A stretch of 64,000 nucleotides of DNA from an uncultured bacterium. Its GTDB lineage: Bacteria; Margulisbacteria; WOR-1; CAVSGV01. Every line of letters begins with the position of its first letter. Position 1 is the first letter of the stretch. Of the stretch, positions 1 through 64,000 are shown in pieces. The translations under genes and the position numbers were made by a program. The DNA lies in the NCBI GenBank assembly GCA_963768305.1, contig CAVYHE010000008.1, forward strand, positions 16,565 through 80,564, in the 5' to 3' direction. The notes below the pieces were generated by a model. That model saw only the letters and a program-made list of their open reading frames with translations, did not search any database and had not been told where the DNA came from.

Positions 1-1
1 G

Positions 2-1786
2 CAAGGTGGACTTGGCAACACTGGTAATACAGGACCTCAAGGTAACTTAGGTAACACAGGACCACAAGGTATTCAAGGTAATCAGGGCGGTCAAGGTGAT
101 TCAGGAAATACCGGAGCGACTGGCCCGCAAGGTGGATTAGGCAATACTGGTAATACTGGACCCCAGGGTGGATTAGGCAACACTGGTAATACTGGACCGC
201 AGGGTACAGCTGGGACAAATGGAAACACTGGTGCAACTGGACCTCAAGGTGAGACTGGAAATACTGGCGCGACAGGACCGCAGGGAGCAACAGGTCCGAC
301 CGGAGATACAAAATGGACGACTTCAGGAGATAACATTTACAACAATAATTCCGGTTATGTAGGGATCGGGACGCCGGAACCCACGGCGACACTTCAAGTC
401 ATCGGATCCGTGGAGTTCGGAAATCCCACTAATTCCGCGCAAGGCAAATATTCGGTCGTATTCGGGGGATGGAGTAATTATGCTACTGGAGACTTTTCAA
501 CGGCGTTCGGAGAATCGTCAGTTGCCCCTTCTCTGGATGAACTCGTCGTAGGACGGGGCAATTTATTGTCGGGGACTGAATCTAAAACAACTTGGGTCGA
601 CACTGATCCGTTGTTCGTTATCGGGAACGGCAACCCTTATCAGGCTTATGGCCAGGCAAACGCGCTGGTTGTGCTTAAGAACGCGAATACGTCAATTGCC
701 GGCACTCTTACCGTTAACGGAACTATCGAATCAACAGCAATTTATCCTACTTTAGCGGGAGGATTTAAATTCCCCGATGGAACGACACAGACCACGGCGG
801 CAGGTGTTTTGGGAAATACTGGCAACACCGGAGCTACTGGGCCCGCAGGTACTAACGGCACAAATGGTAATACTGGTGCAACAGGACCTGCGGGAACAAA
901 TGGTAACACCGGTAATACCGGACCTCAAGGTGGACTTGGCAACACTGGTAATACCGGTCCTCAAGGTACAAATGGTAACACCGGTGCAACCGGTCCTCAA
1001 GGTGGACTTGGCAACACTGGTAATACCGGTCCTCAAGGTACAAATGGTAACACCGGTGCAACCGGTCCTCAAGGTGGACTTGGCAATACTGGTAACACTG
1101 GACCACAAGGCGGACTTGGGAATACGGGTAACACTGGTCCCCAAGGTGGACTTGGCAACACTGGTAATACCGGACCTGCAGGTAGCGCTGGCGGACAAGG
1201 CAACACTGGAGCTACCGGTCCTGGAGGTAGTGCTGGCGGACAAGGTAATACTGGAGCTACCGGTCCTGGAGGTAGTGCTGGCGGACAAGGCAGCACCGGC
1301 CCGACCGGACCAATGCCGACAGGAGTAAGCGTAACCGCCGGAAAAACTTTATCGGTTACAAATACTTTAACTTTGTCGGGAACCGACAGCACAACGATCA
1401 CTTTCCAGGGGACAGATACTTATGTCGGCAGAACGACGACTGACACGCTGACGAACAAAAGACTTACTCCGAGAGTTTATAATACCGCTTCCAATACTTC
1501 CCTGACTCCGGAAATATCCACTTACGATAATTTTGAAATTACCGCGCTGGCCGGGGCGATCACCATCAATAATCACGCCACCTCTACTCCGGCGGCCGGT
1601 GAAAAAATGATAATCAGGCTTAAAGATAATGGGACGGCCAGAGCCATTTCTTTTGGAACTGAATATCGGGCGCTGGGGAACGCCTTGCCAACCACGACCG
1701 TGATCTCTAAAACATTGTATATGGGCTTTATCTGGAACGCGGCGGATTCAAAATGGGATCTGGTTGCGGTCGCTCTGCAGGATTAA
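2..1786 (+). CDS. Collagen-like surface/fibre protein, 5'-truncated by the window edge, with two Gly-X-Y tracts and phage tail-fibre-like domains
   Basis: The frame of ORF 410..1786 is open back to base 2 ([14 protein letters not shown]...). G-X-Y repeats lie at 2-303 and about 811-1310, with a [20 protein letters not shown] motif between them. C-terminus is ...[10 protein letters not shown]...SKWDLVAVA. Confidence 0.85.
811..1310 (+). repeat. Collagen-coding tandem repeats (units such as the 36-nt ggacctcaaggtggacttggcaacactggtaatacc = [12 protein letters not shown])
   Basis: Near-identical units are visible directly; a second tract of the same units lies at 1-303. Confidence 0.9.
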
Positions 1787-3029
1787 TTGTTTAGGAGCAC
1801 AAAAATTAGAAAATTGCTGCTTTTATTCACATTCATATCCCTGGCATCTTCCGCCGCTTATTGCGATCAAATATTCATAACGGATACATCAGCCACTGCA
1901 GTGGGACTGGCAGTCGCAACCAATGGAGGGAATATCACCGTAGAATGTATCGGCGCCGGAGGCGGCGGCACAGATTCAACAACTATAATATACGGCGGCG
2001 GTGGCGGCGAATATCGCAGCAGTAATGTTGCATATACTTCGAGTTCGACCGTCCCTATTCAGGTAGGAACAGGCGGGACCGGCGGAACAACAGGCGGAGA
2101 TGGAACAGATACTAAATGGAATACCACTGCTATAGTTGCGATACATGGAAATGGCGCATCTAATGCAACAAACCCGGGGCGCGGAGGCCAGGGAGGCACA
2201 GGTACCACAGGGTATAATGGCGGTAATGCGGGAGCGGGTGGTCAATATGCCGGAGGGGCCGGCGGCGGCGGCGCGGGCGGACCCGGCGGTATAGGACAAC
2301 CTACGTCATCGCGCGGCGGCGGCGGTAGCGCGAAGGGCGGCTGCGGCGGCGGCGGCGGCGGTAATAGCGACGTTACTAAAACGATCCAAACAACCACAAC
2401 ATCGGGTTCAGATGGCGGGTTTAATCCCGGAGGCACAGGCGCCGGTACCGGAGCTACATCAAACGTAGCTCCGGGAGCTGCATCGGGCGGTGGCGGAGGC
2501 GGAGGCAGCTTTTCCGCTGGTTCTTATGCAGGCGGCGATGGTAGTAATGGCACAGAATGGGATTCTTCTCACGGCTCAGGCGGAGGCGGAGGCGGAGGCG
2601 GTCAAAGCTGTAATGGCGGCAATGGCGGATTATATGGAGGCGGCGGTGCAGAGGCTGGATATCCAAATGTCGGCACCCCATCGGGAGGCAATGGCGCCCA
2701 GGGTATAATAGTTATAACATTTTGTTCCTGCTACGCCGACAGTTACGGCAATATCCCCATCAAGCGGGGAATCGCCCAATACAGGGATAACGATCACCGG
2801 AACTAATTTTAACAATATAACAGGGATAGTGATAGGTTCCACTCCAATAACAACATATACTGTCTCAAGCACTACATCAATAACCGGAGTCGTTATCCCA
2901 AGCGGGATAGCGACCGGAGCATCATATGACATAAGGGTGTCAAACTCCGGCGGTCAAAGCGCGACCGGCGCGGGAGATAAATATAATGTGACTACAAGTG
3001 ACTTTTTTATGCTTTTTAAGCCTAAGTAA
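1787..3029 (+). CDS. Secreted glycine-rich domain protein with C-terminal IPT/TIG domain (one frameshift near 2720)
   Basis: Signal-peptide-like N-terminus and VECIGAGGGG...GGNGAQGIIVIT Gly-rich domain. Removing one T from the run at about 2720 gives VPATPTVTAISPSSG...ITGTNF, which joins ORF 2829..3029. Confidence 0.75.
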
Positions 3030-3077
3030 GGTTTAAAGATAAAGCGATGACAGGTATCCGTCCGGAAAATATTTATT

Positions 3078-4199
3078 ATGCGAAAATTTTTTATTTTATT
3101 TGCAATAATGCTTTTTGCGGCGGCCGCCGCGTACGGCGCCGATTATAATATCCGCTTCGGGATCCTGGATTCCGGCGGCATACAGGGGGCAGTCGTCTTC
3201 CTATCAACCTGCTCGGAAAAGTGCGCGAACGCCAGGTGGACACAACATCCAGCGCAAACTTCACGATCAAAGAAGGCTTTTTAAAGGCCATCCGAATTTA
3301 CCACCCGGCCCTTGGGCCAATTAGTGACAGGCATGGTACCGTCAAGCGCGAAACAACACAGGGACAATGGAAGTGACGGTCTACCGGCGCCAATTTCGCG
3401 TCAGGGTGCGGCAGTCAAATTAAGCCTCGCCGGGCAACCGGACATCATCGCGACAAATGTCACGTGTTGTCAATTCCGGCAAGATCACCTGCACTTTTAA
3501 CTTGACCGGCGCGGCGCTGGGGCTTGGAGCTCACGGTGACGAACCGGATTCAAGGTCCGGTACACTGCCCTCCGCCTTCACCATAACAGCCCATTCGCCC
3601 GTTATAACGTCCATTACGCCGAATAAGGGCAACAACACCGGGATCGTCACCATAACAAACCTTGCCGGCAATTACTTCAAGGCCGGAGCAACAGTAAAGC
3701 TTTCAATGTCCGGCGAAAGCGACATTAATGCGGACAATGTGACCGTGGAATCCGACGTCCAAGATCACCTGCCGTTTCGATCTTACCGGCAAAGCTACCG
3801 GGCTCTGGAACGTTGTGGTCACAAATCCCGACAATCAATACGGAGACGCTACCCCAGGGATTCAAGATAGAGGAGCCGTCCCTGAAGATCATCGGGCGTG
3901 TCCTGAATTATCCGAATCCGTTCAATCCGCCCGGGCAGACGACTCTGATCAAATATACTTTAAGCAAGGATGCATTGATCACCCTTTATATTTATACTAC
4001 TCAAGGGGAAAGGATATGGCAATATTCGGCTTCGCCCGGCTCTCAGGGCGGACAGGCGGGCCCGAACGAAGTGGTTTGGAACGGGATAACGGCATTCAGG
4101 GGGATAGCAAGCTCGGGAGTGTATCTGCTGCATGTAACCGCGCGCGAGAACGGGCAGTATGTCATCCTGGGCAAAGGAAAGATAGCGATATTGAAATGA
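3078..4199 (+). CDS. Secreted protein with two IPT/TIG repeats and a C-terminal FlgD-Ig/T9SS-CTD-like domain (several frameshifts)
   Basis: Signal peptide MRKFFILFAIMLFAAAAAYGA. Repeated GA(A/T)VKLS...(A)xNVTV...KITCxFxLTG units occur across frames. The terminal domain is VLNYPNPFNP...VVWNG...SGVYLLHV. Confidence 0.75.
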
Positions 4200-5218
4200 A
4201 AAAATATTTATTGCTGTCAATGTTCGCTGTCCTGGCATTGTTGCTGAGCGGCATGCCCGCTGCGGCCGACGATGTGGTGGGTTCGACCAGCGATCCGTCT
4301 TCCATGGGCGGTGGCGCGCGGCCGATCGGCATGGGAAGGGCTTTTTCCGCCATCGCGGATGACGCGGACGCGATGTTCATAAATCCGGCCGGAGTCGCAT
4401 CGCTAAAAGGCCCGCAGGCAATGTCCATGTTCTCCAACCTTCTGGAAGACGTTTATTATACCGAGTTCTGCGGAGAAATGCCTTCTCCTTACGGAACATT
4501 CGGTCTGGGATACTTCAACTCCGCCATAAGCAATATCCCTGTCACCATCAGCAGCACCGAAACTCTCCCTGCCGATTATAACGACAGCGTTCTGGTCTTT
4601 AATTACAGCTCCCCTCTCGGAAGGTTCTTTGAATACGGCCGCAATATCTTTGTCGGGCTCAATTACAAGATATTCAACCGCGGATGGTCGGGCGCGCTAA
4701 ATGAGTCCGGCACGGGTTCGAACGCCGATTTCGGCGTAAAATACATCTATTCCCCTTATTTAAGTTTCGGCCTCGTTCGCCAGAATTTCATTCCATCCGC
4801 CATGGGAGCGCTTTTAACGTGGAACGGGAGCGCGGAAAGCGAGGAAGAATCCTTCATATGCCTGACCAAATTGGGAGTGGCCGTAAGGCCGCCCCTGCCA
4901 TATGATCTGAATTTCACGCTGGATTACGATGTTGATCTTTCGTCGGTCAGCGACCAGCCAAATACCCAGCATGTCGGGCTTGAATGGAAAGTCGATAAAT
5001 TCCTGGCTTTAAGAGGAGGATGTGAGGAAATGCCCGATTCCAATTCCCCCACCCTGACCACCTGGATCCCCAGCGCAGGGGTATCTCTAGGCTACGGCGG
5101 ATTCAGGTTTGACTATGCTTATCGTCCCTTCTATAATAACACATCATTAGCGACGTATTATATCTCTTTGTCCTATATCGGCGAGCCGTGGTTCGCGTTG
5201 AAAGGAGAAACTCTTTAA
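4196..5218 (+). CDS. PorV/PorQ-like (UPF0164/FadL-like) outer-membrane beta-barrel
   Basis: ATG at 4196 overlaps the upstream stop (ATGA). Signal peptide, then the GGGARPIGMGRAFSAIADDADAMFINPAG signature and C-terminal FRFDYAY...YYISLSY strands. Confidence 0.8.
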   Translation: MKKYLLLSMFAVLALLLSGMPAAADDVVGSTSDPSSMGGGARPIGMGRAFSAIADDADAMFINPAGVASLKGPQAMSMFSNLLEDVYYTEFCGEMPSPYGTFGLGYFNSAISNIPVTISSTETLPADYNDSVLVFNYSSPLGRFFEYGRNIFVGLNYKIFNRGWSGALNESGTGSNADFGVKYIYSPYLSFGLVRQNFIPSAMGALLTWNGSAESEEESFICLTKLGVAVRPPLPYDLNFTLDYDVDLSSVSDQPNTQHVGLEWKVDKFLALRGGCEEMPDSNSPTLTTWIPSAGVSLGYGGFRFDYAYRPFYNNTSLATYYISLSYIGEPWFALKGETL

Positions 5219-5224
5219 CGAAAA

Positions 5225-6076
5225 ATGAAAAAATGCTGCCTGCTTGTTTTTTTGATCTTGATCATCGCTGCTTGCCCTTTAAGGGCTTTAGCAGCCCAGC
5301 AACAAGCTGGGAATTTCGGCATTTCTGAAGCAGGCACTCCCGCCAAAAAATATTTTCCCGGGGACATTATCCATCTTGTGGTACAGGCCCCCATAGACAC
5401 CGATACTCTTTCCGCGCTAATGCCTGACAACAGGACGATCAAATTCACTTATGAACCACCCACAAATCTCTGGCACGGCTACTGGGAAGTGCCGCAGGGC
5501 TTTAAAAAAGGCAGTTATACCGCAAATCTTGTAGCAATGGATTTTGACGGAAATACTTTCGAAGGATTGACCAGCACTTTTTTTATCGGAGAACCGGTGG
5601 TTCAGACGGCGGGACTGTCCCCTTCGGAAGAAGCGAGCCTTAAAGAACAACAGGCCAAAAAATTAGCCGCCGAAGCCCTCCTTCTGGCGGAAGAATCCCA
5701 GCAAAAGCTCGGTCAGGCCCAGGCAATGCTCAAAGGACAGGAAAATGCTGCCGCCGTAACAAGAACGGCGCCGGTTGTTGCAGCGGTCCAGCCGGCGGTA
5801 AAACCGGTCAATGCGGCCATCCCCAAGTCTAAGCAGGTCGCCGCAAAGCCAAAGCGGGTCGCCGCCAGGCCAAAGCGGGTCGCCACAATGATAACGGAAA
5901 ACGAAATTCGCCTTGCTTTGATCACCAAAGCGCGAACTTATATAATCAATCATGATTATGGAAAAGCCAAAGAACAATTGCTGGCCCTGCTAAAGCTTCA
6001 GCCGGATGACACCAATATCAAGCTGATGCTGAACAGGATCGAGGCGATAATAAAATCAGAACGCGAAACTCCATGA
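5225..6076 (+). CDS. Exported protein: Ig-like N-domain, coiled/Ala-Pro-Lys linker, C-terminal TPR-like repeat
   Basis: 283-aa ORF with signal peptide; the ...DYGKAKEQLLALLKLQPDDTNIKLML segment is TPR-like. Confidence 0.6.
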   Translation: MKKCCLLVFLILIIAACPLRALAAQQQAGNFGISEAGTPAKKYFPGDIIHLVVQAPIDTDTLSALMPDNRTIKFTYEPPTNLWHGYWEVPQGFKKGSYTANLVAMDFDGNTFEGLTSTFFIGEPVVQTAGLSPSEEASLKEQQAKKLAAEALLLAEESQQKLGQAQAMLKGQENAAAVTRTAPVVAAVQPAVKPVNAAIPKSKQVAAKPKRVAARPKRVATMITENEIRLALITKARTYIINHDYGKAKEQLLALLKLQPDDTNIKLMLNRIEAIIKSERETP

Positions 6077-7383
6077 AAATCAGGGCCGCCATATGCATGC
6101 TCATTTTGTTCTTTGCCTTCCACAGCCTAAGCTTTGGCCAAACAACAACAGCGCAGGAATATTATGATCATGCCACGGACCTGTATCTGACGGGCAATCT
6201 GGACGGCGCATTGACGAATCTCGGCTTCGCCCTTAAGATCGACCCGAACTTTACCGCCGCAAAAAACCTTACAAAGACCATCATACAGGAAAAAGGGAGA
6301 ACGCAGAAGCCGCCCGTCGTTTCCCCTCCCCCGGCCCCGCCTCCGGCAAGGACAGTGAACCAAATAAAACCGGCGGCTGTCATCGGTGGGTCGCTAACAG
6401 CAGATCCTTCGATCTTGTGGGGAATTATCGGGGGCTGCGCAGGACTTTTTATCTTGTTCATTTTCCTTCCAAAAGTTTTGAGCGGGTATCAAGCCCGCAA
6501 GTTGCCTGATCAAGACAGGCTTGACACATGTTTTATTTGCGGGACCAAGCTTGATCTTGGCGTGGAATACTGCCCGAACTGCGGCACCGATATAGGGCTG
6601 AGATTGATGCGGACCGTTTCTGAAGAGCATAAAAAGTGGCTCAGAAAAATGGGCTGGAAAGCGAATCCTTTCACTCTGGACATCCATCCCGAGCTCTTTG
6701 TCGGCCACAGAAAGGACGGAAAAGAGATCCTGGGAAAGATCCAGTCGAAAAGCGGCCATATACTGATCACCGGCGCCATAGGCACAGGTAAAACCACCTT
6801 TCTGCGCTGGTTGACCATACATTTAGGCAGGGAATCCATGGCGATTTTTATACCACGCCCTCCGCAGGACTTCAAAAGTCTGATCAAGTATATCATTGAG
6901 AAAGTGTATCCCAAAACTACCGGTTTTGACGATAAATTCGATATTTATAATTTCAATCAATTGCGGCAGAAGATAAATAAGGACGTGATCTTATTGCTGG
7001 ATGAAGCCCATGAATACTCGGTCGATATTGAAAGGCCCTTAAGGACGCTGGGCGACCTGGACCGCGTCTTCCTGATCGCAGCAGGTCTGCCCGAAACCAT
7101 GGAAAAGCTTAAGAAAGAATATCAGCCGCTGTACGACCGAATGGTATTGAAGATCGAATTCAAGAACCTGTCATTTGAAGAGACGCAGGACCTGATCAGG
7201 GCGCGAATAAAAAGCGTCAATGGAACGGATTTTCGGCCTTTTAACGTCGCCGCCATTGACAAGGTCTATGAGCTGTCACAAGGCAATCCCCGCTCCACCA
7301 TAAAGATCTGCGATAAAGCGGTAGCTAAAGCTATCGATCATGATTTGAATCATATTTCCCCTGAATTGATAGAAGAAGCGTAA
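6073..7383 (+). CDS. TPR - Pro linker - TM - double Zn-ribbon - ExeA-like AAA+ ATPase
   Basis: Signal peptide, TPR, TM helix, CFIC...CPNC, NPF motif, Walker A GAIGTGKT, Walker B ILLLDEAH, and GNPR sensor-II region. Confidence 0.8.
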   Translation: MKIRAAICMLILFFAFHSLSFGQTTTAQEYYDHATDLYLTGNLDGALTNLGFALKIDPNFTAAKNLTKTIIQEKGRTQKPPVVSPPPAPPPARTVNQIKPAAVIGGSLTADPSILWGIIGGCAGLFILFIFLPKVLSGYQARKLPDQDRLDTCFICGTKLDLGVEYCPNCGTDIGLRLMRTVSEEHKKWLRKMGWKANPFTLDIHPELFVGHRKDGKEILGKIQSKSGHILITGAIGTGKTTFLRWLTIHLGRESMAIFIPRPPQDFKSLIKYIIEKVYPKTTGFDDKFDIYNFNQLRQKINKDVILLLDEAHEYSVDIERPLRTLGDLDRVFLIAAGLPETMEKLKKEYQPLYDRMVLKIEFKNLSFEETQDLIRARIKSVNGTDFRPFNVAAIDKVYELSQGNPRSTIKICDKAVAKAIDHDLNHISPELIEEA

Positions 7384-7385
7384 GT

Positions 7386-7436
7386 GTCATTGCGAGCTCC
7401 GAATGAGCGAAGCATCTCTTCAGGCCTCGCGATGAC
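7386..7436. repeat. REP-like palindrome GTCATTGCGAG...CTCGCGATGAC
   Basis: 11-nt inverted arms at 7386-7396 and 7426-7436 (one G-T pair), lying between the ATPase and tldD. Confidence 0.6.
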
Positions 7437-7458
7437 GCGATTATGATATAATCCTCTC

Positions 7459-8838
7459 ATGCTTTCACGGTCTGAGCTGGAAGAAATACTTAACGCCGCC
7501 CTTTCCAAAGGCGGGAATTTCGCTGATATTTTCATGGAGGATACTTTTCAAACCTCTATAACTTTCGAAGATAACAGGATCGATAAGATAAGCTCCGGAG
7601 CCGACGCCGGAGGCGGCATAAGGGTCTTTGACGGGAGCGCCATATATTACGCCGCAACGGAGGACGCTTCGTTCGAGCGATTGATCGAAAATGCCAGGTT
7701 CCTTGCAAATTCAATAAATAAAGCCCCGAATAAAAAAGATGTGCGGCTGAAGCCGACGCTGTCGCCGCTGCATTTTGAGATAAAGAAAAGTCCCGCTTCC
7801 GTGACCATTGAAGAAAAGGTGGCCATCGTCAGGAAGGCGAATGAAACGGCAAGGTCTTACGGCGGAAAGATAAAGCAGGTGACCGTGAGGTACATTGACA
7901 CGAACCAGGCAGTTACAATAGCGAATTCCCTGGGCAATTACGTGGAGGACAACCGGATAAGGACCCGGTTCGCCGTCAATGTCGTTGCCGCGAGAGATGG
8001 AATACTGCAAACCGGATATGAAGGCCCCGGAGGCACGGTCGGTTTCGAACTGTTCGAGACGCATGATCCGGAAAAGACGACCAGGATGGCAGCGGAGCGC
8101 GCGCTTTTAATGCTTGAAGCCAAACAAGCGCCGTCAGGAAAAATGACAGTGGTCATGTCCGCCGAAGCTGGCGGGACAATGGTCCACGAAGCATGCGGAC
8201 ACGCCCTGGAGGCGGATTTCATCCAGAAAGGCACTTCCGTTTTCACCCGCAAGATAGGGCAAAAAGTCGCATCAGAGCTTGTAACAGTTGTGGATGACGC
8301 TACCTTGCCCGGAAATTACGGCTCATTCGGGTTCGATGACGAAGGAACCCCGTCGCAAAAAAAAGTCCTCATAGAGAACGGTGTATTGAAATGCTACATG
8401 TCGGACAGGTTTAACGCTTCGCTTCTGGGATCCATATCTTCCGGGAACGGGAGAAGGGAAACATACAGGACAAAGCCTGTCCCCAGGATGACGAACACTT
8501 TCATTCAGGCGGGGTTGACGAACCCTTCTGATATTATCGCTTCCGTAAAGAACGGCCTCCTGATAAAGAAAATGGGCGGCGGCGAAGTTAATGTGACGAA
8601 CGGGGATTTTGTTTTTGAAGTCACCGAAGCATATCTTATAGAGAACGGGAATATTAAGCATCCGGTAAGAGGTGCAATGCTGATAGGCAGCGGGCCGAAA
8701 GTGCTTAAGACGATCGACATGGTGGGATGGGACCTGGATTTCCAGCCCGGCACATGCGGAAAATACGACCACGCCCCGGTCTCGGACGGCCAGCCAACGA
8801 TAAGGATACCGGAGATAACTATCGGAGGAAGAAGCTGA
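7459..8838 (+). CDS. tldD: TldD metalloprotease
   Basis: HEACGHALEAD motif, FDDEG, PRMTNT and CGK...VSDGQPT. Confidence 0.92.
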   Translation: MLSRSELEEILNAALSKGGNFADIFMEDTFQTSITFEDNRIDKISSGADAGGGIRVFDGSAIYYAATEDASFERLIENARFLANSINKAPNKKDVRLKPTLSPLHFEIKKSPASVTIEEKVAIVRKANETARSYGGKIKQVTVRYIDTNQAVTIANSLGNYVEDNRIRTRFAVNVVAARDGILQTGYEGPGGTVGFELFETHDPEKTTRMAAERALLMLEAKQAPSGKMTVVMSAEAGGTMVHEACGHALEADFIQKGTSVFTRKIGQKVASELVTVVDDATLPGNYGSFGFDDEGTPSQKKVLIENGVLKCYMSDRFNASLLGSISSGNGRRETYRTKPVPRMTNTFIQAGLTNPSDIIASVKNGLLIKKMGGGEVNVTNGDFVFEVTEAYLIENGNIKHPVRGAMLIGSGPKVLKTIDMVGWDLDFQPGTCGKYDHAPVSDGQPTIRIPEITIGGRS

Positions 8839-8843
8839 TCTGT

Positions 8844-9704
8844 TTATTGAACTTTCGCCAGTATGTCCGGTATCACTTCAACATTGTTCAATGTCATGAA
8901 ATGAACGCCATCAATGCAGCCTTTAAGCGAGTTGATGATCTCGGCTGAAATTTCGATTCCTTCCTTCACCGGATCCTTTGATCTTTCGATCCTCCTAATT
9001 ATATTTTCCGGCAGATGAACGCCGGGAATGTTCGAGATATTCTTAGCCATGGCAAGTGAGCGTATAGGCAGGATGCCAAGAAGCAATTTGATCTTTACGT
9101 CCGCCGTTAGATCCCTGAATTTCCTGAAACCGTCAATATCATAAACTATCTGCGTCTGGATGAATTCCGCGCCGGCGTCTATCTTCTTTTTAAGTTTCAC
9201 TACCTGCCCTTCTATCGGCTCGGCGCCGGGGTTCACGACACAGCCGATAGTATAATCCGGAAAACCCAAAAGTTTTTCGCCAGAATTATCGACGCCCTTG
9301 TTCATGTCACTTATTAATTTGATCAACTGAACGGAATCGATATCATAGACCGGCTTTACCACATGATGGAGCGACTTTTTCGGATAGTCGCCGGATACCG
9401 CCAGGACATTGCGGATGCCGAGAGCGTACGCGCCCAAAAGGTCCGCCTGCATGGCAAGAGCGTTCCTGTCCCTGCAGTTCATCTGAAGTATCGGCTCAAG
9501 GCCTTTTTGTTTTAATATGGCGCAGAAGGCGACTGAGCTTAAATGAAGGGCGGCCACCTGATTATCTGTCGCATTAACACCATCCACTTTCCCGATAAGC
9601 AGCTCCGCTTTTTTAAGCACGCCGTAAAGTTCCACACCTTTTGGCGGTGAAACCTCTGCGGTCACGATAAATTTCTTATTTTTTAATGCTTCCTTAAAGC
9701 TCAT
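8844..9704 (-). CDS. metF: Methylenetetrahydrofolate reductase
   Basis: TAEVSPPKG, CRDRN, VSGD and KKIDAGAEFIQTQ motifs. Confidence 0.9.
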   Translation of the reverse strand: MSFKEALKNKKFIVTAEVSPPKGVELYGVLKKAELLIGKVDGVNATDNQVAALHLSSVAFCAILKQKGLEPILQMNCRDRNALAMQADLLGAYALGIRNVLAVSGDYPKKSLHHVVKPVYDIDSVQLIKLISDMNKGVDNSGEKLLGFPDYTIGCVVNPGAEPIEGQVVKLKKKIDAGAEFIQTQIVYDIDGFRKFRDLTADVKIKLLLGILPIRSLAMAKNISNIPGVHLPENIIRRIERSKDPVKEGIEISAEIINSLKGCIDGVHFMTLNNVEVIPDILAKVQ

Positions 9705-10345
9705 CTTAACTCCACTTTCCTCGGTCTTATGGACTTTGAGCGGTCCTTCGGCTTCTGGAATTTCCTAACTTTATCGAATTGGTTCAATTCCTTCAGCCTT
9801 TCAAATATCAGGTACCACGCGCAGTCCAGGCTTTGGTCCACTTCGCATTTTCCTTTATAAGAGCCGCCACACGGCCCGTTCATTAAATGCTTGGAACACC
9901 TTGCCACCGGGCATATTCCGCCAGTCTCGTCCAGGGCACAGTCTCCGCACATAACACAGAGTTCATAGAACCTGCCAAGCGATTTCGTCTTGCCGAGAAA
10001 TATCGATTCCAGGGCCGGGAAGGTGGGAAGCTTTACGACATCGGATATGGTCTGAACTCCGGCGCCGCAGCCAAGAACGAGCAGAGCATCGGCTTTTTTT
10101 ATTTTAGCTGCTTCCGCCCTGGAGAATTTCAGGACAAGCCGCTCGTCGCACGGCGCTTCTATCACATACGAGCCGGTGATCTTCTTGCCGTCTTTTTTGA
10201 GCGAAGCGGCGATATCCATGACCTGCTCTTCCCCGCCGGTGGAGCATGACGTGGCGCACCTTCCGCAGCCTACAACATATATGCTGTCCGTGCCTTTAAG
10301 GCTTTCAAGTATCTTCTTATATTCTTTTTTTTCTGTGATTATCAT
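9701..10345 (-). CDS. metV: MTHFR-associated Cys-rich subunit (MetV, MTHFR_C domain)
   Basis: [13 protein letters not shown] and CVMCGDC...[17 protein letters not shown]...CAW; stop overlaps the metF start. Confidence 0.85.
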
Positions 10346-11858
10346 CCAGTATTTTCATCTCTTCCGGAGCAGCGTTCGTCTCCTTGATCTCCAAAGATCT
10401 CATATGAGGGAATAAGAGCACATCCCTGATGGATGTCTGACCAGTTAACAGCATAATGATCCTGTCCACCCCTATACCCAATCCCCCTGTTGGCGGCATG
10501 CCGTACTCAAGCGCGCGGAGGAAATCCTCATCCATGGATTCCGCTTCGTCGTCCCCCGCTTCCCTCGCCTTCACCTGCTCCTTGAACCGTTCTCTCTGGT
10601 CCACCGGATCATTGAGCTCTGAAAAAGAATTCGCCAGCTCCATTCCCGCGGCAATGACCTCGAAACGTTCAACGAGTTTCGGGTTCCCCCTTTTCCTTTT
10701 CGCAAGAGGCGAAGTTTCAACCGGGTAATCGATAACGAAAGTCGGCTGGATAAGCTTATCTTCGACAAAAGTATCATAGAGATGATTTATTATCTTTCCG
10801 ACGGGAAGCTCGTCGTGGCCTTCTATGCCTTTCTGCTTTGCGATGGCCCTTAATCCTTTTTCATCCGTATTGATATCGATGTTCGCGTATTTCTTTAACG
10901 CGTCATGAAGCGTGATCCTCGGCCACGGCGGCTTAAAATCTATTTCATGGTCCTTGTACTTGAACTTGGTAGTGCCCAGGACTTTTTGAGCGATGGATGA
11001 TATCAGATCTTCCGTAAGCTCCATCATGTCGTTGTAATCGGCGTAAGCTTCGTAAAGCTCCAGCATTGTATATTCCGGATTGTGCTTGAACGATATCCCC
11101 TCGTTCCTGAAAACCCTGCCTATCTCGAACACTTTTTCGAATCCTCCTACAATCAGGCGTTTTAAATGAAGTTCAAGCGCGATCCTCAGGTAAAGGTCCA
11201 TGTCCAGCGCGTTATGGTAGGTCTCAAAAGGCCGCGCTGCGGCGCCGCCCGGCTGGACGTGAAGCACCGGAGTTTCAACCTCAAGATAGCCTCTGGAAAT
11301 AAGAAAATTCCTGATCTCGGAGATTATTTTGCTTCTTTTTACAAATACGTCCTTAACTTCGTGATTAACTATAAGGTCAACATAGCGCTCCCTGTATCTT
11401 AATTCCTTGTCGGTCAATCCGTGCCATTTTTCAGGCAGCGGATGAAGTGATTTTGATAAAAGTTCGAGTTCTGATACTTTTACCGATATCTCCCCTGTCC
11501 TTGTCCTGAAGATAACTCCCTTTACGCCGATGAAGTCGCCGATATCAAGTTTTTCGAACAATCCATATTTATCTGCGCCGATATTATCAAGCTTCACGTA
11601 TATCTGGATCTTTCCTGTTCCGTCCTGTATGTTCGCGAAAGACGCTTTTCCGTGACCGCGTTTTGTCATGATCCTTCCCGCAAGTATGATCTCTTCGGAG
11701 CTTGTTCCTTCAGCCTGCAGGTCCTTATATTTTTCAAGGACCGCAGCCGCGTTGGTGTTCCTCAGAAAGCGATAAGGATAAGGATCGATATTTTTCGCCC
11801 TTAACTCGTCGAGTTTCGCTCTCCTGACTTTTAATAATTCCGATAACTCTTCGCTCAT
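10317..11858 (-). CDS. lysS: Lysine--tRNA ligase (class II)
   Basis: [18 protein letters not shown]...HNPEYT and [15 protein letters not shown]. Confidence 0.97.
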
Positions 11859-12583
11859 TTTTCTCTTCTAGCCCCTCTATATATCATGTTCAATCCTTTA
11901 AGCGTAAGGTCCGGATCGACTATATCGATCATTTTTGTGCCTTTTGCGATCAGCGGCGAAAGCCCGCCGGTCGCTATGACCTTTGCTTTTCCCCCGAGTT
12001 CTTTCCTGAAACGCTTTATCATACCTTCTATCATTTCGATGTAACCCCAGTATAATCCAGATCTCATCGCTTCGATAGTGTTTTTACCTATGACATTTTT
12101 CGGCTTTTTTATCTTTATCAAAGGAAGTTTGGCTGTCCTCTCGTGCAGAACATCCCTGGATATCGCAAGCCCCGAAGTTATCGCTCCGCCCAGGTACCGC
12201 CCCGATCCGTCGATGGCGCAAAAAGTGGTCGCCGTGCCCAGGTCGATTATGACAGCGGGCGGACCATATAATTTTACTGCCGCGGCAGCATTCACTAGCC
12301 TGTCCACGCCGACCTGCCCTTTGTTCTTTAGCATGATCCTGATGGACTTGATGCCTTTCCAGGTCACCACCGCGGGATCTATCCCGTAACGCTTCCGGAT
12401 ATTTTCCGCGACTATTCTCGTTATCTTCGGAACGACACTGGAAATGACCGCCGCATCTATATTTCCCGCTGCCTTGACACTATTGGACGCGAGTGTTAGC
12501 ATTCGATGCTTGCTGACAAGCCTGTTGCCTTTGAAAAGCCCGAAAACGATGTTCGTATTGCCTATGTCCACAGCAAGCAGCAT
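11855..12583 (-). CDS. coaX: Type III pantothenate kinase
   Basis: Start placed at [10 protein letters not shown] (12583); GVDR, DLGTATT and ATGG motifs. Confidence 0.93.
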
Positions 12584-12613
12584 AAATATCAAGAAAATTA
12601 TAACACAAAAAAG

Positions 12614-12640
12614 TGAAATTTTCGGCCAAACTTGACGATA
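12614..12640 (+). promoter_or_regulatory. Putative alternative-sigma (sigma28-like) promoter TGAAATTT-N13-ACGATA
   Basis: Same motif and spacing recur at 31681-31708(-) and 50441-50468(-), each upstream of an orphan gene. Confidence 0.6.
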
Positions 12641-12664
12641 TATATACGAGAGGTGCATCAGCAA

Positions 12665-12967
12665 ATGAGCAAAGCCAAACTGAATAGGTCGAAGAGCCCG
12701 AAAGAAATGTACGTAAAGGTCATTAATGTTGCCTCCAGTAAGACATCTGACGGCAACCTCTCAAGAATAAAAGAAGAATATGACAGAGAAGGCCATTTAA
12801 TGAGAAGCTGGAACGTTTTCTCGGCCGCAGGAATAGCCGCATCCGTCGCCCTCATCGCCAGCCTCGCCGCCTCAGTACTTGGAGTGCCCATTTCCCTTCC
12901 CGAAGTTTTCACCCTTGTCAGCGGTTCTTTGATGTTCGGCTTACTGGCCGGATTTATCCTCAGCTAA
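12665..12967 (+). CDS. Orphan small membrane protein (two C-terminal TM helices)
   Basis: GAGAGGTG SD-like sequence before ATG 12665; basic N-terminus and hydrophobic C-terminus; opposite strand to its neighbours. Confidence 0.6.
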   Translation: MSKAKLNRSKSPKEMYVKVINVASSKTSDGNLSRIKEEYDREGHLMRSWNVFSAAGIAASVALIASLAASVLGVPISLPEVFTLVSGSLMFGLLAGFILS

Positions 12968-13888
12968 CTGTTCAATTATCTGCTTCATGTCCCCGGGAAT
13001 GTCCGACCTGAATTCAAGCGATCTTCCTGTTACAGGATGATGGAACGAAAGCATGACCGCGTGCAACAGCTGCCTGGCCGCATCGATCGAACATTTTTTC
13101 CTTGAATAAACGCTGTCACCGACTACGGGATGGCCGATATGTGACAGATGCACCCTTATCTGATGCGTGCGACCGGTCTTCAGGTCCAGTTCAACAAGAG
13201 TGTACTGCTCTTTGCCGGCTGACAATCTTTTAATGACCTTATAATATGTTAGGGCCTCGCGCTTTTTCACGTTCGCTGCCGTGAGGACGGCCATTTTTTT
13301 CCTGTGGACAGGATGCCTCCCGATCGGCGCGTCAATGACACCGGCTTGATCTTTCATTTTGCCGTGGACGAGCGCAACATAGATCTTCTTCACTTCCCGG
13401 TTCTTTATCTGCGCCGAAAGCCCTTTGTGCGACGCGTCATTCTTCGCGAAGACCATCAATCCCGAGGTGTCCTTATCGAGCCTGTGGACCACGCCCGGGC
13501 GGACGCAGCCGCCTATACCGGAAATATCCCTGCAATGGTGGAGAAGAGCATTGACAAGTGTCCCCCGCTCATTGCCCGCCGCCGGATGGACCACAATACC
13601 GGGCGGCTTGTTTATTACGATGATATCTTTGTCTTCATAAACTATATCAAGCGGTATGTCCTCCGGCTTTGCGGAGATCTCTTCGGCTTGCGGGATGCTG
13701 ACGATTATCCTGTCGTTCTCCTTGATATTATAGCTCGGCTTGGTGAGGCCGTTATTCAATTTGATATGACCGGCTCTTATCAGCTTATCGGTCTGGGAGC
13801 GCGAAAGTCCTGTCTCGCGGGAAAGAAAAACATCTATCCGTTCTCTTGAAGAGCCCGGTCTAACGATTATGTCGAACTTTTTTTCCAT
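12941..13888 (-). CDS. rluD: RluA/RluD-family pseudouridine synthase
   Basis: S4 domain, VHRLDKDTSGL and TGRTHQIRVH. Confidence 0.9.
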   Translation of the reverse strand: MEKKFDIIVRPGSSRERIDVFLSRETGLSRSQTDKLIRAGHIKLNNGLTKPSYNIKENDRIIVSIPQAEEISAKPEDIPLDIVYEDKDIIVINKPPGIVVHPAAGNERGTLVNALLHHCRDISGIGGCVRPGVVHRLDKDTSGLMVFAKNDASHKGLSAQIKNREVKKIYVALVHGKMKDQAGVIDAPIGRHPVHRKKMAVLTAANVKKREALTYYKVIKRLSAGKEQYTLVELDLKTGRTHQIRVHLSHIGHPVVGDSVYSRKKCSIDAARQLLHAVMLSFHHPVTGRSLEFRSDIPGDMKQIIEQLAEDKSGQ

Positions 13889-14562
13889 AACGCATATGAG
13901 GAAACGAGGAACAACAAGAATGCTGCCAGCTGATTGGGAGTGAATATGCCGATATGGACCGGGCTGTATCTGATGAATTCCATAAAGAACCGGTATATCG
14001 AATACAAGAACAACGCATAAAGGAATATCTGGCCGTCATATTTCTTTTTATCATAATAATAGACAAGAATGAATAAAATGACCAGGCCCGCGAGCGAAGA
14101 ATAAAGTTGTGTGGGTTGGTCGATCCCGAAAAGTGTTATGCCGTAGCAGCATCCGTTCAGATAGCAGCCGATACGGCCGATCGCGTAGCCCAAAGCCGCA
14201 GCAGGAGAAACGGCATCCAGCAGCTTCATTATATCGATCTTATGATATTTCGTATAAATATAAATGACGATGAGCGCGGCAAGAAGTCCGCCCGCAAATG
14301 CCATCCCTCCTTGATTCACATAAAGGATAGATATTGGATCTTTAATGAAGCTGGAAGGAAATGCCGCCACATATATCAATCTTGCGCCGACTATGACCGA
14401 TATGACAACATAAATGAAAAGATCATAGAGATGGTCGTCCTTTATTCCCTCGCGTTCCGCATACCGCAAAGCCACGGCAAGCCCGGCAAGGAACCCTACG
14501 GCGGCCATCAAACCCCAGGAATAAATATTGAAAGGGCCTATTCTGCAGATCACCGGATGCAT
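13867..14562 (-). CDS. lgt: Prolipoprotein diacylglyceryl transferase
   Basis: GARL, GRIGCYLNGCCYG, PTQLY and RFFMEFIR. Confidence 0.9.
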   Translation of the reverse strand: MHPVICRIGPFNIYSWGLMAAVGFLAGLAVALRYAEREGIKDDHLYDLFIYVVISVIVGARLIYVAAFPSSFIKDPISILYVNQGGMAFAGGLLAALIVIYIYTKYHKIDIMKLLDAVSPAAALGYAIGRIGCYLNGCCYGITLFGIDQPTQLYSSLAGLVILFILVYYYDKKKYDGQIFLYALFLYSIYRFFMEFIRYSPVHIGIFTPNQLAAFLLFLVSSYALWKKSST

Positions 14563-14993
14563 TATTTTCTCTCCAATATGAACGTCGCGATTATCAATAA
14601 AACCCCCGCGTTTATGGCCGCGTCGGCAAAATTGAAAACGGGAAAGACCCTGAAATCCACATAATCTATCACATAGCCGAAGAATATCCTGTCAAAAAGA
14701 TTACCCAGGCTGCCCCCCAATATCAACGCAAGACAAAAACTGAGGAACAGATTTTGATTGCCTGATCTTGCCTGATAATAGACGACAAGAGCGCAAATGA
14801 GCACGCCGATAAGGATAAGTATGATCCTCTGCCCCGGAAAAAGCCCGAACGCGACCCCGGTATTGCGAACATAGGTCAGGTTAAAAAAACCTTTTATTAA
14901 AGGAATGGATCCTACAGGAGAAATACGCGCCGAAATGATGGATTTTAAGATGCGGTCAAAAAGGAAGACCAGAAGGGCGGATAAATAAAACAA
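14562..14993 (-). CDS. lspA: Lipoprotein signal peptidase II
   Basis: NTGVAFG, GNLFDR, VIDYV and FNFAD. Confidence 0.92.
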   Translation of the reverse strand: MFYLSALLVFLFDRILKSIISARISPVGSIPLIKGFFNLTYVRNTGVAFGLFPGQRIILILIGVLICALVVYYQARSGNQNLFLSFCLALILGGSLGNLFDRIFFGYVIDYVDFRVFPVFNFADAAINAGVLLIIATFILERK

Positions 14994-15332
14994 TCACATT
15001 CCCCCGGAATCAAGTTTTATCCTGGAACCCGCTCTCAGGTGCGTATTGACCGCTTCCACGAGCTGGGCTATCATCTGGCCGACGTACGGAAGAGTAATAA
15101 GATGCGATAATACCTTCGTCAGGATGATCATAACAACCGCAAAAATTATCGTGAGGCCTATGGCAAGGCCGAAACCGCGCATTATGCCCGCAAGAAGGTT
15201 CGTTAAGAGCACCTTCCACGGATTCCCCACGAATTTCAGGTAATCCTGGATCGTTGCTTTCTCAAAATGCGCAGCCAGCTTTTCGATATTCTTGTTCATT
15301 CTCTCCAACATATTTATTTCTTTCTCATCCAT
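14994..15332 (-). CDS. DUF5665-like membrane protein
   Basis: P(W)K...NLLAGIMRGFGLAIGLT pattern. Confidence 0.65.
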   Translation of the reverse strand: MDEKEINMLERMNKNIEKLAAHFEKATIQDYLKFVGNPWKVLLTNLLAGIMRGFGLAIGLTIIFAVVMIILTKVLSHLITLPYVGQMIAQLVEAVNTHLRAGSRIKLDSGGM

Positions 15333-15382
15333 TTGATGTCACTCCTTAACTTTTGCCTTTTTACTTTTGCCTTTTGCGTTTG

Positions 15383-16657
<1,275 letters not shown>

Positions 16658-19456
16658 TTATAACATTTTACTGACAACAGAGACACATCGTTCACAAAGG
16701 CCGGAGTGCTCGGCATTCTTCCCGACTGAATCCAGGTGCATCCAGCATCTTTCGCACTTTTTGCCTTCTGCTTTTTTGACGATAATATTCCTGCTGCCTT
16801 TTTCGACAATGAACTCGGAAACAATGAATATGGATGGCAGCTGAGTTTCCATGCTCTTCATCAGTTGAAAGTCGTTGCCATCAAGGGAAATCTCAACCCT
16901 TGCTTCAAGCGGATGACTTATCGATTTTTCAGCCCTGGCATTTTCGATCGATCTATATACTTCGCTTCTTATCTCCAGCAGCTTATTCCATTTATCCTCA
17001 AGCTTTTTGTCAAGATATTTATCATCAACCTCCGGAAAATCTTCCTCGAAGATTGAATTCTGGGATTTGGGACTTGTTTCGGATCTCGGATCTCCGACCT
17101 CGGATCTGTTCATGTGTTTAAATATGTCTTCCGCCGTGAACGAGAGTATCGGCGCAAAAAGCTTGATCATTATTCGCAATATTTCACTCATTGCGGTCTG
17201 TGACGACCTGCGCAGACGCCCGTTCCTGCTCTCGCAATAAAGCCGGTCCTTAATGATATCAAAATACAGGGAGCTCAGGTCATTAACGCAGAATTGGTGG
17301 ATCGAGTGAAAAACAAGATGGAACTCGAATTCATCATAAGCTTTTCGCGCCCGCTCAATGAGCCTGTGGGCCCGCAGCATCGCCCACTTATCTATCTCTT
17401 CCATATCATTGTATGCGACCGCATTTTTTGCCGGGTCAAGATCATTCAAATTGCTTATCAGGAATCTGCATGTATTGCGGATCTTGGAGAACGCATCGCT
17501 GACCTGCTTCAATATTTCCTTGGAAGCGCTCATATCGTTCCTGAAATCGGCCGAAGCGACCCATAACCGGAGAACATCCGCTCCGAATTCCTTCACGACG
17601 ACCTGAGGATCAACGACATTTCCCACGGATTTGCTCATTTTTTTCCCCGTATCATCCACTGTGAACCCGTGGGTCAGCACGGCTTTATATGGCGCCTTTT
17701 CCTCCGCGCCGACAGCTGTTAAAAGCGAGGACTGGAACCAGCCCCTGTGCTGGTCGCTGCCTTCCAGGTACAGGTCAGCAGGCCATGAAAGTTCTTTCTT
17801 TTCTTTTAATACCGACCAATGTGAAGCTCCGGATTCGAACCAGACATCCAGTATGTCGGTCTCTTTTTCAAAATCTTTTCCGCCGCAGTCGCCGCACTTG
17901 AGGCCTTTCGCTATATCATTCGCTCCCATCTCGAACCACGCATTCGATCCTTTGGCCCTGAAAAGGTCAACGATCGCTTTGTTGAAATCGCCTTTATACT
18001 GCGGCTTCCCGCATTTCTTGCAGTAAAGAGCCGGTATCGGCACGCCCCAGTAGCGCTGACGTGAAATGCACCAGTCGGGGCGCTGGGTCACCATTCCCCT
18101 TATCCTGCTCTCTCCCCATGCCGGATACCATTTTGTTTCGCCGATAGCTTTCAGCGCCTTTGCCCTGAGCTCGTTCTTGTCGATCGAGATGAACCACTGC
18201 TCGGTGGCCCTGAATATGACGGGTTTCCTGCATCTCCAGCAGTGAGGATAGCTGTGTTTCACGGTTTCGGCTAAAAGAAGTGAACCGTCCCGCTGCATAT
18301 CGGCAACTATCAGGTCGTTCGCTTCATCATACCGCTTGCCTTCATACCTGCCCGCTTCCTTCGTGAAATATCCTTTCCCGTCCACCGGCATTACGATCGG
18401 TAATTTATATTTGAGCCCGACCTGGTAGTCTTCCTCGCCGTGTCCGGGAGCGATGTGGACAAGCCCTGTCCCCTGCTCCAGCGTAACGTAATCATCCAGG
18501 ACTATCGGCACATCCCTGTCCATGAACGGATGGCGGCAGATTATTCCTTCAAGTATTTTGCCTTTGAATTTTCCGGCCATCTGAAATTCCTTGATGCCGA
18601 GTTTCTTGACCAAACTTTCGAGCGATCCTTCAGCCACGACCAATATTTCATTTCCTACCGATATCGCGGCGTATTCGTGTTCCGGATGAGCAGCAATGGC
18701 AACGTTCGCGGGAAGCGTCCAAGGAGTCGTGGTCCATACTACAAAATATGAATCCCCCGTAAGGACATCCTGAAGCTGGCGGAATTCGGGGCTTTTTGAT
18801 TCAATGGATTTAACTTTGAATTTCACATAGACCGAAACCGAATCATCATCCTGATACTCAATTTCGGCTTCCGCTAATGCAGTTTCATCCACCGGGCACC
18901 AGTGGATAGGCTTAAGGCCCCTGTAAACAAAGCCCTTTTCAGCGAGGATGCCAAAAAGCTTCGCTATCCCGCTTTCATAATCATATTTGATCGTCAGATA
19001 AGGATCGTTCCAGTCCCCGACGCAGCCCAGGCGCTTGAATTCCTCGCGCTGGACATCCACATATTTCAATGCGTATTCCTGGCATTTTTTCCTGAACTCA
19101 AGCGCGTCCATCGCTTTCCTTTTCAGTCCGAGTTCCTTTATCATCTGGGTCTCTATCGGAAGCCCGTGGCAGTCCCATCCGGGAATGAACGGAGAATAAT
19201 ATCCGGCCATTGACTTGTATTTAACGACAATGTCTTTCAGTATTTTGTTGAGGGCGTGCCCGAGGTGGATATCGCCGTTGGGATAAGGGGGGCCGTCATG
19301 AAGAATGAACTTCTTTTTGTCCCTGTGTTTTTCCTTCATTCGGCCGTAAACTTTTTCTTTGTCCCAAAAAGCCAACAGCTCAGGCTCGAGCTTCGCATGG
19401 TTGGCCTTTATAGGGAAATCCGTCTTCGGAAGATTTAAGGTGTTCTTATATTCCAT
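16658..19456 (-). CDS. ileS: Isoleucine--tRNA ligase (type 1)
   Basis: HLGH, GWDCHGLP, EGSDQHRGWF, KMSKS and C-terminal CERCW zinc finger. Confidence 0.97.
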   Translation of the reverse strand: MEYKNTLNLPKTDFPIKANHAKLEPELLAFWDKEKVYGRMKEKHRDKKKFILHDGPPYPNGDIHLGHALNKILKDIVVKYKSMAGYYSPFIPGWDCHGLPIETQMIKELGLKRKAMDALEFRKKCQEYALKYVDVQREEFKRLGCVGDWNDPYLTIKYDYESGIAKLFGILAEKGFVYRGLKPIHWCPVDETALAEAEIEYQDDDSVSVYVKFKVKSIESKSPEFRQLQDVLTGDSYFVVWTTTPWTLPANVAIAAHPEHEYAAISVGNEILVVAEGSLESLVKKLGIKEFQMAGKFKGKILEGIICRHPFMDRDVPIVLDDYVTLEQGTGLVHIAPGHGEEDYQVGLKYKLPIVMPVDGKGYFTKEAGRYEGKRYDEANDLIVADMQRDGSLLLAETVKHSYPHCWRCRKPVIFRATEQWFISIDKNELRAKALKAIGETKWYPAWGESRIRGMVTQRPDWCISRQRYWGVPIPALYCKKCGKPQYKGDFNKAIVDLFRAKGSNAWFEMGANDIAKGLKCGDCGGKDFEKETDILDVWFESGASHWSVLKEKKELSWPADLYLEGSDQHRGWFQSSLLTAVGAEEKAPYKAVLTHGFTVDDTGKKMSKSVGNVVDPQVVVKEFGADVLRLWVASADFRNDMSASKEILKQVSDAFSKIRNTCRFLISNLNDLDPAKNAVAYNDMEEIDKWAMLRAHRLIERARKAYDEFEFHLVFHSIHQFCVNDLSSLYFDIIKDRLYCESRNGRLRRSSQTAMSEILRIMIKLFAPILSFTAEDIFKHMNRSEVGDPRSETSPKSQNSIFEEDFPEVDDKYLDKKLEDKWNKLLEIRSEVYRSIENARAEKSISHPLEARVEISLDGNDFQLMKSMETQLPSIFIVSEFIVEKGSRNIIVKKAEGKKCERCWMHLDSVGKNAEHSGLCERCVSVVSKML

Positions 19457-19459
19457 AAG

Positions 19460-21889
19460 CTATGAAAGCATCGGTCCTTCTATTGAAGGCGGATACTTGG
19501 GCGGGGCGCTTTTTCTTTTTACAGGCTCGGGCTTCTTTGCCAATGCGACAGGAAAGACCTCGTCAATCTCTTTTACCAGATGGAATTTGATATCGAGCGG
19601 TATCTCCTGCTTTATCTCATCCAGATCTTTTTTGTTCTCTTCAGGCAGTATCACGTCAGTGATCCCCGCCCTTCTCGCGGCCAGGAGCTTCTCTTTTAAT
19701 CCGCCGATCGGAAGCACCTTGCCGAGAAGTGTTATCTCACCTGTCATCGCAACATCATGCCTGATCGGTATCTGTGTTAGGGCTGATGCAAGTGCCGTAG
19801 CAATGGTTATCCCGGCGGAAGGGCCGTCCTTCGGCACAGCGCCTTCCGGCACGTGAATATGTATATCCGTCTTCCTGTAAAAGTCCTCATCAATTCCCAG
19901 AGCATCCGCGCGGGACCTTATACAGCTCAACGCCGCCTTCGCGGATTCCTGCATTACATCTCCAAGCTGCCCTGTCAATGTCAGGTTCCCGCGCCCTTTC
20001 ATTATGGAGACTTCTATAGGAACAGTATCGCCGCCAACTTCGGTCCAAACCAGGCCGGTAGCCGCCCCGATCTGATCTTTTTCTTCGGCAACGCCGAACC
20101 TGTATTTTGGTGCGCCCAGGTATTCATGGAGGTCGCTGGCTTTCACGACCACTTTGCCTTCCTTTTTCTTCCTGACGAACACCGTCGCTATTTTGCGCAT
20201 TATAGTCGCAATTGTGCGCTCCACCGATCTGACCCCGGCTTCCTTGGTGTATTCCCGTAATATCGATATTAGCGCGTCTTCCTTGAATTCGATCTGATCG
20301 CTCTTCAGGCCGTGGTTCTTCAGCTCTTTCGGAACAAGGAATCCTTTTACTATCCCCAGTTTTTCCTCTTCCGTATATCCGGACATTTCGATGATCTCCA
20401 TCCTGTCCCTTAGCGGCCTTGGTATGGGATCCGCCGTGTTCGCGGTCGTGATGAAAAAAACATCCGAAAGATCGAATGCGGTCTCCAGATAATGGTCGCT
20501 GAAAGTCTTGTTCTGCTCGGGATCAAGCACTTCCAGCAGTGCGGCGCCGGGATCGCCCCGGAAGTCAGTACCGAGCTTGTCTATCTCATCTAAAAGAAAG
20601 ACTGGGTTGGAAACACCGACCTTACTGATCGATTGTATGATCCTTCCGGGAAGTGAGCCGACATACGTTCTCCTGTGGCCGCGAATTTCCGCTTCATCCC
20701 TCATGCCGCCAAGAGATACCCTGGTGAATTTTCTTCCCATCGCCCTGGCGATGGATGAAGCGATAGATGTCTTGCCGACGCCAGGAGGTCCGATGAGACA
20801 GAGGATCGTCCCGCCTATCTTCCCGGTAAGCTGCAGGACAGCGAAATATTCAAGGATCCTTTCCTTCACTTTTTTGAGGCCGTAATGGTCTTCATTAAGG
20901 ATCTTTTCCACTTCCGCCATGTCAAGCTTGCTCTTTGTCTTTTTATGCCAGGGAAGGTCTATCAGCCAGTCAAGATATGTGCGGATCACCGTCGCTTCCG
21001 CTGCCATTGACGGCATTTTTGAAAGCCTTTCCAGCTCTTTGTCCGCTTTTTCCTTGACTTCGGGAGGCAGTTTTGCCTTCAGTATTTTTTTCCTGTATTC
21101 TCCTATCTCGGGAGGCGCGCCTTCCTCCTCCTCACCAAGCTCATCCTGGATCGCGCGCAGCTTCTCCTTAAGATAATATTCTTTCTGGACCTTCTCTATC
21201 TGACGCCTCACCTTCCCCTGAAGCTTCTTTTCAACCTCCAGGACCTCTATTTCCTTGTCCAGGAAATGGGAAAGTTTTTTCAGCCTCTGCTGGACCGTTA
21301 TGGCTTCAAGGATGGACTGTTTTTCATCCACCTTAAGCGTGAGATATGAGGCGATAAGGTCGGCAAGCCGGCCGGGATTATCTATGTTGATTATGGACAT
21401 CAAAGTTTCCGGAGGGATCCTCTTGTTCAATTTAACGTATTTTTCGAACTGCTGGATCACCAATCTGATTGACGCTTCCACTTCCACGGTCATGTCGTCT
21501 ATTTCGGGGATGCTGGATATTTTCACCTTGAAGAACGGCGATTCGGAAACAAAGCCCTCTATCTTAACGCGCGAGACCCCTTCAACAAGGATCTTCGTCG
21601 TTCCGTCGGGAAGCGCCTGTATCTGGACCACTTCGGAAAGCGTGCCGATACCGCAGATGTCGTCCGTATCCGGCTCTTCCACGTCCTCGCTCTTCTGGGA
21701 AGCGAAAACCACCATGCGCTCTTTGTTCAACACGCCTTCCAGCGCTTTCACGGACTTATTCCTCCCGATGAAAAGCGGTACGACCATCTGCGGGAACACG
21801 ACTATGTTCCTGAGAGGGATGAGCGGAAGGACATCCTTCCATTCCGAGAATTTTTCAGGATGCTTCTTATCTATCTTTTCTTCAGCCAT
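19460..21889 (-). CDS. lon: Lon protease
   Basis: GPPGVGKT and PKDGPSAG; follows clpX. Confidence 0.97.
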
Positions 21890-21891
21890 TT

Positions 21892-23120
21892 TTATGCCGC
21901 CTTGAGCTGCGTTATTTCGGACCTTCTCATAAGTTTCTTTATGATCGATTCAGTGATGGTCACCTTGCCCGACCCCGACTTGGACGGCGCCTCGAACATA
22001 ACGTCCAGCATTATCTCTTCGATGATAGCGCGCAGGGCCCTGGCGCCTATCTTGCGCTTAAGAGCTGCCCTTGCTATAAGCTTAAGAGCGGGATCTGTGA
22101 ATTCCAGTTTCACTCCGTCCATCGCCAGCAGCTTTCCTGTACTGCTTCACCAGGGCGTTCTTCGGCTCTTTTAATATCCTGATCAAAGCTTTTTCATCAA
22201 GCGGGTTAAGGACCGCCACCGCCGGAAGACGGCCGATTATTTCGGGGATAAATCCGTATTTAAGAAGATCATCCGGCAGGACATGCTCAAGCACATCAAC
22301 TCGTATCCTTTCGTTAAGCGTGTCCTCGCCCTTGAACCCTATCCTTCCCTTTCCTATGCGCCGCTCGATAATGTTCTCAAGACCGTGGAAAGCGCCGCCT
22401 GCGATAAAAAGTATGTTCGTGGTGTCAAGCTGGATGAATTCCTGCTGAGGATGTTTTCTCCCGCCCTGCGGAGGGACATTTGCGACAGTACCTTCAAGCA
22501 GCTTAAGAAGCGCCTGTTGGACACCTTCTCCCGAAACATCCCTTGTGATGGAAGGATTCTCGGATTTTCTGGATATCTTATCGATCTCATCCAGATAAAT
22601 AATGCCTCGCGAAGCTTTGACCGGATCATAATCGCTTACCTGAAGTAATCTGGTCAGCACGGATTCCACATCCTCGCCAACATATCCCGCTTCGGTCAAA
22701 GTAGTGGCATCTGCGATGGCGAACGGGACGTTCAATATTTTTGCGAGCGTTTGCGCAAGAAGCGTTTTTCCGGAGCCGCTCGGCCCGATCAAGAGGATGT
22801 TGCTCTTCTGTATCTCCGTATCATCTTCCCTGGAAGATTTGATCGCCTCTTTTATAATGATTGTAGACTGCGACCGAGAGGACTTTTTTCGCCTTATCCT
22901 GTCCGATAACATACTGGTTCAGCATCTCGAACATATCTTTCGGCTTTGGGACCTTTGATATGCCTCCTGTTTCGGGGCGCTCTTGCTTTTTTCCTCCGCG
23001 GCCATTTCCAGGCATATCTTCGCGCACTGGTCGCAAATGTGGGCGTTAGGCCCCGCTATGAGGCGCCTGTCCGGGCCCTTCCGGTTTCCCGCAAAAAGCG
23101 CAGATTATCTGATCGTCCAT
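21892..23120 (-). CDS. clpX: ClpX ATPase (broken by several 1-bp indels)
   Basis: Fragments [50 protein letters not shown] and GARALR occur in order across frames. Confidence 0.92.
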
Positions 23121-23123
23121 TAA

Positions 23124-23756
23124 CTATCCTTTCGTTGACTTACCGGGCTTTATGATGCCTTTTTTGGTTTCAATGACCTCGTCGACGATCCCGTATTCCA
23201 CTGCCTCCGCCGCGGACATATAAAAATCCCTGTCAGTGTCTTTCTCCACCTTGGAAAGCGGCTGGCCCGAATGCTTTGCAAGCATTTCATTGAGCAGTTT
23301 TTTCATCCTTAATATTTCTTTTGTCTGGATCTCTATGTCGGTGGCCTGGCCCTGCGCGCCTCCGAGCGGCTGGTGGATCATTATGCGCGCGTTCGGAAGG
23401 GCGAATCTCTTTCCTTTTGAACCGGCCGCCAGGAGCATTGCGCCCATGCTTGCCGCCTGGCCTATGCAAATGGTGGTGACCGGCGATTTCAGGTACTGCA
23501 TCGTATCGTAGACGGCAAGCCCTGCCGTCACGACCCCTCCGGGGCTGTTGATATACATATTTATGTCCTTTTCATTGTCCTCCGATTCCAGGAACAGCAT
23601 CTGGGCGATGATAAGGTTCGCTATCTCATCATCCATCGGGGTCCCGATAAAGATTATCCTTTCTTTCAGTAATCTTGAAAATATATCATAGGCCCTCTCT
23701 CCCCTGCCGGACTGTTCAATGACCATCGGTATCACGTTTTGCCCTGTTTCTCTCAT
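23124..23756 (-). CDS. clpP: ClpP protease
   Basis: YINSPGG, AASMGA and MIHQPLGG. Confidence 0.97.
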
Positions 23757-23824
23757 AAAATTACCTCCTTATTCTCTCCCCAGATTTTCATGGATCATAA
23801 TCTACTACAACACCAGCTTCGCTT

Positions 23825-23859
23825 CCCTCTCCTTACAAAGGAGAGGGGTTGGGGGTGAG
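23825..23859. repeat. Palindromic element CCCTCTCCTT-aca-AAGGAGAGGG-gttgggggtgag (REP-like)
   Basis: Perfect 10-bp stem immediately after the tig stop codon. Confidence 0.6.
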
Positions 23860-23860
23860 A

Positions 23861-24886
23861 TTACCCTTCCACTTTAGCTTTTGAAATCACAAAGTCAATC
23901 GCTTTTTCCCTTGATAGATATTCTTTGATCGAATTGAGCATATCTTCGGTCGCTTCCTTTTTGAAGTCTTCTGCCGTTCTTCCGTAATGCTGGGCAAGCA
24001 GTTCCATCTCTTTATCAATATCGTTTTGCTCCACTTCAAGTTTTTCTTTTTCAACGATATATTCAAGGGCCAGTTTTGCCTTCAACCGCACTTCCGCACT
24101 GGGCTTCATTTCATCCCTCAGTTTGCCCATATCCTTTTTTACCGCTGAAAGATAAGAGGCGACCGTCATCCTGTTCCTTTCAAGCGAAGCTTCCAGGTCG
24201 TGCATCATTGAGTCTATTTCGCGCTCGAACATTCCGCCGGGGATATCGCCTTCCACAAGCTCAGACAATTTTTTTGTGACACTATCCCTTTCAGCGATCT
24301 CCGCTTCTCTTTCTTTTCTTCATGCAGGTTCGCCATGATAAGATCTTTCAGCTCCTGCAGTGAGTTTGTTTGGCTCACTTTTTTCGCGAATTCATCATCC
24401 ACGCACAAGCTCGCTTTCAGGAATATTCATTTGTTTTGAGTAGTTTTGTTTTATGTATCCTATGGTCTTATCTATGTCAGCGTCCGTGACTTCCGTGGAA
24501 CGTTTTTCAAGCGCAAGTTTCTTGTAATTGCCAAGCTTGATCTCAGGATAAACGTCCACTTTAACGGTGAAAATAATAGGTGATGTTTTATCAAGCTTTT
24601 TCAGCTCTACTCCCGGATAATCTACCGGTTTGATGCCTGAAGCGTTTACGATGTCAGGATATATATCTGAGAAAAGGAATTGTACCGCCCTGTCAATGAC
24701 GGCTTCCTCATGGATATACTTCTTTAACAGGCCGGCAGGGACTTTCCCCAGCCTGAACCCGGGGACATTAACTTCCCTGGAAGCTTCCGTGTAAGCTTTC
24801 TCTATCTTCGGCTCAAGCTTTGAATATTCCTCTTCAATTTCAAGCGTTACTTGATTCCCCAATTTTTCCTGTTTCAGTATTTTCAA
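23861..24886 (-). CDS. tig: Trigger factor lacking the PPIase domain (frameshifts near 24400 and 24290)
   Basis: PGFRLGKVP ribosome-binding motif, DDEFAK and C-domain REKAIDFVI; lies directly before clpP. Confidence 0.9.
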
Positions 24887-24999
24887 TTATTTGCCTTTCT
24901 TTCCGGCTTCTTAACCCTTACACCTAACCCTTAACCATTAAATCAAATATTCTTTCAAGTTTGGGCCCCTCCGAAACGGCTTTCCTCCCAAACTTGAAA

Positions 25000-25075
25000 G
25001 GGTGGACGATCGGACTTGAACCGACAACCACCAGATCCACAATCTGGTGCTCTAACCAATTGAGCTACGCCCACC
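25000..25075 (-). tRNA. tRNA-His(GTG)
   Basis: Cloverleaf, anticodon arm ccaga-ttGTGga-tctgg, encoded G-1, no CCA. Confidence 0.95.
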
Positions 25076-25082
25076 ATAAACT

Positions 25083-25156
25083 CGGGCCTGACAGGATTCG
25101 AACCTGCGACCGACGGATTAGAAATCCGTTGCTCTATCCAGCTGAGCTACAGGCCC
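25083..25156 (-). tRNA. tRNA-Arg(TCT)
   Basis: Anticodon arm acgga-ttTCTaa-tccgt; T-loop GTTCGAATC. Confidence 0.95.
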
Positions 25157-25165
25157 AAACTTCAA

Positions 25166-25237
25166 AGCGGGAGACGGGATTCGAACCCGCGACCTCCTGC
25201 TTGGAAGGCAGGAGCTCTACCACTGAGCTACTCCCGC
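25166..25237 (-). tRNA. tRNA-Gly(TCC)
   Basis: Anticodon arm cctgc-ctTCCaa-gcagg; GCGGGAG acceptor stem. Confidence 0.95.
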
Positions 25238-25252
25238 AAATTAATCAACTCA

Positions 25253-25334
25253 TGCCGCGGAGAGGAGTCGAACCTCTATGCCTTTCGGCACAAGATCCTA
25301 AGTCTTGCGTGTCTGCCAATTTCACCACCGCGGC
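25253..25334 (-). tRNA. tRNA-Leu(TAG)
   Basis: Anticodon arm caaga-ctTAGga-tcttg; long variable arm. Confidence 0.95.
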
Positions 25335-25359
25335 ATTCGAATGATCCCTAAACTTAATA

Positions 25360-25404
25360 CTGCCAACCTGCCCCGCGTGTATCGCGGGGTTTCGCCACCT
25401 CGGC
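25360..25404 (-). pseudogene. 5' fragment of a tRNA-Leu interrupted by a 23-nt hairpin insertion
   Basis: GCCGAGGTGGCGAAA[CCCCGCGATACACGCGGGGCAGG]TTGGCAG. Without the insert it matches the 5' end of the adjacent tRNA-Leu at 20 of 22 positions. Confidence 0.65.
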
Positions 25405-25413
25405 CCGTCTTTT

Positions 25414-25486
25414 TGCACCGCAGAGGAATCGAACCTCTAACCTTGGCATTAAGAGTGCCCTGCTCTGCCAATTGAGCTAGCGGTGC
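25414..25486 (-). tRNA. tRNA-Lys(CTT)
   Basis: Anticodon arm ggca-ctCTTaa-tgcc; complete cloverleaf. Confidence 0.93.
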
Positions 25487-25500
25487 AAAAAATCGAACAA

Positions 25501-25575
25501 TCGGGGCGGCCGGATTTGAACCGACGACCTCCTGCGCCCAAGGCAGGCGCTCTAGCCAAGCTGAGCCACGCCCCG
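25501..25575 (-). tRNA. tRNA-Pro(TGG)
   Basis: CGGGGCG acceptor stem; anticodon arm cctgc-ctTGGgc-gcagg. Confidence 0.95.
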
Positions 25576-25586
25576 CAACAAATAAC

Positions 25587-25660
25587 CGCGCCCGATAGGA
25601 CTTGAACCTACAACCTTCTCCTTCGAAGGGAGCCGCTCTATCCAATTGAGCTACGGGCGC
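25587..25660 (-). tRNA. tRNA-Arg(TCG)
   Basis: GCGCCCG acceptor stem; anticodon arm ctcc-ctTCGaa-ggag. Confidence 0.92.
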
Positions 25661-25680
25661 ACGAAAAGGCAAAATTTAAA

Positions 25681-25753
25681 AGCGGGAGACGGGTCTCGAA
25701 CCCGCGACCTTTTGCTTGGCAAGCAAATGCTCTACCAACTGAGCTACTCCCGC
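25681..25753 (-). tRNA. tRNA-Gly(GCC)
   Basis: Anticodon arm tttgc-ttGCCaa-gcaaa. Confidence 0.95.
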
Positions 25754-25769
25754 AAAATACCCGTGGGGA

Positions 25770-26363
25770 TTATATCATTTTTGCCAGTATAACAGCAACT
25801 TTTCTAAGGGCTTTTCCTCGGTGGGAGATATTGTTCTTTAACTTTAACGGCATCTGGGCAAAAGTCATTGAATGACCTTGAGGGACAAAAACAGGATCAT
25901 ATCCGAACCCGTTGCCGCCCTTCATTTTATCGATTACTCTCCCGCGGCAGACGCCTTTTGCCAGCCTGATCTTCCTGCCGTCCGCGACAGCCATTACGCA
26001 CACGAATTTCGCCTTTCTGTTCTTTTTTGACCTCATTTCTTTCAGCAATTTCCCGCAAAGCCTTTGAGTTGAAGGGTTTGGGCCGGCATATCTGGCCGAT
26101 CTGACGCCAGGCCTGCCGTTCAAGGCGTCAACGCAAAGGCCGGAATCATCGGCAAGGACTGGAGCTTTAAGTCTTTTGGATATCGAAATTGCCTTCTTGA
26201 TGGCGTTCTCTTCGAAAGTTCTGCCGGTTTCCTTGATATTGGGAGTTTTTGGCATGTTGAGTAGAGATAATATATGTAATTTGAGAGGTTTGAGAATGTG
26301 TTTGATCTCTCTGACTTTCCCGTTATTCTTTGTGGCAATGAGCAGAATTTTTTTCATGCGCAT
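25770..26363 (-). CDS. rdgB: Non-canonical purine NTP pyrophosphatase (RdgB/HAM1)
   Basis: ATKNNGK, ADDSGL, GFGYDPVF and SHRGKA. Confidence 0.95.
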   Translation of the reverse strand: MRMKKILLIATKNNGKVREIKHILKPLKLHILSLLNMPKTPNIKETGRTFEENAIKKAISISKRLKAPVLADDSGLCVDALNGRPGVRSARYAGPNPSTQRLCGKLLKEMRSKKNRKAKFVCVMAVADGRKIRLAKGVCRGRVIDKMKGGNGFGYDPVFVPQGHSMTFAQMPLKLKNNISHRGKALRKVAVILAKMI

Positions 26364-26381
26364 ACCCTTAACTCATAACTC

Positions 26382-27660
26382 TTAACTCTTCTGTATCGCC
26401 TTTCTCCCGATATCGCTTCTGTAATGCTTGCCGTCAAAAGAGATCATGTGGACGACTTGATATGCGCGATCGATAGCTGATTTAATGGTGTCCGCCATAG
26501 CTGTGACACCGAGAACTCTTCCGCCGGATGTCACGATCTTGCCGTCCTTCATGGCCGTTCCCGCGTGAAAAACGACCGCATCGTCAACGAATTTCGATTC
26601 AAATAACCCCGATATTTCTTTTCCTTTTCCGTAAGCCCCGGGATAACCCTTTGATGCAAGAACAATGCAAACAGCCGCCCTCTCATCCCATTCGATCTTT
26701 ATCTTATCAAGCTTGCCGTCAAGGATATGTTCAATGATATCGATGAGGTCAGTTTTTAACCTCATCATTATCGGCTGGGTCTCCGGATCGCCGAACCGGA
26801 CATTGAATTCAAGGACTTTCGGCCCTTCCTTCGTTATCATTATCCCCGCGTATAAAACTCCGACAAAAGCGGCGCCCTCTTTTCTCATACCGTCGATCAT
26901 TTTTTTAAAAACATTTTCCTTCACATAATTCAATATTTTATCGGTCACGACCGGCGCCGGGCTGTAAGCTCCCATCCCGCCAGTGTTCGGCCCCATGTCA
27001 TTGTCAAAGATCCTTTTGTGGTCCTGCGCCGACTGCATGATAGAAAAATGCTTTCCGTCGGAAAAAGCCAGGATAGAAGCTTCCTCGCCGACCAGGCATT
27101 CTTCAATGATTATTTTTGATGACGCTTCCTTGAATTCATGCTCGCCAAGCATCCTGTGAACGGCTTCTTCCGCTTCTTCCAGTGTCTCTTCGCGACAACA
27201 ACGCCTTTCCCTGCGGCAAGGCCGTCCGCTTTTACCACAACGGAAGAATTAAATGTACGCTAAGATATTCGATGGCGGCCTTTTCATCGGTGAATTCTGT
27301 CATAATCGCCGTCGGAACGCCGTATTTTTTCATGATCTCTTTCGCGTACGCTTTGCTGCCTTCCAGCTTTGCTGCTGCCTTGGACGGGCCGAATATTTTC
27401 AGGCCGTCCTGCTGGAATTCATCCACTATTCCCGCGGCAAGAGGGGCTTCCGGCCCGACGATGGTGAGATCGATCTTGTTATCGAGGACGAATTTTTTCA
27501 GGGCGGGGATATTATCATCTTTAATGTCGATGCACTCCGCCAGGGCGGCGATCCCGGCATTTCCCGGCGCGCAGAATATCTTATCGACTTTTTTGCTTTG
27601 CGACACCTTCCAAACAAGCGCGTGTTCTCTTCCGCCGCCACCGATGACAAGTACTTTCAT
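26382..27660 (-). CDS. purD: Phosphoribosylamine--glycine ligase (frameshifted near 27180-27260)
   Basis: N-half has GGGGREHAL; C-half has QDHKR, GPNTGGMG and EFNVRFGDPE. Confidence 0.93.
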
Positions 27661-29363
27661 TTTTTCTCCTCGTTCCTTATATCGACCAGGTTCAGCTGGG
27701 CCGACCCGTAGCCGTTGTACTCGTTTACCTCTAAATTATAAGCCAGATCGTAGCTTTCGCCCAGCCGTAATTTATCCGCAAGCTCGCCCATGGAAAACCC
27801 GATGGAATCAAGGACAACACTGCCATCCGTGAACCTTGTCTTTAAATGCGAGCCGTCCCCCACCCTTCTCATGTCGATAAGTTTCAGCCCGAGGCTCGCA
27901 AAAACAGGAGTCGGGTTTTCTTCGCCGTATGGGTTCAAAAGTTCAAGTTCTGACGCAAGTCCCATGTTGATCTGTTTCGGGTCGAGAACGGATTCGATCT
28001 CAAGCGCCGGAGTAAGATCTTCATCGGAGATCAGGTCGTCAAATATCTTTCTGAGCCGCCTTGTAAGTTCGGGTATTTTATCTTCTGATATCTCGAATCC
28101 CGCCGCTTTCTTGTGCCCGCCGAAATCCATGAAAAGATCCCGGCATTGGTCAAGGACGCTGAAAATATCGATCCCATCGATCGATCTTGCCGACCCTCTG
28201 CCGATGCCTTCAGCAATGCCTATCAGCACCGCGGGACGGTAATATTTATCAACGACCTGCGAAGCGGCTATCCCTATCACTCCCGGATTCCAGGAATCCC
28301 CGCTGAGGATCACCGCTTTTTCCGGAGAATCGCCGATACGCGCGAAAACTTCTTGCTGTATCTGGTTGCCGATGCTCTGCCTTTTTGAATTAAGCTTATT
28401 GAGTTCACCGGCTAATGTTTCGGCCCTTGCCGCGTCTTTTGTCGTGAGAAGCTCCACGCTCAAGGAAGCATGTTCAAGACGGCCGGCGGAATTAAGCCGG
28501 GGCGCGATGGTGTAATTCACGATGTTTGAAGTTATTCTTTTCTTGATGCCGGCTGATTCGATCAAACTTTTCAAGCCGACCCTGATATTGCTGTTCAAGC
28601 ATTTCAATCCATAAACCGCCAGTATCCTGTTCTCTCCGATAAGAGGAACAATGTCCGCGATCGTCCCAAGCCCCGCAAGGTCGAACATGTCCATTAATTT
28701 TGAGCTGTCCGATATTCCGGCTGCCCTGTAGAGCCCCCACGCGAATTTGAACGCGACTCCGGCGCCTGACATTTCCCTGGTCTTGTGGCCGCCATCGATC
28801 AGCTTGGGATTCACGATCGCATAGGCCTTCGGCAATTTTGACGGCGGATTATGATGGTCGGTTATGATGACTTCCATCCCCAGCGAATTGGCATATTCCA
28901 CTTCAATGAGGTTGCTGATGCCGCAATCAACGGTAATTATCAGCCGAACTCCTTCATCATATAATTTCTTTACGGCTTCATTGTTCATCCCGTACCCTTC
29001 GTTATACCTGTGAGGGATATAATATGTAGCGTCAATGCCGAGGTCTTTCAGCGCCAGAAGAAGGATGGATGTTCCGGTAACGCCGTCCACATCGTAATCG
29101 CCGTACACCGCGACCTTCTCTTTGTCGGCTTTTGCAAGAAGGATCCTGTTCGCGGCCTTTTCCAGGTCCGGGATGTCATACGGATTTGTAAGAAAATTAA
29201 GCTTCGGTGTGATGAACGCGTCCAGCTCCGATGTCGAAGAAACGCCTCTGTTGATCAAAACCTGGGCAAGTGTTGCGGAAATATTTGAAGCTCTGGAAAG
29301 TTCGCAGGCGGTATCTTTATCCTGGGGGGTTATCAGCCATTTCCTGCTTGTAAGGGTCATCAC
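27657..29363 (-). CDS. recJ: ssDNA exonuclease RecJ
   Basis: YGDYDVDG, TDHH, GSARS and GGHKKAAG. Confidence 0.95.
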   Translation of the reverse strand: MMTLTSRKWLITPQDKDTACELSRASNISATLAQVLINRGVSSTSELDAFITPKLNFLTNPYDIPDLEKAANRILLAKADKEKVAVYGDYDVDGVTGTSILLLALKDLGIDATYYIPHRYNEGYGMNNEAVKKLYDEGVRLIITVDCGISNLIEVEYANSLGMEVIITDHHNPPSKLPKAYAIVNPKLIDGGHKTREMSGAGVAFKFAWGLYRAAGISDSSKLMDMFDLAGLGTIADIVPLIGENRILAVYGLKCLNSNIRVGLKSLIESAGIKKRITSNIVNYTIAPRLNSAGRLEHASLSVELLTTKDAARAETLAGELNKLNSKRQSIGNQIQQEVFARIGDSPEKAVILSGDSWNPGVIGIAASQVVDKYYRPAVLIGIAEGIGRGSARSIDGIDIFSVLDQCRDLFMDFGGHKKAAGFEISEDKIPELTRRLRKIFDDLISDEDLTPALEIESVLDPKQINMGLASELELLNPYGEENPTPVFASLGLKLIDMRRVGDGSHLKTRFTDGSVVLDSIGFSMGELADKLRLGESYDLAYNLEVNEYNGYGSAQLNLVDIRNEEKK

Positions 29364-29791
29364 ACCGAGCGGATAAGGAACAATTTCTGGCCGTATTCAA
29401 CGGCCTGGCCGTTCTCAACGAGGATCTTTGTGACCTCTCCCTTTATTTCCGACTCGATCTCGTTGAAAAGTTTCATCGCTTCTATGATGCAGACCGTCTT
29501 TCCCGGCTCCACTTTGTCCCCTATTTCAAGGTATGGCGCGGAGTCCGGGGACGGCGACCTGTAAAATGTCCCGACCATGGGAGCGGTTATCGCCAGAACG
29601 CCTTCTTCTTCCTCGTTCTTTTTTGCAGGGGCGGCAGGTCCCTGATGGTGGGGCACCGGATGTGAAGGGACGGCGTGCCCGCCTTTTTCCCTTTTGACCT
29701 CCACCCTGAAGTCGCCCTGCTGGACGGCCAGGCCGGAGATGTCGGCATCTTCCGCTATCTTTATTACTTTTTTAACTAGATCAAAGTCCAT
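29360..29791 (-). CDS. accB: Acetyl-CoA carboxylase biotin carboxyl carrier protein
   Basis: APMVGTFY and EAMKLFNEI biotinylation motif. Confidence 0.95.
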   Translation of the reverse strand: MDFDLVKKVIKIAEDADISGLAVQQGDFRVEVKREKGGHAVPSHPVPHHQGPAAPAKKNEEEEGVLAITAPMVGTFYRSPSPDSAPYLEIGDKVEPGKTVCIIEAMKLFNEIESEIKGEVTKILVENGQAVEYGQKLFLIRSV

Positions 29792-29834
29792 AATGAAGTC
29801 CTGATTTTATACTATCCCGCAAAATTAATCAACA

Positions 29835-30396
29835 TCAAACTCGCTCGATATATTTGCCTGACCTTGTGTCTACCTTTGACGGTATCGCCCTGATTTATGA
29901 ACAGGGGGACCTGAACGGAAATTCCGGTCTCAAGCTTTGCCGGCTTCATCGCGCCGGAAACCGTATCGCCCTTATATCCGGGCTCAGTTTCGGTGATCTT
30001 AAGCTCGACGGAATTGGGGATGTTTATGCCGATTATCTGGTCCTTGTAATACATGAGCGTGACCATGGATTCTTCCTTTATATAACCCGCGGCTTCGCCG
30101 ACTTTTTCTTTCGGCAAGGTGAGCTGTTCAAAAGTTTCCTGGTCCATGAAGGTGAAGTCATCCTGGACGCGGTATACGTATTGCATGTTCTTGTATTCAA
30201 TGTGGGCTTTTTCCACTTTTTCGCTGACTCTGAAGGAACGCTCAACGATGGACCCCGTTATCATGTTCTTCATTTTGATCTTCACGACGGCCTGCTGGGC
30301 CATCTTTATGTGCTTGTAATCGATGACCTGGAACAGACCTCCGTCTGATTCAATTGATATCCCTGGTTTTGCTTCAGTAATTGAAATTGTGACCAT
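29835..30396 (-). CDS. efp: Elongation factor P (one extra base near the 3' end)
   Basis: EPGYKGDTV, KPAKLETG and VPLFI; the corrected end reads VKVDTRSGKYIERV*; adjacent to accB. Confidence 0.93.
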
Positions 30397-30468
30397 AAAA
30401 CCTGACAATCTTACAGGAAAAAAGCGGGGTATTCAAGCGCATGATTTTGAATACTCTTATAAAAAAGC

Positions 30469-31632
30469 TTATTTGGGAGCTTCCATCCCGGCTTCTTCAA
30501 ATATTTTGCTTATCTCATTTTTATCCAATCCGACTTTATCCATTCCGGAATCTATCCTCTTAAGGGCTTCTGATTTATAAACCGGATCCCCGCTATCCCT
30601 GATCGTTCTCAAAGCTTCTTTTAACACTTTGATCGTCTCGTTCTTATCCTGACCGGCTTTATTCATCGCGAAAGCTATATTAATGATCGCCTCTGCTTTA
30701 CAATCTATATCCGCAATTGTCCTGGCGGCTGCCAAAGCTGTTTGAAAAACCTTGTTCACTTTGTCTTTATCCGGCTCGGATTCGGACATCTTTAGAGCTA
30801 TCTTCATAAATGCCCATGCTTTCCAATATGGATCTTGAACGAACTTGGCAGTTCCCAGCGCTTCGTTAAAAACTTTGTTTACCTCGTTCTTATCAAGCTT
30901 GGCTTCAGCCATATATGAAGCTATGTAACCAATGAGTGCCGCTTTCGATAGCGCATCCTCAGGGCCTAAAGTCCTGGCTGCGTCCAATGCTTTGTTGAAT
31001 ACTCTGCCCATTTCGTACTTATTCAGTTGGGTGTAAGTGGCCTCTGATGCCGCATCCAAAATAGCCCATGTTTTCCAGTACGGATCTTTAATGGCCACGG
31101 CTATGTCCAAAGCTTCCTTTAACGCACTGCCTATCTCGACATCATCAAGGCCAGCCTTAGCCATATTTGAAGCTATATAGTCAATGGCCTTTGCTTTACA
31201 ATATAAATTTGAGATGGCCCTGGCAGTTTCAAGGGCTTCATTGAATAACTCGATCATCCTGCTCTTACCCAGCTTTGCCTTGATCATATCGGAAGTTATA
31301 TCCTTGATCGCCTCAACTTCTTCATCAGGATCTTTTATGGTCGCGACTTTTTTAAATGCCTCTTGAAAACACCCGTAAAGGACATCCCGGTCCGCTTCCG
31401 TTAATGCGAGTGGATGCTTGTCCATCGGGCTGATGCTCTCCAAGTTTTGGATATAAAATTTTGCTTCAGCTTCCACAATATTCCCATCCTTATTTATATC
31501 GGCGGCTTCTATATAGCTTTCGTCAGAATACGGATCGGAAGTTTTTTTAATGGCCCCTTTATGATTCATAAGCTTATATAGTAGCGCCTGAGCGTTACTT
31601 GAAACATTCGAGACCTGTAAACTATCGGACAT
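30469..31632 (-). CDS. Orphan alpha-solenoid (HEAT/TPR-like, about 39-aa repeats) protein with an N-terminal EF-hand-like loop
   Basis: GGAGG before MSDSLQVSN; DINKDGNIVEAE; about seven repeats of KAxAIxxIAxxMAKAxLDKNExxKVFNEALxxAxxIxDP. Confidence 0.75.
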   Translation of the reverse strand: MSDSLQVSNVSSNAQALLYKLMNHKGAIKKTSDPYSDESYIEAADINKDGNIVEAEAKFYIQNLESISPMDKHPLALTEADRDVLYGCFQEAFKKVATIKDPDEEVEAIKDITSDMIKAKLGKSRMIELFNEALETARAISNLYCKAKAIDYIASNMAKAGLDDVEIGSALKEALDIAVAIKDPYWKTWAILDAASEATYTQLNKYEMGRVFNKALDAARTLGPEDALSKAALIGYIASYMAEAKLDKNEVNKVFNEALGTAKFVQDPYWKAWAFMKIALKMSESEPDKDKVNKVFQTALAAARTIADIDCKAEAIINIAFAMNKAGQDKNETIKVLKEALRTIRDSGDPVYKSEALKRIDSGMDKVGLDKNEISKIFEEAGMEAPK

Positions 31633-31680
31633 TTTCTGCCTCCAATGGGACTTTTTGTGCAATTTTCACTGTATATATTA

Positions 31681-31708
31681 TTATCGACAAATCCATCCTG
31701 AAATCTCA
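31681..31708 (-). promoter_or_regulatory. Putative sigma28-like promoter TGAGATTT-N13-TCGATAA
   Basis: Second copy of the orphan-gene motif, about 50 nt upstream of the start codon. Confidence 0.6.
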
Positions 31709-31759
31709 CGATTTAATGGAAATATTTGCGGTGATCCTGAGGCATTTCGAGGTTAGATC

Positions 31760-33427
31760 TTACGCCCTGCTTTCGTCTTCCACTTCGTATGTGGAATAAT
31801 AATACGGGGTGAACGCCTCAAATTCGGCGCTGCAGGTGTCGACTAACTTGTAAACAGGCTTAAGCTTGCGGTCCTGCCTCATGTTATATACGGATATTTC
31901 GTCAAGCCCCAGGAGCCTGCCCAGATGAACATCCGAAAACCCCATCTGTTTCGCTTCGATAAGTAGTTTATCCGGGATATTCGCACCCCTGAACTTTAAT
32001 ATTTCATGTTCAAGCTCGATGATCTCTTGTATGTTCTTAAGGAACCACCTGTCGATAAACGTGAGCTTGAATATTTCATCTATAGAAAATCCCGCTTCGA
32101 TCGCGTATTTTATGAAGAATATCCTCTCGGCGTTCGGCCTTTTCAATTTATCTACGATCTCCGTCCTGGTCAATTTATGCCCCTTCGGTACGGCGACTTC
32201 ATCAAGCCCGAAACTTTTAATTTCAAGCGACCTCAATCCCTTGTTTAGCGCTTCTTTGAAAGTGCGCCCTATCGACATCGTTTCGCCTACGGATTTCATG
32301 GACGGACCCAGCGTCGGGTCGGCGCCAGGGAATTTCTCGAAAGTGAACCTCGGTATCTTTACGACGCAGTAGTCGATGGTCGGCTCAAAGCACGCCGGCG
32401 TCTGCTTGGTGATGTCATTCCGTATCTCAGGGAGCGTATAGCCGACAGCGAGTTTCGCCGCGATCTTAGCAATGGGGAATCCGGTGGCCTTGGACGCGAG
32501 AGCAGATGACCTGGAAACACGCGGGTTCATTTCTATTACGACCATCTTTCCGTCATCGGGATTCACCGCGAACTGGATATTGGAACCGCCGGTTTCAACG
32601 CCTATCTCCCTTATTATCGCTATGGACGCGTCCCTCATTTTCTGGTATTCCACGTCCGTCAGGGTTTGGATGGGCGCGACGGTTATGCTGTCGCCGGTAT
32701 GGACTCCCATCGGGTCGAAATTTTCGATAGAACAGATTATGACGACGTTGTCAGCCTTATCCCTCATCACTTCAAGCTCGAATTCCTTCCAGCCGACAAC
32801 GGATTCTTCAATAAGTATTTCGGATATTGGGCTTGATTCGATCCCGATAGCGGCGAATTTTTTGAATTCAGCCATTGAATGGGCAACTGCCTGTCCCGTG
32901 CCCCCCAGAGTGAAACTGGGCCTTATTATCACGGGGAATCCGATCCGTTTGACCGCGCTGACGGCATCCTTTAACGTACGTGCTATCCCGCTTTGCGGGA
33001 CATCCAGTCCGATCTTTTCCATCGCTTTCCTGAAAAGTAACCTGTTTTCCCCTTTTTTGATGGCTTTCGCATCCGCGCCAATCATTTCCACATTGTATTT
33101 TTTCAGGATGCCGCTGTCGTGGACGGCAATAACAGTATTGAGAGCAGTTTGTCCGCCGAGTGTCGGTAATATCGCGTCGGGCCTTTCTTTCTTTATGACT
33201 TTTTCGATTATTTCCGGCGTGATCGGTTCAACATATGTCCTGTCAGCAAGCTGGGGATCGGTCATAATGGTGGCGGGATTGCTGTTGATAAGAATGACCC
33301 TGTATCCTTCGGCTTTCAGCGCCCTGCACGCCTGCGTGCCGGAGTAATCAAATTCGCACGCCTGGCTTATTATTATCGGCCCCGAGCCGATAATCAGGAT
33401 CGATTTGATATCTTTTCGCTTCGGCAT
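31760..33427 (-). CDS. carB: Carbamoyl-phosphate synthase large subunit, N-terminal half only (split carB)
   Basis: [17 protein letters not shown]...[19 protein letters not shown], then a clean stop at 555 aa; no C-half follows. Confidence 0.9.
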
Positions 33428-33428
33428 A

Positions 33429-34517
33429 TTACTTGAAATCCTTTACTGACTTGATGAATTCGTCGAACAGTCCTGATGAATCATGCGGTCCCGGAGAAGC
33501 CTCCGGATGATACTGCACGGAGAACAACGGGAATTTTTATGGCGCATGCCTTCAATGGTGTTGTCATTGAGATTTATGTGCGTGACTTCGATCTTCTTTT
33601 TATCAAGGGTCTTAATGTCAACATTGAAGTTGTGGTTCTGGACGGTTATCGCGACTTTCTTTGTCCTGACATTCTGGACAGGATGGTTCGCCCCGTGGTG
33701 GCCAAACTTCAGTTTGTACGTCTTTCCGCCAAGAGCCAGACCTAATATCTGGTGCCCGAGGCATATCCCGAACAGCGGGACTTTACCGATCAATTTCTTG
33801 ACAGTATTTATCACGTACGGCACGCCTTCGGGATCGCCGGGGCCGTTAGAAATAAGCATCCCGTCGGGTTTGAGGGCTAATATTTCTTCGGCAGTCGTCT
33901 TCGCAGGGACTACTTCAACTTTGCAATTCCTTTCCGCAAGCATCCTTAATGAGTTAAATTTTATCCCGCAGTCCAGGACGACTACTTTATATTTACCTTT
34001 TTTATTCCATGAATATTTTTTCCTGCAAGTCACTTCCTTGACCATGTCGATGCCGACGATGCCCGGGGAATTTTTGGCTTTTTTGACGAGCCTTTTCAGA
34101 TCGTGATCTGATGGTGGACATGACCGCTTTTTTTGACCCGTGATCGCGCAGATGTTTTGTGAGCGCCCTGGTATCGATCCCCTCAATTGCGACAATGCCG
34201 TTATCTTTCAGGTATTGCCGAAGCGATGAACTGGCCCGCCAGTTGGATGTGACGCGGCTGCATTCTTTCATTATGAAACCCTCCACCCACGGGCGGCGTG
34301 ATTCGACGTCAGCTTTATTCACGCCGTAATTGCCGATTAGAGGGTATGTCATTGTTACCATCTGGCCTTTATATGAGGGATCGGTAAGGACTTCCTGGTA
34401 GCCGGTCATTGAGGTATTGAAAACGACTTCGCCGAAGGATTCGCCGGGTGAACCGCAAGCCAAGCCTTCGAATATCAAACCGTCTTCAAGCGCGAGAATG
34501 CATTTTGTGGTTTTCAA
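33429..34517 (-). CDS. carA: Carbamoyl-phosphate synthase small subunit (frameshifted)
   Basis: [28 protein letters not shown] and [10 protein letters not shown] occur across frames. Confidence 0.93.
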
Positions 34518-34575
34518 TGTCGATCAAAAAGTTATTATGTCACAGGAATGGGCAAGCTTCAAGGATATAAAATTT

Positions 34576-35338
34576 CTATTTTTGAGACTGCATTACGATA
34601 TACGGCGTGTTCAGCCCGCTTTCAAGGCCTTCATAGCGGATGAAATCGTGTGGAGAAGCAACCCTGTACCAGAAATACGTCTTTGGAACGAAAGGCGCGA
34701 AAATGCCGAGAAATCCAAGGTCCGGTATCATCTGGATCTTGTAGCAGTCGATGGTTTTTCCGCCGACATCTACCGGTTCGACGCCCTTATTGACAAGGGT
34801 CATGTTGTAAAAAGCGGGTTCGTCCGTAAGCATGGGGAATACAAAGTCGGCTTTTCCTGTCGAACGGATAGCTCATCAGCGCCAGGCCCAAGCCGTTCTT
34901 GTCCAGTATGCCGTCCTTAAAGTCGAATTCCTTTTTATCGTTCAACAGCTTCGAATAGATCTTTCTTGCCGCCTGATCATAGGTGTTCTCCATCGAAAAT
35001 GTAACAACGCCGTCCTTGTTTTTGAACTCAAGGATCGAATTTTGAGGAACAATCGTTTCATTGTCAAAAAGATATACCGTTTCCTCGTGCCAGGTAAGGT
35101 ATTTCTTGTCATTGCCGTACTGCCCTTCCCCATCTTCGATTATTTTAAGATACTTATGACCATTTAAACTATAGGCGACATCTGAATTCTTGCTGTGCCA
35201 GACATATTTCCCGCTGTCCTTTTCGTAGGTCTTTATTTCAGCCGGCTTTTCGTTGATCGCAGTTATCCTGAATATTTCGGAATAAGCCGCGGATAAAAAG
35301 ATCGAGCAGAAGAACAATATGAGGAATGTTTTTTTCAT
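34576..35338 (-). CDS. Exported beta-rich hypothetical protein (DUF3108-like; frameshift near 34835)
   Basis: Signal peptide; two consecutive ORFs join with one indel. Confidence 0.55.
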
Positions 35339-35758
35339 TTAATTCGTCGGTGCGTCAAAGTCCGGCGGGAACATTCCTTCAAGCTCTATGAAACTGTCGG
35401 CAAAATCTTCGGGAGAAAGCATGGGCTTTTCGGATATGTCGGGGACAAGCTTTATCGTCCTGTCATCGTTTACAAGTTCGAACAAGGTGTTGTCGGCGTC
35501 CTTTATCTTCTTTAGCTTGAGATAACTGAAGCTTCCGACATTGATGTATATGCGGCCGCCCAGGAACAAAGTGGGCTCCTCGGAATTAGAGCAAACCCTC
35601 ATCACATAACCCTTTCCCTTGCTCTCAACTTTTCCGTTTACTATTTCGAAGTATGAGACTTTTCCGAGGTCGCGGACGAGCATAAGCATGTCTTTCTTAT
35701 TGTAGACGATACCGTTATTGACGATGAACTGCATTTTCATCAATTTGTCTTTTCGCAT
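35339..35758 (-). CDS. Conserved hypothetical protein resembling a cyanobacterial family
   Basis: 139-aa ORF with NKKDM...DLGKVSY...IYINVGSFSYL...IKLVP; the family resemblance is from recollection and unverified. Confidence 0.65.
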   Translation of the reverse strand: MRKDKLMKMQFIVNNGIVYNKKDMLMLVRDLGKVSYFEIVNGKVESKGKGYVMRVCSNSEEPTLFLGGRIYINVGSFSYLKLKKIKDADNTLFELVNDDRTIKLVPDISEKPMLSPEDFADSFIELEGMFPPDFDAPTN

Positions 35759-35788
35759 AAGAAGATTATAACAAAGAGGCGGGGGTTT

Positions 35789-36557
35789 TCAACCGATTAA
35801 TTCTTTGATCTTTTCTTTTATGTTCCCGCTCTTGAGGATAGCCTCGCCGATAAGGACTGCGTTCACGCCTGCGCTCTTGAAAAGGTCGATATCTTCCCTG
35901 GTCTTTATCCCGCTTTCCGAAACGATGATCTTATTCTTCAGGTCCGGAACTTCATTGATGATCTTGAGCGTTGTTTTTAGATCGACCTTAAGCGAGTCGA
36001 GGTCCCTGTTGTTTATCCCGATGATCTCTGCCCCCGCCTCGATTGCCAGCACAGCTTCTTTCGCCGAATGGACTTCGACAAGAGCATCCATCCCTAGGTT
36101 CCCCGTGATCCTTATAAGATCTTCAAGCTGTCCCCCGTCCAAAATCCTGACGATCAAAAGTACAGCGTCCGCTCCGGCTAGACGGGATTCGTATATCTGG
36201 GACGCGTCGATGATGAAATCTTTTCGCAATACCGGGAGTTTGACAGCAGCTTTGACATTTTCGATATCATTGATGCTGCCGTGAAAATATTTCGCGTCTG
36301 TCAGAACAGATACTGCCGATGCGCCGGCATTTTCGAAAGATCTAGCGTTCATTTTCGCCGAATATTTCCTGGATATGATTCCGGCTGACGGGGACGCCGC
36401 CTTTGTTTCAGCTATCAGTTTTATGTCCCGCCCGGTCAAAGCTTTTTTGAATCTGCGGACTTTCTCGAGCTTAAAGGGTTTAAGAGGGAGTTTGTAACTT
36501 TTCCTTCAACAGCTCGATCTCTTTTTGCTTCGTTATTATTATCTTATCAAGGATCAT
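35789..36557 (-). CDS. trpC: Indole-3-glycerol phosphate synthase (5' frameshift)
   Basis: MILDKII start overlaps the tsaB stop; IAETKAASPS, LRKDFII, GINNRDL and VSESGI. Confidence 0.92.
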
Positions 36558-37237
36558 TTCTTATGCTCCCTTATGTTGGGCTTGTGCGAATACGTCGGCG
36601 CCAGCGCGATATGATCCTCAATTTCATTTTTTTTCAGTTTTCCCAATCCTATCCTCGCGACATTCACCGCCCACGGCACGACGTTTTTTTCTTCAGCAAA
36701 GAGGATATTATCATTTTTAATGATATTTTTAAGCTCTTTGTCGGCAGCAAGTATCATTTTCCCTTTGACTTTGGATATAACTTCAGCGATTTTATTCATC
36801 TTAACAGTGATGTCCGCCGTCATACGCTTAAGCTCCCCTTTTTTTGATCCCCACAATGAGAAATTATAGTCATCTTTGCAGGCATTCACTGCGACAGCTA
36901 TTGTTCCATTAAAATCGATAAGATTAAAGGCTATCGCTTCCAGGGTTGAAACGGATATTATCGGGACCTTCAATGCTTCCACAAGGCCTTTCGCCGCGGC
37001 AAGCCCTCCGCGAAGCCCGGAATAAGAGCCAGGCCCGGTCGTTACTGCAATGGCATCGATATCTTTAATGGTTAATTTTACTTTTCCGAGGACTTCATGG
37101 ATAAGGATTATCAATTTCTCTGACCGGACGGCCTTTGAAGAAAATGAGCATTCGGCAAGTATCCCGCCGTCCGACGCGATCCCCGCGCCGGAAATACCGG
37201 CCGCGCTGGTTATTCCCAGGACTATTTCGTCTCTCAT
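36554..37237 (-). CDS. tsaB: t6A biosynthesis protein TsaB
   Basis: GPGSYSGLR and VSTLEA; follows tsaE. Confidence 0.88.
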   Translation of the reverse strand: MRDEIVLGITSAAGISGAGIASDGGILAECSFSSKAVRSEKLIILIHEVLGKVKLTIKDIDAIAVTTGPGSYSGLRGGLAAAKGLVEALKVPIISVSTLEAIAFNLIDFNGTIAVAVNACKDDYNFSLWGSKKGELKRMTADITVKMNKIAEVISKVKGKMILAADKELKNIIKNDNILFAEEKNVVPWAVNVARIGLGKLKKNEIEDHIALAPTYSHKPNIREHKK

Positions 37238-37663
37238 CTCCCATCTCCCATCTCTAACCCTTTGATATCGATCTTCCGTTCATTCTCGGAAACTATGTCA
37301 ATATTGATCTCAATCGTTCTTTCCGGAAGCAACGGCCTGATCTTCTCCGCCCATTCTATCACCGTGGCCCCGCCTTTTTCAAAATACTCCTCGATCTCAA
37401 TTCAAGCGCTTCTTCCATCCTGTTTATGCGGTAAAGGTCTACATGATAAAGATTTATCTGTACCTTTGAATTCGTTGATGATGGTGAATGTGGGGCTTGT
37501 GACCCAGTCCTTTATTCCCAGACCTTTGGCGATGCCCTGAACCAATGTGGTCTTTCCCGCCCCGAGACTCCCGCTTAAGCGCGACTATGTCGCCGGGCTT
37601 GAGGCACCTTCCTATGCGCTCGCCCAGGCGGACAGTTTCAGCTCGGCTGTTCGAAGCGATCAC
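37234..37663 (-). CDS. tsaE: t6A biosynthesis ATPase TsaE (frameshifted)
   Basis: [23 protein letters not shown] and IEWAEK occur across frames. Confidence 0.88.
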
Positions 37664-38509
37664 CAGCGCTCGTAGTCGTCAGCAACGCCTTTCTTTATGT
37701 CCTTGAATCCCGGCAGATCATCGTCATATTTGTCGCCGACATCGTTCTTTCTTTCTTCGTATATTTCGATGATCTTTTTTTCCATGACCGGATGGACGGC
37801 ATTCGGCGCTATCTCCGACAGCGGCTTAAGCACAAAAAGCCGTTCGTGAAGGAGCGGATGAGGGACCTGAAGCTTATCGTCGCTGATTATCTGGTCGTCG
37901 TAAAGGAGGATGTCCAGGTCTATTGTCCTGGGCCCCCAGTCCACGTCCCGCTCCCTGCCCAGCGCGTTCTCCGTTTCTTGAAGCACTGAGAGAAGCTTGT
38001 AGGGATCCAGCGTCGTCTTTATCTCCACCGCCGCATTCATGAACTGCGGCTGGTCGGTATTGCCCACGGGTTCCGTTTCATAATTCGAGGATTTCTTTGA
38101 TGACCTTTATGCCTGGCGTTTTTGAAAGAAGGAATATCGCCTGTTCTATGTATTCTTCCCTGTCGCCGACATTCGAGCCGAGCCCGATGAACACTGTATG
38201 AGGGCCTTTCTTGAGCTTCAATTCTTTTTTTACCGGGGCCGGGACCGGTGCCGGAACAGCATTTACGACCGGTTTTTTTGCGGATATTTTAACGATCTTT
38301 TTTGCGATCTTCTTTTTTGCGGCTTTCCTCTTTTTCGCAGTGATCTTTTTCTTAGCGGGCTTCTTTGCTGCTTTTTTGGGCTGCGCCTGCCTCGACTTGC
38401 GCCCGGCAAGGCGGGCCTTTTTCGCCGGTCTTTTCTTTTTCATGGCTTTTCTCCTCCCCCTCAGCACCTTATCCGTCAATTTTCTGAATAAATTCACCAT
38501 CATCATCAT
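37660..38509 (-). CDS. folK: HPPK (FolK) with a long Lys/Ala-rich N-terminal extension (frameshift near 38085)
   Basis: FIGLGSNVGD, YETEP, WGPRTIDLDIL, PHP and RLFVL; follows folP. Confidence 0.9.
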
Positions 38510-39738
38510 TTTTTTGCTCCCTGCTTTCTATATATCGCGTCCGCCATTTTTACGGTCCTTGAAATTTCCGCAACATCATGGACCCTTACCATATCGGCGC
38601 CGCTGGCTATTGCCGAAACCACCGTCGCGGCCGTTCCCTCTGCCCTTTTGTCGGGCGGAAGGTCCAGGATCTTGCCGATGGTCGACTTCCTGGAAGTCCC
38701 TATCAATATGGGACATCCCAGGACTTTTAACTCCTTAAGCCGGCGCAGGATCTCAAGATTATGCTCTACCGTCTTTCCAAAACCGAATCCGGGATCAACT
38801 ATCATCCTGCCGGCCGGAACGCCATTGGTTATAGCAAGAGTTATGCTGTTTTGCAAGCAAGAAATTATGTCCGAAATAAGGTCGTCATATACGGGGTTTT
38901 CCTGCATTGTTCGGGGATTTCCGAGCATGTGCATGAGCACGACCGGCACTTTGCGGCGCGCCGCGACTTTCGCTATTTTTCTGTCGGACCTCAGCGCGGA
39001 TACGTCATTTATCAATGATGCGCCGGCTTTTATCGCCGCTTCAGCGACAACTGATTTTATCGTGTCTATGGATATGACCGCGCCCTTGATCCCTGAAAGT
39101 CCTTTGATGACCGGTATAACCCTTTTGATCTCTTCCGCCGCGCTGACAGGTGCGGCTCCCGGTCTTGTAGACTCCCCGCCGACATCGATAATGTCCGCGC
39201 CGTCCTCGATCATCTTCCTGCCGTGAGCAATGGCATCATTAAAATTAACGAACTTTCCGCCGTCGGAAAATGAATCCGGCGTGACGTTCAATATGCCCAT
39301 GATGTATGTGCGCTTGCCGAAGTCGAATCTTTTCCCGCCTATCATCATCGGCTTGGGCTGCCGGTCATTGTTCATAAGAGCCTCATCGATACGGACGGCC
39401 AATCCTTTCAACCCAAAATATTGTTTCTTGAGTTTTGAAATGAGATCTTTGAACTGCTGCAGCGTCCCGAAAACAAGGACATCGGTTGTCCTGATCGAAT
39501 GGTTAATGGTGCCCATCGCCGTTGCCGCGTCCCCTCCGAAAGAAAGCATATCTTGCTTTATTATGTTCGCCTTGGTCACCGGAACATCTTTGATCTTAAC
39601 TGTCCTGAATTCCCCTTTCGGCAGCATTATTGAAATGCCTTTTTCATGGACCTTCATCCTGCGCATTTCCGCTATCAGACCGTTCTTATCAAGATCAATG
39701 ACCGATATTAAATTATTTTTATCCGATCGTTCTGGCAC
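38506..39738 (-). CDS. folP: Dihydropteroate synthase with N-terminal extension
   Basis: MGILNVTPDSFSDGG, GGESTRPG, DPGFGFGK and SRKS. Confidence 0.95.
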   Translation of the reverse strand: MPERSDKNNLISVIDLDKNGLIAEMRRMKVHEKGISIMLPKGEFRTVKIKDVPVTKANIIKQDMLSFGGDAATAMGTINHSIRTTDVLVFGTLQQFKDLISKLKKQYFGLKGLAVRIDEALMNNDRQPKPMMIGGKRFDFGKRTYIMGILNVTPDSFSDGGKFVNFNDAIAHGRKMIEDGADIIDVGGESTRPGAAPVSAAEEIKRVIPVIKGLSGIKGAVISIDTIKSVVAEAAIKAGASLINDVSALRSDRKIAKVAARRKVPVVLMHMLGNPRTMQENPVYDDLISDIISCLQNSITLAITNGVPAGRMIVDPGFGFGKTVEHNLEILRRLKELKVLGCPILIGTSRKSTIGKILDLPPDKRAEGTAATVVSAIASGADMVRVHDVAEISRTVKMADAIYRKQGAKK

Positions 39739-41108
39739 TTAACCTTACCACCTTTTTTGTATCTTTCGTGACCTTTGCATCCTCCGACATCCTGTAGCCA
39801 ACGACCCATACTATCTTTTTGCCGTCGTCGATGACCGGAATGCTGTCCCTTTTATCTATGTCGACCTTTTCATCAACAAAAATATCCTGAAGCTTTTTCC
39901 GCCCTTTCAGGCCGAGGGGCGAGAATGAATCCCCTGCTCTTCTTCTTCTCACGGTCAAAGGCCCGGATATTTTATCATAATCCAGACAAGCGCGGTTCGG
40001 ATTTTTCGCTTTCAGGTCTGATATCCCTCTCGAAGGCAGCAGATCGGCTTCTATCTCAAAGCCCCTTTCCATATCGCTAACAGTGCCCGGTATCGGAAGC
40101 GTGAAGGCAAAATCCCGGGATATCGATCTTGCCGGTTTAGATCTTGATATCAAGAGCTTTCCCTTTTTTATCAGAACATATGCGCCAGGCAGATCTAGCT
40201 CGGCTGTTTTTTTATCCTCATTGCCGATAATGCTCTGGATATGAACGAAAGAAATATCAGCAAGGTCTTTCCTGACATGTTCTATGGCCATTCTTAACAC
40301 TTCGCCTTTCAAGGACGGGTCGATCACCGAGAATTTTTTTGCGTCCAGGCCGATGCTTTCACCGCTCTTGAGAACGATAATGCCGTCCAGAGCTTTCTTT
40401 GCCTGCTCTTCAATAAAACCATGGACCTTGTTGGCCGAAGCGATCATCTGAAGCAGAAGTTCTTTGATGTTTTTGTTGTTCTTTTCAAGGGCAGGTATGA
40501 GGTCTTTCCTGATCTTGTTCCTCAGATATTTTGTCTCGAAATTGCTCCTGTCGATCCTGGGAGTTATTTTTTCAGCTCTCAGATATTTTTCAATGTCAGC
40601 CCTGTACGATCCGATCAGCGGCCGGATGATCTTACTCCCTGACAGGCGGGATTCCTTCCATGCCTTTCATCCCTGTTCCTCTTACCATTCGCATCAGCAA
40701 AGTTTCGATATTATCGTCCGCGTTATGCGCCACGGCTATCTTATCCGCGCCGAATTTGACCGCCGCTCTTTCGAGGAACTCATATCTTATACGCCTTGCC
40801 GCGTCTTCCAGATTAAGCTTTTTTTGTTTCGCGAACGCCGGGACATCGAACTCCTCGACCGCGATGGGGATATTCAATTTTTTTGCGGTTTTCCGCGCGA
40901 ACGCGGCATCAAGCGCGGCATCCTTTCCTCTTATCATATGATTCAAATGCGCAGCGCATAATTTGATGTTCAATCTGCTCTTTAGCGAATTCAATATGTA
41001 AAGAAGCGCCGTGGAATCCACGCCGCCTGAGAAAGCCACAAGGACTTTATCGCCTTTTTCAAGCATGTGATGATCTTGAATGGTTTGCAGGACTTTATCT
41101 TCGATCAT
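39719..41108 (-). CDS. tilS: tRNA(Ile)-lysidine synthetase (frameshifts near 40640 and 40450)
   Basis: AFSGGVDS, AARRIRY, AHNADDNIET, RNKIR and a TilS_C-like C-terminus. Confidence 0.92.
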
Positions 41109-41121
41109 AAGGAGTTGGGGA

Positions 41122-41460
41122 TCAGAAGTTCTTCTTTGCCAATTCTGTGACATAAGGGATGTCAAAGTAATCGCCGTTATACGCCCTGAAGCCGCAGTAA
41201 AGGGCGTATATCCAGAGCGCGAAAATGAAAATGGATGAAAGCGAATCAAGCAGCGCGAAATATATCCCGACCGAATCCAGGAAATTAAGGAGTACCCTTA
41301 CGCCTATCCACGCTACAAGTATCCCGATCCACATGAACATGGCCTGTGTGCCGTGGTAGCCCACGAACGCGTCCTTCCGTTTTTCGGATAATATAATGTA
41401 TATGGCCGGGAACCCCGCCGCATAAGCGAATCCGGCAAGTATCCTGTCGTCATTTGTCAT
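41122..41460 (-). CDS. DUF4870-like small membrane protein
   Basis: Three TM helices; FVGYHGTQA and AYNGDYFDIPYV patterns. Confidence 0.65.
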   Translation of the reverse strand: MTNDDRILAGFAYAAGFPAIYIILSEKRKDAFVGYHGTQAMFMWIGILVAWIGVRVLLNFLDSVGIYFALLDSLSSIFIFALWIYALYCGFRAYNGDYFDIPYVTELAKKNF

Positions 41461-41492
41461 GTTCGAATACATTTAAATCTCTCCTTTTCCGG

Positions 41493-42071
41493 TTATTTCG
41501 CGGCGATGCCGTTGCCTTCGCTGTTAAGCAGGAGCACGGCGGCGGATATCACCGTTGTCCAGACGCCCCTCTGCCCTATCGCGCTTTGCGTTATGTTCGT
41601 CGTCTTGACTATCTTGTCGGACAATTTCCAGACTTCCTGCCTTTCGTCCCAGGAAGAATCCTCGTCAAAAGGAATGCCCTGCGTCGTCGCCAGCATTTGC
41701 GCGGCAAGATCTTCCGCGTAATCCCCGCATTCTTCGTCGGTCAATCCCAGGCCGTGGTGCTCGCTCAGGTATCCGTAAGCGCTGGGATCCGCAGGAAGCG
41801 CCATGCCTATCGACGCGGAGATCAGCCGATGCGGTTCATTCGTGTCGTTCCTGGACATGACCATGAACGTTATCTGCCCGGGAAGTATCATCTTCAGTCC
41901 GGCTTCTTTCGTGACCAATTTGCAGTTCGGCGGGAAAATGCTGGATACCTGAACAAAGTTCACAGCCTGGATGCCCGCGTCCCTTAAAGCCATCTCAAAA
42001 CTTGAAAGCTTTTCTTTGTGGCGCCCGACGCCTTTTGTCAAAAATAACCTGTCAGGAACGAACAGACTCAA
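41493..42071 (-). CDS. pdaD: Pyruvoyl-dependent arginine decarboxylase
   Basis: [18 protein letters not shown] (Ser-Ser autocleavage site) and YGYLSEHH. Confidence 0.88.
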
Positions 42072-42115
42072 TTATTGACTCTTCTCCTTTTTCCAATTCA
42101 AACTTATAATTTTAC

Positions 42116-42189
42116 TGGCTGGGAGTGGACTCGAACCACCGACCGATCGGGTATGAGCCGATTGCTCTAACCAGCTGAGCTACCCAGCC
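42116..42189 (-). tRNA. tRNA with CAT anticodon, most likely elongator tRNA-Met
   Basis: GGCTGGG acceptor stem with paired 1:72; anticodon arm atcgg-ctCATac-ccgat. Confidence 0.9.
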
Positions 42190-42201
42190 ATTGCATATGA
42201 C

Positions 42202-42800
42202 CTAAGAATACAATATAAATAATGTCGCGATGCCTTCCCTGATGAACTTCACCGCGATGGCCGCGATTATTATCGCCATGACCTTCGCGAATATCATCGA
42301 ACCGGTCTTTCCGATCTTGTCATATATGATATCAGCCCAATATAAGATAACGCCGCTGATGATGAAATTGATCAGGACCGCAAGCAATGTCAGGACCATG
42401 CCGTACATTCCGAGCAGTACAAGCGCGGTCGTTATCGCGCCCGGCCCCACAAGAAGCGGGCAGCCCAGAGGGACGGCCCCGATATCCTGATGTTTTTTCG
42501 CGACCTCGATGATATTGCCCTTTCGTTAAAAGGTTCAACGCGATCACAAGAAGCAATAACCCGCCGGCTATCTTGAAATCGGCCAGGCTTACCCTGAACA
42601 GGTCCAATATGCCGGCGCCGGCAATGGTGAACAAAAGCAACAGAAGGAACGCGATATAAAGCGCTTCCATGAAAGTATCGTGCCTTTGCCTGCGGCTCAT
42701 GCCTTCGGTCAAGCCCACGAATACCGGAAGGTTCCCCAGAGGATCCACGATGATGAACAGCGCGACCACGGCCTGCAAAAGATCGAAAATAAAATTCCAT
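42202..42800 (-). CDS. MarC family membrane protein (frameshifted)
   Basis: LFIIVDPLGNLPVF, FKIAGGLLL, VPLGCPLLVGPGAI and AIAVKFI. Confidence 0.88.
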
Positions 42801-42927
42801 AAGCGTTGGAAATTATACACAAAAGCTGGGCCATTATCAAATTTCCTGAACGCTCGAAATTATTTGAAAACATATTGCATGCATCCATTTCTTTGATACA
42901 ATCCCGTTAAGTTTAAGGAGGATATTT

Positions 42928-43320
42928 ATGGCTGAAAAAGCAAAAGTTCTCGTAGTGGACGACCACAACGGCGTGCTTGAATCGTTCAAGGAAATCTTGA
43001 AGATAAAAGATTACGACGTCGCCGGTTTCCAGTCCGGAAAAGAAGCCATAGAATCCATGAAGACCACGAAATATGATTTCGCTTTTGTCGACCTGAAGAT
43101 GCCGGAAATGGACGGCATAGAGGTCCTGAAAAAGATAAAAGAGATAGATCCCTCGGTGGAGGTCATCATCGTCACCGCTTACGCTTCCGAAGAATCATTC
43201 GCCAACGCGATAACGCTGGGCGCGATGGAATATTTAAGGAAGCCGTTCTTGATGGGAGAGGTTTACGCCCTTGCTGAAAGGGCTCTCAGGAAAAGAAGAG
43301 AAAAAGCTCCGCAGAAATAA
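42928..43320 (+). CDS. Single-domain response regulator receiver
   Basis: VLVVDD, FVDLKMP, VTAY and KPF; AAGGAGG SD. Confidence 0.9.
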   Translation: MAEKAKVLVVDDHNGVLESFKEILKIKDYDVAGFQSGKEAIESMKTTKYDFAFVDLKMPEMDGIEVLKKIKEIDPSVEVIIVTAYASEESFANAITLGAMEYLRKPFLMGEVYALAERALRKRREKAPQK

Positions 43321-44597
43321 TTAATCGATCCCCGCTCTTATTACGCTGTGAATATGCTTGACCACCGGAAGCTTTGCTATTATCTTTAAGCGCGTCTTGA
43401 ACGTCTTTTTCCCTGTTCTCGTGAAGAATAATGACTATCTGCGCGTATCTGCCTTTTGATTCCCTCTGCACCACTTCCTGAATGCTTATTTTTTTCTTTG
43501 AGAAAACCCCCGATATGCGCGCGAGCACGCCGGGATTGTCCGGCGCTTCCAAGCGGATATAATACCTGCTGCGGATATCGCCGATATCCTTAATCTTTAT
43601 TTTCTTTCGCCGGAGGATAATACGGCTCCGCAGCGCAGCATCCGCCCAAGCTTCCCGCTATCTCAATGACATCAGAAAGTACCGCGGAAGCCGTGGGCAG
43701 CCCGCCCGCGCCTTCGCCGTAGAACATCGATTTTCCTACCGCATCGCCTTTAACGAATACCGCGTTGTAATTATCCGAAACTTCCGCGAGCGGATGGCCC
43801 TTTTCCATCAGCGTGGGATGCACTCTAACTTCGATCTTGTCATTTTCAATCTTGATTATCGCCAGAAGCTTTATGACATATCCTATCTCTTTCGCATAAT
43901 CGATATCTTCGGCGGAAATGCCGGATATCCCTTCTTTGTAAATGTCCGCGACATCCACAAAAGAACCGCTGGAGACATAAGCAAGTATCGCCGCTTTATA
44001 CGCCGCGTCGCTTCCGTCGATGTCCATTTTCGGGTCCGCTTCCGCAAAGCCCATTTTCTGCGCCTGTTTCAGCGCGGTTTCAAAGCTGATGCCGTCTTTT
44101 GTCATTTTTGAGAGGATATAATTCGTGGTCCCGTTGACGATGCCGGATATCTCGTTGATCTCGTTCGCCGCGAAACTTTCCCTTATGGCACGAAGTATCG
44201 GTATGCCGCCGCAGACGGAAGCTTCGAAGAGGACCTGAACGCCCGTTTTTTTCGCGGCATCGATTATTTCTTTCCCGTGCTTGGCAATGAGTTCTTTATT
44301 GGAAGTGACAACGTGCTTGCCCGATCTGATGGCGGCAAGAACGAATTGCTTCGCGGGGTTCACTCCGCCGATGGTTTCGATGACGATCGATATCTCGGGA
44401 TCGTTGATGACATCATAGGCGTTTTTTGTGAAAGCCGGTCCCGCAATGCTTCTTTTATCGCGGATATCGGATGCTTTTGCAATTTCAAGCTTTATGCCGG
44501 TCCTGCGGGCGATGAGGGCGGAGTTCTTCTTAAGCACCTTCACGACCGAGGAGCCGACAATTCCCAATCCGATAATGCCTATCTTAACTTTATTCAT
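43321..44597 (-). CDS. hom: Homoserine dehydrogenase with C-terminal ACT domain (3' frameshifts)
   Basis: GLGIVG, FEASVCGGIP, NGTTNYIL, GFAEADP and ACT motif DNPGVLARI. Confidence 0.93.
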
Positions 44598-44633
44598 TGA
44601 TCCTCACTCTTAACTTACAACTAATAACTGATA

Positions 44634-45580
44634 CTAATCAAAAAGAGAGCTTATCGAAAGGTTTTCGTAACTTCTCTTTATCGCTTCACCGAACAGAGGC
44701 GCCACGGAGACGACTTTAGCCCGTTGATATTTTTCCCGGCCATCGGAAGCGTGTCGGTGACAGTGACCTCGGTGAATTTCGCCTTGTTCATTTTCTCCAC
44801 GGCGCCTCCGGAAAATATCCCGTGCGTTGCGACAAAATATATTTCATTGTTGCAGCCCTGTTTCTTCAGAGCTTCCACGCCGCCGGTCGCGGTTCCGGCG
44901 GTATCCACCATGTCATCCACGATGATCGGGCTCTTGCCTTTAACATCGCCCACGACATGCATTATTTCCGCTTTCTGATGTTCCGGCCTTGTCTTATGCA
45001 ATATTGCCAGCGGCGCATTAAGCCTGTCGCTGAGCTTTTTCGCGGTCTTCGCCCTGCCGGTATCAGGAGCCACGACGACCGGGTTCTTGATATTTTTCTC
45101 CTTTAGATAATTCGCCAGTATCGGCATCGCGGTAAGATGATCGACCGGAAGATTAAAATATCCCTGTATCTGGTCGGAGTGCAGGTCCATTGTTATTATC
45201 CTGTCTATTCCGGCCGTCGTCAGAAGGTCCGCTATCAGGCGCGCTGATATCGGCTCGCGGGAAGCGGATTTCTTGTCCTGCCTGGCATATCCGAAATGCG
45301 GAATGACCGCTGTAATGTTCTTCGCTGATGCCCTCTTAAGCGCGTCGATAATAATGAAAAGCTCCATCAGGTCCTCGTTGACCTTTGAGGTGCAGGTCTG
45401 GATGACATAAGCGCTCATCCCCCTCACGTTATCAAGGATCCTGGCGTATATTTCCCCGCCGGAAAATCTGGAGATATTGATGTTCGATAATCCGACGCCG
45501 AGGTATTTCGCGATGTTCTTTGAAAGTTCCGGGTGGGATGTGCCGGCGAATATCTTCATTTCATCATTTTTTGGCGTCAT
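44634..45580 (-). CDS. prs: Ribose-phosphate pyrophosphokinase (frameshift near the 3' end)
   Basis: YARQDKK, DLHSDQIQG and VDDMVDTAGT; the corrected end reads SISSLFD*. Confidence 0.95.
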
Positions 45581-45620
45581 TGGGCCCTCCTTGAAAGAAC
45601 TTGGGACATCAATGATTATA

Positions 45621-46924
45621 TCAGCTAACCAATTCTCCCTCAAGAACAAATGGACCTGTGTCCGTTATGCGGACATCGACCAACTTGCCGATCGATCCTT
45701 TATTCCCCGCGAATTTGACAAGCTTGTTTCCTCTTGTGCGCCCGGAAAGTTTACCAAGTTTATCGCGTTCAACCAATACTTCCAGCGCCAGCCCTTTCAA
45801 TTCCTGGTTTTTTTTCTCCGCCGTTCTCTCCACGATATCCATCAGGCGGTGAAGGCGGTCCGACTTGACTGCATCCGGCGCCTGTCCTTGCATTTTTTCT
45901 GCCGGCGTGCCGGGGCGCGGAGAATACGCGAAAGTATTTACAACATCAAGCTGTAATTCACTGATCAGATCAAGAGTGCGTTGAAATTGTTCCTCGGTTT
46001 CGCCGGGGAATCCGGCAATAGCGTCAGAGGTTATCGAAGCTTCGGGGATCCTGTCCCTGATCCTCCCGACCAGTCTGCGGTAATGATCGGCGGTATATCC
46101 TCTGTTCATCGCTTTCAATATTCCGTCGTCGCCTGATTGGAGCGGCAGATGGAAATATTCGCAGACCTTAGGCAAGCTTTTTACAGCATCGATGATCTCA
46201 TCTGACATATCCCTGCGGATGCGAGGTGAGGAATCGGAATCCTTTCGATCCCGTCAATCTGATGGACCTTTTCCAATAACTCCCCTAACCCATAACTCTT
46301 AACTTTTAACTCTTTCGTTTTATAATTATTCACATTCTGCCCCAGCAATATCACTTCTTTAAATATCGACTTATCAAGCCCCTTTACTTCATCAATTATT
46401 TCCTTCATCGGCCGGCTCATTTCCCTGCCCCTCACATACGGAACGACGCAATACGAGCAGAAGTTGTCGCAGCCGGTCATTATGGTGATATAGGCCTGGA
46501 CCGATGGTTTTCTTTTTGATGTTCCGTGAAGCGGATGGTCGCAGGTCCCGACAGAAACGATCCTGTTCCTTTTCTCGATAATTTCATTGATAAGCTGGAC
46601 GATGCGGCCTTCCTGCGCCGGTCCGGCAATGATGTCAAAAAATGGAAGTTTTTTAAGGAGTTTTTCTTTGTCTTTTTCAGCGATGCAGCCTATGATGCCG
46701 AGTACTTTTTTAGGATCTCGCATTTTAAGCGAAATGGTTCCGAGCGCGTATCCGATAGCCTTATCTTCCGCCTGCTGCCTTACGCAGCAGGTATTTATCA
46801 GGACAATGTTCGCTGATTCAAGGTCGGCCGCCGGCTCATGCCCCGCGGCTTCCAGAAGCCCGGCGACGGCTTCCGAATCATTTACGTTCATCTGGCAGCC
46901 GTAGGTCTTAATGAAGTATTTCAT
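45621..46924 (-). CDS. miaB: tRNA methylthiotransferase MiaB (frameshift near 46220)
   Basis: TYGCQMN, CDNFCSYC, HLPLQSG, YSPRPGT and a TRAM domain. Confidence 0.92.
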
Positions 46925-46983
46925 CGATGTTGATTATACTATGTTTGACTATTCAGTGCCGCAAAGCTATAATTTTAAGAACA

Positions 46984-47548
46984 ATGAAAAAGCTCATTAT
47001 TATATGTATGGTCATCGGCATTGCTGCCGGCCTGGCGGCGGGCAAGTCGATCGGTCCCCGGTACAAACTCGAAACAATAAAGGTGGGGTGGAAAATGAAC
47101 GGTCAAAATATGACGATAAAAAGCCCGGCTTTCGTGAACATGGGAAATTTCCCGGTAAGTTCGACCGCGAGGCAAGGGATAAATCCCGAACTCTTATTCG
47201 AAAATATTCCCGCTAATGCGAAAAGTCTTGTCCTGATAATGGATGATCCCGACGCTCCTTACGGGACATTCGATCACTGGATATTATTCAATATTTCCCC
47301 GAAAATAAAAGATATAAAAGAAGGCAGCATCCCCGCCGGCGCATTGAAAGGGAAGAATACTGCCGGAACATTAGCAGTATTTAAGCCCCTCTCCGCCTCC
47401 CGGAAAAGCGCACCGCTATGTTTTCAATCTTTACGCGCTGGATTCCCTGCTTTCGTTAAAAGACGGAGCTGACAAAGCGCAGATCGAAAAAGCAATGGCA
47501 GGACATATCATCTCGCAGGCAAGCCTGATCGGGCTGTATAAAAAATAG
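46984..47548 (+). CDS. YbhB/YbcL (PEBP/RKIP-like) protein (frameshifted)
   Basis: MDDPDAP, FDHW and PPPGKAHRYVFNLYALD occur across frames. Confidence 0.88.
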
Positions 47549-47549
47549 A

Positions 47550-48044
47550 ATGGCGCAGGATTTTTCGTTCGATATTGTTTCAAAGATCAATCTCCAGGAA
47601 CTGGACAATTCCATAAACATGTCCATGAAGGAGATCTCGCAAAGGTTCGATTTCAAGGGAAGCGTAAGCAGCATAAAGAACGAAGAGAATAAAAAGCTGA
47701 TCGTCGTGTCCGACGATGAATTCAAGCTGAAGAACGTCATAGATATCCTCCAGAACAAGCTAGTGAAGCGCGGGATATCGCTTAAATTCCTGGAATACGG
47801 AAAGATCGAGTCCTCTCTCGGCGGCAGCGTGAAGCAGGAAATAACCCTTAAGCAGGGCATACCGCAGGAAAAAGCAAAACAGATAAACAACATGATAAGG
47901 GACCAGAAGCTGAAAGTTCAGACGCAGATACAGGGCGACCAGATAAGGGCCTCAAGCAAGAGCAAGGACGACCTTCAAGCCGTTATTCAGCTATTAAGGG
48001 CCGCAAACCTGGATATTGAGCTGCAATTCATTAATTATAGATAA
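47550..48044 (+). CDS. yajQ: YajQ family nucleotide-binding protein
   Basis: SFDIVS, RFDFKG, QIQGDQIR and QFINYR. Confidence 0.93.
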   Translation: MAQDFSFDIVSKINLQELDNSINMSMKEISQRFDFKGSVSSIKNEENKKLIVVSDDEFKLKNVIDILQNKLVKRGISLKFLEYGKIESSLGGSVKQEITLKQGIPQEKAKQINNMIRDQKLKVQTQIQGDQIRASSKSKDDLQAVIQLLRAANLDIELQFINYR

Positions 48045-48062
48045 AGCCCCCTAACTTCCTTA

Positions 48063-48091
48063 TTGCCAAAAATACGGTTTTCGTGTATAAT
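48063..48091 (+). promoter_or_regulatory. Sigma70-type promoter of rplU-rpmA-obgE (TTGCCA-N17-TATAAT)
   Basis: Near-consensus hexamers; the ATG is only 9 nt downstream of the -10 box. Confidence 0.65.
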
Positions 48092-48100
48092 TGCCGACCT

Positions 48101-48421
48101 ATGTACGCAATAATAGAAACAGGCGGAAAACAATACAAGGTGGAGAAAGGCCTGGAAATGGACGTGGAGCTTCTTGCCGATAAAAAAGCGGGCGACGCGG
48201 TAAAGTTCGATAAGGTCCTTATGCTCGGCAATAAAGGAAAGATAGAAGTAGGCGAGCCATACATAAAGGACGCCCATGTGGACGCCAAAGTCGTATCCAT
48301 CGGCAAGGACAAGAAAGTCACCTCTTTCAAATTCAAGAGGAAAACGAATTATCACAGGACCATAGGCCACAGGCAGATATACACCAGAGTCAAGATCGAA
48401 TCCATTAAAGGAGAAGCGTAA
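48101..48421 (+). CDS. rplU: 50S ribosomal protein bL21
   Basis: [14 protein letters not shown] and GHRQ. Confidence 0.97.
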
Positions 48422-48657
48422 TGGCGCATAAAAAAGGCGGCGGATCCACAAGGAACGGCCGCGATTCGAATTCGCAGAGGCTTGGAGTGAAGTCCTTCGG
48501 CGGACAGACCGTAACGGCCGGCAGCATCATAATCAGGCAGCGCGGGCTGAAATTCTCTCCAGGCAGGAACGTCGGGCTCGGCCGCGACGACACCCTTTTT
48601 GCCAAGGCTGACGGAAAGATACTGTTCCACGGCTCAAAAGTAAGCGTCATCCCCTAA
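48421..48657 (+). CDS. rpmA: 50S ribosomal protein bL27
   Basis: [16 protein letters not shown]. Confidence 0.97.
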
Positions 48658-48684
48658 CCGGCAACTTCGGAACGATCAGATCAT

Positions 48685-49674
48685 ATGCCCTTCATAGACG
48701 AAGCCCTTATCACTATTAAAGCCGGAGACGGCGGGGACGGCTGCGTATCTTTTCGCAGAGAAAAATTCATCCCGAAAGGCGGACCTGACGGCGGAAACGG
48801 CGGGCGCGGCGGCGACATTATAATAACTTCTGATTCGCATCTTAGAACTCTCCTTGATTTCAGATATAAAAAGAATTACGAAGCTGGAAAAGGCGCGCCC
48901 GGAGAAGGCTACAGAAAAACCGGAAAAGACGGGCAGCCTTTAACGATAAAAGTCCCTTGCGGAACACAGATATTTGACGCGAACACCGGCGAACTTATTG
49001 TTGACCTGTTAAACGACGGGCAAAAGATATTGATCGCCCGCGGCGGCGACGGCGGATTCGGCAACGACCATTACAAATCTTCCACGAACCAGGCGCCGAG
49101 AAAAGCGCTATCCGGCTGGCCCGGCGAAGAAAAAATCTTAAAACTTGAGCTGAAACTGCTCGCCGATGTCGGGCTTGTCGGATGCCCGAACGCGGGAAAA
49201 TCATCATTGATATCGATAATATCGGCGGCTCATCCGAAGATAGCGCCCTACCCTTTCACGACGAAAGAACCTAATCTCGGGATAGTGAAAGTTGACGAGT
49301 TCGAAAGCTTTGTCGCGGCGGATATTCCGGGATTTCTTGAAGGCGCGCACAAAGGAGTGGGCCTGGGCGATAAATTCCTGAAGCATATCGAGCGGACCCG
49401 AGTACTCATACATATAATAGACGCCGCGGGGGTGGACGGACGGCGTCCCATCGACGATTACGCCACTATTAACAAGGAGCTTGCCGAATACAGCCGGCAT
49501 CTGATCGATCTGCCCCGGATCGTGGCTTTGAATAAGATTGACCTTCTGGAAGCTAAAAAGAACCTGAAAGAGTTCGACAAGCAAAAGATCGAATATATCC
49601 CGATATCCTGCGCGACAAAAGAAGGCGTTCAGCTTCTGGTTTACAAGGCGGCGGAGATGCTGAGGGCGAAATAG
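48685..49674 (+). CDS. obgE: GTPase ObgE
   Basis: Gly-rich Obg fold, GCPNAGKS, YPFTT, DIPG and NKID. Confidence 0.97.
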   Translation: MPFIDEALITIKAGDGGDGCVSFRREKFIPKGGPDGGNGGRGGDIIITSDSHLRTLLDFRYKKNYEAGKGAPGEGYRKTGKDGQPLTIKVPCGTQIFDANTGELIVDLLNDGQKILIARGGDGGFGNDHYKSSTNQAPRKALSGWPGEEKILKLELKLLADVGLVGCPNAGKSSLISIISAAHPKIAPYPFTTKEPNLGIVKVDEFESFVAADIPGFLEGAHKGVGLGDKFLKHIERTRVLIHIIDAAGVDGRRPIDDYATINKELAEYSRHLIDLPRIVALNKIDLLEAKKNLKEFDKQKIEYIPISCATKEGVQLLVYKAAEMLRAK

Positions 49675-49678
49675 GGCT

Positions 49679-50434
49679 TCACTTTATCAGTTCCCGTACC
49701 ATTTCTTCCATCCTCTTTGCGGCCATATTAACATCAATAAAACCGGGACTCGTGAACATCATGATGATCTTGCTTGTTTCGGCCATTCTTATTATTTTTT
49801 CTTTCATAATGTCCCATTCGCTCTTTGCCTTTCCAAAAGAATTATAGCCAAAAATATCCAGGTCCAAACTGATCACCCTTGAGTTCGCCCTGCCGGTTCT
49901 GTCAGCCCAGCGTGTCAATGGGGATATCCCGGAAAATCTCATTCCCCGCCAATCAACGGCTTTCTCCCCTTTTTTGAGATCATCGTGGAGGAACCTGAAT
50001 GTCATGTTCGGATATAAACGCGCTACGGCGGTCATGAAATTCGCGACTGTGATCCCGTGCCGGAAAACCTTTGGCCATAATTCCCATTCAAGATACTTGC
50101 GAACAGTTTTAGTGCTTGAAGCGGGCGATAAATTTATCCGGCCGCCGAAAAAATTATTGTCCGGATGCACATTCCGGTCGATATGAAGCCATTCTTCGTT
50201 CCCTTTTAAATTGCCAAGATCTCTCTCCAGTAAAGAGAAGAACACGCTGGCATGATGATCCGTCCCAAGATAGATCGACTTGGAAGGCGTTGATATCTTA
50301 ACAAAGATCTTGTTCGATATAACATAGGATCGCCCCAATATATTCAGGTTGCATTCTTCGCGTGAGACGCATTTCCTGTTCCTCTGCAAAGGGAAATTAT
50401 ATCTCGCGCTTTTGACATCTATTTTTATGCTCAC
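49679..50434 (-). CDS. Orphan with degenerate UPF0489/arginase-deacetylase-like motifs
   Basis: DHH, LHID..HPD, ANFM, LDLDIF and TSPGFID motif series; opposite strand to its neighbours. Confidence 0.6.
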   Translation of the reverse strand: MSIKIDVKSARYNFPLQRNRKCVSREECNLNILGRSYVISNKIFVKISTPSKSIYLGTDHHASVFFSLLERDLGNLKGNEEWLHIDRNVHPDNNFFGGRINLSPASSTKTVRKYLEWELWPKVFRHGITVANFMTAVARLYPNMTFRFLHDDLKKGEKAVDWRGMRFSGISPLTRWADRTGRANSRVISLDLDIFGYNSFGKAKSEWDIMKEKIIRMAETSKIIMMFTSPGFIDVNMAAKRMEEMVRELIK

Positions 50435-50440
50435 GTATGT

Positions 50441-50468
50441 TTATCGTGAAAAAAACCGGTAAATTTCA
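50441..50468 (-). promoter_or_regulatory. Putative sigma28-like promoter TGAAATTT-N13-ACGATAA
   Basis: Third copy of the motif; the GTG start is 6 nt downstream. Confidence 0.6.
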
Positions 50469-50524
50469 TTTTCCTCCTTGTTTCCCTTGCCTCAATTACT
50501 CCTTTCCTTTATAATCACCTCACG

Positions 50525-51286
50525 ATGAGCAAGTTCAAAACCATAGTCGTCAAGATAGGCAGCTCCACCCTCACGAACAAAGCCGGCAACCTTGACACCG
50601 CCAATCTGAAGAGGATAGCGGCTGAAATATCGGAAATGACCGCGTCAAAGAAAAAGGTCATCATTGTCACATCCGGCGCCATAGTTTCCGGAAGAGAGCG
50701 GCTGAATTTAAAGAAAATAAACGGCTCCATCCCCGAAAAACAGGCCGCCGCGGCTGTCGGCCAGAGCATATTGATGAGAGAATACGCCAAAGCTTTTGAC
50801 GAACACGGTATCACCGTCGCCCAAATATTATTAACAAGGGACGAGATATCCAACAAGGCAAGGTCATTGAATACCAGCAACGCGCTCACAAAACTCCTTG
50901 AACTTGGAGTGATCCCTATCGTCAATGAGAACGATACTGTTTCCGTGGAAGAAATAAAGATCGGTGATAACGACACATTATCCGCCCTGGTGGCAAGCCT
51001 TGTCGGCGCGGACCTTTTGATAATGTTGACCGATGTGGATGGTTTCATGATGGGATCCCGGGTTGTCCATGAAATAAAAGAGATCACAAAGGAAGTCATG
51101 GACGCGGCAGGCCATTCATCTTCCGATAAGGGTGTGGGCGGAATGGTGACAAAAATAAAGGCCGCCGAGATATGTTCCGGATCCGGCATCACCACCGCAA
51201 TTGCGAACGGAAGGACCGCCGGTGTGATGGAGAAGATAATTTCAGGCGAGCAAGTCGGGACTGTTTTCTTAAAAGGATCGAAATGA
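50525..51286 (+). CDS. proB: Glutamate 5-kinase (no PUA domain)
   Basis: VVKIGSS, NENDTV, GDNDTLSA and GGMVTK. Confidence 0.95.
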   Translation: MSKFKTIVVKIGSSTLTNKAGNLDTANLKRIAAEISEMTASKKKVIIVTSGAIVSGRERLNLKKINGSIPEKQAAAAVGQSILMREYAKAFDEHGITVAQILLTRDEISNKARSLNTSNALTKLLELGVIPIVNENDTVSVEEIKIGDNDTLSALVASLVGADLLIMLTDVDGFMMGSRVVHEIKEITKEVMDAAGHSSSDKGVGGMVTKIKAAEICSGSGITTAIANGRTAGVMEKIISGEQVGTVFLKGSK

Positions 51287-52530
51287 GCGAAGTTATAGAA
51301 AAAGCTAAAAAAGCGAAAGAAGCGTCCTTCAAGCTTGCTAACATAAGCACTGCGATAAAGAACAAGGCGCTCATCAACATGGCGAAAGCCATCTCCTCCG
51401 GCGCAAAAGACATAATAGAAGCGAACAAGCTGGACCTGGAGATCGCATACAAAAAAAACACCGGTTCGACAATGGTTGACCGGCTCGCTCTTGACGGAGG
51501 AAGGATAGACGATATCATCGAAAGCCTTAACATCGTGCGCGATCTTCCCGACCCTATCGGAAGAATAATCGCAAAATGGAGAAGACCGAACGGCCTCACG
51601 ATAATGAAGAGACGGGTCCCGCTCGGGGTGATCGGCATAGTTTATGAAGCGCGCCCGAATGTGACAGTTGATACCGCTTCGCTCTGCCTGAAAGCCGGCA
51701 ACGCGGTAATTTTGAGAGGCGGATCTGATGCTATTAACTCGAATCTTATACTTGCGAAGCTGATATCTGAAGCCGCCGTCAGCGCCGGCGTTCCAGATGG
51801 AGCTATCAGCATCATCGAGAACACAGAAAGGGAATCCGTGACTGAGCTTCTTTCGTTGAATAAATTCATCGACGTGATAATCCCCCGGGGCGGAGCCGGA
51901 CTGATAAAACATACCATAGAAAACTCGACGATCCCCGTGATAGAGACCGGCGAAGGAAACTGCCACGCCTACGTGGAAAAGACAGCCGACCTGAAAAAAG
52001 CGGTGGAGATAGTTTACAACGCGAAAGTGAGCAGGCCTTCGGTCTGCAACGCCATAGAGACCCTGCTTGTGGACGAAGCTATCGCGAAAGAATTCCTGCC
52101 GATGGTTTTTGAGCGCCTTAAAGAAGCCCATGTGGAGCTGAGAGGCGACGCGGCGGCAAAAGCGATAGACCCGACGATAAAATCGGCGACGGAAGAAGAC
52201 TGGAGAACGGAATACCTTGCGCTTATCCTGGCGGTAAAGGTAGTATCGGGTGTAGATGAAGCCGTGAAACATATCAACACTTACGGGACAAAACATTCTG
52301 AAACGATAATCACGCGCGACAGGAAAGCGGCGAAGATATTTACGGATGAAGCGGATTCCGCCGCGGTTTACGTGAACGCGTCCACGCGGTTCACCGACGG
52401 CGGGGAATTCGGGTTCGGCGCCGAAATAGGCATATCCACGCAGAAACTCCACGCGAGAGGCCCCATGGGACTGAACGAATTAACATCATATAAATACATA
52501 GTGATCGGAAACGGTCAGGTCAGGAAATAA
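51283..52530 (+). CDS. proA: Gamma-glutamyl phosphate reductase
   Basis: YEARPNV, VCNAIE, NASTRF and STQKLHARGPMG. Confidence 0.96.
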   Translation: MSEVIEKAKKAKEASFKLANISTAIKNKALINMAKAISSGAKDIIEANKLDLEIAYKKNTGSTMVDRLALDGGRIDDIIESLNIVRDLPDPIGRIIAKWRRPNGLTIMKRRVPLGVIGIVYEARPNVTVDTASLCLKAGNAVILRGGSDAINSNLILAKLISEAAVSAGVPDGAISIIENTERESVTELLSLNKFIDVIIPRGGAGLIKHTIENSTIPVIETGEGNCHAYVEKTADLKKAVEIVYNAKVSRPSVCNAIETLLVDEAIAKEFLPMVFERLKEAHVELRGDAAAKAIDPTIKSATEEDWRTEYLALILAVKVVSGVDEAVKHINTYGTKHSETIITRDRKAAKIFTDEADSAAVYVNASTRFTDGGEFGFGAEIGISTQKLHARGPMGLNELTSYKYIVIGNGQVRK

Positions 52531-52531
52531 C

Positions 52532-53149
52532 TTGCAGCGCATCGGAATAATGGGAGGCACTTTCAATCCCGTCCACAAGGGGCATATCGCCATAGCCGAA
52601 GCCGCGAAAAAGAATTTCTTCCTGGATAAAGTGATATTTGTCCCTTCCGGCCATCCCCCTCACAAGACGCAGGAATACATAGCTCCGAAAGAGGACCGGT
52701 TCAAAATGGTGAAGTTGGCGATCGCCGGCAGAAAAGATTTTTATATCTCCCGCGTTGAGATAGACAGGACAGGATATTCTTATGCCGTGGACACTTTCAA
52801 GGCTTTGAAAAAAGAGTACAAAGGGAAAGCCGTTCTCTACTATATAATGGGCATGGATTCCATAAACGAGATCCTCTCCTGGAAGAAGCCGCTGGAGCTG
52901 TTCAAGATATGCCAGTTCATAGTCGCGACAAGACAGGGCGCGAGGATAAGGACGATGAAGCGGATACTGAAATTCCCGCCGCTTAATTTGAACGCGAACA
53001 GCATTCACCTGATAGAGGTCAAAGCGGATGTTTCATCCACAAAGATAAGGGATTCCATCAAAAAAGGAATGATCCCCGCAAAGTTGATGGACAGCAAGGT
53101 CGCCAACTACATAAAGAAGAATAAACTGTATGAATATTCCGGAACATAA
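52532..53149 (+). CDS. nadD: Nicotinate-nucleotide adenylyltransferase
   Basis: GGTFNPVHKGH, PPHK and VSSTKIR. Confidence 0.93.
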   Translation: MQRIGIMGGTFNPVHKGHIAIAEAAKKNFFLDKVIFVPSGHPPHKTQEYIAPKEDRFKMVKLAIAGRKDFYISRVEIDRTGYSYAVDTFKALKKEYKGKAVLYYIMGMDSINEILSWKKPLELFKICQFIVATRQGARIRTMKRILKFPPLNLNANSIHLIEVKADVSSTKIRDSIKKGMIPAKLMDSKVANYIKKNKLYEYSGT

Positions 53150-54386
53150 ACAAACGGTCCTGAAGAACGGCATAACACTTCTAACGGAGACCATGGAAGA
53201 TGTCCGCTCCGTCGCGATGGGCATTATAGTTGGCGCGGGGTCGGGCCTGGAGCAGGACCCCATAGCCGGCATCTCGCATTTCATAGAGCATATGGCGTTC
53301 AAGGGGACATTGAAAAGATCGGCATTTGATATAGCGTCCGAGCTTGACGCGGTGGGCGGTAAAATGAACGCGTACACAAGCAAAGAGCTTACCACGTATT
53401 ATGCCGTGACATTGGACAAACATATCAATATCGCCGCTGACGTTCTATCCGATATTTTCCTTAACTCCGTTTATGACGCCAAGGAAATGGAGCTGGAAAA
53501 AGGCGTTATCGTAGAGGAAATAAAAATGTACGAGGACACCCCCGACGAGCTTATCCACGACTTTTTCATGGAAACTATCTTTCACGGGCATCCGCTGGGC
53601 AGGCCGACCATCGGGCATGAAGGAAGCGTCAGGTCCATCGATAGGAAACAAATGCTTGATTACATAAAAGAAAATTACACTCCTGATAATGTGATCGTCG
53701 CGCTTGCAGGCAATATAGATCATCAAGATGCGGTGAAACTTATCGAGCCGGCGTTCTCGGTGATGAAAGGCAAGTTCCCTGCCTCAAAAAGGGTCCCGCC
53801 GACGATAAAGAAAGCCGTGAAATTGAAATATAAAAAGACCGAGCAGGTCCACATGTGCCTGGGAACAAAAGGCCCCTCCCAGACAGACGAGGACAGGTAC
53901 GCTTTCTCGATACTTGATACGGTGCTGGGAGGGAGCATGAGCTCCCGGCTGTTCCAGGAGATAAGGGAAAAAAGAGGGCTGGCATACGCGATATATTCGT
54001 ACAACGGCGCGCTTAAAGACTGCGGGCTTTATGTTGTTTATGCCGGAACAAGCAAGGAAAATTTCCGCAAAGTCGTGGACCTGACCATCGAAGAGTTCAA
54101 CAAGATAAAGAAGAGCGGGATAACAAAAGAGGAAATGGAAAGGTCAAAGGAACATCTTAAGGGCTCGCTTGTCCTGGGGCTTGAATCCACATCGAGCAGG
54201 ATGAGCTACCTGGCAAAGTCGCAGTTCTATTTCGGAAGGATAATAACTGTCGATGAGATATTCCGGAAAGTCGACAGCCTGACGCTGGATGATATAATGG
54301 CCGCGGCAAATAAATATCTGAAGGACGAATATCTGACGCTCACCGCGATCGGAGATATTACGGAAAAGGAGATGCCGCAGGTATGA
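53130..54386 (+). CDS. M16 family zinc peptidase
   Basis: HFIEH inverted zinc motif and SSRLFQEIREKRGLAY. Confidence 0.93.
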   Translation: MNIPEHKQTVLKNGITLLTETMEDVRSVAMGIIVGAGSGLEQDPIAGISHFIEHMAFKGTLKRSAFDIASELDAVGGKMNAYTSKELTTYYAVTLDKHINIAADVLSDIFLNSVYDAKEMELEKGVIVEEIKMYEDTPDELIHDFFMETIFHGHPLGRPTIGHEGSVRSIDRKQMLDYIKENYTPDNVIVALAGNIDHQDAVKLIEPAFSVMKGKFPASKRVPPTIKKAVKLKYKKTEQVHMCLGTKGPSQTDEDRYAFSILDTVLGGSMSSRLFQEIREKRGLAYAIYSYNGALKDCGLYVVYAGTSKENFRKVVDLTIEEFNKIKKSGITKEEMERSKEHLKGSLVLGLESTSSRMSYLAKSQFYFGRIITVDEIFRKVDSLTLDDIMAAANKYLKDEYLTLTAIGDITEKEMPQV

Positions 54387-54834
54387 GCGCAAGACCAAAG
54401 GTGAAAATATTGAGACTTCCGCACGGAGAGGGCGTTCCCCTTCCCAAATACATGAGCCACGCTGCTTCCGGAATGGACATTTATGCCGCAGTTGAAGGCG
54501 AATTGTGATGAAGCCGGGAGAGAGAAAGCTGATACCGACAGGGTTCAAAATGGCTTTGCCTGAGGGTTACGAAGCTCAGGTCCGCCCGAGGTCAGGTTTG
54601 GCAATAAAGAACGGGATCTCAGTTCTTAATACGCCGGGAACTATCGATGAGGATTACCGCGGCGAGGTGGGAGTTATACTGGTCAATCTTGGAAGCGAAG
54701 CGTTCACCGTAAAGCGCGGCGACCGCATAGCGCAGATGGTGATAAAGAAAGTGGAACAGGCGGATATAGAGGAAGTTGAAAGCCTTTCCGAAACGCATCG
54801 AAGCTCTGGCGGATTCGGCCACACGGGGGTATAA
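54383..54834 (+). CDS. dut: dUTPase (frameshift near 54503)
   Basis: [26 protein letters not shown] and GGFGHTG. Confidence 0.93.
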
Positions 54835-54841
54835 TTACATC

Positions 54842-55642
54842 ATGATAAAAATATTGATAAGCGGCGCGGCGGGAAAAATGGGCAGCGAGGTCATAAAGGC
54901 GATCAAAAAAGAAAATGACATGAAGCTTGTCGCGGCCGTTGATATCGCGCAGGTCGGGATCGATGCGGGCGAGGACGCGGGAATAGGCCCGCTCGGAGTC
55001 GAGATATCAAAGGACCTGAAATCAGCGATAAGAGACTCAAAACCCGATATTGCCATAGATTTCACGCATCCGAACATCGCAATGGCGAACGCAAAGATCA
55101 TCCTTGAATCCGGCGTCCACGCGGTGATCGGCACGACCGGATTGTCCGAGGATGACCTGGATGAGATAAAAAAACTATGCGCAAAGAACAAGGTAAACTG
55201 CATCGTGGCTCCCAATTTCGCGATCGGCGCAGTCCTTATGATGATGTTCTCGAAAACCGCCGCAAAATACATGCCGAACGTGGAAATAATCGAGATGCAT
55301 CACGACAAAAAAGCGGATTCCCCTTCCGGAACGGCCATCAAGACGGCTGAGTTGATACTTCAATCCGAAGCAGCGAAAGGTCTGAATAAAGGCAAAGTTT
55401 CTGAGATAGAGAAACTTGACGGCGCGAGCGGCGGGAGCCTGGACGGCATCCACATCCACAGCGTGCGGCTGCCGGGTTTTGTCGCATCCCAGGAAGTGAT
55501 ATTCGGCGGCTTGGGCCAGACGTTAAAGATAAGGCACGACTCGATATCAAGGGAATCTTTCATGCCGGGCGTGATCATGGCCGTTAGAAAGATAAAGTCC
55601 CTGAACGGCCTTGTTTACGGACTCGAAAATCTGCTTTCATAG
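54842..55642 (+). CDS. dapB: 4-hydroxy-tetrahydrodipicolinate reductase
   Basis: GAAGKMG, GTTG, APNFAIG and EMHHDKKADSPSGTA. Confidence 0.95.
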   Translation: MIKILISGAAGKMGSEVIKAIKKENDMKLVAAVDIAQVGIDAGEDAGIGPLGVEISKDLKSAIRDSKPDIAIDFTHPNIAMANAKIILESGVHAVIGTTGLSEDDLDEIKKLCAKNKVNCIVAPNFAIGAVLMMMFSKTAAKYMPNVEIIEMHHDKKADSPSGTAIKTAELILQSEAAKGLNKGKVSEIEKLDGASGGSLDGIHIHSVRLPGFVASQEVIFGGLGQTLKIRHDSISRESFMPGVIMAVRKIKSLNGLVYGLENLLS

Positions 55643-56109
55643 ATGCCCCGCTATAAAAAGGTCCTATCTGAGAACCGCAAAGCTTTCTTCGATTACGCGA
55701 TAATCGAAACTTATCAGGCAGGGATCTCTCTTAAAGGTACGGAAGTCAAATCGATAAGGATGGGAAAAGTTAATCTTAAGGACAGTTTTGCCCGCATCGA
55801 CAAGGGCGAAATATGGCTTTACAACATGCACGTAAGCCCTTACGAACAGGGCGGGAGATACAACCTGAACCCCATAAGGGAGCGAAAGCTGCTCATGAAC
55901 CGCAACGAAATGAACAAGCTTATCGGCCGCGTGCAAGAAAAAGGTTTAACTTTGATACCCCTTAAGCTATACTTGATGGACAACTGGGTGAAAGTGGACT
56001 TGCCCTCGCAAAGTCAAAAAAGCAGTTCGAAAAACGGGAGAAGATCAAGAAAAAAGAGACGGCAAGGGAGATGGAGAGGGCTTTATCGGCCCGCTTAAAG
56101 AAAAAATGA
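55643..56109 (+). CDS. smpB: SsrA-binding protein (1-bp deletion near 56000)
   Basis: [16 protein letters not shown] and RKLLM; the corrected tail reads [18 protein letters not shown]. Confidence 0.93.
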
Positions 56110-56311
56110 ACGGAATAAATAAAACTTCAACTGCACAGTCCGGGAAGCAATACACGATCAAGGACCTTGTGGATGCGACTAAAAACCATGCTGAATGACA
56201 ATAATATTGTGCAAAAATTCCCCCAAGGAAAAACGGAATAAAGCCGTGAACGACCTTGCAATGATACTTGTCCGAAGCGCATTGGACAAAAAGAACATTT
56301 AGTTCCAAGTC

Positions 56312-56340
56312 TTGCCTTCGCTCATATTATTATATATAAT
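56312..56340 (+). promoter_or_regulatory. Sigma70-type promoter TTGCCT-N17-TATAAT
   Basis: Near-consensus, upstream of ORF 56360 and ssrA. Confidence 0.6.
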
Positions 56341-56359
56341 TCCCCCGAGGTAAAAAACA

Positions 56360-56818
56360 ATGGTGAACCAGATCCCGCCTTCAAAATTTACGCCGCCTGT
56401 CCCGCCGGTGCCGCCCAAAAAAGAGGGAAAGACCGAGGCTGAGGCAGTTCGTCCCGGCATGTCTCTTCCAAAAGGCGCCGAAAAAGGGATTTTAGCGCTT
56501 GATTCGCACGCGATGGCCGTGCGCTTTGCCGCTCTTGCCGCGGAAGCGAAAGAAAAAGAGCTTTCGATGGCGCAAATAATCGAGCGCGTGATCGAAGAAA
56601 CGGGGATGACAAATCCCCAGGCCGCCATGGAAGAAGTGAACAAAAGGCTGCAGAAAGAGATAGACGCGGTTTTGGATGAAATAAAGAGCAATAAAGAGCT
56701 GATGGAAGAAGCGGAAGCCTGGGAAGCATTGGGCGACCTTCTGGAAAGCAACCTGTCGCCCGAACAGGCGCAAGCCTTCGTTGCCCTCGTTGAAGATCAC
56801 ATTAAAGAGATGAAGTAA
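56360..56818 (+). CDS. Hypothetical acidic all-alpha protein with Pro-rich N-terminus
   Basis: 152-aa ORF with GAGGT SD and an upstream promoter. Confidence 0.7.
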   Translation: MVNQIPPSKFTPPVPPVPPKKEGKTEAEAVRPGMSLPKGAEKGILALDSHAMAVRFAALAAEAKEKELSMAQIIERVIEETGMTNPQAAMEEVNKRLQKEIDAVLDEIKSNKELMEEAEAWEALGDLLESNLSPEQAQAFVALVEDHIKEMK

Positions 56819-56837
56819 ACTCAAGTTTCGAAGCTAT

Positions 56838-57195
56838 GGGGGTGTAAGGGTTTTGACGGGAAAGCGGATGCGGGGAACGCGAGCCAAGGATGACAATGAC
56901 CTTGTAAAAATGTTGTCAAAACACAAACGCAAATCAATTTGAATTTGCATTTGCTGCCTAATAAATAACGGCGGCATCGCCTCTTAAGTCCGTTCCGGTC
57001 GGGTTTGAGAAGGTGTTATAATACCGGATACTTTTCTGCCCTGTTTGCGGGACAGATAGGGAATTTTTTCACAGACTAACTTGAGATCCGCCCCGCCTAG
57101 GGCGAAGGCTCGGGTGAAAATCAATATTTAGGATACGCTCGTAGTGGTCTCTGCCGAAACTTTTTCGGACGTGGGTTCGAATCCCACCACCTCCA
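56838..57195 (+). ncRNA. ssrA: tmRNA; tag peptide (A)ANQFEFAFAA at 56929-56961
   Basis: Acceptor stem GGGGGTG/CACCTCC-A with G3:U70, T-arm gtggg-ttcgaat-cccac, tag ORF ending AA with tandem stops; near smpB. Confidence 0.95.
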
Positions 57196-57244
57196 TTTAT
57201 AATTCTAATTTTTGTTGTTCCAGTTAATATGGCGTAACATAAAG

Positions 57245-57413
57245 TCCCACGTCCGGGGAAAAAGTGGGAGGCTCCGCCGAGCTTATCGAGGCGGAGGGAG
57301 AAAAAACGGGAGTTTTTTCTCCGGGGGAGCAGCCCCGAGCGAAGTCGAGGGGCGTTGAAGGGGGCGAAGCCCCCTCAAAGAGGACGGGGGTTCGACTCCG
57401 GTCACCTCCACCA
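57245..57413. repeat. Hairpin cluster with an antisense copy and a direct copy of the tmRNA 3' end
   Basis: cccacgtccg(ggg)aaaaagt is complementary to 57159-57175; four GC-rich hairpins follow; ggacgggggttcgactccggtcacctccacca lies at 57382-57413. Confidence 0.7.
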
Positions 57414-57486
57414 AACTATAGTTGCGCGCCCTGTTTTCGCTATAAGCCGGTTGCAAATCGCCTTCATGGGGGCATAATTCCGCCAA

Positions 57487-60400
57487 ATGTTCATGCAACA
57501 CCTGACCATTTCTTTTATCTTGCTGGAGCTGCTGGACTATATCACATCAGTTGCGTTCTTCTTTTTAGCGCTTTACATTTTACTGAGAAATCCGCGTTCC
57601 CCCCTCAACCGCGCCTATTTCTGGCTGATGGGCAGCTTTTTTGTCTGGAGCTTTCCGCTTTTCATCGTTCATAACCCTTATTCAACAGAAGGAACCACCA
57701 CCCTGTTTTACAATATCAGCTCCATCGGCTGGGCCGCCTTTGCCGGCCTGTCGCTTTATGCCACCGTGATCTTTAGCGGGAATAAAGCTCTCAACCGCTT
57801 TAAACCCTTAGTCCTTATCCCCATCCCCTTCTTTATCTTACTTCACTGGGCCGGTTACTTGTCCGGAAAACATGTTCTTCAATCCTGGGGCTGGTCATAT
57901 AGTTGGGATTATTCGTTCTGGCCAGTCTTATTTTATCTTTATTTCCTGGTTTTCATGGCGGCAACTTTTTATCTGTTGTACGTCCTCTGGCAGAAAGGCG
58001 AAACCAAGCTTATCAGGAACCAGGCTTCCATCATATTACTTACCGGCATCATCTCCTTTGTCCCGGCATCACTAATTGATATAGTACTGCCCCTGTCCCG
58101 TATTTACTTTATACCTAATATCGGCCCTTCCTTCGTATTGATCTTTGCCCTTGGCATAATCTACGCCATGACCCGGTTCCATTTTGCTATATCCGAGGAG
58201 GAGATCAAGGTCGAGGTGGAAAAGGCAACACAAAAGGAGCGGGAATTTTCTGATATTCTGGTCAAAACCGCCCAAGTTATCATTCTTGTTCTGGATCCCA
58301 TGGGGAGGATAGTCAGCTTCAACCCGTACATGGAAAAGCTGAGCGGGTACAAGCTTGAAGAAGTAAAGGGCAAGGACTGGTTCTCGATATTCTTAAAAAA
58401 ATACGATTACGACAAGCTCCGCGATCTTTTTAAAAAAGCCATCAGCAGTATCGAGACAAAAGGGAATGTAAATGTTATTTTGGCGAAGGACGGCCGGGAA
58501 GATCTATACCGAATGGTATGATAAGACATTGAAGGATGGCGAAGGGAACGTGGTCGGCCTTATCTGCATCGGCCAGGATGTCACCGAGCGCAGGAAAACG
58601 GAGGATGAGCTGAAAGAGAGCGAGGCTAAATATCGCGCCATTGTGGACCAGTCTTTTGTAGGGATAGGGATCGCCAAAGGCAATCATGTCATATTTGCGA
58701 ACAATGCTTTGTTGAAGATCTTCAATTACGATAACATGGGAGAGTTTCTAAAATTCCTTTACTTGACCATGTTGCGCCGTCTTCACGTAAAACGATCGAA
58801 GATAAGATGAAGATGGCCGCCGAAGGAAAAACCATTGGCTCAGAATTTGATTATCAGATAATAGCCAAAGGGGGACAGGTCAAGACATTGCACATTGCCA
58901 TCGCTCATGTGTCAATTGGAGGGGAGGTTTTCGCATATTCTTCTTTCCTGGACATCACCGAGCGAAAACAAGCGGAAGATGCATTGCGACAAACCAGTGA
59001 GAAGTTCGCCAAGATCTTTAATACCAGCCCGGATTCCATTACCATCACCCGGCTTTCCGACGGCAAATATCTGGAAGTGAACAAGAGCTTCACGGACACT
59101 ACCGGCTTTACGCCTGAAGAAGTCCTGGGGCGATCGTCTCTGCCAGGCGGCGCAGCGCTTTGGACCAATAAGGAAGACCGTGATCGGATGGTGGCCGGTT
59201 TAACCTCGCGCGGTGAAGTTATCGGCATGGAAGCGCCGTTACACATGAAGAACGGCACAATCATTACCGCGCTGTTGTCCGCACGCGTTCTGGAGATCGA
59301 CGGCAAAAAATGTATCCTGACGATAGCGCGGAACATCACCGAGCGCAAGAAGCTGGATGAGCAATTAAGGGAAAACGAGGAGAAATATCGCACTCTGATC
59401 GAGAACGCAGGCGAAACGATCCTGGTGGCGCAGGATGAGAAATTTAAATTCATTAACAGCAAGTCGCTCGATCTTATCGGATATAAACCCGAAGAATTGA
59501 TCGGCAAACCATTCATCAACTATATATACCCGGAAGACAGGAAGATGGTGGCGGAACGCTATGTCCAGCGCTTGAAGGGCGAAGAGCCGCCGAACAATTA
59601 TTCTTTCCGCGTTATAAATAAAGCCGGCCAGAACAGATGGGTGCAGATGAGCTCGGTGTGGATCGATTGGCAGGGGAAACCGGCAACGCTTAACTTTCTT
59701 ACCGATATAACGGAAAGCAAGTTGAGCGAGATCGCGCTGAAAGAGTCCGAAGCCAGGTATAGACTGCTTTTCGATTCTTCGAACGATATTCTGGTGCAGA
59801 TCGACAAGTCCATGAGGCTTACTGATATTAATTATAAGGCGGAAGAGATCAGCGGTTATAAAAATGAGGAGCTGGTCGGCAAGAGCATTAGCACCCTGGC
59901 GGATAAATTCACGCCGCAAAGTATAGCCGCGATGCTCGCCAACTTCGCTAAAAGAAAACTGGGTATCCCTGTCGGGCCCTACGAGGTTGAAGCATTCGAC
60001 ACCCACAGGAACAAATTATCTTTTGAGATCAATGCGGTTCCGCTCAAAGATAGCGCGGGCAAGGACATTGGCGAAATGGCTATCCTGCATGACATAACCG
60101 AACGGAAAAAGGCGGAGGAGCTGCTAGTAGAGAACGAAGAGAAATTCAGGAGCATTATTGAAAGCTCAAGCGACCAGATATTCATGCTGGATAAGGACAA
60201 CAGGTTTTTGTTGATAAATAAGGCCTCTGCTTCTATTTCCGGAAAGGCTCCTCAAGAGATGATCGGCAAGTCGATATTTGATATATTCCCGGAAAGTACC
60301 GCCGCCCAATTCTCAGAAAACACCAAGAAAGTGTTCGAGACAGGCAAGAGCTTTTCTTTGGATGAAACGATAACCATCCGGGGCCAAAAGTTTTACAGCA

Positions 60401-61231
60401 GCACCAAATTAAATCCTATCAGGGATGACAGGGGAAAAGTGACAGCGGTAACGGGGATAGTAAGGGATATCACCGATCACATAAAGGCCGAGGAAGAAAA
60501 ACAAAAAGTAGCCGCGGCTGAAGTAGAGAAGAAGAGGATAAAAGAACTGCTTTCCATAATATCCCATGAGCTGCGCACCCCCTTGACCCCCATCATGGTC
60601 TACGCTTCCATGTTCTTGAAGGAAAAATACGGCAAACTGGCCCCGAAATACCTGGAGACGGCCGATATCATCAAAAAAGAGAGCGAACACCTGCAGGGTG
60701 TAATACAGGATTTTCTGGATGCGGCGCATGTCGTGGGAAATGTCGCGATAAGGTTGAGCGAAAAACGGGTCTCCGTCAAGCCGATACTTGATGAATTGCT
60801 TTCCGTCATAGGGGACCAGTTCGAAGCAAAAGGGGATCGGCGTTGAAGTTTCACTGCCGAAAGATCTTCCGCCTGTTTTCATCGATGCGGATAAAATAAG
60901 GACGGTATTTTCCAACCTTCTGCTGAACGCCCTGAAATTCACCCCTAAAGGAGGCAAAGTGAAAGTGACCGGAGAAGTGCAGGGCAAGGATGTCCTTTTC
61001 CGCGTCATTGACAACGGGATAGGCGTTGCCCCCGAGAACCTGGAGAGGATATTTGATAAGTTCTTCCAGGTGGATTCATCCATGACGCGAACAGAGGGGG
61101 GCATGGGATTGGGACTGGCTATTGCCGACGAATTTGTTAAAATGCACGGAGGGATGATTTGGGCCGAGTCTGAGGGCCTGGGCAAAGGCACGCAGATCTG
61201 CTTTACCCTGCCGATTAAGGAGGAAAAATGA
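57487..61231 (+). CDS. HisKA_7TM-type membrane sensor histidine kinase with six PAS domains (frameshifts near 58500, 58760, 60835)
   Basis: 7TM N-terminus (RNPRSPLNR), repeated DITERK PAS linkers, H-box SHELRTPLT, and N/G boxes NALKF, DNGIG and GMGLGL. Confidence 0.88.
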
Positions 61232-62304
61232 AAAAAAATAACGCCCTTTTCCTCAGCCCTCTTCTTATTGCCGCCGTGAACGCAAGCTCTCCGGAAGTGA
61301 TATGTTTAAAGCTTGAATATAATAAGCCCTTTTTTGCCAGGACAGTCCCCCTGGTCATCTCCAGCGCATTATTCGCGCTTTTACTTGTGGCCGTTGCCTG
61401 GACCTATTATCTGTGGAGGCGGTCAAAATATGTCCATTGTCCGGATTGTAACGCCCTCAATTCCAAATATTATAAGGTGTGCGTAAAGTGCGGAGCCAGG
61501 TTAAAACAACCGCCGCTGACCGGAGAGCAGAAAAAGTGGTTCGGGACATTCGGCTGGACGAAAAATCCTTTTATTCTGAACACTATCCCGGACACGCATG
61601 TGGACCGTAACGCGGAAGTCCTGCTTATCATAGAGAAACTCAATACTTTAAGCGGACATATCCTCATCATAGGGGGGATCGGCAGCGGAAAGACCATTCT
61701 CCTGCGCTGGCTGGAGAAGCGTTTAAAGGACAATTTCGAGACCATTTATGTCCATCGGCCGCCCGAAGATCCGGACGAATTGATCGATCTGGTCCTGCCG
61801 CTCATTACAAAAAGAACGTTGCGCGGCGGCAAGAACATGGACGCTTATAAATTTTACGAGCTGTGCAAAAATTCCCAAAAGAAGATATTGATCCTGCTGG
61901 ACAAGGTGCATGAATCGCGGGAAATATTCAAGCGGTTCCTGTCCACGCTGGCGAACCTTCCCAATGTTTTCCTGATCATGGCGGGGGATCCCGAGGCGCG
62001 CGAAATGATAAAGCGCAATCTGCCGGACTTTTTTGACCGCATCGCGGAGACCGTCTTCCTAGGCGCGCTCACCCTCAGCGGGATCGAAGAGCTGATCATA
62101 AAAAGAATAAATGACGCGGGCGGAAAGGGACCGGAGCCTTTCACCGCTCAAGCGATCGAAGAGATCCATTCTTTGAGCTATGGCATCCCTCTCAGGGCCC
62201 TGAAGATCTGCGATTGGGCCGTAGCCAACGCGGTGCGCGACAGGAAAGGCTCCATCGAGAAGAGTGATATCCAGGCTTACATGCCGGTAAAGCAAGGAGG
62301 TTGA
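61228..62304 (+). CDS. TM - double Zn-ribbon - ExeA-like AAA+ protein, paralog of 6073..7383, with degenerate Walker B
   Basis: CPDC...CVKC, GWTKNPF, GGIGSGKT and LILLDKVH; start overlaps the kinase stop (ATGA). Confidence 0.8.
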   Translation: MKKNNALFLSPLLIAAVNASSPEVICLKLEYNKPFFARTVPLVISSALFALLLVAVAWTYYLWRRSKYVHCPDCNALNSKYYKVCVKCGARLKQPPLTGEQKKWFGTFGWTKNPFILNTIPDTHVDRNAEVLLIIEKLNTLSGHILIIGGIGSGKTILLRWLEKRLKDNFETIYVHRPPEDPDELIDLVLPLITKRTLRGGKNMDAYKFYELCKNSQKKILILLDKVHESREIFKRFLSTLANLPNVFLIMAGDPEAREMIKRNLPDFFDRIAETVFLGALTLSGIEELIIKRINDAGGKGPEPFTAQAIEEIHSLSYGIPLRALKICDWAVANAVRDRKGSIEKSDIQAYMPVKQGG

Positions 62305-62306
62305 AC

Positions 62307-62687
62307 ATGGCGTATCAAATTTTGATAGTGGAAGATCACAAACCGACATTAGACGCGGTCAAGGCCATCATTGAAGCGGAGGGTTACAAGGCTGACACCG
62401 CGGAAACAGGAGAAACGGCCATCGAAAAGATAACTTCCAAAGAATATGACCTGGTCATTCTGGATATTATGCTGCCCAGGGTGGACGGGTTCGAGGTATG
62501 CCGGCGGGTGAGATCGTCCTTTAAGAACAGCAAGACCCCCGTGATAATGCTTACCGCCCTGGATATCCCTGAGATCGGCAAAAGGAGCATCGAAGCAGGC
62601 GCGAACGATGTGGTCTTAAAACCTTTCAGGCCGGATGATCTGACCGCAAAGGTAAAAAAGTTCATTGTTACCGTAAAGAAAGAATAG
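62307..62687 (+). CDS. Single-domain response regulator receiver, copy 1
   Basis: ILIVED, ILDIMLPRVDGFEVCRR, LTA and KPF. Confidence 0.9.
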   Translation: MAYQILIVEDHKPTLDAVKAIIEAEGYKADTAETGETAIEKITSKEYDLVILDIMLPRVDGFEVCRRVRSSFKNSKTPVIMLTALDIPEIGKRSIEAGANDVVLKPFRPDDLTAKVKKFIVTVKKE

Positions 62688-62862
62688 TTGCAAATTATGC
62701 GCCATTAAGACATAATTCCACCTGATGTTCCTTTATCACGTGACAGGTTTTTTTTGCGACTTCAGCTGCTGGACTGTTTCACATATGCCCGGCAGCTTTT
62801 TTATATGAAGCTTTTCGTTTTTCAGTCCCATGACCCTTGCCGGTAAAGCAGCTAGGAGGATG
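62688..62862 (+). pseudogene. Relic copy of the kinase promoter and 5' end, joined to the AAA gene 3' end
   Basis: TTGCAA...CATAATTCC...ATGTTC matches 57451-57492. The translation MFLYHVTGFFLRLQLLDCFT (one indel) aligns with MFMQHLTISFILLELLDYIT. tgccggtaaagca matches 62282-62294. Confidence 0.7.
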
Positions 62863-62865
62863 AAC

Positions 62866-63243
62866 ATGGCAGACCCTATCTTGATCCTGATCGTGGATGA
62901 CAACAAGCCCTCATTGGAAGCGGTGAAGGAAATTTTCAAGATGCAGGGTTACGAGGTTGAGACCGCGGATTGCGGAGAAATAGCCATTGAGATGATCGCT
63001 TCCAAAAAATATGCCGCAGTCATTCTGGATATCATGCTGCCCAGGGTGGACGGGTTCGAGGTCTGCAGGCGGGTAAGAGCGGACGCCAAGAACAGCAAAA
63101 CCCCCGTGATATTGATCACAGCGCTGGATATTCCGGAGATAAGCAAAATGAGCGCTGAAGTGCGCGCGAACGACTTTATATTTAAACCTTTCAAGGCGGA
63201 AGACTTGGTCGCAAAGGTAAAAAAGTATATTCCAAATACATAA
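62866..63243 (+). CDS. Single-domain response regulator receiver, copy 2
   Basis: Shares ILDIMLPRVDGFEVCRRVR and KNSKTPVI...ALDIPEI with copy 1. Confidence 0.9.
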   Translation: MADPILILIVDDNKPSLEAVKEIFKMQGYEVETADCGEIAIEMIASKKYAAVILDIMLPRVDGFEVCRRVRADAKNSKTPVILITALDIPEISKMSAEVRANDFIFKPFKAEDLVAKVKKYIPNT

Positions 63244-63260
63244 ATAGGGAGGTTAGCTAA

Positions 63261-63320
63261 ATGGTTGAATTAGTGATTTTAGTTATCTTAGTGATCATTC
63301 TCATAAAGGTCATAAAGTAA
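63261..63320 (+). CDS. 19-aa hydrophobic small protein MVELVILVILVIILIKVIK
   Basis: Strong SD GGGAGGT upstream; fills the gap between the receiver and the ABC ATPase. Confidence 0.5.
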   Translation: MVELVILVILVIILIKVIK

Positions 63321-63329
63321 AGATCCCCG

Positions 63330-64000
63330 ATGCAGCTTGAGATCCGCGGCCTTACAAAGGTCTATGACAAGAAAAGCGGCCTGTTCCCTACCAGCTTCAG
63401 TGTTGATAAAGGGGAGTTTATTGCCGTCGTGGGCCATAACGGCGCGGGAAAATCCACACTTCTAAAAATGCTTGGCAGCTGGATCCTCCCCGACAGCGGG
63501 CAGGCTTTTGTCGACGGCATAGATCTCAGGAACAGGTCCGCGTTCGTAAAGCTGGTGGGATTCGTCCCGGAAACCTCAGATCTTTTTGAACTTTTCTCCG
63601 TCGATTACAACCTCAAATTATTCGCCGGATTTTTTCAGGTCCCTTCTTCGCGTATAGAGGAAATACTTAATGAATTCGGGCTTCTGCCATTCCGTAAAAA
63701 AAGAATTGAAGTTTTGTCAAAAGGGCTCAAGCAAAGGGTAAGCATAGGCCGTTCTCTTCTGGCGGACCCGCCGGTGATGCTTTTTGACGAGCCAACGGCG
63801 GGGCTGGACTTTGAGATGACGAAAGAGGTCTACAGGCTTTTGAAAAGCATACACGCGCGGGGAAAGACGATCATATTCACCTCGCACCGGCCGGAGGAGA
63901 TAAGGACGCTGGCGGCGCGGATACTTGTCCTGCATCAGGGAAAGATCGTCTTTGACGGGCCGACCGAAGAATATTTCAATTCAAAAGAATACAAGGACCT
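63330..64000 (+). CDS. ABC transporter ATP-binding protein (CcmA/ABC-2 type), 3'-truncated by the window edge
   Basis: Manual translation from ATG 63330: GHNGAGKST, LSKGLKQR, LFDEP and TSH. Confidence 0.9.
   Translation, partial: MQLEIRGLTKVYDKKSGLFPTSFSVDKGEFIAVVGHNGAGKSTLLKMLGSWILPDSGQAFVDGIDLRNRSAFVKLVGFVPETSDLFELFSVDYNLKLFAGFFQVPSSRIEEILNEFGLLPFRKKRIEVLSKGLKQRVSIGRSLLADPPVMLFDEPTAGLDFEMTKEVYRLLKSIHARGKTIIFTSHRPEEIRTLAARILVLHQGKIVFDGPTEEYFNSKEYKD

Follow-up and report, generated by a model that had tools for sequence, protein, structure and literature searches.

We infer that the bipartite motif TGAAATTT-N13-WCGATA, here called class A, represents the -35 and -10 elements of a promoter whose reader is not the housekeeping RpoD but a member of the sigma-28 (FliA/WhiG) family of alternative sigma factors, with a probability of about 0.8. 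Among the arguments for this reading are the CGATA core, as in GCCGATAA, and the -35 word, which shares 6 of 8 positions with TAAAGTTT. The putative regulon is conserved and consists largely of proteins without known function. Class A would drive about 80 mostly single-gene transcription units with about 100 genes, mainly for lineage-specific proteins.

Motif copies and promoters in the window

The window (the whole stretch of 64,000 nucleotides analyzed here) contains three copies of TGARATTT-N13-WCGATA, as the sequence-only reading had reported, while 100 shuffled versions of it that preserve the dinucleotides gave no match. The spacers are constant in length (13 nt) and variable in sequence, and all three copies are in sense orientation, each 5' of an ORF. 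The features are:

12614-12640, plus strand: putative class A promoter, copy 1; exact match, 51.5 bits in the weight matrix, site 37 of the genome list
12665-12967, plus strand: orphan gene 3' of copy 1, 100-aa protein, no Pfam family
31682-31708, minus strand: putative class A promoter, copy 2; TGAGATTT-N13-TCGATA, 36.1 bits, site 38 of the genome list
30469-31632, minus strand: orphan gene 3' of copy 2, 387-aa protein, no Pfam family at E<=1e-5
50442-50468, minus strand: putative class A promoter, copy 3; TGAAATTT-N13-ACGATA, 31.6 bits, site 39 of the genome list
49679-50434, minus strand: orphan gene 3' of copy 3, protein of 230-251 aa, start at GTG 50434 or ATG 50372
48063-48068 and 48086-48091: rplU promoter of canonical type, TTGCCA and TATAAT
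50487-50492 and 50510-50515, plus strand: proB promoter of canonical type, TTGCCT and TATAAT

Copy 1 is composed of the -35-like block TGAAATTT (12614-12621), the 13-nt spacer and ACGATA (12635-12640), with an A-tract immediately 5' and TATATA immediately 3', and ends 24 nt before ATG 12665. The 100-aa product, described before as a small membrane protein, indeed has two predicted membrane segments; its N-terminal half is polar. The genome encodes a paralogue of this protein at another place, which likewise follows a class A site, number 3 of the genome list.

Copy 2 ends 49 nt before ATG 31632. The 387-aa product, called an alpha-solenoid repeat protein by the sequence-only reading, is built of helical-looking repeats of about 45 residues and has a weak dockerin/EF-hand-like loop at its N-terminus. 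Searching the 50 other genomes of the class gave matches in 9, at no more than 41% identity and partly repeat-wise, which indicates a patchy, fast-evolving family. In this repetitive and patchy family, a class A-like site (>=12 bits) was present upstream of homologues at 3 of 10 scanned loci.

Copy 3 and the proB promoter, which is of the canonical sigma-70 type, are arranged back-to-back; the copy ends 7 nt before GTG 50434 and 69 nt before ATG 50372. The ATG, which a GAGGAA ribosome-binding site precedes, is more likely to be the start. The label UPF0489-like that had been given to the 251-aa protein is not supported, as no Pfam match was obtained even at E<=10. At E<=1e-5, none of the three orphans in the window has a Pfam family.

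Distribution of class A sites in the genome

The exact motif TGARATTT-N13-WCGATA occurs 56 times in the 1.53-Mb genome, and spacings of N11, N12, N14 and N15 give 0, 0, 1 and 1 copies, respectively. The weight-matrix scan that the sequence-only reading had proposed yielded 82 sites with at least 14 bits, and a genome simulated by a third-order Markov model yielded 0-1. The matrix was scored on the sites from which it was built; independent controls are provided by this simulation and by the counts at other spacings. Scores are bimodal, with 76 of the 82 sites at 30 bits or more and almost none between 8 and 14 bits. In the matrix, CGATA is nearly invariant (1.6-2.0 bits per position; 1.9-2.0 bits for the C and the G). 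The consensus in front of it is T-G-W, mostly TGW, with a TG semi-conserved two bases 5' of CGATA, and by eye only about 9 of the 82 listed sites can be read as GCCGATA. Only two -35 words are enriched at the class A spacing, TGAAATT (71) and GCAAGTT (15); all others occur at most 7 times, and TAAAGTT is at background level. The sites also have an A-tract upstream and an AT-rich stretch after the -10.

Position and strand are strongly biased. Genes were called with our own crude caller, which gave too many ORFs (1788) and starts that are uncertain. These ORFs take up 88% of the genome, and yet 78 of the 82 sites lie outside them. A same-strand start follows within 125 nt for 60 of 81 sites and within 450 nt for 76 of 81, with a median distance of 54 nt. 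Thirteen sites lie at a long distance from any following ORF and have no clear target; their loci gave no Rfam match at the gathering score.

The high information content and the fixed spacing would also suit an operator bound by a DNA-binding regulator, and the association with singly inserted orphans could suggest a piece of a dispersed repeat or mobile cassette. Such an origin is highly improbable. The motif is asymmetric and strictly gene-directed, its placement is promoter-like, and its two blocks and their spacing fit the -35/-10 geometry of sigma factors. The copies differ from one another in spacer and flanking sequence, so the motif is not a repeat element. Furthermore, a sense-oriented class A site just 5' of rpoD, at the dnaG-rpoD junction, is retained in 16 of 20 relatives as well as in this genome.

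The exact class A word was found in all 51 genomes of the class, with 3-119 copies each (0-1 for the backwards control), and in 87 of the 97 genomes of the phylum (Margulisiibacteriota/WOR-1). The proposal of a lineage-specific sigma regulon of dispersed, fast-evolving genes is supported, with the qualification that the system extends across the phylum and is not narrowly restricted to one lineage.

Genes downstream of class A sites

Proteins without a Pfam family are strongly enriched behind class A sites, an excess over conserved genes that had been suggested as a check (58 of 75, against 14 of 73 in the control; Fisher p=6e-13), the control being the genes of one 64-kb window and not a random sample. 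The same comparison limited to genes within 125 nt of the site and of at least 100 aa gave 40 of 53 against 11 of 65. The regulon is therefore one of orphans for the most part and not exclusively, as rpoD, a second RpoD-like sigma factor, a sigma-54 activator and other regulators belong to it too. Some envelope or sugar enzymes are also among the targets. None of the 75 downstream proteins belongs to a flagellar family, and the regulon showed no heat-shock genes.

In the N-terminal 30 residues of class A proteins, S, N, K and R are more frequent and L, D and E less frequent than in other called genes (p=1e-3 to 7e-5). This composition is at most suggestive of type III export, because the control starts come from the crude gene caller. 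Only three of the listed class A proteins have a signal-peptide-like start.

The absence of flagellar late genes behind class A speaks against a sigma-28 type of promoter, as do the spacer longer by one base and the extended -10 of mostly TGW in place of GC; the departure of the -35 word from TAAAG may be a further argument.

Housekeeping promoters and RpoD

As the sequence-only reading had noticed, housekeeping genes of the window, such as rplU and proB, use TTGnnn/TATAAT. Genome-wide, 856 upstream regions were scanned for TTGACA-N17-TATAAT (at least 10 of 12 matches) and 107 contain it; the antisense and shuffled controls gave 35 and 9. Class A is distinct from these promoters, which exist separately, and has CGATA as its -10. 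A one-base shift would turn class A into gTGAAA-N18-GATAAT, in which 4 of 6 positions agree with TTGACA and 5 of 6 with TATAAT, and it could then be a lineage-specific strong form of an RpoD promoter; rpoD itself and its paralogue carry a class A site, and the A-tract is UP-like. We consider this very improbable, since TATAAT recognition leaves the near-invariant C and G of CGATA unexplained, scores are bimodal with only about 82 sites, and the targets are mainly orphans and not housekeeping genes. Canonical promoters, in turn, are enriched and stand 5' of rplU and proB, and the DNA-reading regions 2.4 and 4.2 of RpoD look canonical in comparison with those of E. coli.

Sigma-28-like factors and flagellar clusters

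The search for a FliA/WhiG-family sigma factor and a flagellar exporter, also suggested beforehand, was successful. The genome encodes two sigma-28-family factors and a flagellar type III exporter, and both sigma genes are inside flagellar gene clusters, one per cluster. The 247-aa sigma is a three-domain protein encoded in the rod/ring operon. Its best family is TIGR02479 FliA_WhiG (1.7e-42, below the family cut-off), and of the solved proteins WhiG and FliA are closest to it. The 193-aa sigma has regions 2 and 4 only, region 3 being absent, and passes the generic TIGR02937; its closest solved relative is FliA, and the nearest ones are FliA and WhiG and not ECF sigmas. Its gene adjoins flhA as the last of an operon headed by a class B site, and occurs in all 51 genomes of the class as well as in 96 of the 97 of the phylum. 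Both proteins miss the NCBIfam FliA_WhiG cut-off of 189.6 bits (145.7 and 75.1 bits).

Class B is a sister motif, TGCAAGTTT-N14-CGATA, with the same geometry as class A. Its sites head both flagellar basal-body clusters, and its -35 word GCAAGTTT retains the AAG of the canonical TAAAG. In 5 of 15 relatives, a class B site was found 6-7 kb upstream of the 247-aa sigma. Class-specific matrices were used for A and B, as an iterated matrix seeded from class B drifted and merged both.

FlhA is present in 50 of 51 genomes of the class, MotA in 7 of 51 and a recognizable flagellin in 1 of 51. Flagellin_N, Flagellin_C, FliD_C, MotA_ExbB and MCPsignal were not found in this genome (86% complete). FlgM (PF04316) gave only a chance-level match in the genome (E=0.19), and no anti-sigma factor was recognized adjoining the 193-aa sigma. 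Two small ORFs upstream of the latter belong to no recognizable family; of 20 relatives, only 5 have a class A site 5' of the 193-aa sigma (a strong one in 2), and its occurrence goes together with that of an extra small ORF. An RpoS-like sigma (G000:C8:264762-265739) was rejected as a class-wide reader of the motif, as its only counterpart in each of the 50 further genomes of the class is RpoD, at 31-36% identity.

From this layout we infer a two-tier cascade. Both sigma-28-like factors would be turned on by class B, together with the basal body and the export apparatus. One of the two sigmas would then turn on the class A 'late' set, which would consist of orphan proteins in place of flagellin or motor genes, not found here.

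We prefer the 193-aa FliA-like sigma as the putative reader of class A and the 247-aa FliA/WhiG-like sigma as that of class B, an assignment about as likely as not to be right. The reverse, in which the 247-aa sigma of the rod/ring operon reads the class A late tier and the 193-aa sigma reads class B, is rather unlikely, with arguments on both sides. Canonical sigma-28 factors drive the late tier, and the 247-aa sigma is the more canonical of the two by sequence. A TG-type position before the -10 is read by region 3 in other sigmas, and class A has its semi-conserved TG two bases before CGATA while the 193-aa sigma lacks this region. That the 193-aa gene closes an operon headed by class B would also fit autoregulation via class B. 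Against the reverse assignment, it is class B, through GCAAGTTT, and not class A that keeps the canonical AAG, and class A (TGAAAT-N16-CG) looks closer to promoters of two-domain sigmas such as the SigW word of B. subtilis. In addition, none of 20 relatives has a class A site in the roughly 1.4 kb that precede the 247-aa sigma, and its operon has no class A site in 14 of 15. Two class A-rich genomes of the class (G036 and G013, 95% and 89% complete) showed no orthologue of the 247-aa sigma.

Two further comparisons do not separate the candidates. Presence of the sigmas set against motif counts in the 97 genomes of the phylum is not discriminating because both are nearly universal. The recognition helix does not distinguish them either, because both have Arg at the position equivalent to the base-reading Q228 of Pseudomonas aeruginosa FliA (PMC12784957).

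Comparison with known promoter systems

Class A and class B share several traits with sigma-28 promoters: two blocks, a CGATA(A) core in the -10, an A/T-rich -35 (xxAAxTTT) and a stringent sequence of high information. Sigma genes of the cognate type within flagellar operons and a putative hierarchical layout are further likenesses. The resemblance of the CGATA(A) box to the sigma-28/FliA -10, pointed out earlier, is borne out by the near-invariant CGATA, which contains the CGA core of GCCGATAA. The E. coli sigma-28 (FliA/SigD/WhiG) consensus is TAAAGTTT-N11-GCCGATAA. Unlike it, the -35 is TGAAATTT in class A or TGCAAGTTT in class B and not TAAAG; of TAAAG(TTT), TGAAATTT keeps 6 of 8 positions, with the AAG lost and CGATA one base farther. 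The spacer of both classes is one base longer than in the E. coli and P. aeruginosa consensus, and TGW or CMC prevails in the extended -10, not GC. Flagellin, cap, stator and chemotaxis genes are not behind the motif, and its approximately 80 promoters lie mostly before orphans. The elements of the P. aeruginosa fliC promoter are GCCGATAA and TCTAAAG (PMC12784957).

Class A can also be read as TGAAAT-N16-CGAT, similar to ECF promoters, and the 193-aa candidate has two domains (regions 2 and 4). The promoter of B. subtilis SigW (ECF, group 4) is TGAAAC-N16-CGTA. The hallmarks AAC in the -35 and CGT in the -10 are, however, absent here, where the words are AAT or AAG, and CGA.

In E. coli, a heat-shock promoter of rpoD lies inside dnaG. 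The putative class A promoter at the dnaG-rpoD junction resembles it as an alternative-sigma promoter, and suggests that activity of the alternative sigma leads to production of the housekeeping one. Unlike the E. coli case, the promoter would be sigma-28-like and not of the sigma-32 type, and heat-shock genes are not among the targets seen.

Expanded sigma-28 regulons include the attack-phase FliA regulon of Bdellovibrio. To our knowledge, no developmental cycle is known for the present lineage. Non-flagellar or expanded regulons are also reported for the late genes of Chlamydia sigma-28 (PMC12282069) and for Streptomyces WhiG (PMC12871210). As in these three systems, a FliA-family sigma would serve a large or non-motility programme. 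Unlike them, there are two FliA-like sigmas and two related promoter words, alongside a basal body without recognizable filament or stator.

Conclusions

Such a promoter code was not described in the literature searched on sigma factors, flagella and type III secretion of Margulisbacteria/Saganbacteria. For this uncultured phylum, which is sister to the Cyanobacteria, it would consist of two related sigma-28-type words with about 100 sites per genome. A regulon of unknown proteins would be tied by its regulatory logic to a flagellar apparatus without recognizable flagellin or stator. This offers a testable case of a flagellum-derived secretion or differentiation programme beyond the known injectisome lineages, and candidate promoters and sigma factors are now available for in vitro tests. 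As a speculation that we regard as improbable, the basal body in this Margulisiibacteria class may have lost filament and stator and work as a protein export machine, with the class A regulon (about 80 promoters; sigma-28-derived, maybe under the region-3-less FliA) encoding its fast-evolving secreted cargo. If true, this would be an independently arisen injectisome-like effector system, in which the checkpoint of flagellar late genes is reused to time the expression of effectors.

A promoter-like motif of fixed spacing

All three copies of TGARATTT-N13-WCGATA (class A) claimed for the window by the sequence-only reading were found, each an exact pattern match directed toward an ORF, with spacers that are unrelated in sequence and all 13 nt long. 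None of 100 dinucleotide-preserving shuffles contained a match.

12614-12640, + strand: class A copy 1, ORF start 24 nt downstream
31682-31708, - strand: class A copy 2, ORF start 49 nt downstream
50442-50468, - strand: class A copy 3, ORF start 7 or 69 nt downstream

In the whole source genome (G000; 1.53 Mb, 16 contigs, 86% complete; the window is C8:16565-80564) the exact pattern has 56 copies at N13, versus 0, 0, 1 and 1 at N11, N12, N14 and N15, and the relaxed TGARAT-N16-CGATA has 74 versus 3-8 at six other spacings. A 43-column weight matrix, scored on its own building sites, retrieved 82 sites of at least 14 bits, of which 76 reach 30 bits; the independent controls are the spacing counts and a genome simulated with a third-order Markov model, which gave 0-1 sites. 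In the real genome hardly anything scores from 8 to 14 bits. Extended, the consensus reads AAAAAG-TGAAATTTYC...AAWWTTGWCGATAWATATATAG.

With a crude, home-made ORF caller (1788 ORFs, 88% of the genome; an overcall with uncertain starts), 78 of the 82 sites lie outside called genes. A same-strand start follows 81 of them, at a median distance of 54 nt, within 250 nt for 67 and within 450 nt for 76. The bias is strong, 60/81 sites lying at most 125 nt upstream of a start, and this placement is, in position and strand, that of a promoter. The downstream transcription units are mostly monocistronic (45/67) and hold about 103 genes in all. A palindromic operator or repeat element is disfavoured because the motif is asymmetric and its spacers and flanks are unconserved.

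Many conserved genes are broken into two adjacent ORFs, such as clpX, tig, purD, tilS, miaB and a histidine kinase (places in the window: 21892-22912, 23861-24886, 26382-27660, 39719-41108, 45621-46924 and 58807-61231); outside the window, flhA and the C-terminus (3' end) of rpoD are also split. This points to an indel-rich assembly, pseudogenes being less likely as the source, and the ORF starts and stops called in G000 need caution.

The exact word TGAAATTT-N13-WCGATA is present in 41/41 relatives; related records carry the title Candidatus Margulisiibacteriota, candidate division WOR-1 or Candidatus Saganbacteria. When completeness of 85% or more is required, the word occurs in all 51 genomes of the class (3-119 copies each) and in 36/46 outside it, with 0-1 per genome for a backwards control. 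No description of the motif or regulon came up in searches of the literature on Margulisbacteria/Saganbacteria sigma factors, flagella and type III secretion. Passages of the ProFinder paper (10.64898/2026.09.23.753901) remark, for Margulisbacteria, only on incomplete promoter lists, and those of the FlgV paper (PMC11607428) place them among clades with FlgV homologues.

Housekeeping promoters and rpoD

Once class A had been masked, a dyad count over 856 upstream regions brought out TTGACA-N17-TATAAT signals; at 10 or more of 12 matches these occur in 107 regions in sense, 35 in antisense and 9 after shuffling. The canonical form precedes rplU and proB in the window, in line with the TTGnnn/TATAAT form that had been proposed for housekeeping promoters.

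48063-48068 and 48086-48091: TTGCCA and TATAAT of the rplU promoter
50487-50492 and 50510-50515: TTGCCT and TATAAT of the proB promoter, back-to-back with class A copy 3

RpoD regions 2.4 and 4.2, set against the E. coli sequence, are canonical in G000 and one relative. Class A differs from the housekeeping promoter. A sense class A site lies directly upstream of rpoD itself in 16/20 relatives (matrix scan of loci).

G000:C8:219987-220013: class A site 49, upstream of rpoD at its junction with dnaG, whose end it overlaps
L139:1029-1075: class A site upstream of rpoD in the relative G012 (locus L139), likewise at the junction with dnaG and overlapping its end

In one relative the dnaG-rpoD junction that contains the site measures 33 nt. 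E. coli rpoD has an alternative-sigma (sigma-32) promoter, and the layout at the junction is like that arrangement.

The top signal of the dyad count was GTTA-N10-GTTA (32 versus 1.1 expected), from tandem arrays of 3-9 heptamers RAGTTAW (e.g. GAGTTAAGAGTTATGAGTTAAG) in sense orientation at about 25 loci genome-wide, in the window at ~26358-26400, 44598-44640 and 46290-46330 (- strand). The arrays adjoin start codons, at the expected place of the ribosome-binding site, and might be a 5'-UTR element or a site for an RNA- or DNA-binding protein.

Genes behind class A

The Pfam scan (E<=1e-5) covered 75 downstream proteins: sites 62 and 63 point at a single gene, one site runs off its contig, and the five sites whose nearest ORF is over 450 nt away were omitted. 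The association with orphans was borne out: 58/75 proteins have no Pfam family versus 14/73 other window genes, a control set that is one contiguous window and not a random sample (Fisher p=5.7e-13). When only sites at most 125 nt away and proteins of 100 aa or more are taken, 40/53 versus 11/65 lack a family (p=1.8e-10). The 17 proteins with families include regulators (RpoD, a second RpoD/RpoS-like sigma, a sigma-54 activator, Rrf2, an HTH_3 protein and a response regulator), domain or repeat proteins (an SLH-domain protein, a 1878-aa HEAT-repeat protein and a TPR protein) and also phosphoglucomutase, a UDPGP-like protein, GH26 and FGE-sulfatase. Several orphans are mutually paralogous, and few have a signal-peptide-like start. 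Several class A proteins carry at the N-terminus an EF-hand-type or dockerin-type loop, DxNxDGxI...E, which hints at a common calcium-binding or docking module.

31490-31560, - strand: loop at the N-terminus of the 387-aa orphan behind copy 2 (weak Dockerin_1, E=0.038)
Proteins of sites 26 and 27 (G000:C5 and G000:C6): the same loop

A giant ORF, whose full length in G000 is 2656 aa, extends into the window from upstream, its 3' end occupying 1-1786 (+ strand); six ORFs that lack a Pfam family (1787-6076) come after it.

A sister motif and the flagellar clusters

The dyad count also gave (A)TGCAAGTTT-N14-CGATA (class B), which shares with class A the geometry xxAAxTT-N15-CGAT. Only two -35 words are enriched at that spacing, TGAAATT (71; controls 3 and 1) and GCAAGTT (15; controls 0 and 2), any further word having at most 7 copies; the two words form discrete specificities. 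G000 holds about 19-22 class B sites, the two at the flagellar clusters and about 17 others lying outside the window, and the motif is present in 51/51 genomes of the class and 31/46 of other classes. It precedes TPR, transglutaminase-like and orphan genes, and heads the first gene of each flagellar cluster.

G000:C4:100497-100522, - strand: class B site before cluster 1, just past a tRNA-like gene
G000:C4:90201-100568: cluster 1, fliK-like, flgE-like, fliM, fliN, fliO ... fliQ, fliR, flhB, flhA, orf101, orf76, short sigma
G000:C9:103484-103509, - strand: class B site before cluster 2
G000:C9:90832-103411: cluster 2, first part, fliK-like, flhB-C-like, flgF/G, flgA, flgH, flgI, rod-binding-like orf95; the rest, after orf95, 247-aa sigma, flgB, flgC, fliE, fliF, fliG, fliH, fliI, fliJ

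The tRNA-like gene directly upstream of the cluster 1 site (L169:4530-4660, - strand, in locus coordinates; G000:C4 ~100530-100660) has its own TTGACA/TATAAA-type promoter, read by eye.

Between them the two clusters, both outside the window, code for the export gate, C-ring, rod, hook, P/L rings and FliI/H/J. Profiles for flagellin (Flagellin_N, Flagellin_C), cap (FliD_C), MotA (MotA_ExbB) and chemoreceptor (MCPsignal) detected nothing in the 86% complete G000. Across the class FHIPEP (FlhA) was detected in 50/51 genomes, Flagellin_N in 1/51 and MotA_ExbB in 7/51, absences here meaning that the profiles gave no detection and that the genomes are incomplete. The flagellar apparatus may be without filament and stator.

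Sigma factors and a proposed cascade

The inventory of G000 holds four sigma-70-family genes, RpoD among them, and rpoN, with no ECF, RpoH or class-wide RpoS sigma. Sigma-28-family candidates and a flagellar-type exporter were both found; two FliA/WhiG-like proteins of 247 and 193 aa sit within the flagellar clusters. The 247-aa sigma matches TIGR02479 best (145.7 bits, below the cut-off of 189.6), has WhiG and FliA as nearest solved relatives, and occurs in 49/51 genomes of the class at 55-78% identity (<=39% elsewhere). The 193-aa short sigma, annotated by its sources only as 'sigma-70 family', has regions 2 and 4 only and FliA and WhiG as nearest solved relatives; each of the 51 genomes of the class has a single copy (57-89% identity), and it is present in 96/97 of the phylum. 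An RpoS/RpoD-like paralogue (G000:C8:264762-265739, - strand) lies outside the window and has its own class A site; no orthologue was found in the class's 50 other genomes, which gave one match each at 31-36% identity.

The CGATA(A) box has the form of a sigma-28-type -10, as had been suggested, and the -35 words of both classes are variants of the sigma-28 TAAAGTTT, with one base more in the spacer than E. coli or P. aeruginosa has (P. aeruginosa elements from PMC12784957). Since ECF, RpoH and class-wide RpoS are absent, no plausible readers are left but the two sigma-28-like factors. We prefer, from sequence, that the short sigma reads class A, because it holds the classical fliA position after flhA and class A resembles a two-domain-sigma promoter, and that the 247-aa sigma reads class B, in which the canonical AAG is retained. 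On this assignment the word read by each sigma would also stand upstream of its gene. For the 247-aa sigma, class B occurs in sense orientation 6-7 kb upstream in 5/15 relatives, and a matrix scan found class A within ~1.4 kb upstream in 0/20. For the short sigma, class A occurs internally, before orf101-orf76-short sigma, in G000 and 5/20 relatives (two strong), going with a long flhA-sigma gap. The reverse, in which the 247-aa sigma reads class A and the short sigma class B, is less probable but a serious alternative.

The simplest scheme would be a cascade in which class B controls the basal body and both sigmas, and class A the late set and rpoD. We speculate that this late set could be exported cargo of a filament-less flagellar apparatus, the sole argument for it being that class A protein N-termini are polar, Leu- and acid-poor and without signal peptides.

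Follow-up and report, generated by a model that had tools for sequence, protein, structure and literature searches.

ExeA/GspA, known from the Aeromonas ExeAB system, consists of an N-terminal cytoplasmic ATPase, a transmembrane (TM) helix, and a C-terminal periplasmic peptidoglycan-binding domain. In other AAA+ assemblies, some ORC and clamp-loader subunits bind ATP without hydrolyzing it. To our knowledge, the partners of output-less response regulators are usually not known. The PEP-CTERM protein sorting system has its own two-component system and a TPR protein, PrsK/PrsR/PrsT (Haft 2006, PMC1569441); that paper does not mention the ATPase. In the T9SS of Bacteroidota, the PorX/PorY pair ties a receiver-domain protein to a PorV/CTD-type apparatus for surface-protein export; besides DNA, this protein is reported to act on the machinery itself (PMC4800418 and PMC10951265).

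The locus described here lies in a 64,000-nucleotide stretch (the window) from the genome of an uncultured member of Margulisbacteria. It contains a histidine kinase, a membrane AAA+ protein whose Walker B motif lacks the catalytic glutamate (hhhhDE), and two single-domain receivers (Table 1). The reading that we favor, with a little better than even confidence, is that a catalytically degenerate AAA+ protein, no longer a motor, has been kept beside a receiver to serve as an ATP-loaded adaptor or switch.

Table 1. Coordinates of the features discussed, counted from the first nucleotide of the window.
Feature	Position	Strand	Evidence or remark
Intact AAA+ paralog (TPR, TM helix, Zn ribbon, AAA_22, LLDEAHE)	6073..7383	+	PorV-type cassette, no receiver gene; receiver-less clade
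Kinase piece 1: multi-pass membrane N-terminus, start of PAS 1	57487..58521	+	PAS and PAS_9 matches cut at ORF end
Kinase piece 2, other frame: end of PAS 1, start of PAS 2	58490..58810 (ORF 58472-58810)	+	PAS_9 profile 74-103 continues piece 1
Kinase piece 3: rest of PAS 2, PAS 3-6, HisKA	58753..60846 (ORF 58807-60846)	+	ORF and domain matches
Kinase H-box SHELRTPL	60562-60585		Within HisKA of piece 3
Kinase piece 4: HATPase_c	60815..61231 (ORF 60959-61231; frame open from 60815)	+	78 bits
One-base homopolymer frameshifts in kinase	CCGGG near 58495; AAAA 58750-58753; GGGG near 60831		
Kinase stop/AAA+ start overlap, ATGA	61228-61231		
Predicted AAA+ pseudo-ATPase, membrane Zn-ribbon, 358 aa	61228..62304	+	ORF call, Pfam, alignment, AF2
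TM helix of AAA+ protein	61345-61416		
Zn ribbon of AAA+ protein	61438-61494		Between TM helix and ATPase
Walker A, GGIGSGKT	61672-61695		Residues 149-156
Walker B, ILILLDKVHE	D225 61900-61902; K226 (AAG) 61903-61905		
R271	Within 62029-62043		Invariant
GIPL in place of GIPR	62182-62193		
Receiver 1, single-domain REC	62301..62687	+	Response_reg 105.9 bits; ortholog of AAA-linked receivers
Receiver 2, tandem duplicate of receiver 1, 66% identical	62838..63243	+	Local alignment
ABC transporter ATPase, running past window end	63330..64000	+	Follows AAA+-REC pair on L031 too

The AAA+ protein has ~39 residues ahead of its TM helix and a zinc ribbon that matches its profile weakly, with C71, C74, C85, and C88 invariant in 18/18 aligned sequences. 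The ATPase part (residues 143-261) matches AAA_22 (PF13401) with 41.9 bits against a cut-off of 27, and K155 of Walker A is likewise invariant in 18/18. The AF2 model (pLDDT 83.5) contains the AAA+ alpha/beta core and helical lid; its best Foldseek match is Cdc6/Orc1 2qby_A (E 5e-11, TM 0.53), with RuvB and proteasome Rpt subunits also found. The first-pass annotation had reported a retained Walker A, a lysine codon in Walker B against LLDEAH in the window paralog, an ATGA overlap of the kinase and AAA+ genes, tight linkage of the AAA+ gene to receiver 1, and receivers without output domains, and each of these reads as it had described.

The likeness to ExeA/GspA extends to the AAA_22 P-loop domain and to a single-pass topology in which the inner membrane separates two domains; the ortholog P0001 (78% identical to the window protein, from other contigs) is named “type II secretory pathway predicted ATPase ExeA” by JGI. 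However, the order of the parts is reversed here, the ATPase being C-terminal, after the TM helix and Zn ribbon, and the focal branch has neither a periplasmic domain nor the Walker B glutamate. No peptidoglycan-binding family appeared among the Pfam matches of the protein at E values up to 0.01, and no T2SS gene is located near the locus, where the neighbors are the kinase, the receivers, and an ABC transporter. The best NCBIfam match is TIGR03015, the XrtA/PEP-CTERM system-associated ATPase, which is likewise an ExeA-like ATPase tied to sorting of proteins with a C-terminal tag; since the match reaches 62 bits where 324.5 are required, the window protein is not a member. The PEP-CTERM system also differs in that PrsR is a sigma-54 activator, whereas the receiver here is bare and the tag is a T9SS-type CTD. 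With degenerate ORC and clamp-loader subunits, the protein shares an initiator-type AAA+ fold, a retained Walker A, and the loss of the catalytic glutamate and of a sensor-2-like arginine; those subunits, in contrast, form soluble DNA-bound rings, while the window protein is tethered to the membrane, has a Zn ribbon, and is partnered by a receiver.

The window AAA+ protein represents a derived branch, without TPR, of a Margulisbacteria-specific family of single-pass membrane AAA+ proteins, which combine AAA_22, ExeA-like sequence and a Cdc6/Orc1-like fold with a cytoplasmic Zn ribbon. In canonical members, Walker B is an intact DEAHE and a TPR domain lies in the periplasm. According to the alignment, the TPR block is missing from the window protein, P0001, and L031 (a metagenome contig); P0153, P0154, P0165, and P0167 are similarly short (349 to 370 aa). 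The focal clade (SH-aLRT 100) stands on a long stem of 0.62 and is nested inside the receiver-linked clade A (support 100), to whose members the window protein is 45 to 56% identical. DEAHE was found in all 21 other sequences first compared (19 relatives and the two paralogs from the same genome) and in 28/28 named-record loci, for which the scan pattern itself demanded D[EK]. Within the TPR-less clade (n = 7), Walker B reads DKVHE (window) and, in the close relatives from other samples, DKAQE, DSMQD, DSTQE, DEVQE, DDMHE, and DDMHE. The loss of the glutamate is thus not uniform in the clade, since P0154 keeps it and two other members have aspartate. GIPL or GVPL replaces GIPR in 5/7 members, and the AGLP motif is also lost in the focal clade. 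From their positions in the model and the motifs of Cdc6, we take the arginine of GIPR to be sensor 2 and R271 to be the arginine finger; we therefore infer that the branch has lost a predicted sensor 2 residue.

The AAA+ open reading frame is unbroken and of similar length (336 to 360 aa) in five lineages. Compared to L031, dN/dS is 0.30 for the AAA+ gene, 0.21 for the receiver, and 0.11 for the neighboring ABC gene; the looser value of the AAA+ gene relative to its ABC neighbor indicates some relaxation. Judging from the orthologs with DKAQE, DSMQD, and DSTQE and from the dN/dS of 0.30, the gene is under purifying selection and encodes what appears to be a conserved pseudo-ATPase; it is not decaying, nor is its Walker B the product of a base-calling error. 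The lysine noted in the first-pass annotation is thus genuine.

Both receivers (128 and 137 aa) contain Response_reg as the sole domain, with D12, D55, T85, and K107 in place; D12, D55, K107, and P108 are invariant in 17/17 sequences. The receiver 1 frame meets or overlaps the stop of the AAA+ gene, and its true start is likely the ATG at 62307, behind an AGGAGG site inside the AAA+ 3′ end. In 10/19 related loci, and on L031 as well, the gene immediately downstream of the AAA+ gene, on the same strand, encodes a receiver; a receiver gene also comes next in 11 of the 13 clade A loci with visible context. The trees of the two genes agree, the receiver tree separating the receiver-linked clades A and B with a support of 99 and recovering four sister pairs that are also present in the AAA+ tree, which indicates that the pairing is ancient. 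As far as gene trees and gene order can tell, the AAA+ and receiver genes form a real, old module. Members with an intact DEAHE also carry the same downstream receiver, and receiver coupling is not peculiar to the pseudo-ATPase.

Since catalytic residues have been lost and the gene has nonetheless been kept by selection beside a receiver, the AAA+ protein probably serves as a signaling adaptor instead of a motor. In this reading, the branch lost the TPR domain first, then the GIPR arginine, and then the Walker B glutamate, whereas Walker A, R271, and the Zn ribbon were retained, as was the receiver beside it. Starting from the anatomy, conservation, selection, and AAA+-receiver co-inheritance observed, we infer phosphotransfer, binding, loss of hydrolysis, and a downstream target as follows. 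The kinase would phosphorylate receiver 1 and perhaps receiver 2, and the phosphorylated receiver would dock on the membrane-tethered AAA+ domain. This domain would bind ATP without turnover, which would make it a nucleotide-loaded adaptor or switch.

An alternative that we regard as unlikely, though worth weighing, is that the pseudo-ATPase is a regulatory subunit co-assembling with one or both DEAHE paralogs, the one in the window and a third at G000:C8:8514-9365, outside it. It would lend them its arginine finger and phospho-receiver input, so that PorV/CTD cassettes would come under two-component control. Retention of Walker A and R271 together with loss of the Walker B glutamate agrees with this proposal, as does the position of both intact paralogs in the receiver-less clade; the genome searches also turned up no clade A protein with DEAHE in this genome. 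Against it, the periplasmic TPR domain common to canonical members is missing, the paralogs are only 35 to 38% identical to the window protein (35% for the one in the window), and in other genomes receiver-linked and receiver-less cassettes stand side by side with no hint of mixed rings.

The cassettes concerned are known from relatives, where the canonical arrangement is a CTD surface protein, a PorV/PorQ-TPR outer-membrane barrel, the AAA+ gene, and a single-domain receiver that is translationally coupled to it. The PorV_fam match in the relatives’ cassette scores 147.9 bits (cut-off 90), and a PorV-TPR gene is present at 18/28 related loci, several of which are cut. PorV/PorQ-TPR and CTD genes are not found upstream of the window AAA+ gene, where the kinase stands instead. 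The initial interpretation recognized the AAA+/receiver module correctly and missed its descent from a PorV/CTD surface-protein cassette. On the Margulisbacteria side, the likeness to PorX/PorY rests on these PorV/PorQ-like and CTD genes; PorX differs in having an enzymatic output domain and no AAA+ partner. As a speculation to which we give little weight, the PorV-type barrel and the inverted ExeA-like AAA+ protein could constitute a new pathway that mounts CTD-tagged surface proteins and is switched from the cytoplasm by a dedicated receiver. In that case, the window AAA+ protein would be a hydrolysis-dead docking subunit that brings receiver-less cassettes under the six-PAS kinase.

It is improbable that the window protein is still a working ATPase like its canonical relatives, with the base supplied by E229 or by a partner protein. 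Walker A is intact, and E229 (the last residue of DKVHE) is near-invariant in the family and present in three of the four sequences with K or S at the glutamate position; residual hydrolysis via E229 might occur. However, it is in this clade only that the residue at the glutamate position varies freely (K, K, S, and S). Also gone are the TPR domain, the AGLP motif, and the arginine of GIPR, and together with the long stem branch these joint losses fit a release of catalytic constraint.

The kinase bears on a further, still less probable alternative, namely, that the whole locus is an eroding relic in which the kinase frameshifts and the broken Walker B both reflect pseudogenization. The kinase is split into four pieces by three frameshifts, and dN/dS of the AAA+ gene exceeds that of its ABC neighbor. 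When the frame is followed across the breaks, all six PAS domains, the H-box, and HATPase_c are present. In this assembly, the six-PAS kinase of the first-pass annotation stands as to its domains, but not as one gene, the frameshifts having been overlooked. Intact orthologs (P0294-P0297) are 61 to 69% identical to piece 1 over residues 1-250 and unbroken at 980 to 1364 aa; piece 3 is 47% identical to P0294 overall and ~85 to 90% over two central PAS domains. Since the window contains further broken genes, including the housekeeping genes clpX, tig, tilS, and one like miaB, the kinase frameshifts are very likely assembly errors, and with so many homopolymer indels, broken genes in this assembly should not be read as biology. 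The intact kinase orthologs and the unbroken, selected AAA+ frame likewise argue against decay. That the lysine codon is a base-calling error can be dismissed even in so error-prone an assembly, given that the errors observed are homopolymer indels and not substitutions, that at least two substitutions separate DKVHE from DEAHE, and that P0001 also has K, and two further orthologs S, at this position.

The adaptor reading, if true, would provide a natural series leading from a membrane motor ATPase to a signaling pseudo-enzyme, from motors with TPR and intact DEAHE through TPR-less DD or DE forms to S and K forms. It would likewise show a bare receiver domain to have been inherited along with an ExeA-like ATPase throughout a bacterial class, which would make this ATPase a concrete candidate target for a class of output-less response regulators. 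It would also tie two-component signaling to a PorV/CTD surface-protein cassette outside Bacteroidota, in a phylum without cultured members.

The kinase is a less constant part of the locus. A conserved HK-AAA-REC order, for which synteny had been proposed as a check, was not observed: a kinase was found in 0/8 related loci of 18 kb and in 1/28 further loci, where it lies 2 kb downstream behind two unrelated genes, and in no related locus examined does it adjoin the AAA+ gene. Its adjacency is seen in this genome only, the comparison covering loci other than those of P0001 and P0153; the L031 contig breaks off within the AAA+ gene. Kinases related to this one occur as simple HK-REC pairs with other receivers and no AAA+ gene. 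Phosphotransfer to the receivers here is suggested by gene adjacency; the genome encodes 11 further REC domains. Downstream, the ABC transporter ATPase is 93.7% identical to its L031 copy. The duplication that gave rise to receiver 2 (local alignment score of 44 compared to a maximum of 22 in 200 shuffles) also copied the last ~30 nt or so of the AAA+ gene, including the ribosome-binding site, 62838-62870 matching 62282-62311.

We rate the focal AAA+ protein, a membrane Zn-ribbon AAA_22 protein, as a probable pseudo-enzyme offshoot of an ExeA-like ATPase family that is tied to two-component signalling. On re-examination of ORFs, Pfam matches and motifs, the AAA+ and receiver features of the first-pass annotation held. 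The focal AAA+ has the Walker A sequence GGIGSGKT, while its Walker B codon (AAG at 61903-61905) yields ILLDKVHE, versus LLDEAHE in the in-window paralog, which is 35% identical to it. The stop codon of the kinase overlaps the AAA+ start in an ATGA. As to the locus as a whole, the AAA+ and receiver genes and the lysine stood, but the kinase is frameshifted in the assembly. A compositionally foreign island was ruled out, since GC content over the locus (0.47-0.51) is close to that upstream (0.49).

Coordinates of features in the window
Feature	Position	Remarks
Collagen-repeat protein	2-1786	Upstream of weak PorV-family barrel
CTD surface-protein gene	~3087-4199	Spread across several frames
Weak PorV-family barrel	3815-5218	55 bits, cut-off 90
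AAA+ paralog	6073-7383	Intact DEAHE
Genes split or truncated by frame change (clpX, trigger factor, tilS, miaB-like radical SAM, homoserine dehydrogenase + ACT, dut)	21892-24886, 39719-41249, 45621-46924, 43286-44597, 54505-54834	
Third stand-alone receiver	42928-43320	130 aa, Response_reg 108 bits
tmRNA	56838-57198	
Second copy of tmRNA 3' end	57382-57410	29 nt, 24/29 identical, CCA at end
Multi-PAS histidine kinase	Upstream of focal AAA+	Four ORF pieces
AAA_22 protein (focal AAA+)	61228-62304	358 aa; zinc-ribbon match weak (Pfam)
Receiver 1, single-domain	62301-62687	
Receiver 2, single-domain	62830-63243	

Comparison with close relatives indicates that the Walker B lysine is genuine. A base-calling error, which the first-pass annotation had allowed for, is contradicted by P0001, a TPR-less relative with lysine at the same position, and by other close relatives with serine there. 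These relatives were recovered from other samples. P0001 (358 aa, found on three contigs) is 78% identical to the focal protein and reads DKAQE; the member on metagenome contig L031 (70%) reads DSMQD and P0153 (67%) DSTQE; the contigs of P0001 and P0153 are ~160 kb long. The glutamate is kept in P0154 (63%, DEVQE), and the deepest short forms, P0165 and P0167 (49% and 47%), both have DDMHE. DEAHE was found in all 21 other family members from 40 related genomes and the source genome, and in 28 of 28 loci from named records, for which the search pattern itself demanded D[EK]. All seven members of the TPR-less group, which comprises the focal protein and these six relatives, are missing the N-terminal TPR block. 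In the five closest of them, GIPL or GVPL replaces the family GIPR and the AGLP motif is altered. Because of this distribution of motifs over the seven proteins, it looks as if the TPR block was lost first, followed by the GIPR arginine and then the Walker B glutamate. Comparison of the focal genes with those on L031 gave dN/dS values of 0.30 (AAA+), 0.21 (receiver) and 0.11 (the neighbouring ABC gene). These values indicate that the AAA+ gene is maintained by purifying selection, with somewhat looser constraint. The pseudo-ATPase reading is therefore borne out in sequence terms: the Walker B glutamate is lost from a gene that is under selection. No relative was found when P0001 was used as a query against genome contigs, and 65 genomes of the class yielded no further TPR-less clade members (the best other match was 55% identical). 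One metagenome scan for TPR-less relatives returned L031 as its sole match.

Relatives of the focal AAA+ come from Candidatus Margulisiibacteriota (WOR-1, Saganbacteria). Their gene sits in a fixed cassette that begins with a very large protein, or two of them, bearing a Por_Secre_tail/FlgD_ig C-terminal domain. It also includes a barrel of the PorV/PorQ family (147.9 bits against a cut-off of 90) to which TPR repeats are fused. The remaining genes encode the TPR-TM-Zn-ribbon-AAA_22 protein and then, in two of three clades, a single-domain receiver. Judged by homology, the Zn ribbon and the receiver partner, the focal protein is assigned to this Margulisbacteria family, from which it differs in having no TPR domain, PorV neighbour or catalytic motif. 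In its AF2 model (pLDDT 83.5), a long TM helix and a small beta ribbon accompany an AAA+ core that carries a lid, and the top structural matches of the model are Cdc6/Orc1 and RuvB. A profile search of solved structures returned mostly TPR matches, the AAA+ ones being only to Cdc6 (E 1e-5 and E 3e-4). In the window, the collagen-repeat protein, the CTD surface-protein gene and the weak PorV barrel (2-5218) make up the cassette of the intact paralog. The family members encoded on three archaeal-labelled MAG contigs (L044, L045 and L046, from Altiarchaeota, Methanobacteriota and an uncultured archaeon) share 38% identity with the focal protein and group in a long-branched clade of their own; the contigs may be mis-binned or reflect transfer.

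The link to the receiver extends beyond the source genome. In 10 of 19 related loci, and likewise on L031, the gene immediately downstream on the same strand encodes a receiver. In the AAA+ tree (47 rows, 43 of them different), receiver-linked genes make up clades A and B. Of the 18 rows in clade A, 11 have a receiver, 2 have none and 5 are protein-only; clade B has 8 (6 with a receiver and 2 protein-only), while 19 of the other 21 rows, both intact paralogs of the source genome included, are without a receiver. The focal trio forms a clade within clade A, with support of 100 and a long stem (0.62). In the receiver tree (n = 17), clades A and B separate again, with support of 99, and the four sister pairs are those of the AAA+ tree; D12, D55, K107 and P108 are kept in 17 of 17 receivers. 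The match between the trees argues that the AAA+ and receiver genes are inherited together and that the link is old. The proposal that the pseudo-ATPase is tied to a receiver is thus upheld by both gene order and tree topology.

The HK-AAA-REC gene order is not conserved. No kinase was found within eight 18-kb loci; among 28 further loci, one has a kinase, non-adjacent, 2 kb away and behind two unrelated genes. The order appears to be lineage-specific, or known from the source genome alone. In two genomes, relatives of the focal kinase form simple HK-REC pairs that lack an AAA+ gene. The ortholog P0294 is 69% identical in the membrane domain and, compared over 58807-60846, ~85-90% in two central PAS domains, but its flanking PAS domains and transmitter core differ. 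Since common membrane and PAS domains are combined with a different transmitter, the kinase family seems to shuffle modules. Unrelated multi-PAS proteins (≤35% identity) dominated the matches when long homologs were sought with kinase piece 3, and the orthologs emerged once the query was limited to the membrane domain. The one kinase among the 28 further loci is on L037 (3107-7232), from one relative. It has HisKA_7TM, GAF and PAS domains and, together with a receiver and a FIST-domain protein, is encoded 2 kb downstream of the AAA+ and receiver genes; a methyltransferase gene and a KAS III-like gene intervene.

The kinase pieces of this assembly alternate in frame and are separated by single-base shifts in CCGGG (near 58495), AAAA (58750-58753) and GGGG (near 60831). 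An alternative genetic code was ruled out as the cause, since the breaks are frame changes rather than in-frame stops and each of the three stop codons is used. A Pfam scan of 68 other window ORFs revealed that housekeeping genes are cut in the same way: clpX is in at least two pieces and trigger factor in three, tilS and the miaB-like gene are also affected, homoserine dehydrogenase is separated from its own ACT domain, and purD, dut, trpC and folK have missing N-termini. Such a pattern suggests that indel errors are frequent in the assembly. Because housekeeping genes are likewise cut and four kinase orthologs are intact proteins (980-1364 aa, 61-69% identity over the membrane domain), we take the kinase frameshifts to be assembly errors.

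The membrane-tethered focal AAA+ domain has lost the catalytic glutamate but retains the nucleotide-binding loop, as well as an invariant arginine; in the source genome, the kinase is translationally coupled upstream of it, and the co-inherited receiver is predicted to be phosphorylatable. We infer that the kinase would phosphorylate the receiver or receivers, and that the phosphorylated receiver would dock on the AAA+ domain, which would act as an ATP-loaded adaptor and not a motor. In canonical members, the partner tuned by the same receiver would be a real motor, with a periplasmic TPR domain that may reach the PorV-TPR barrel. Lacking a periplasmic domain, the focal branch would have to exert its output in the cytoplasm or within the membrane, and the two intact, receiver-less paralogs are attractive candidate targets, in line with the second proposal of the first-pass annotation.

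P0001 carries the JGI label "ExeA", but the focal protein is not a member of ExeA proper, from which it differs in domain order and in having no peptidoglycan-binding domain. By score, it is not a member of TIGR03015 either; its best NCBIfam match is the XrtA/PEP-CTERM-associated ATPase (62 versus a cut-off of 324.5 bits). PorX/PorY, which are reported to control type IX secretion, offer a functional analogy. Another is the PEP-CTERM sorting system with its dedicated regulators PrsK/PrsR/PrsT (PMC1569441). In the literature searched, no description was found of an AAA_22-receiver module or of the focal pseudo-ATPase.

Receiver 2 arose by tandem duplication of receiver 1, and the copy took along ~30 nt from the 3' end of the AAA+ gene, including an AGGAGG ribosome-binding site (62282-62311 versus 62838-62870). 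The copied site favours the ATG of MAYQ/MADP over the upstream TTG or ATG as the start of the receivers. L031 has one receiver, followed by the same ABC transporter as in the window. The source genome has 13 REC domains in all, and the window contains a third stand-alone receiver gene. Directly before the kinase, ~185 nt past the real tmRNA, lies the duplicated tmRNA 3' end, which may be an old integration scar; it aligns with a score of 33, whereas the highest score among 200 shuffles was 27.
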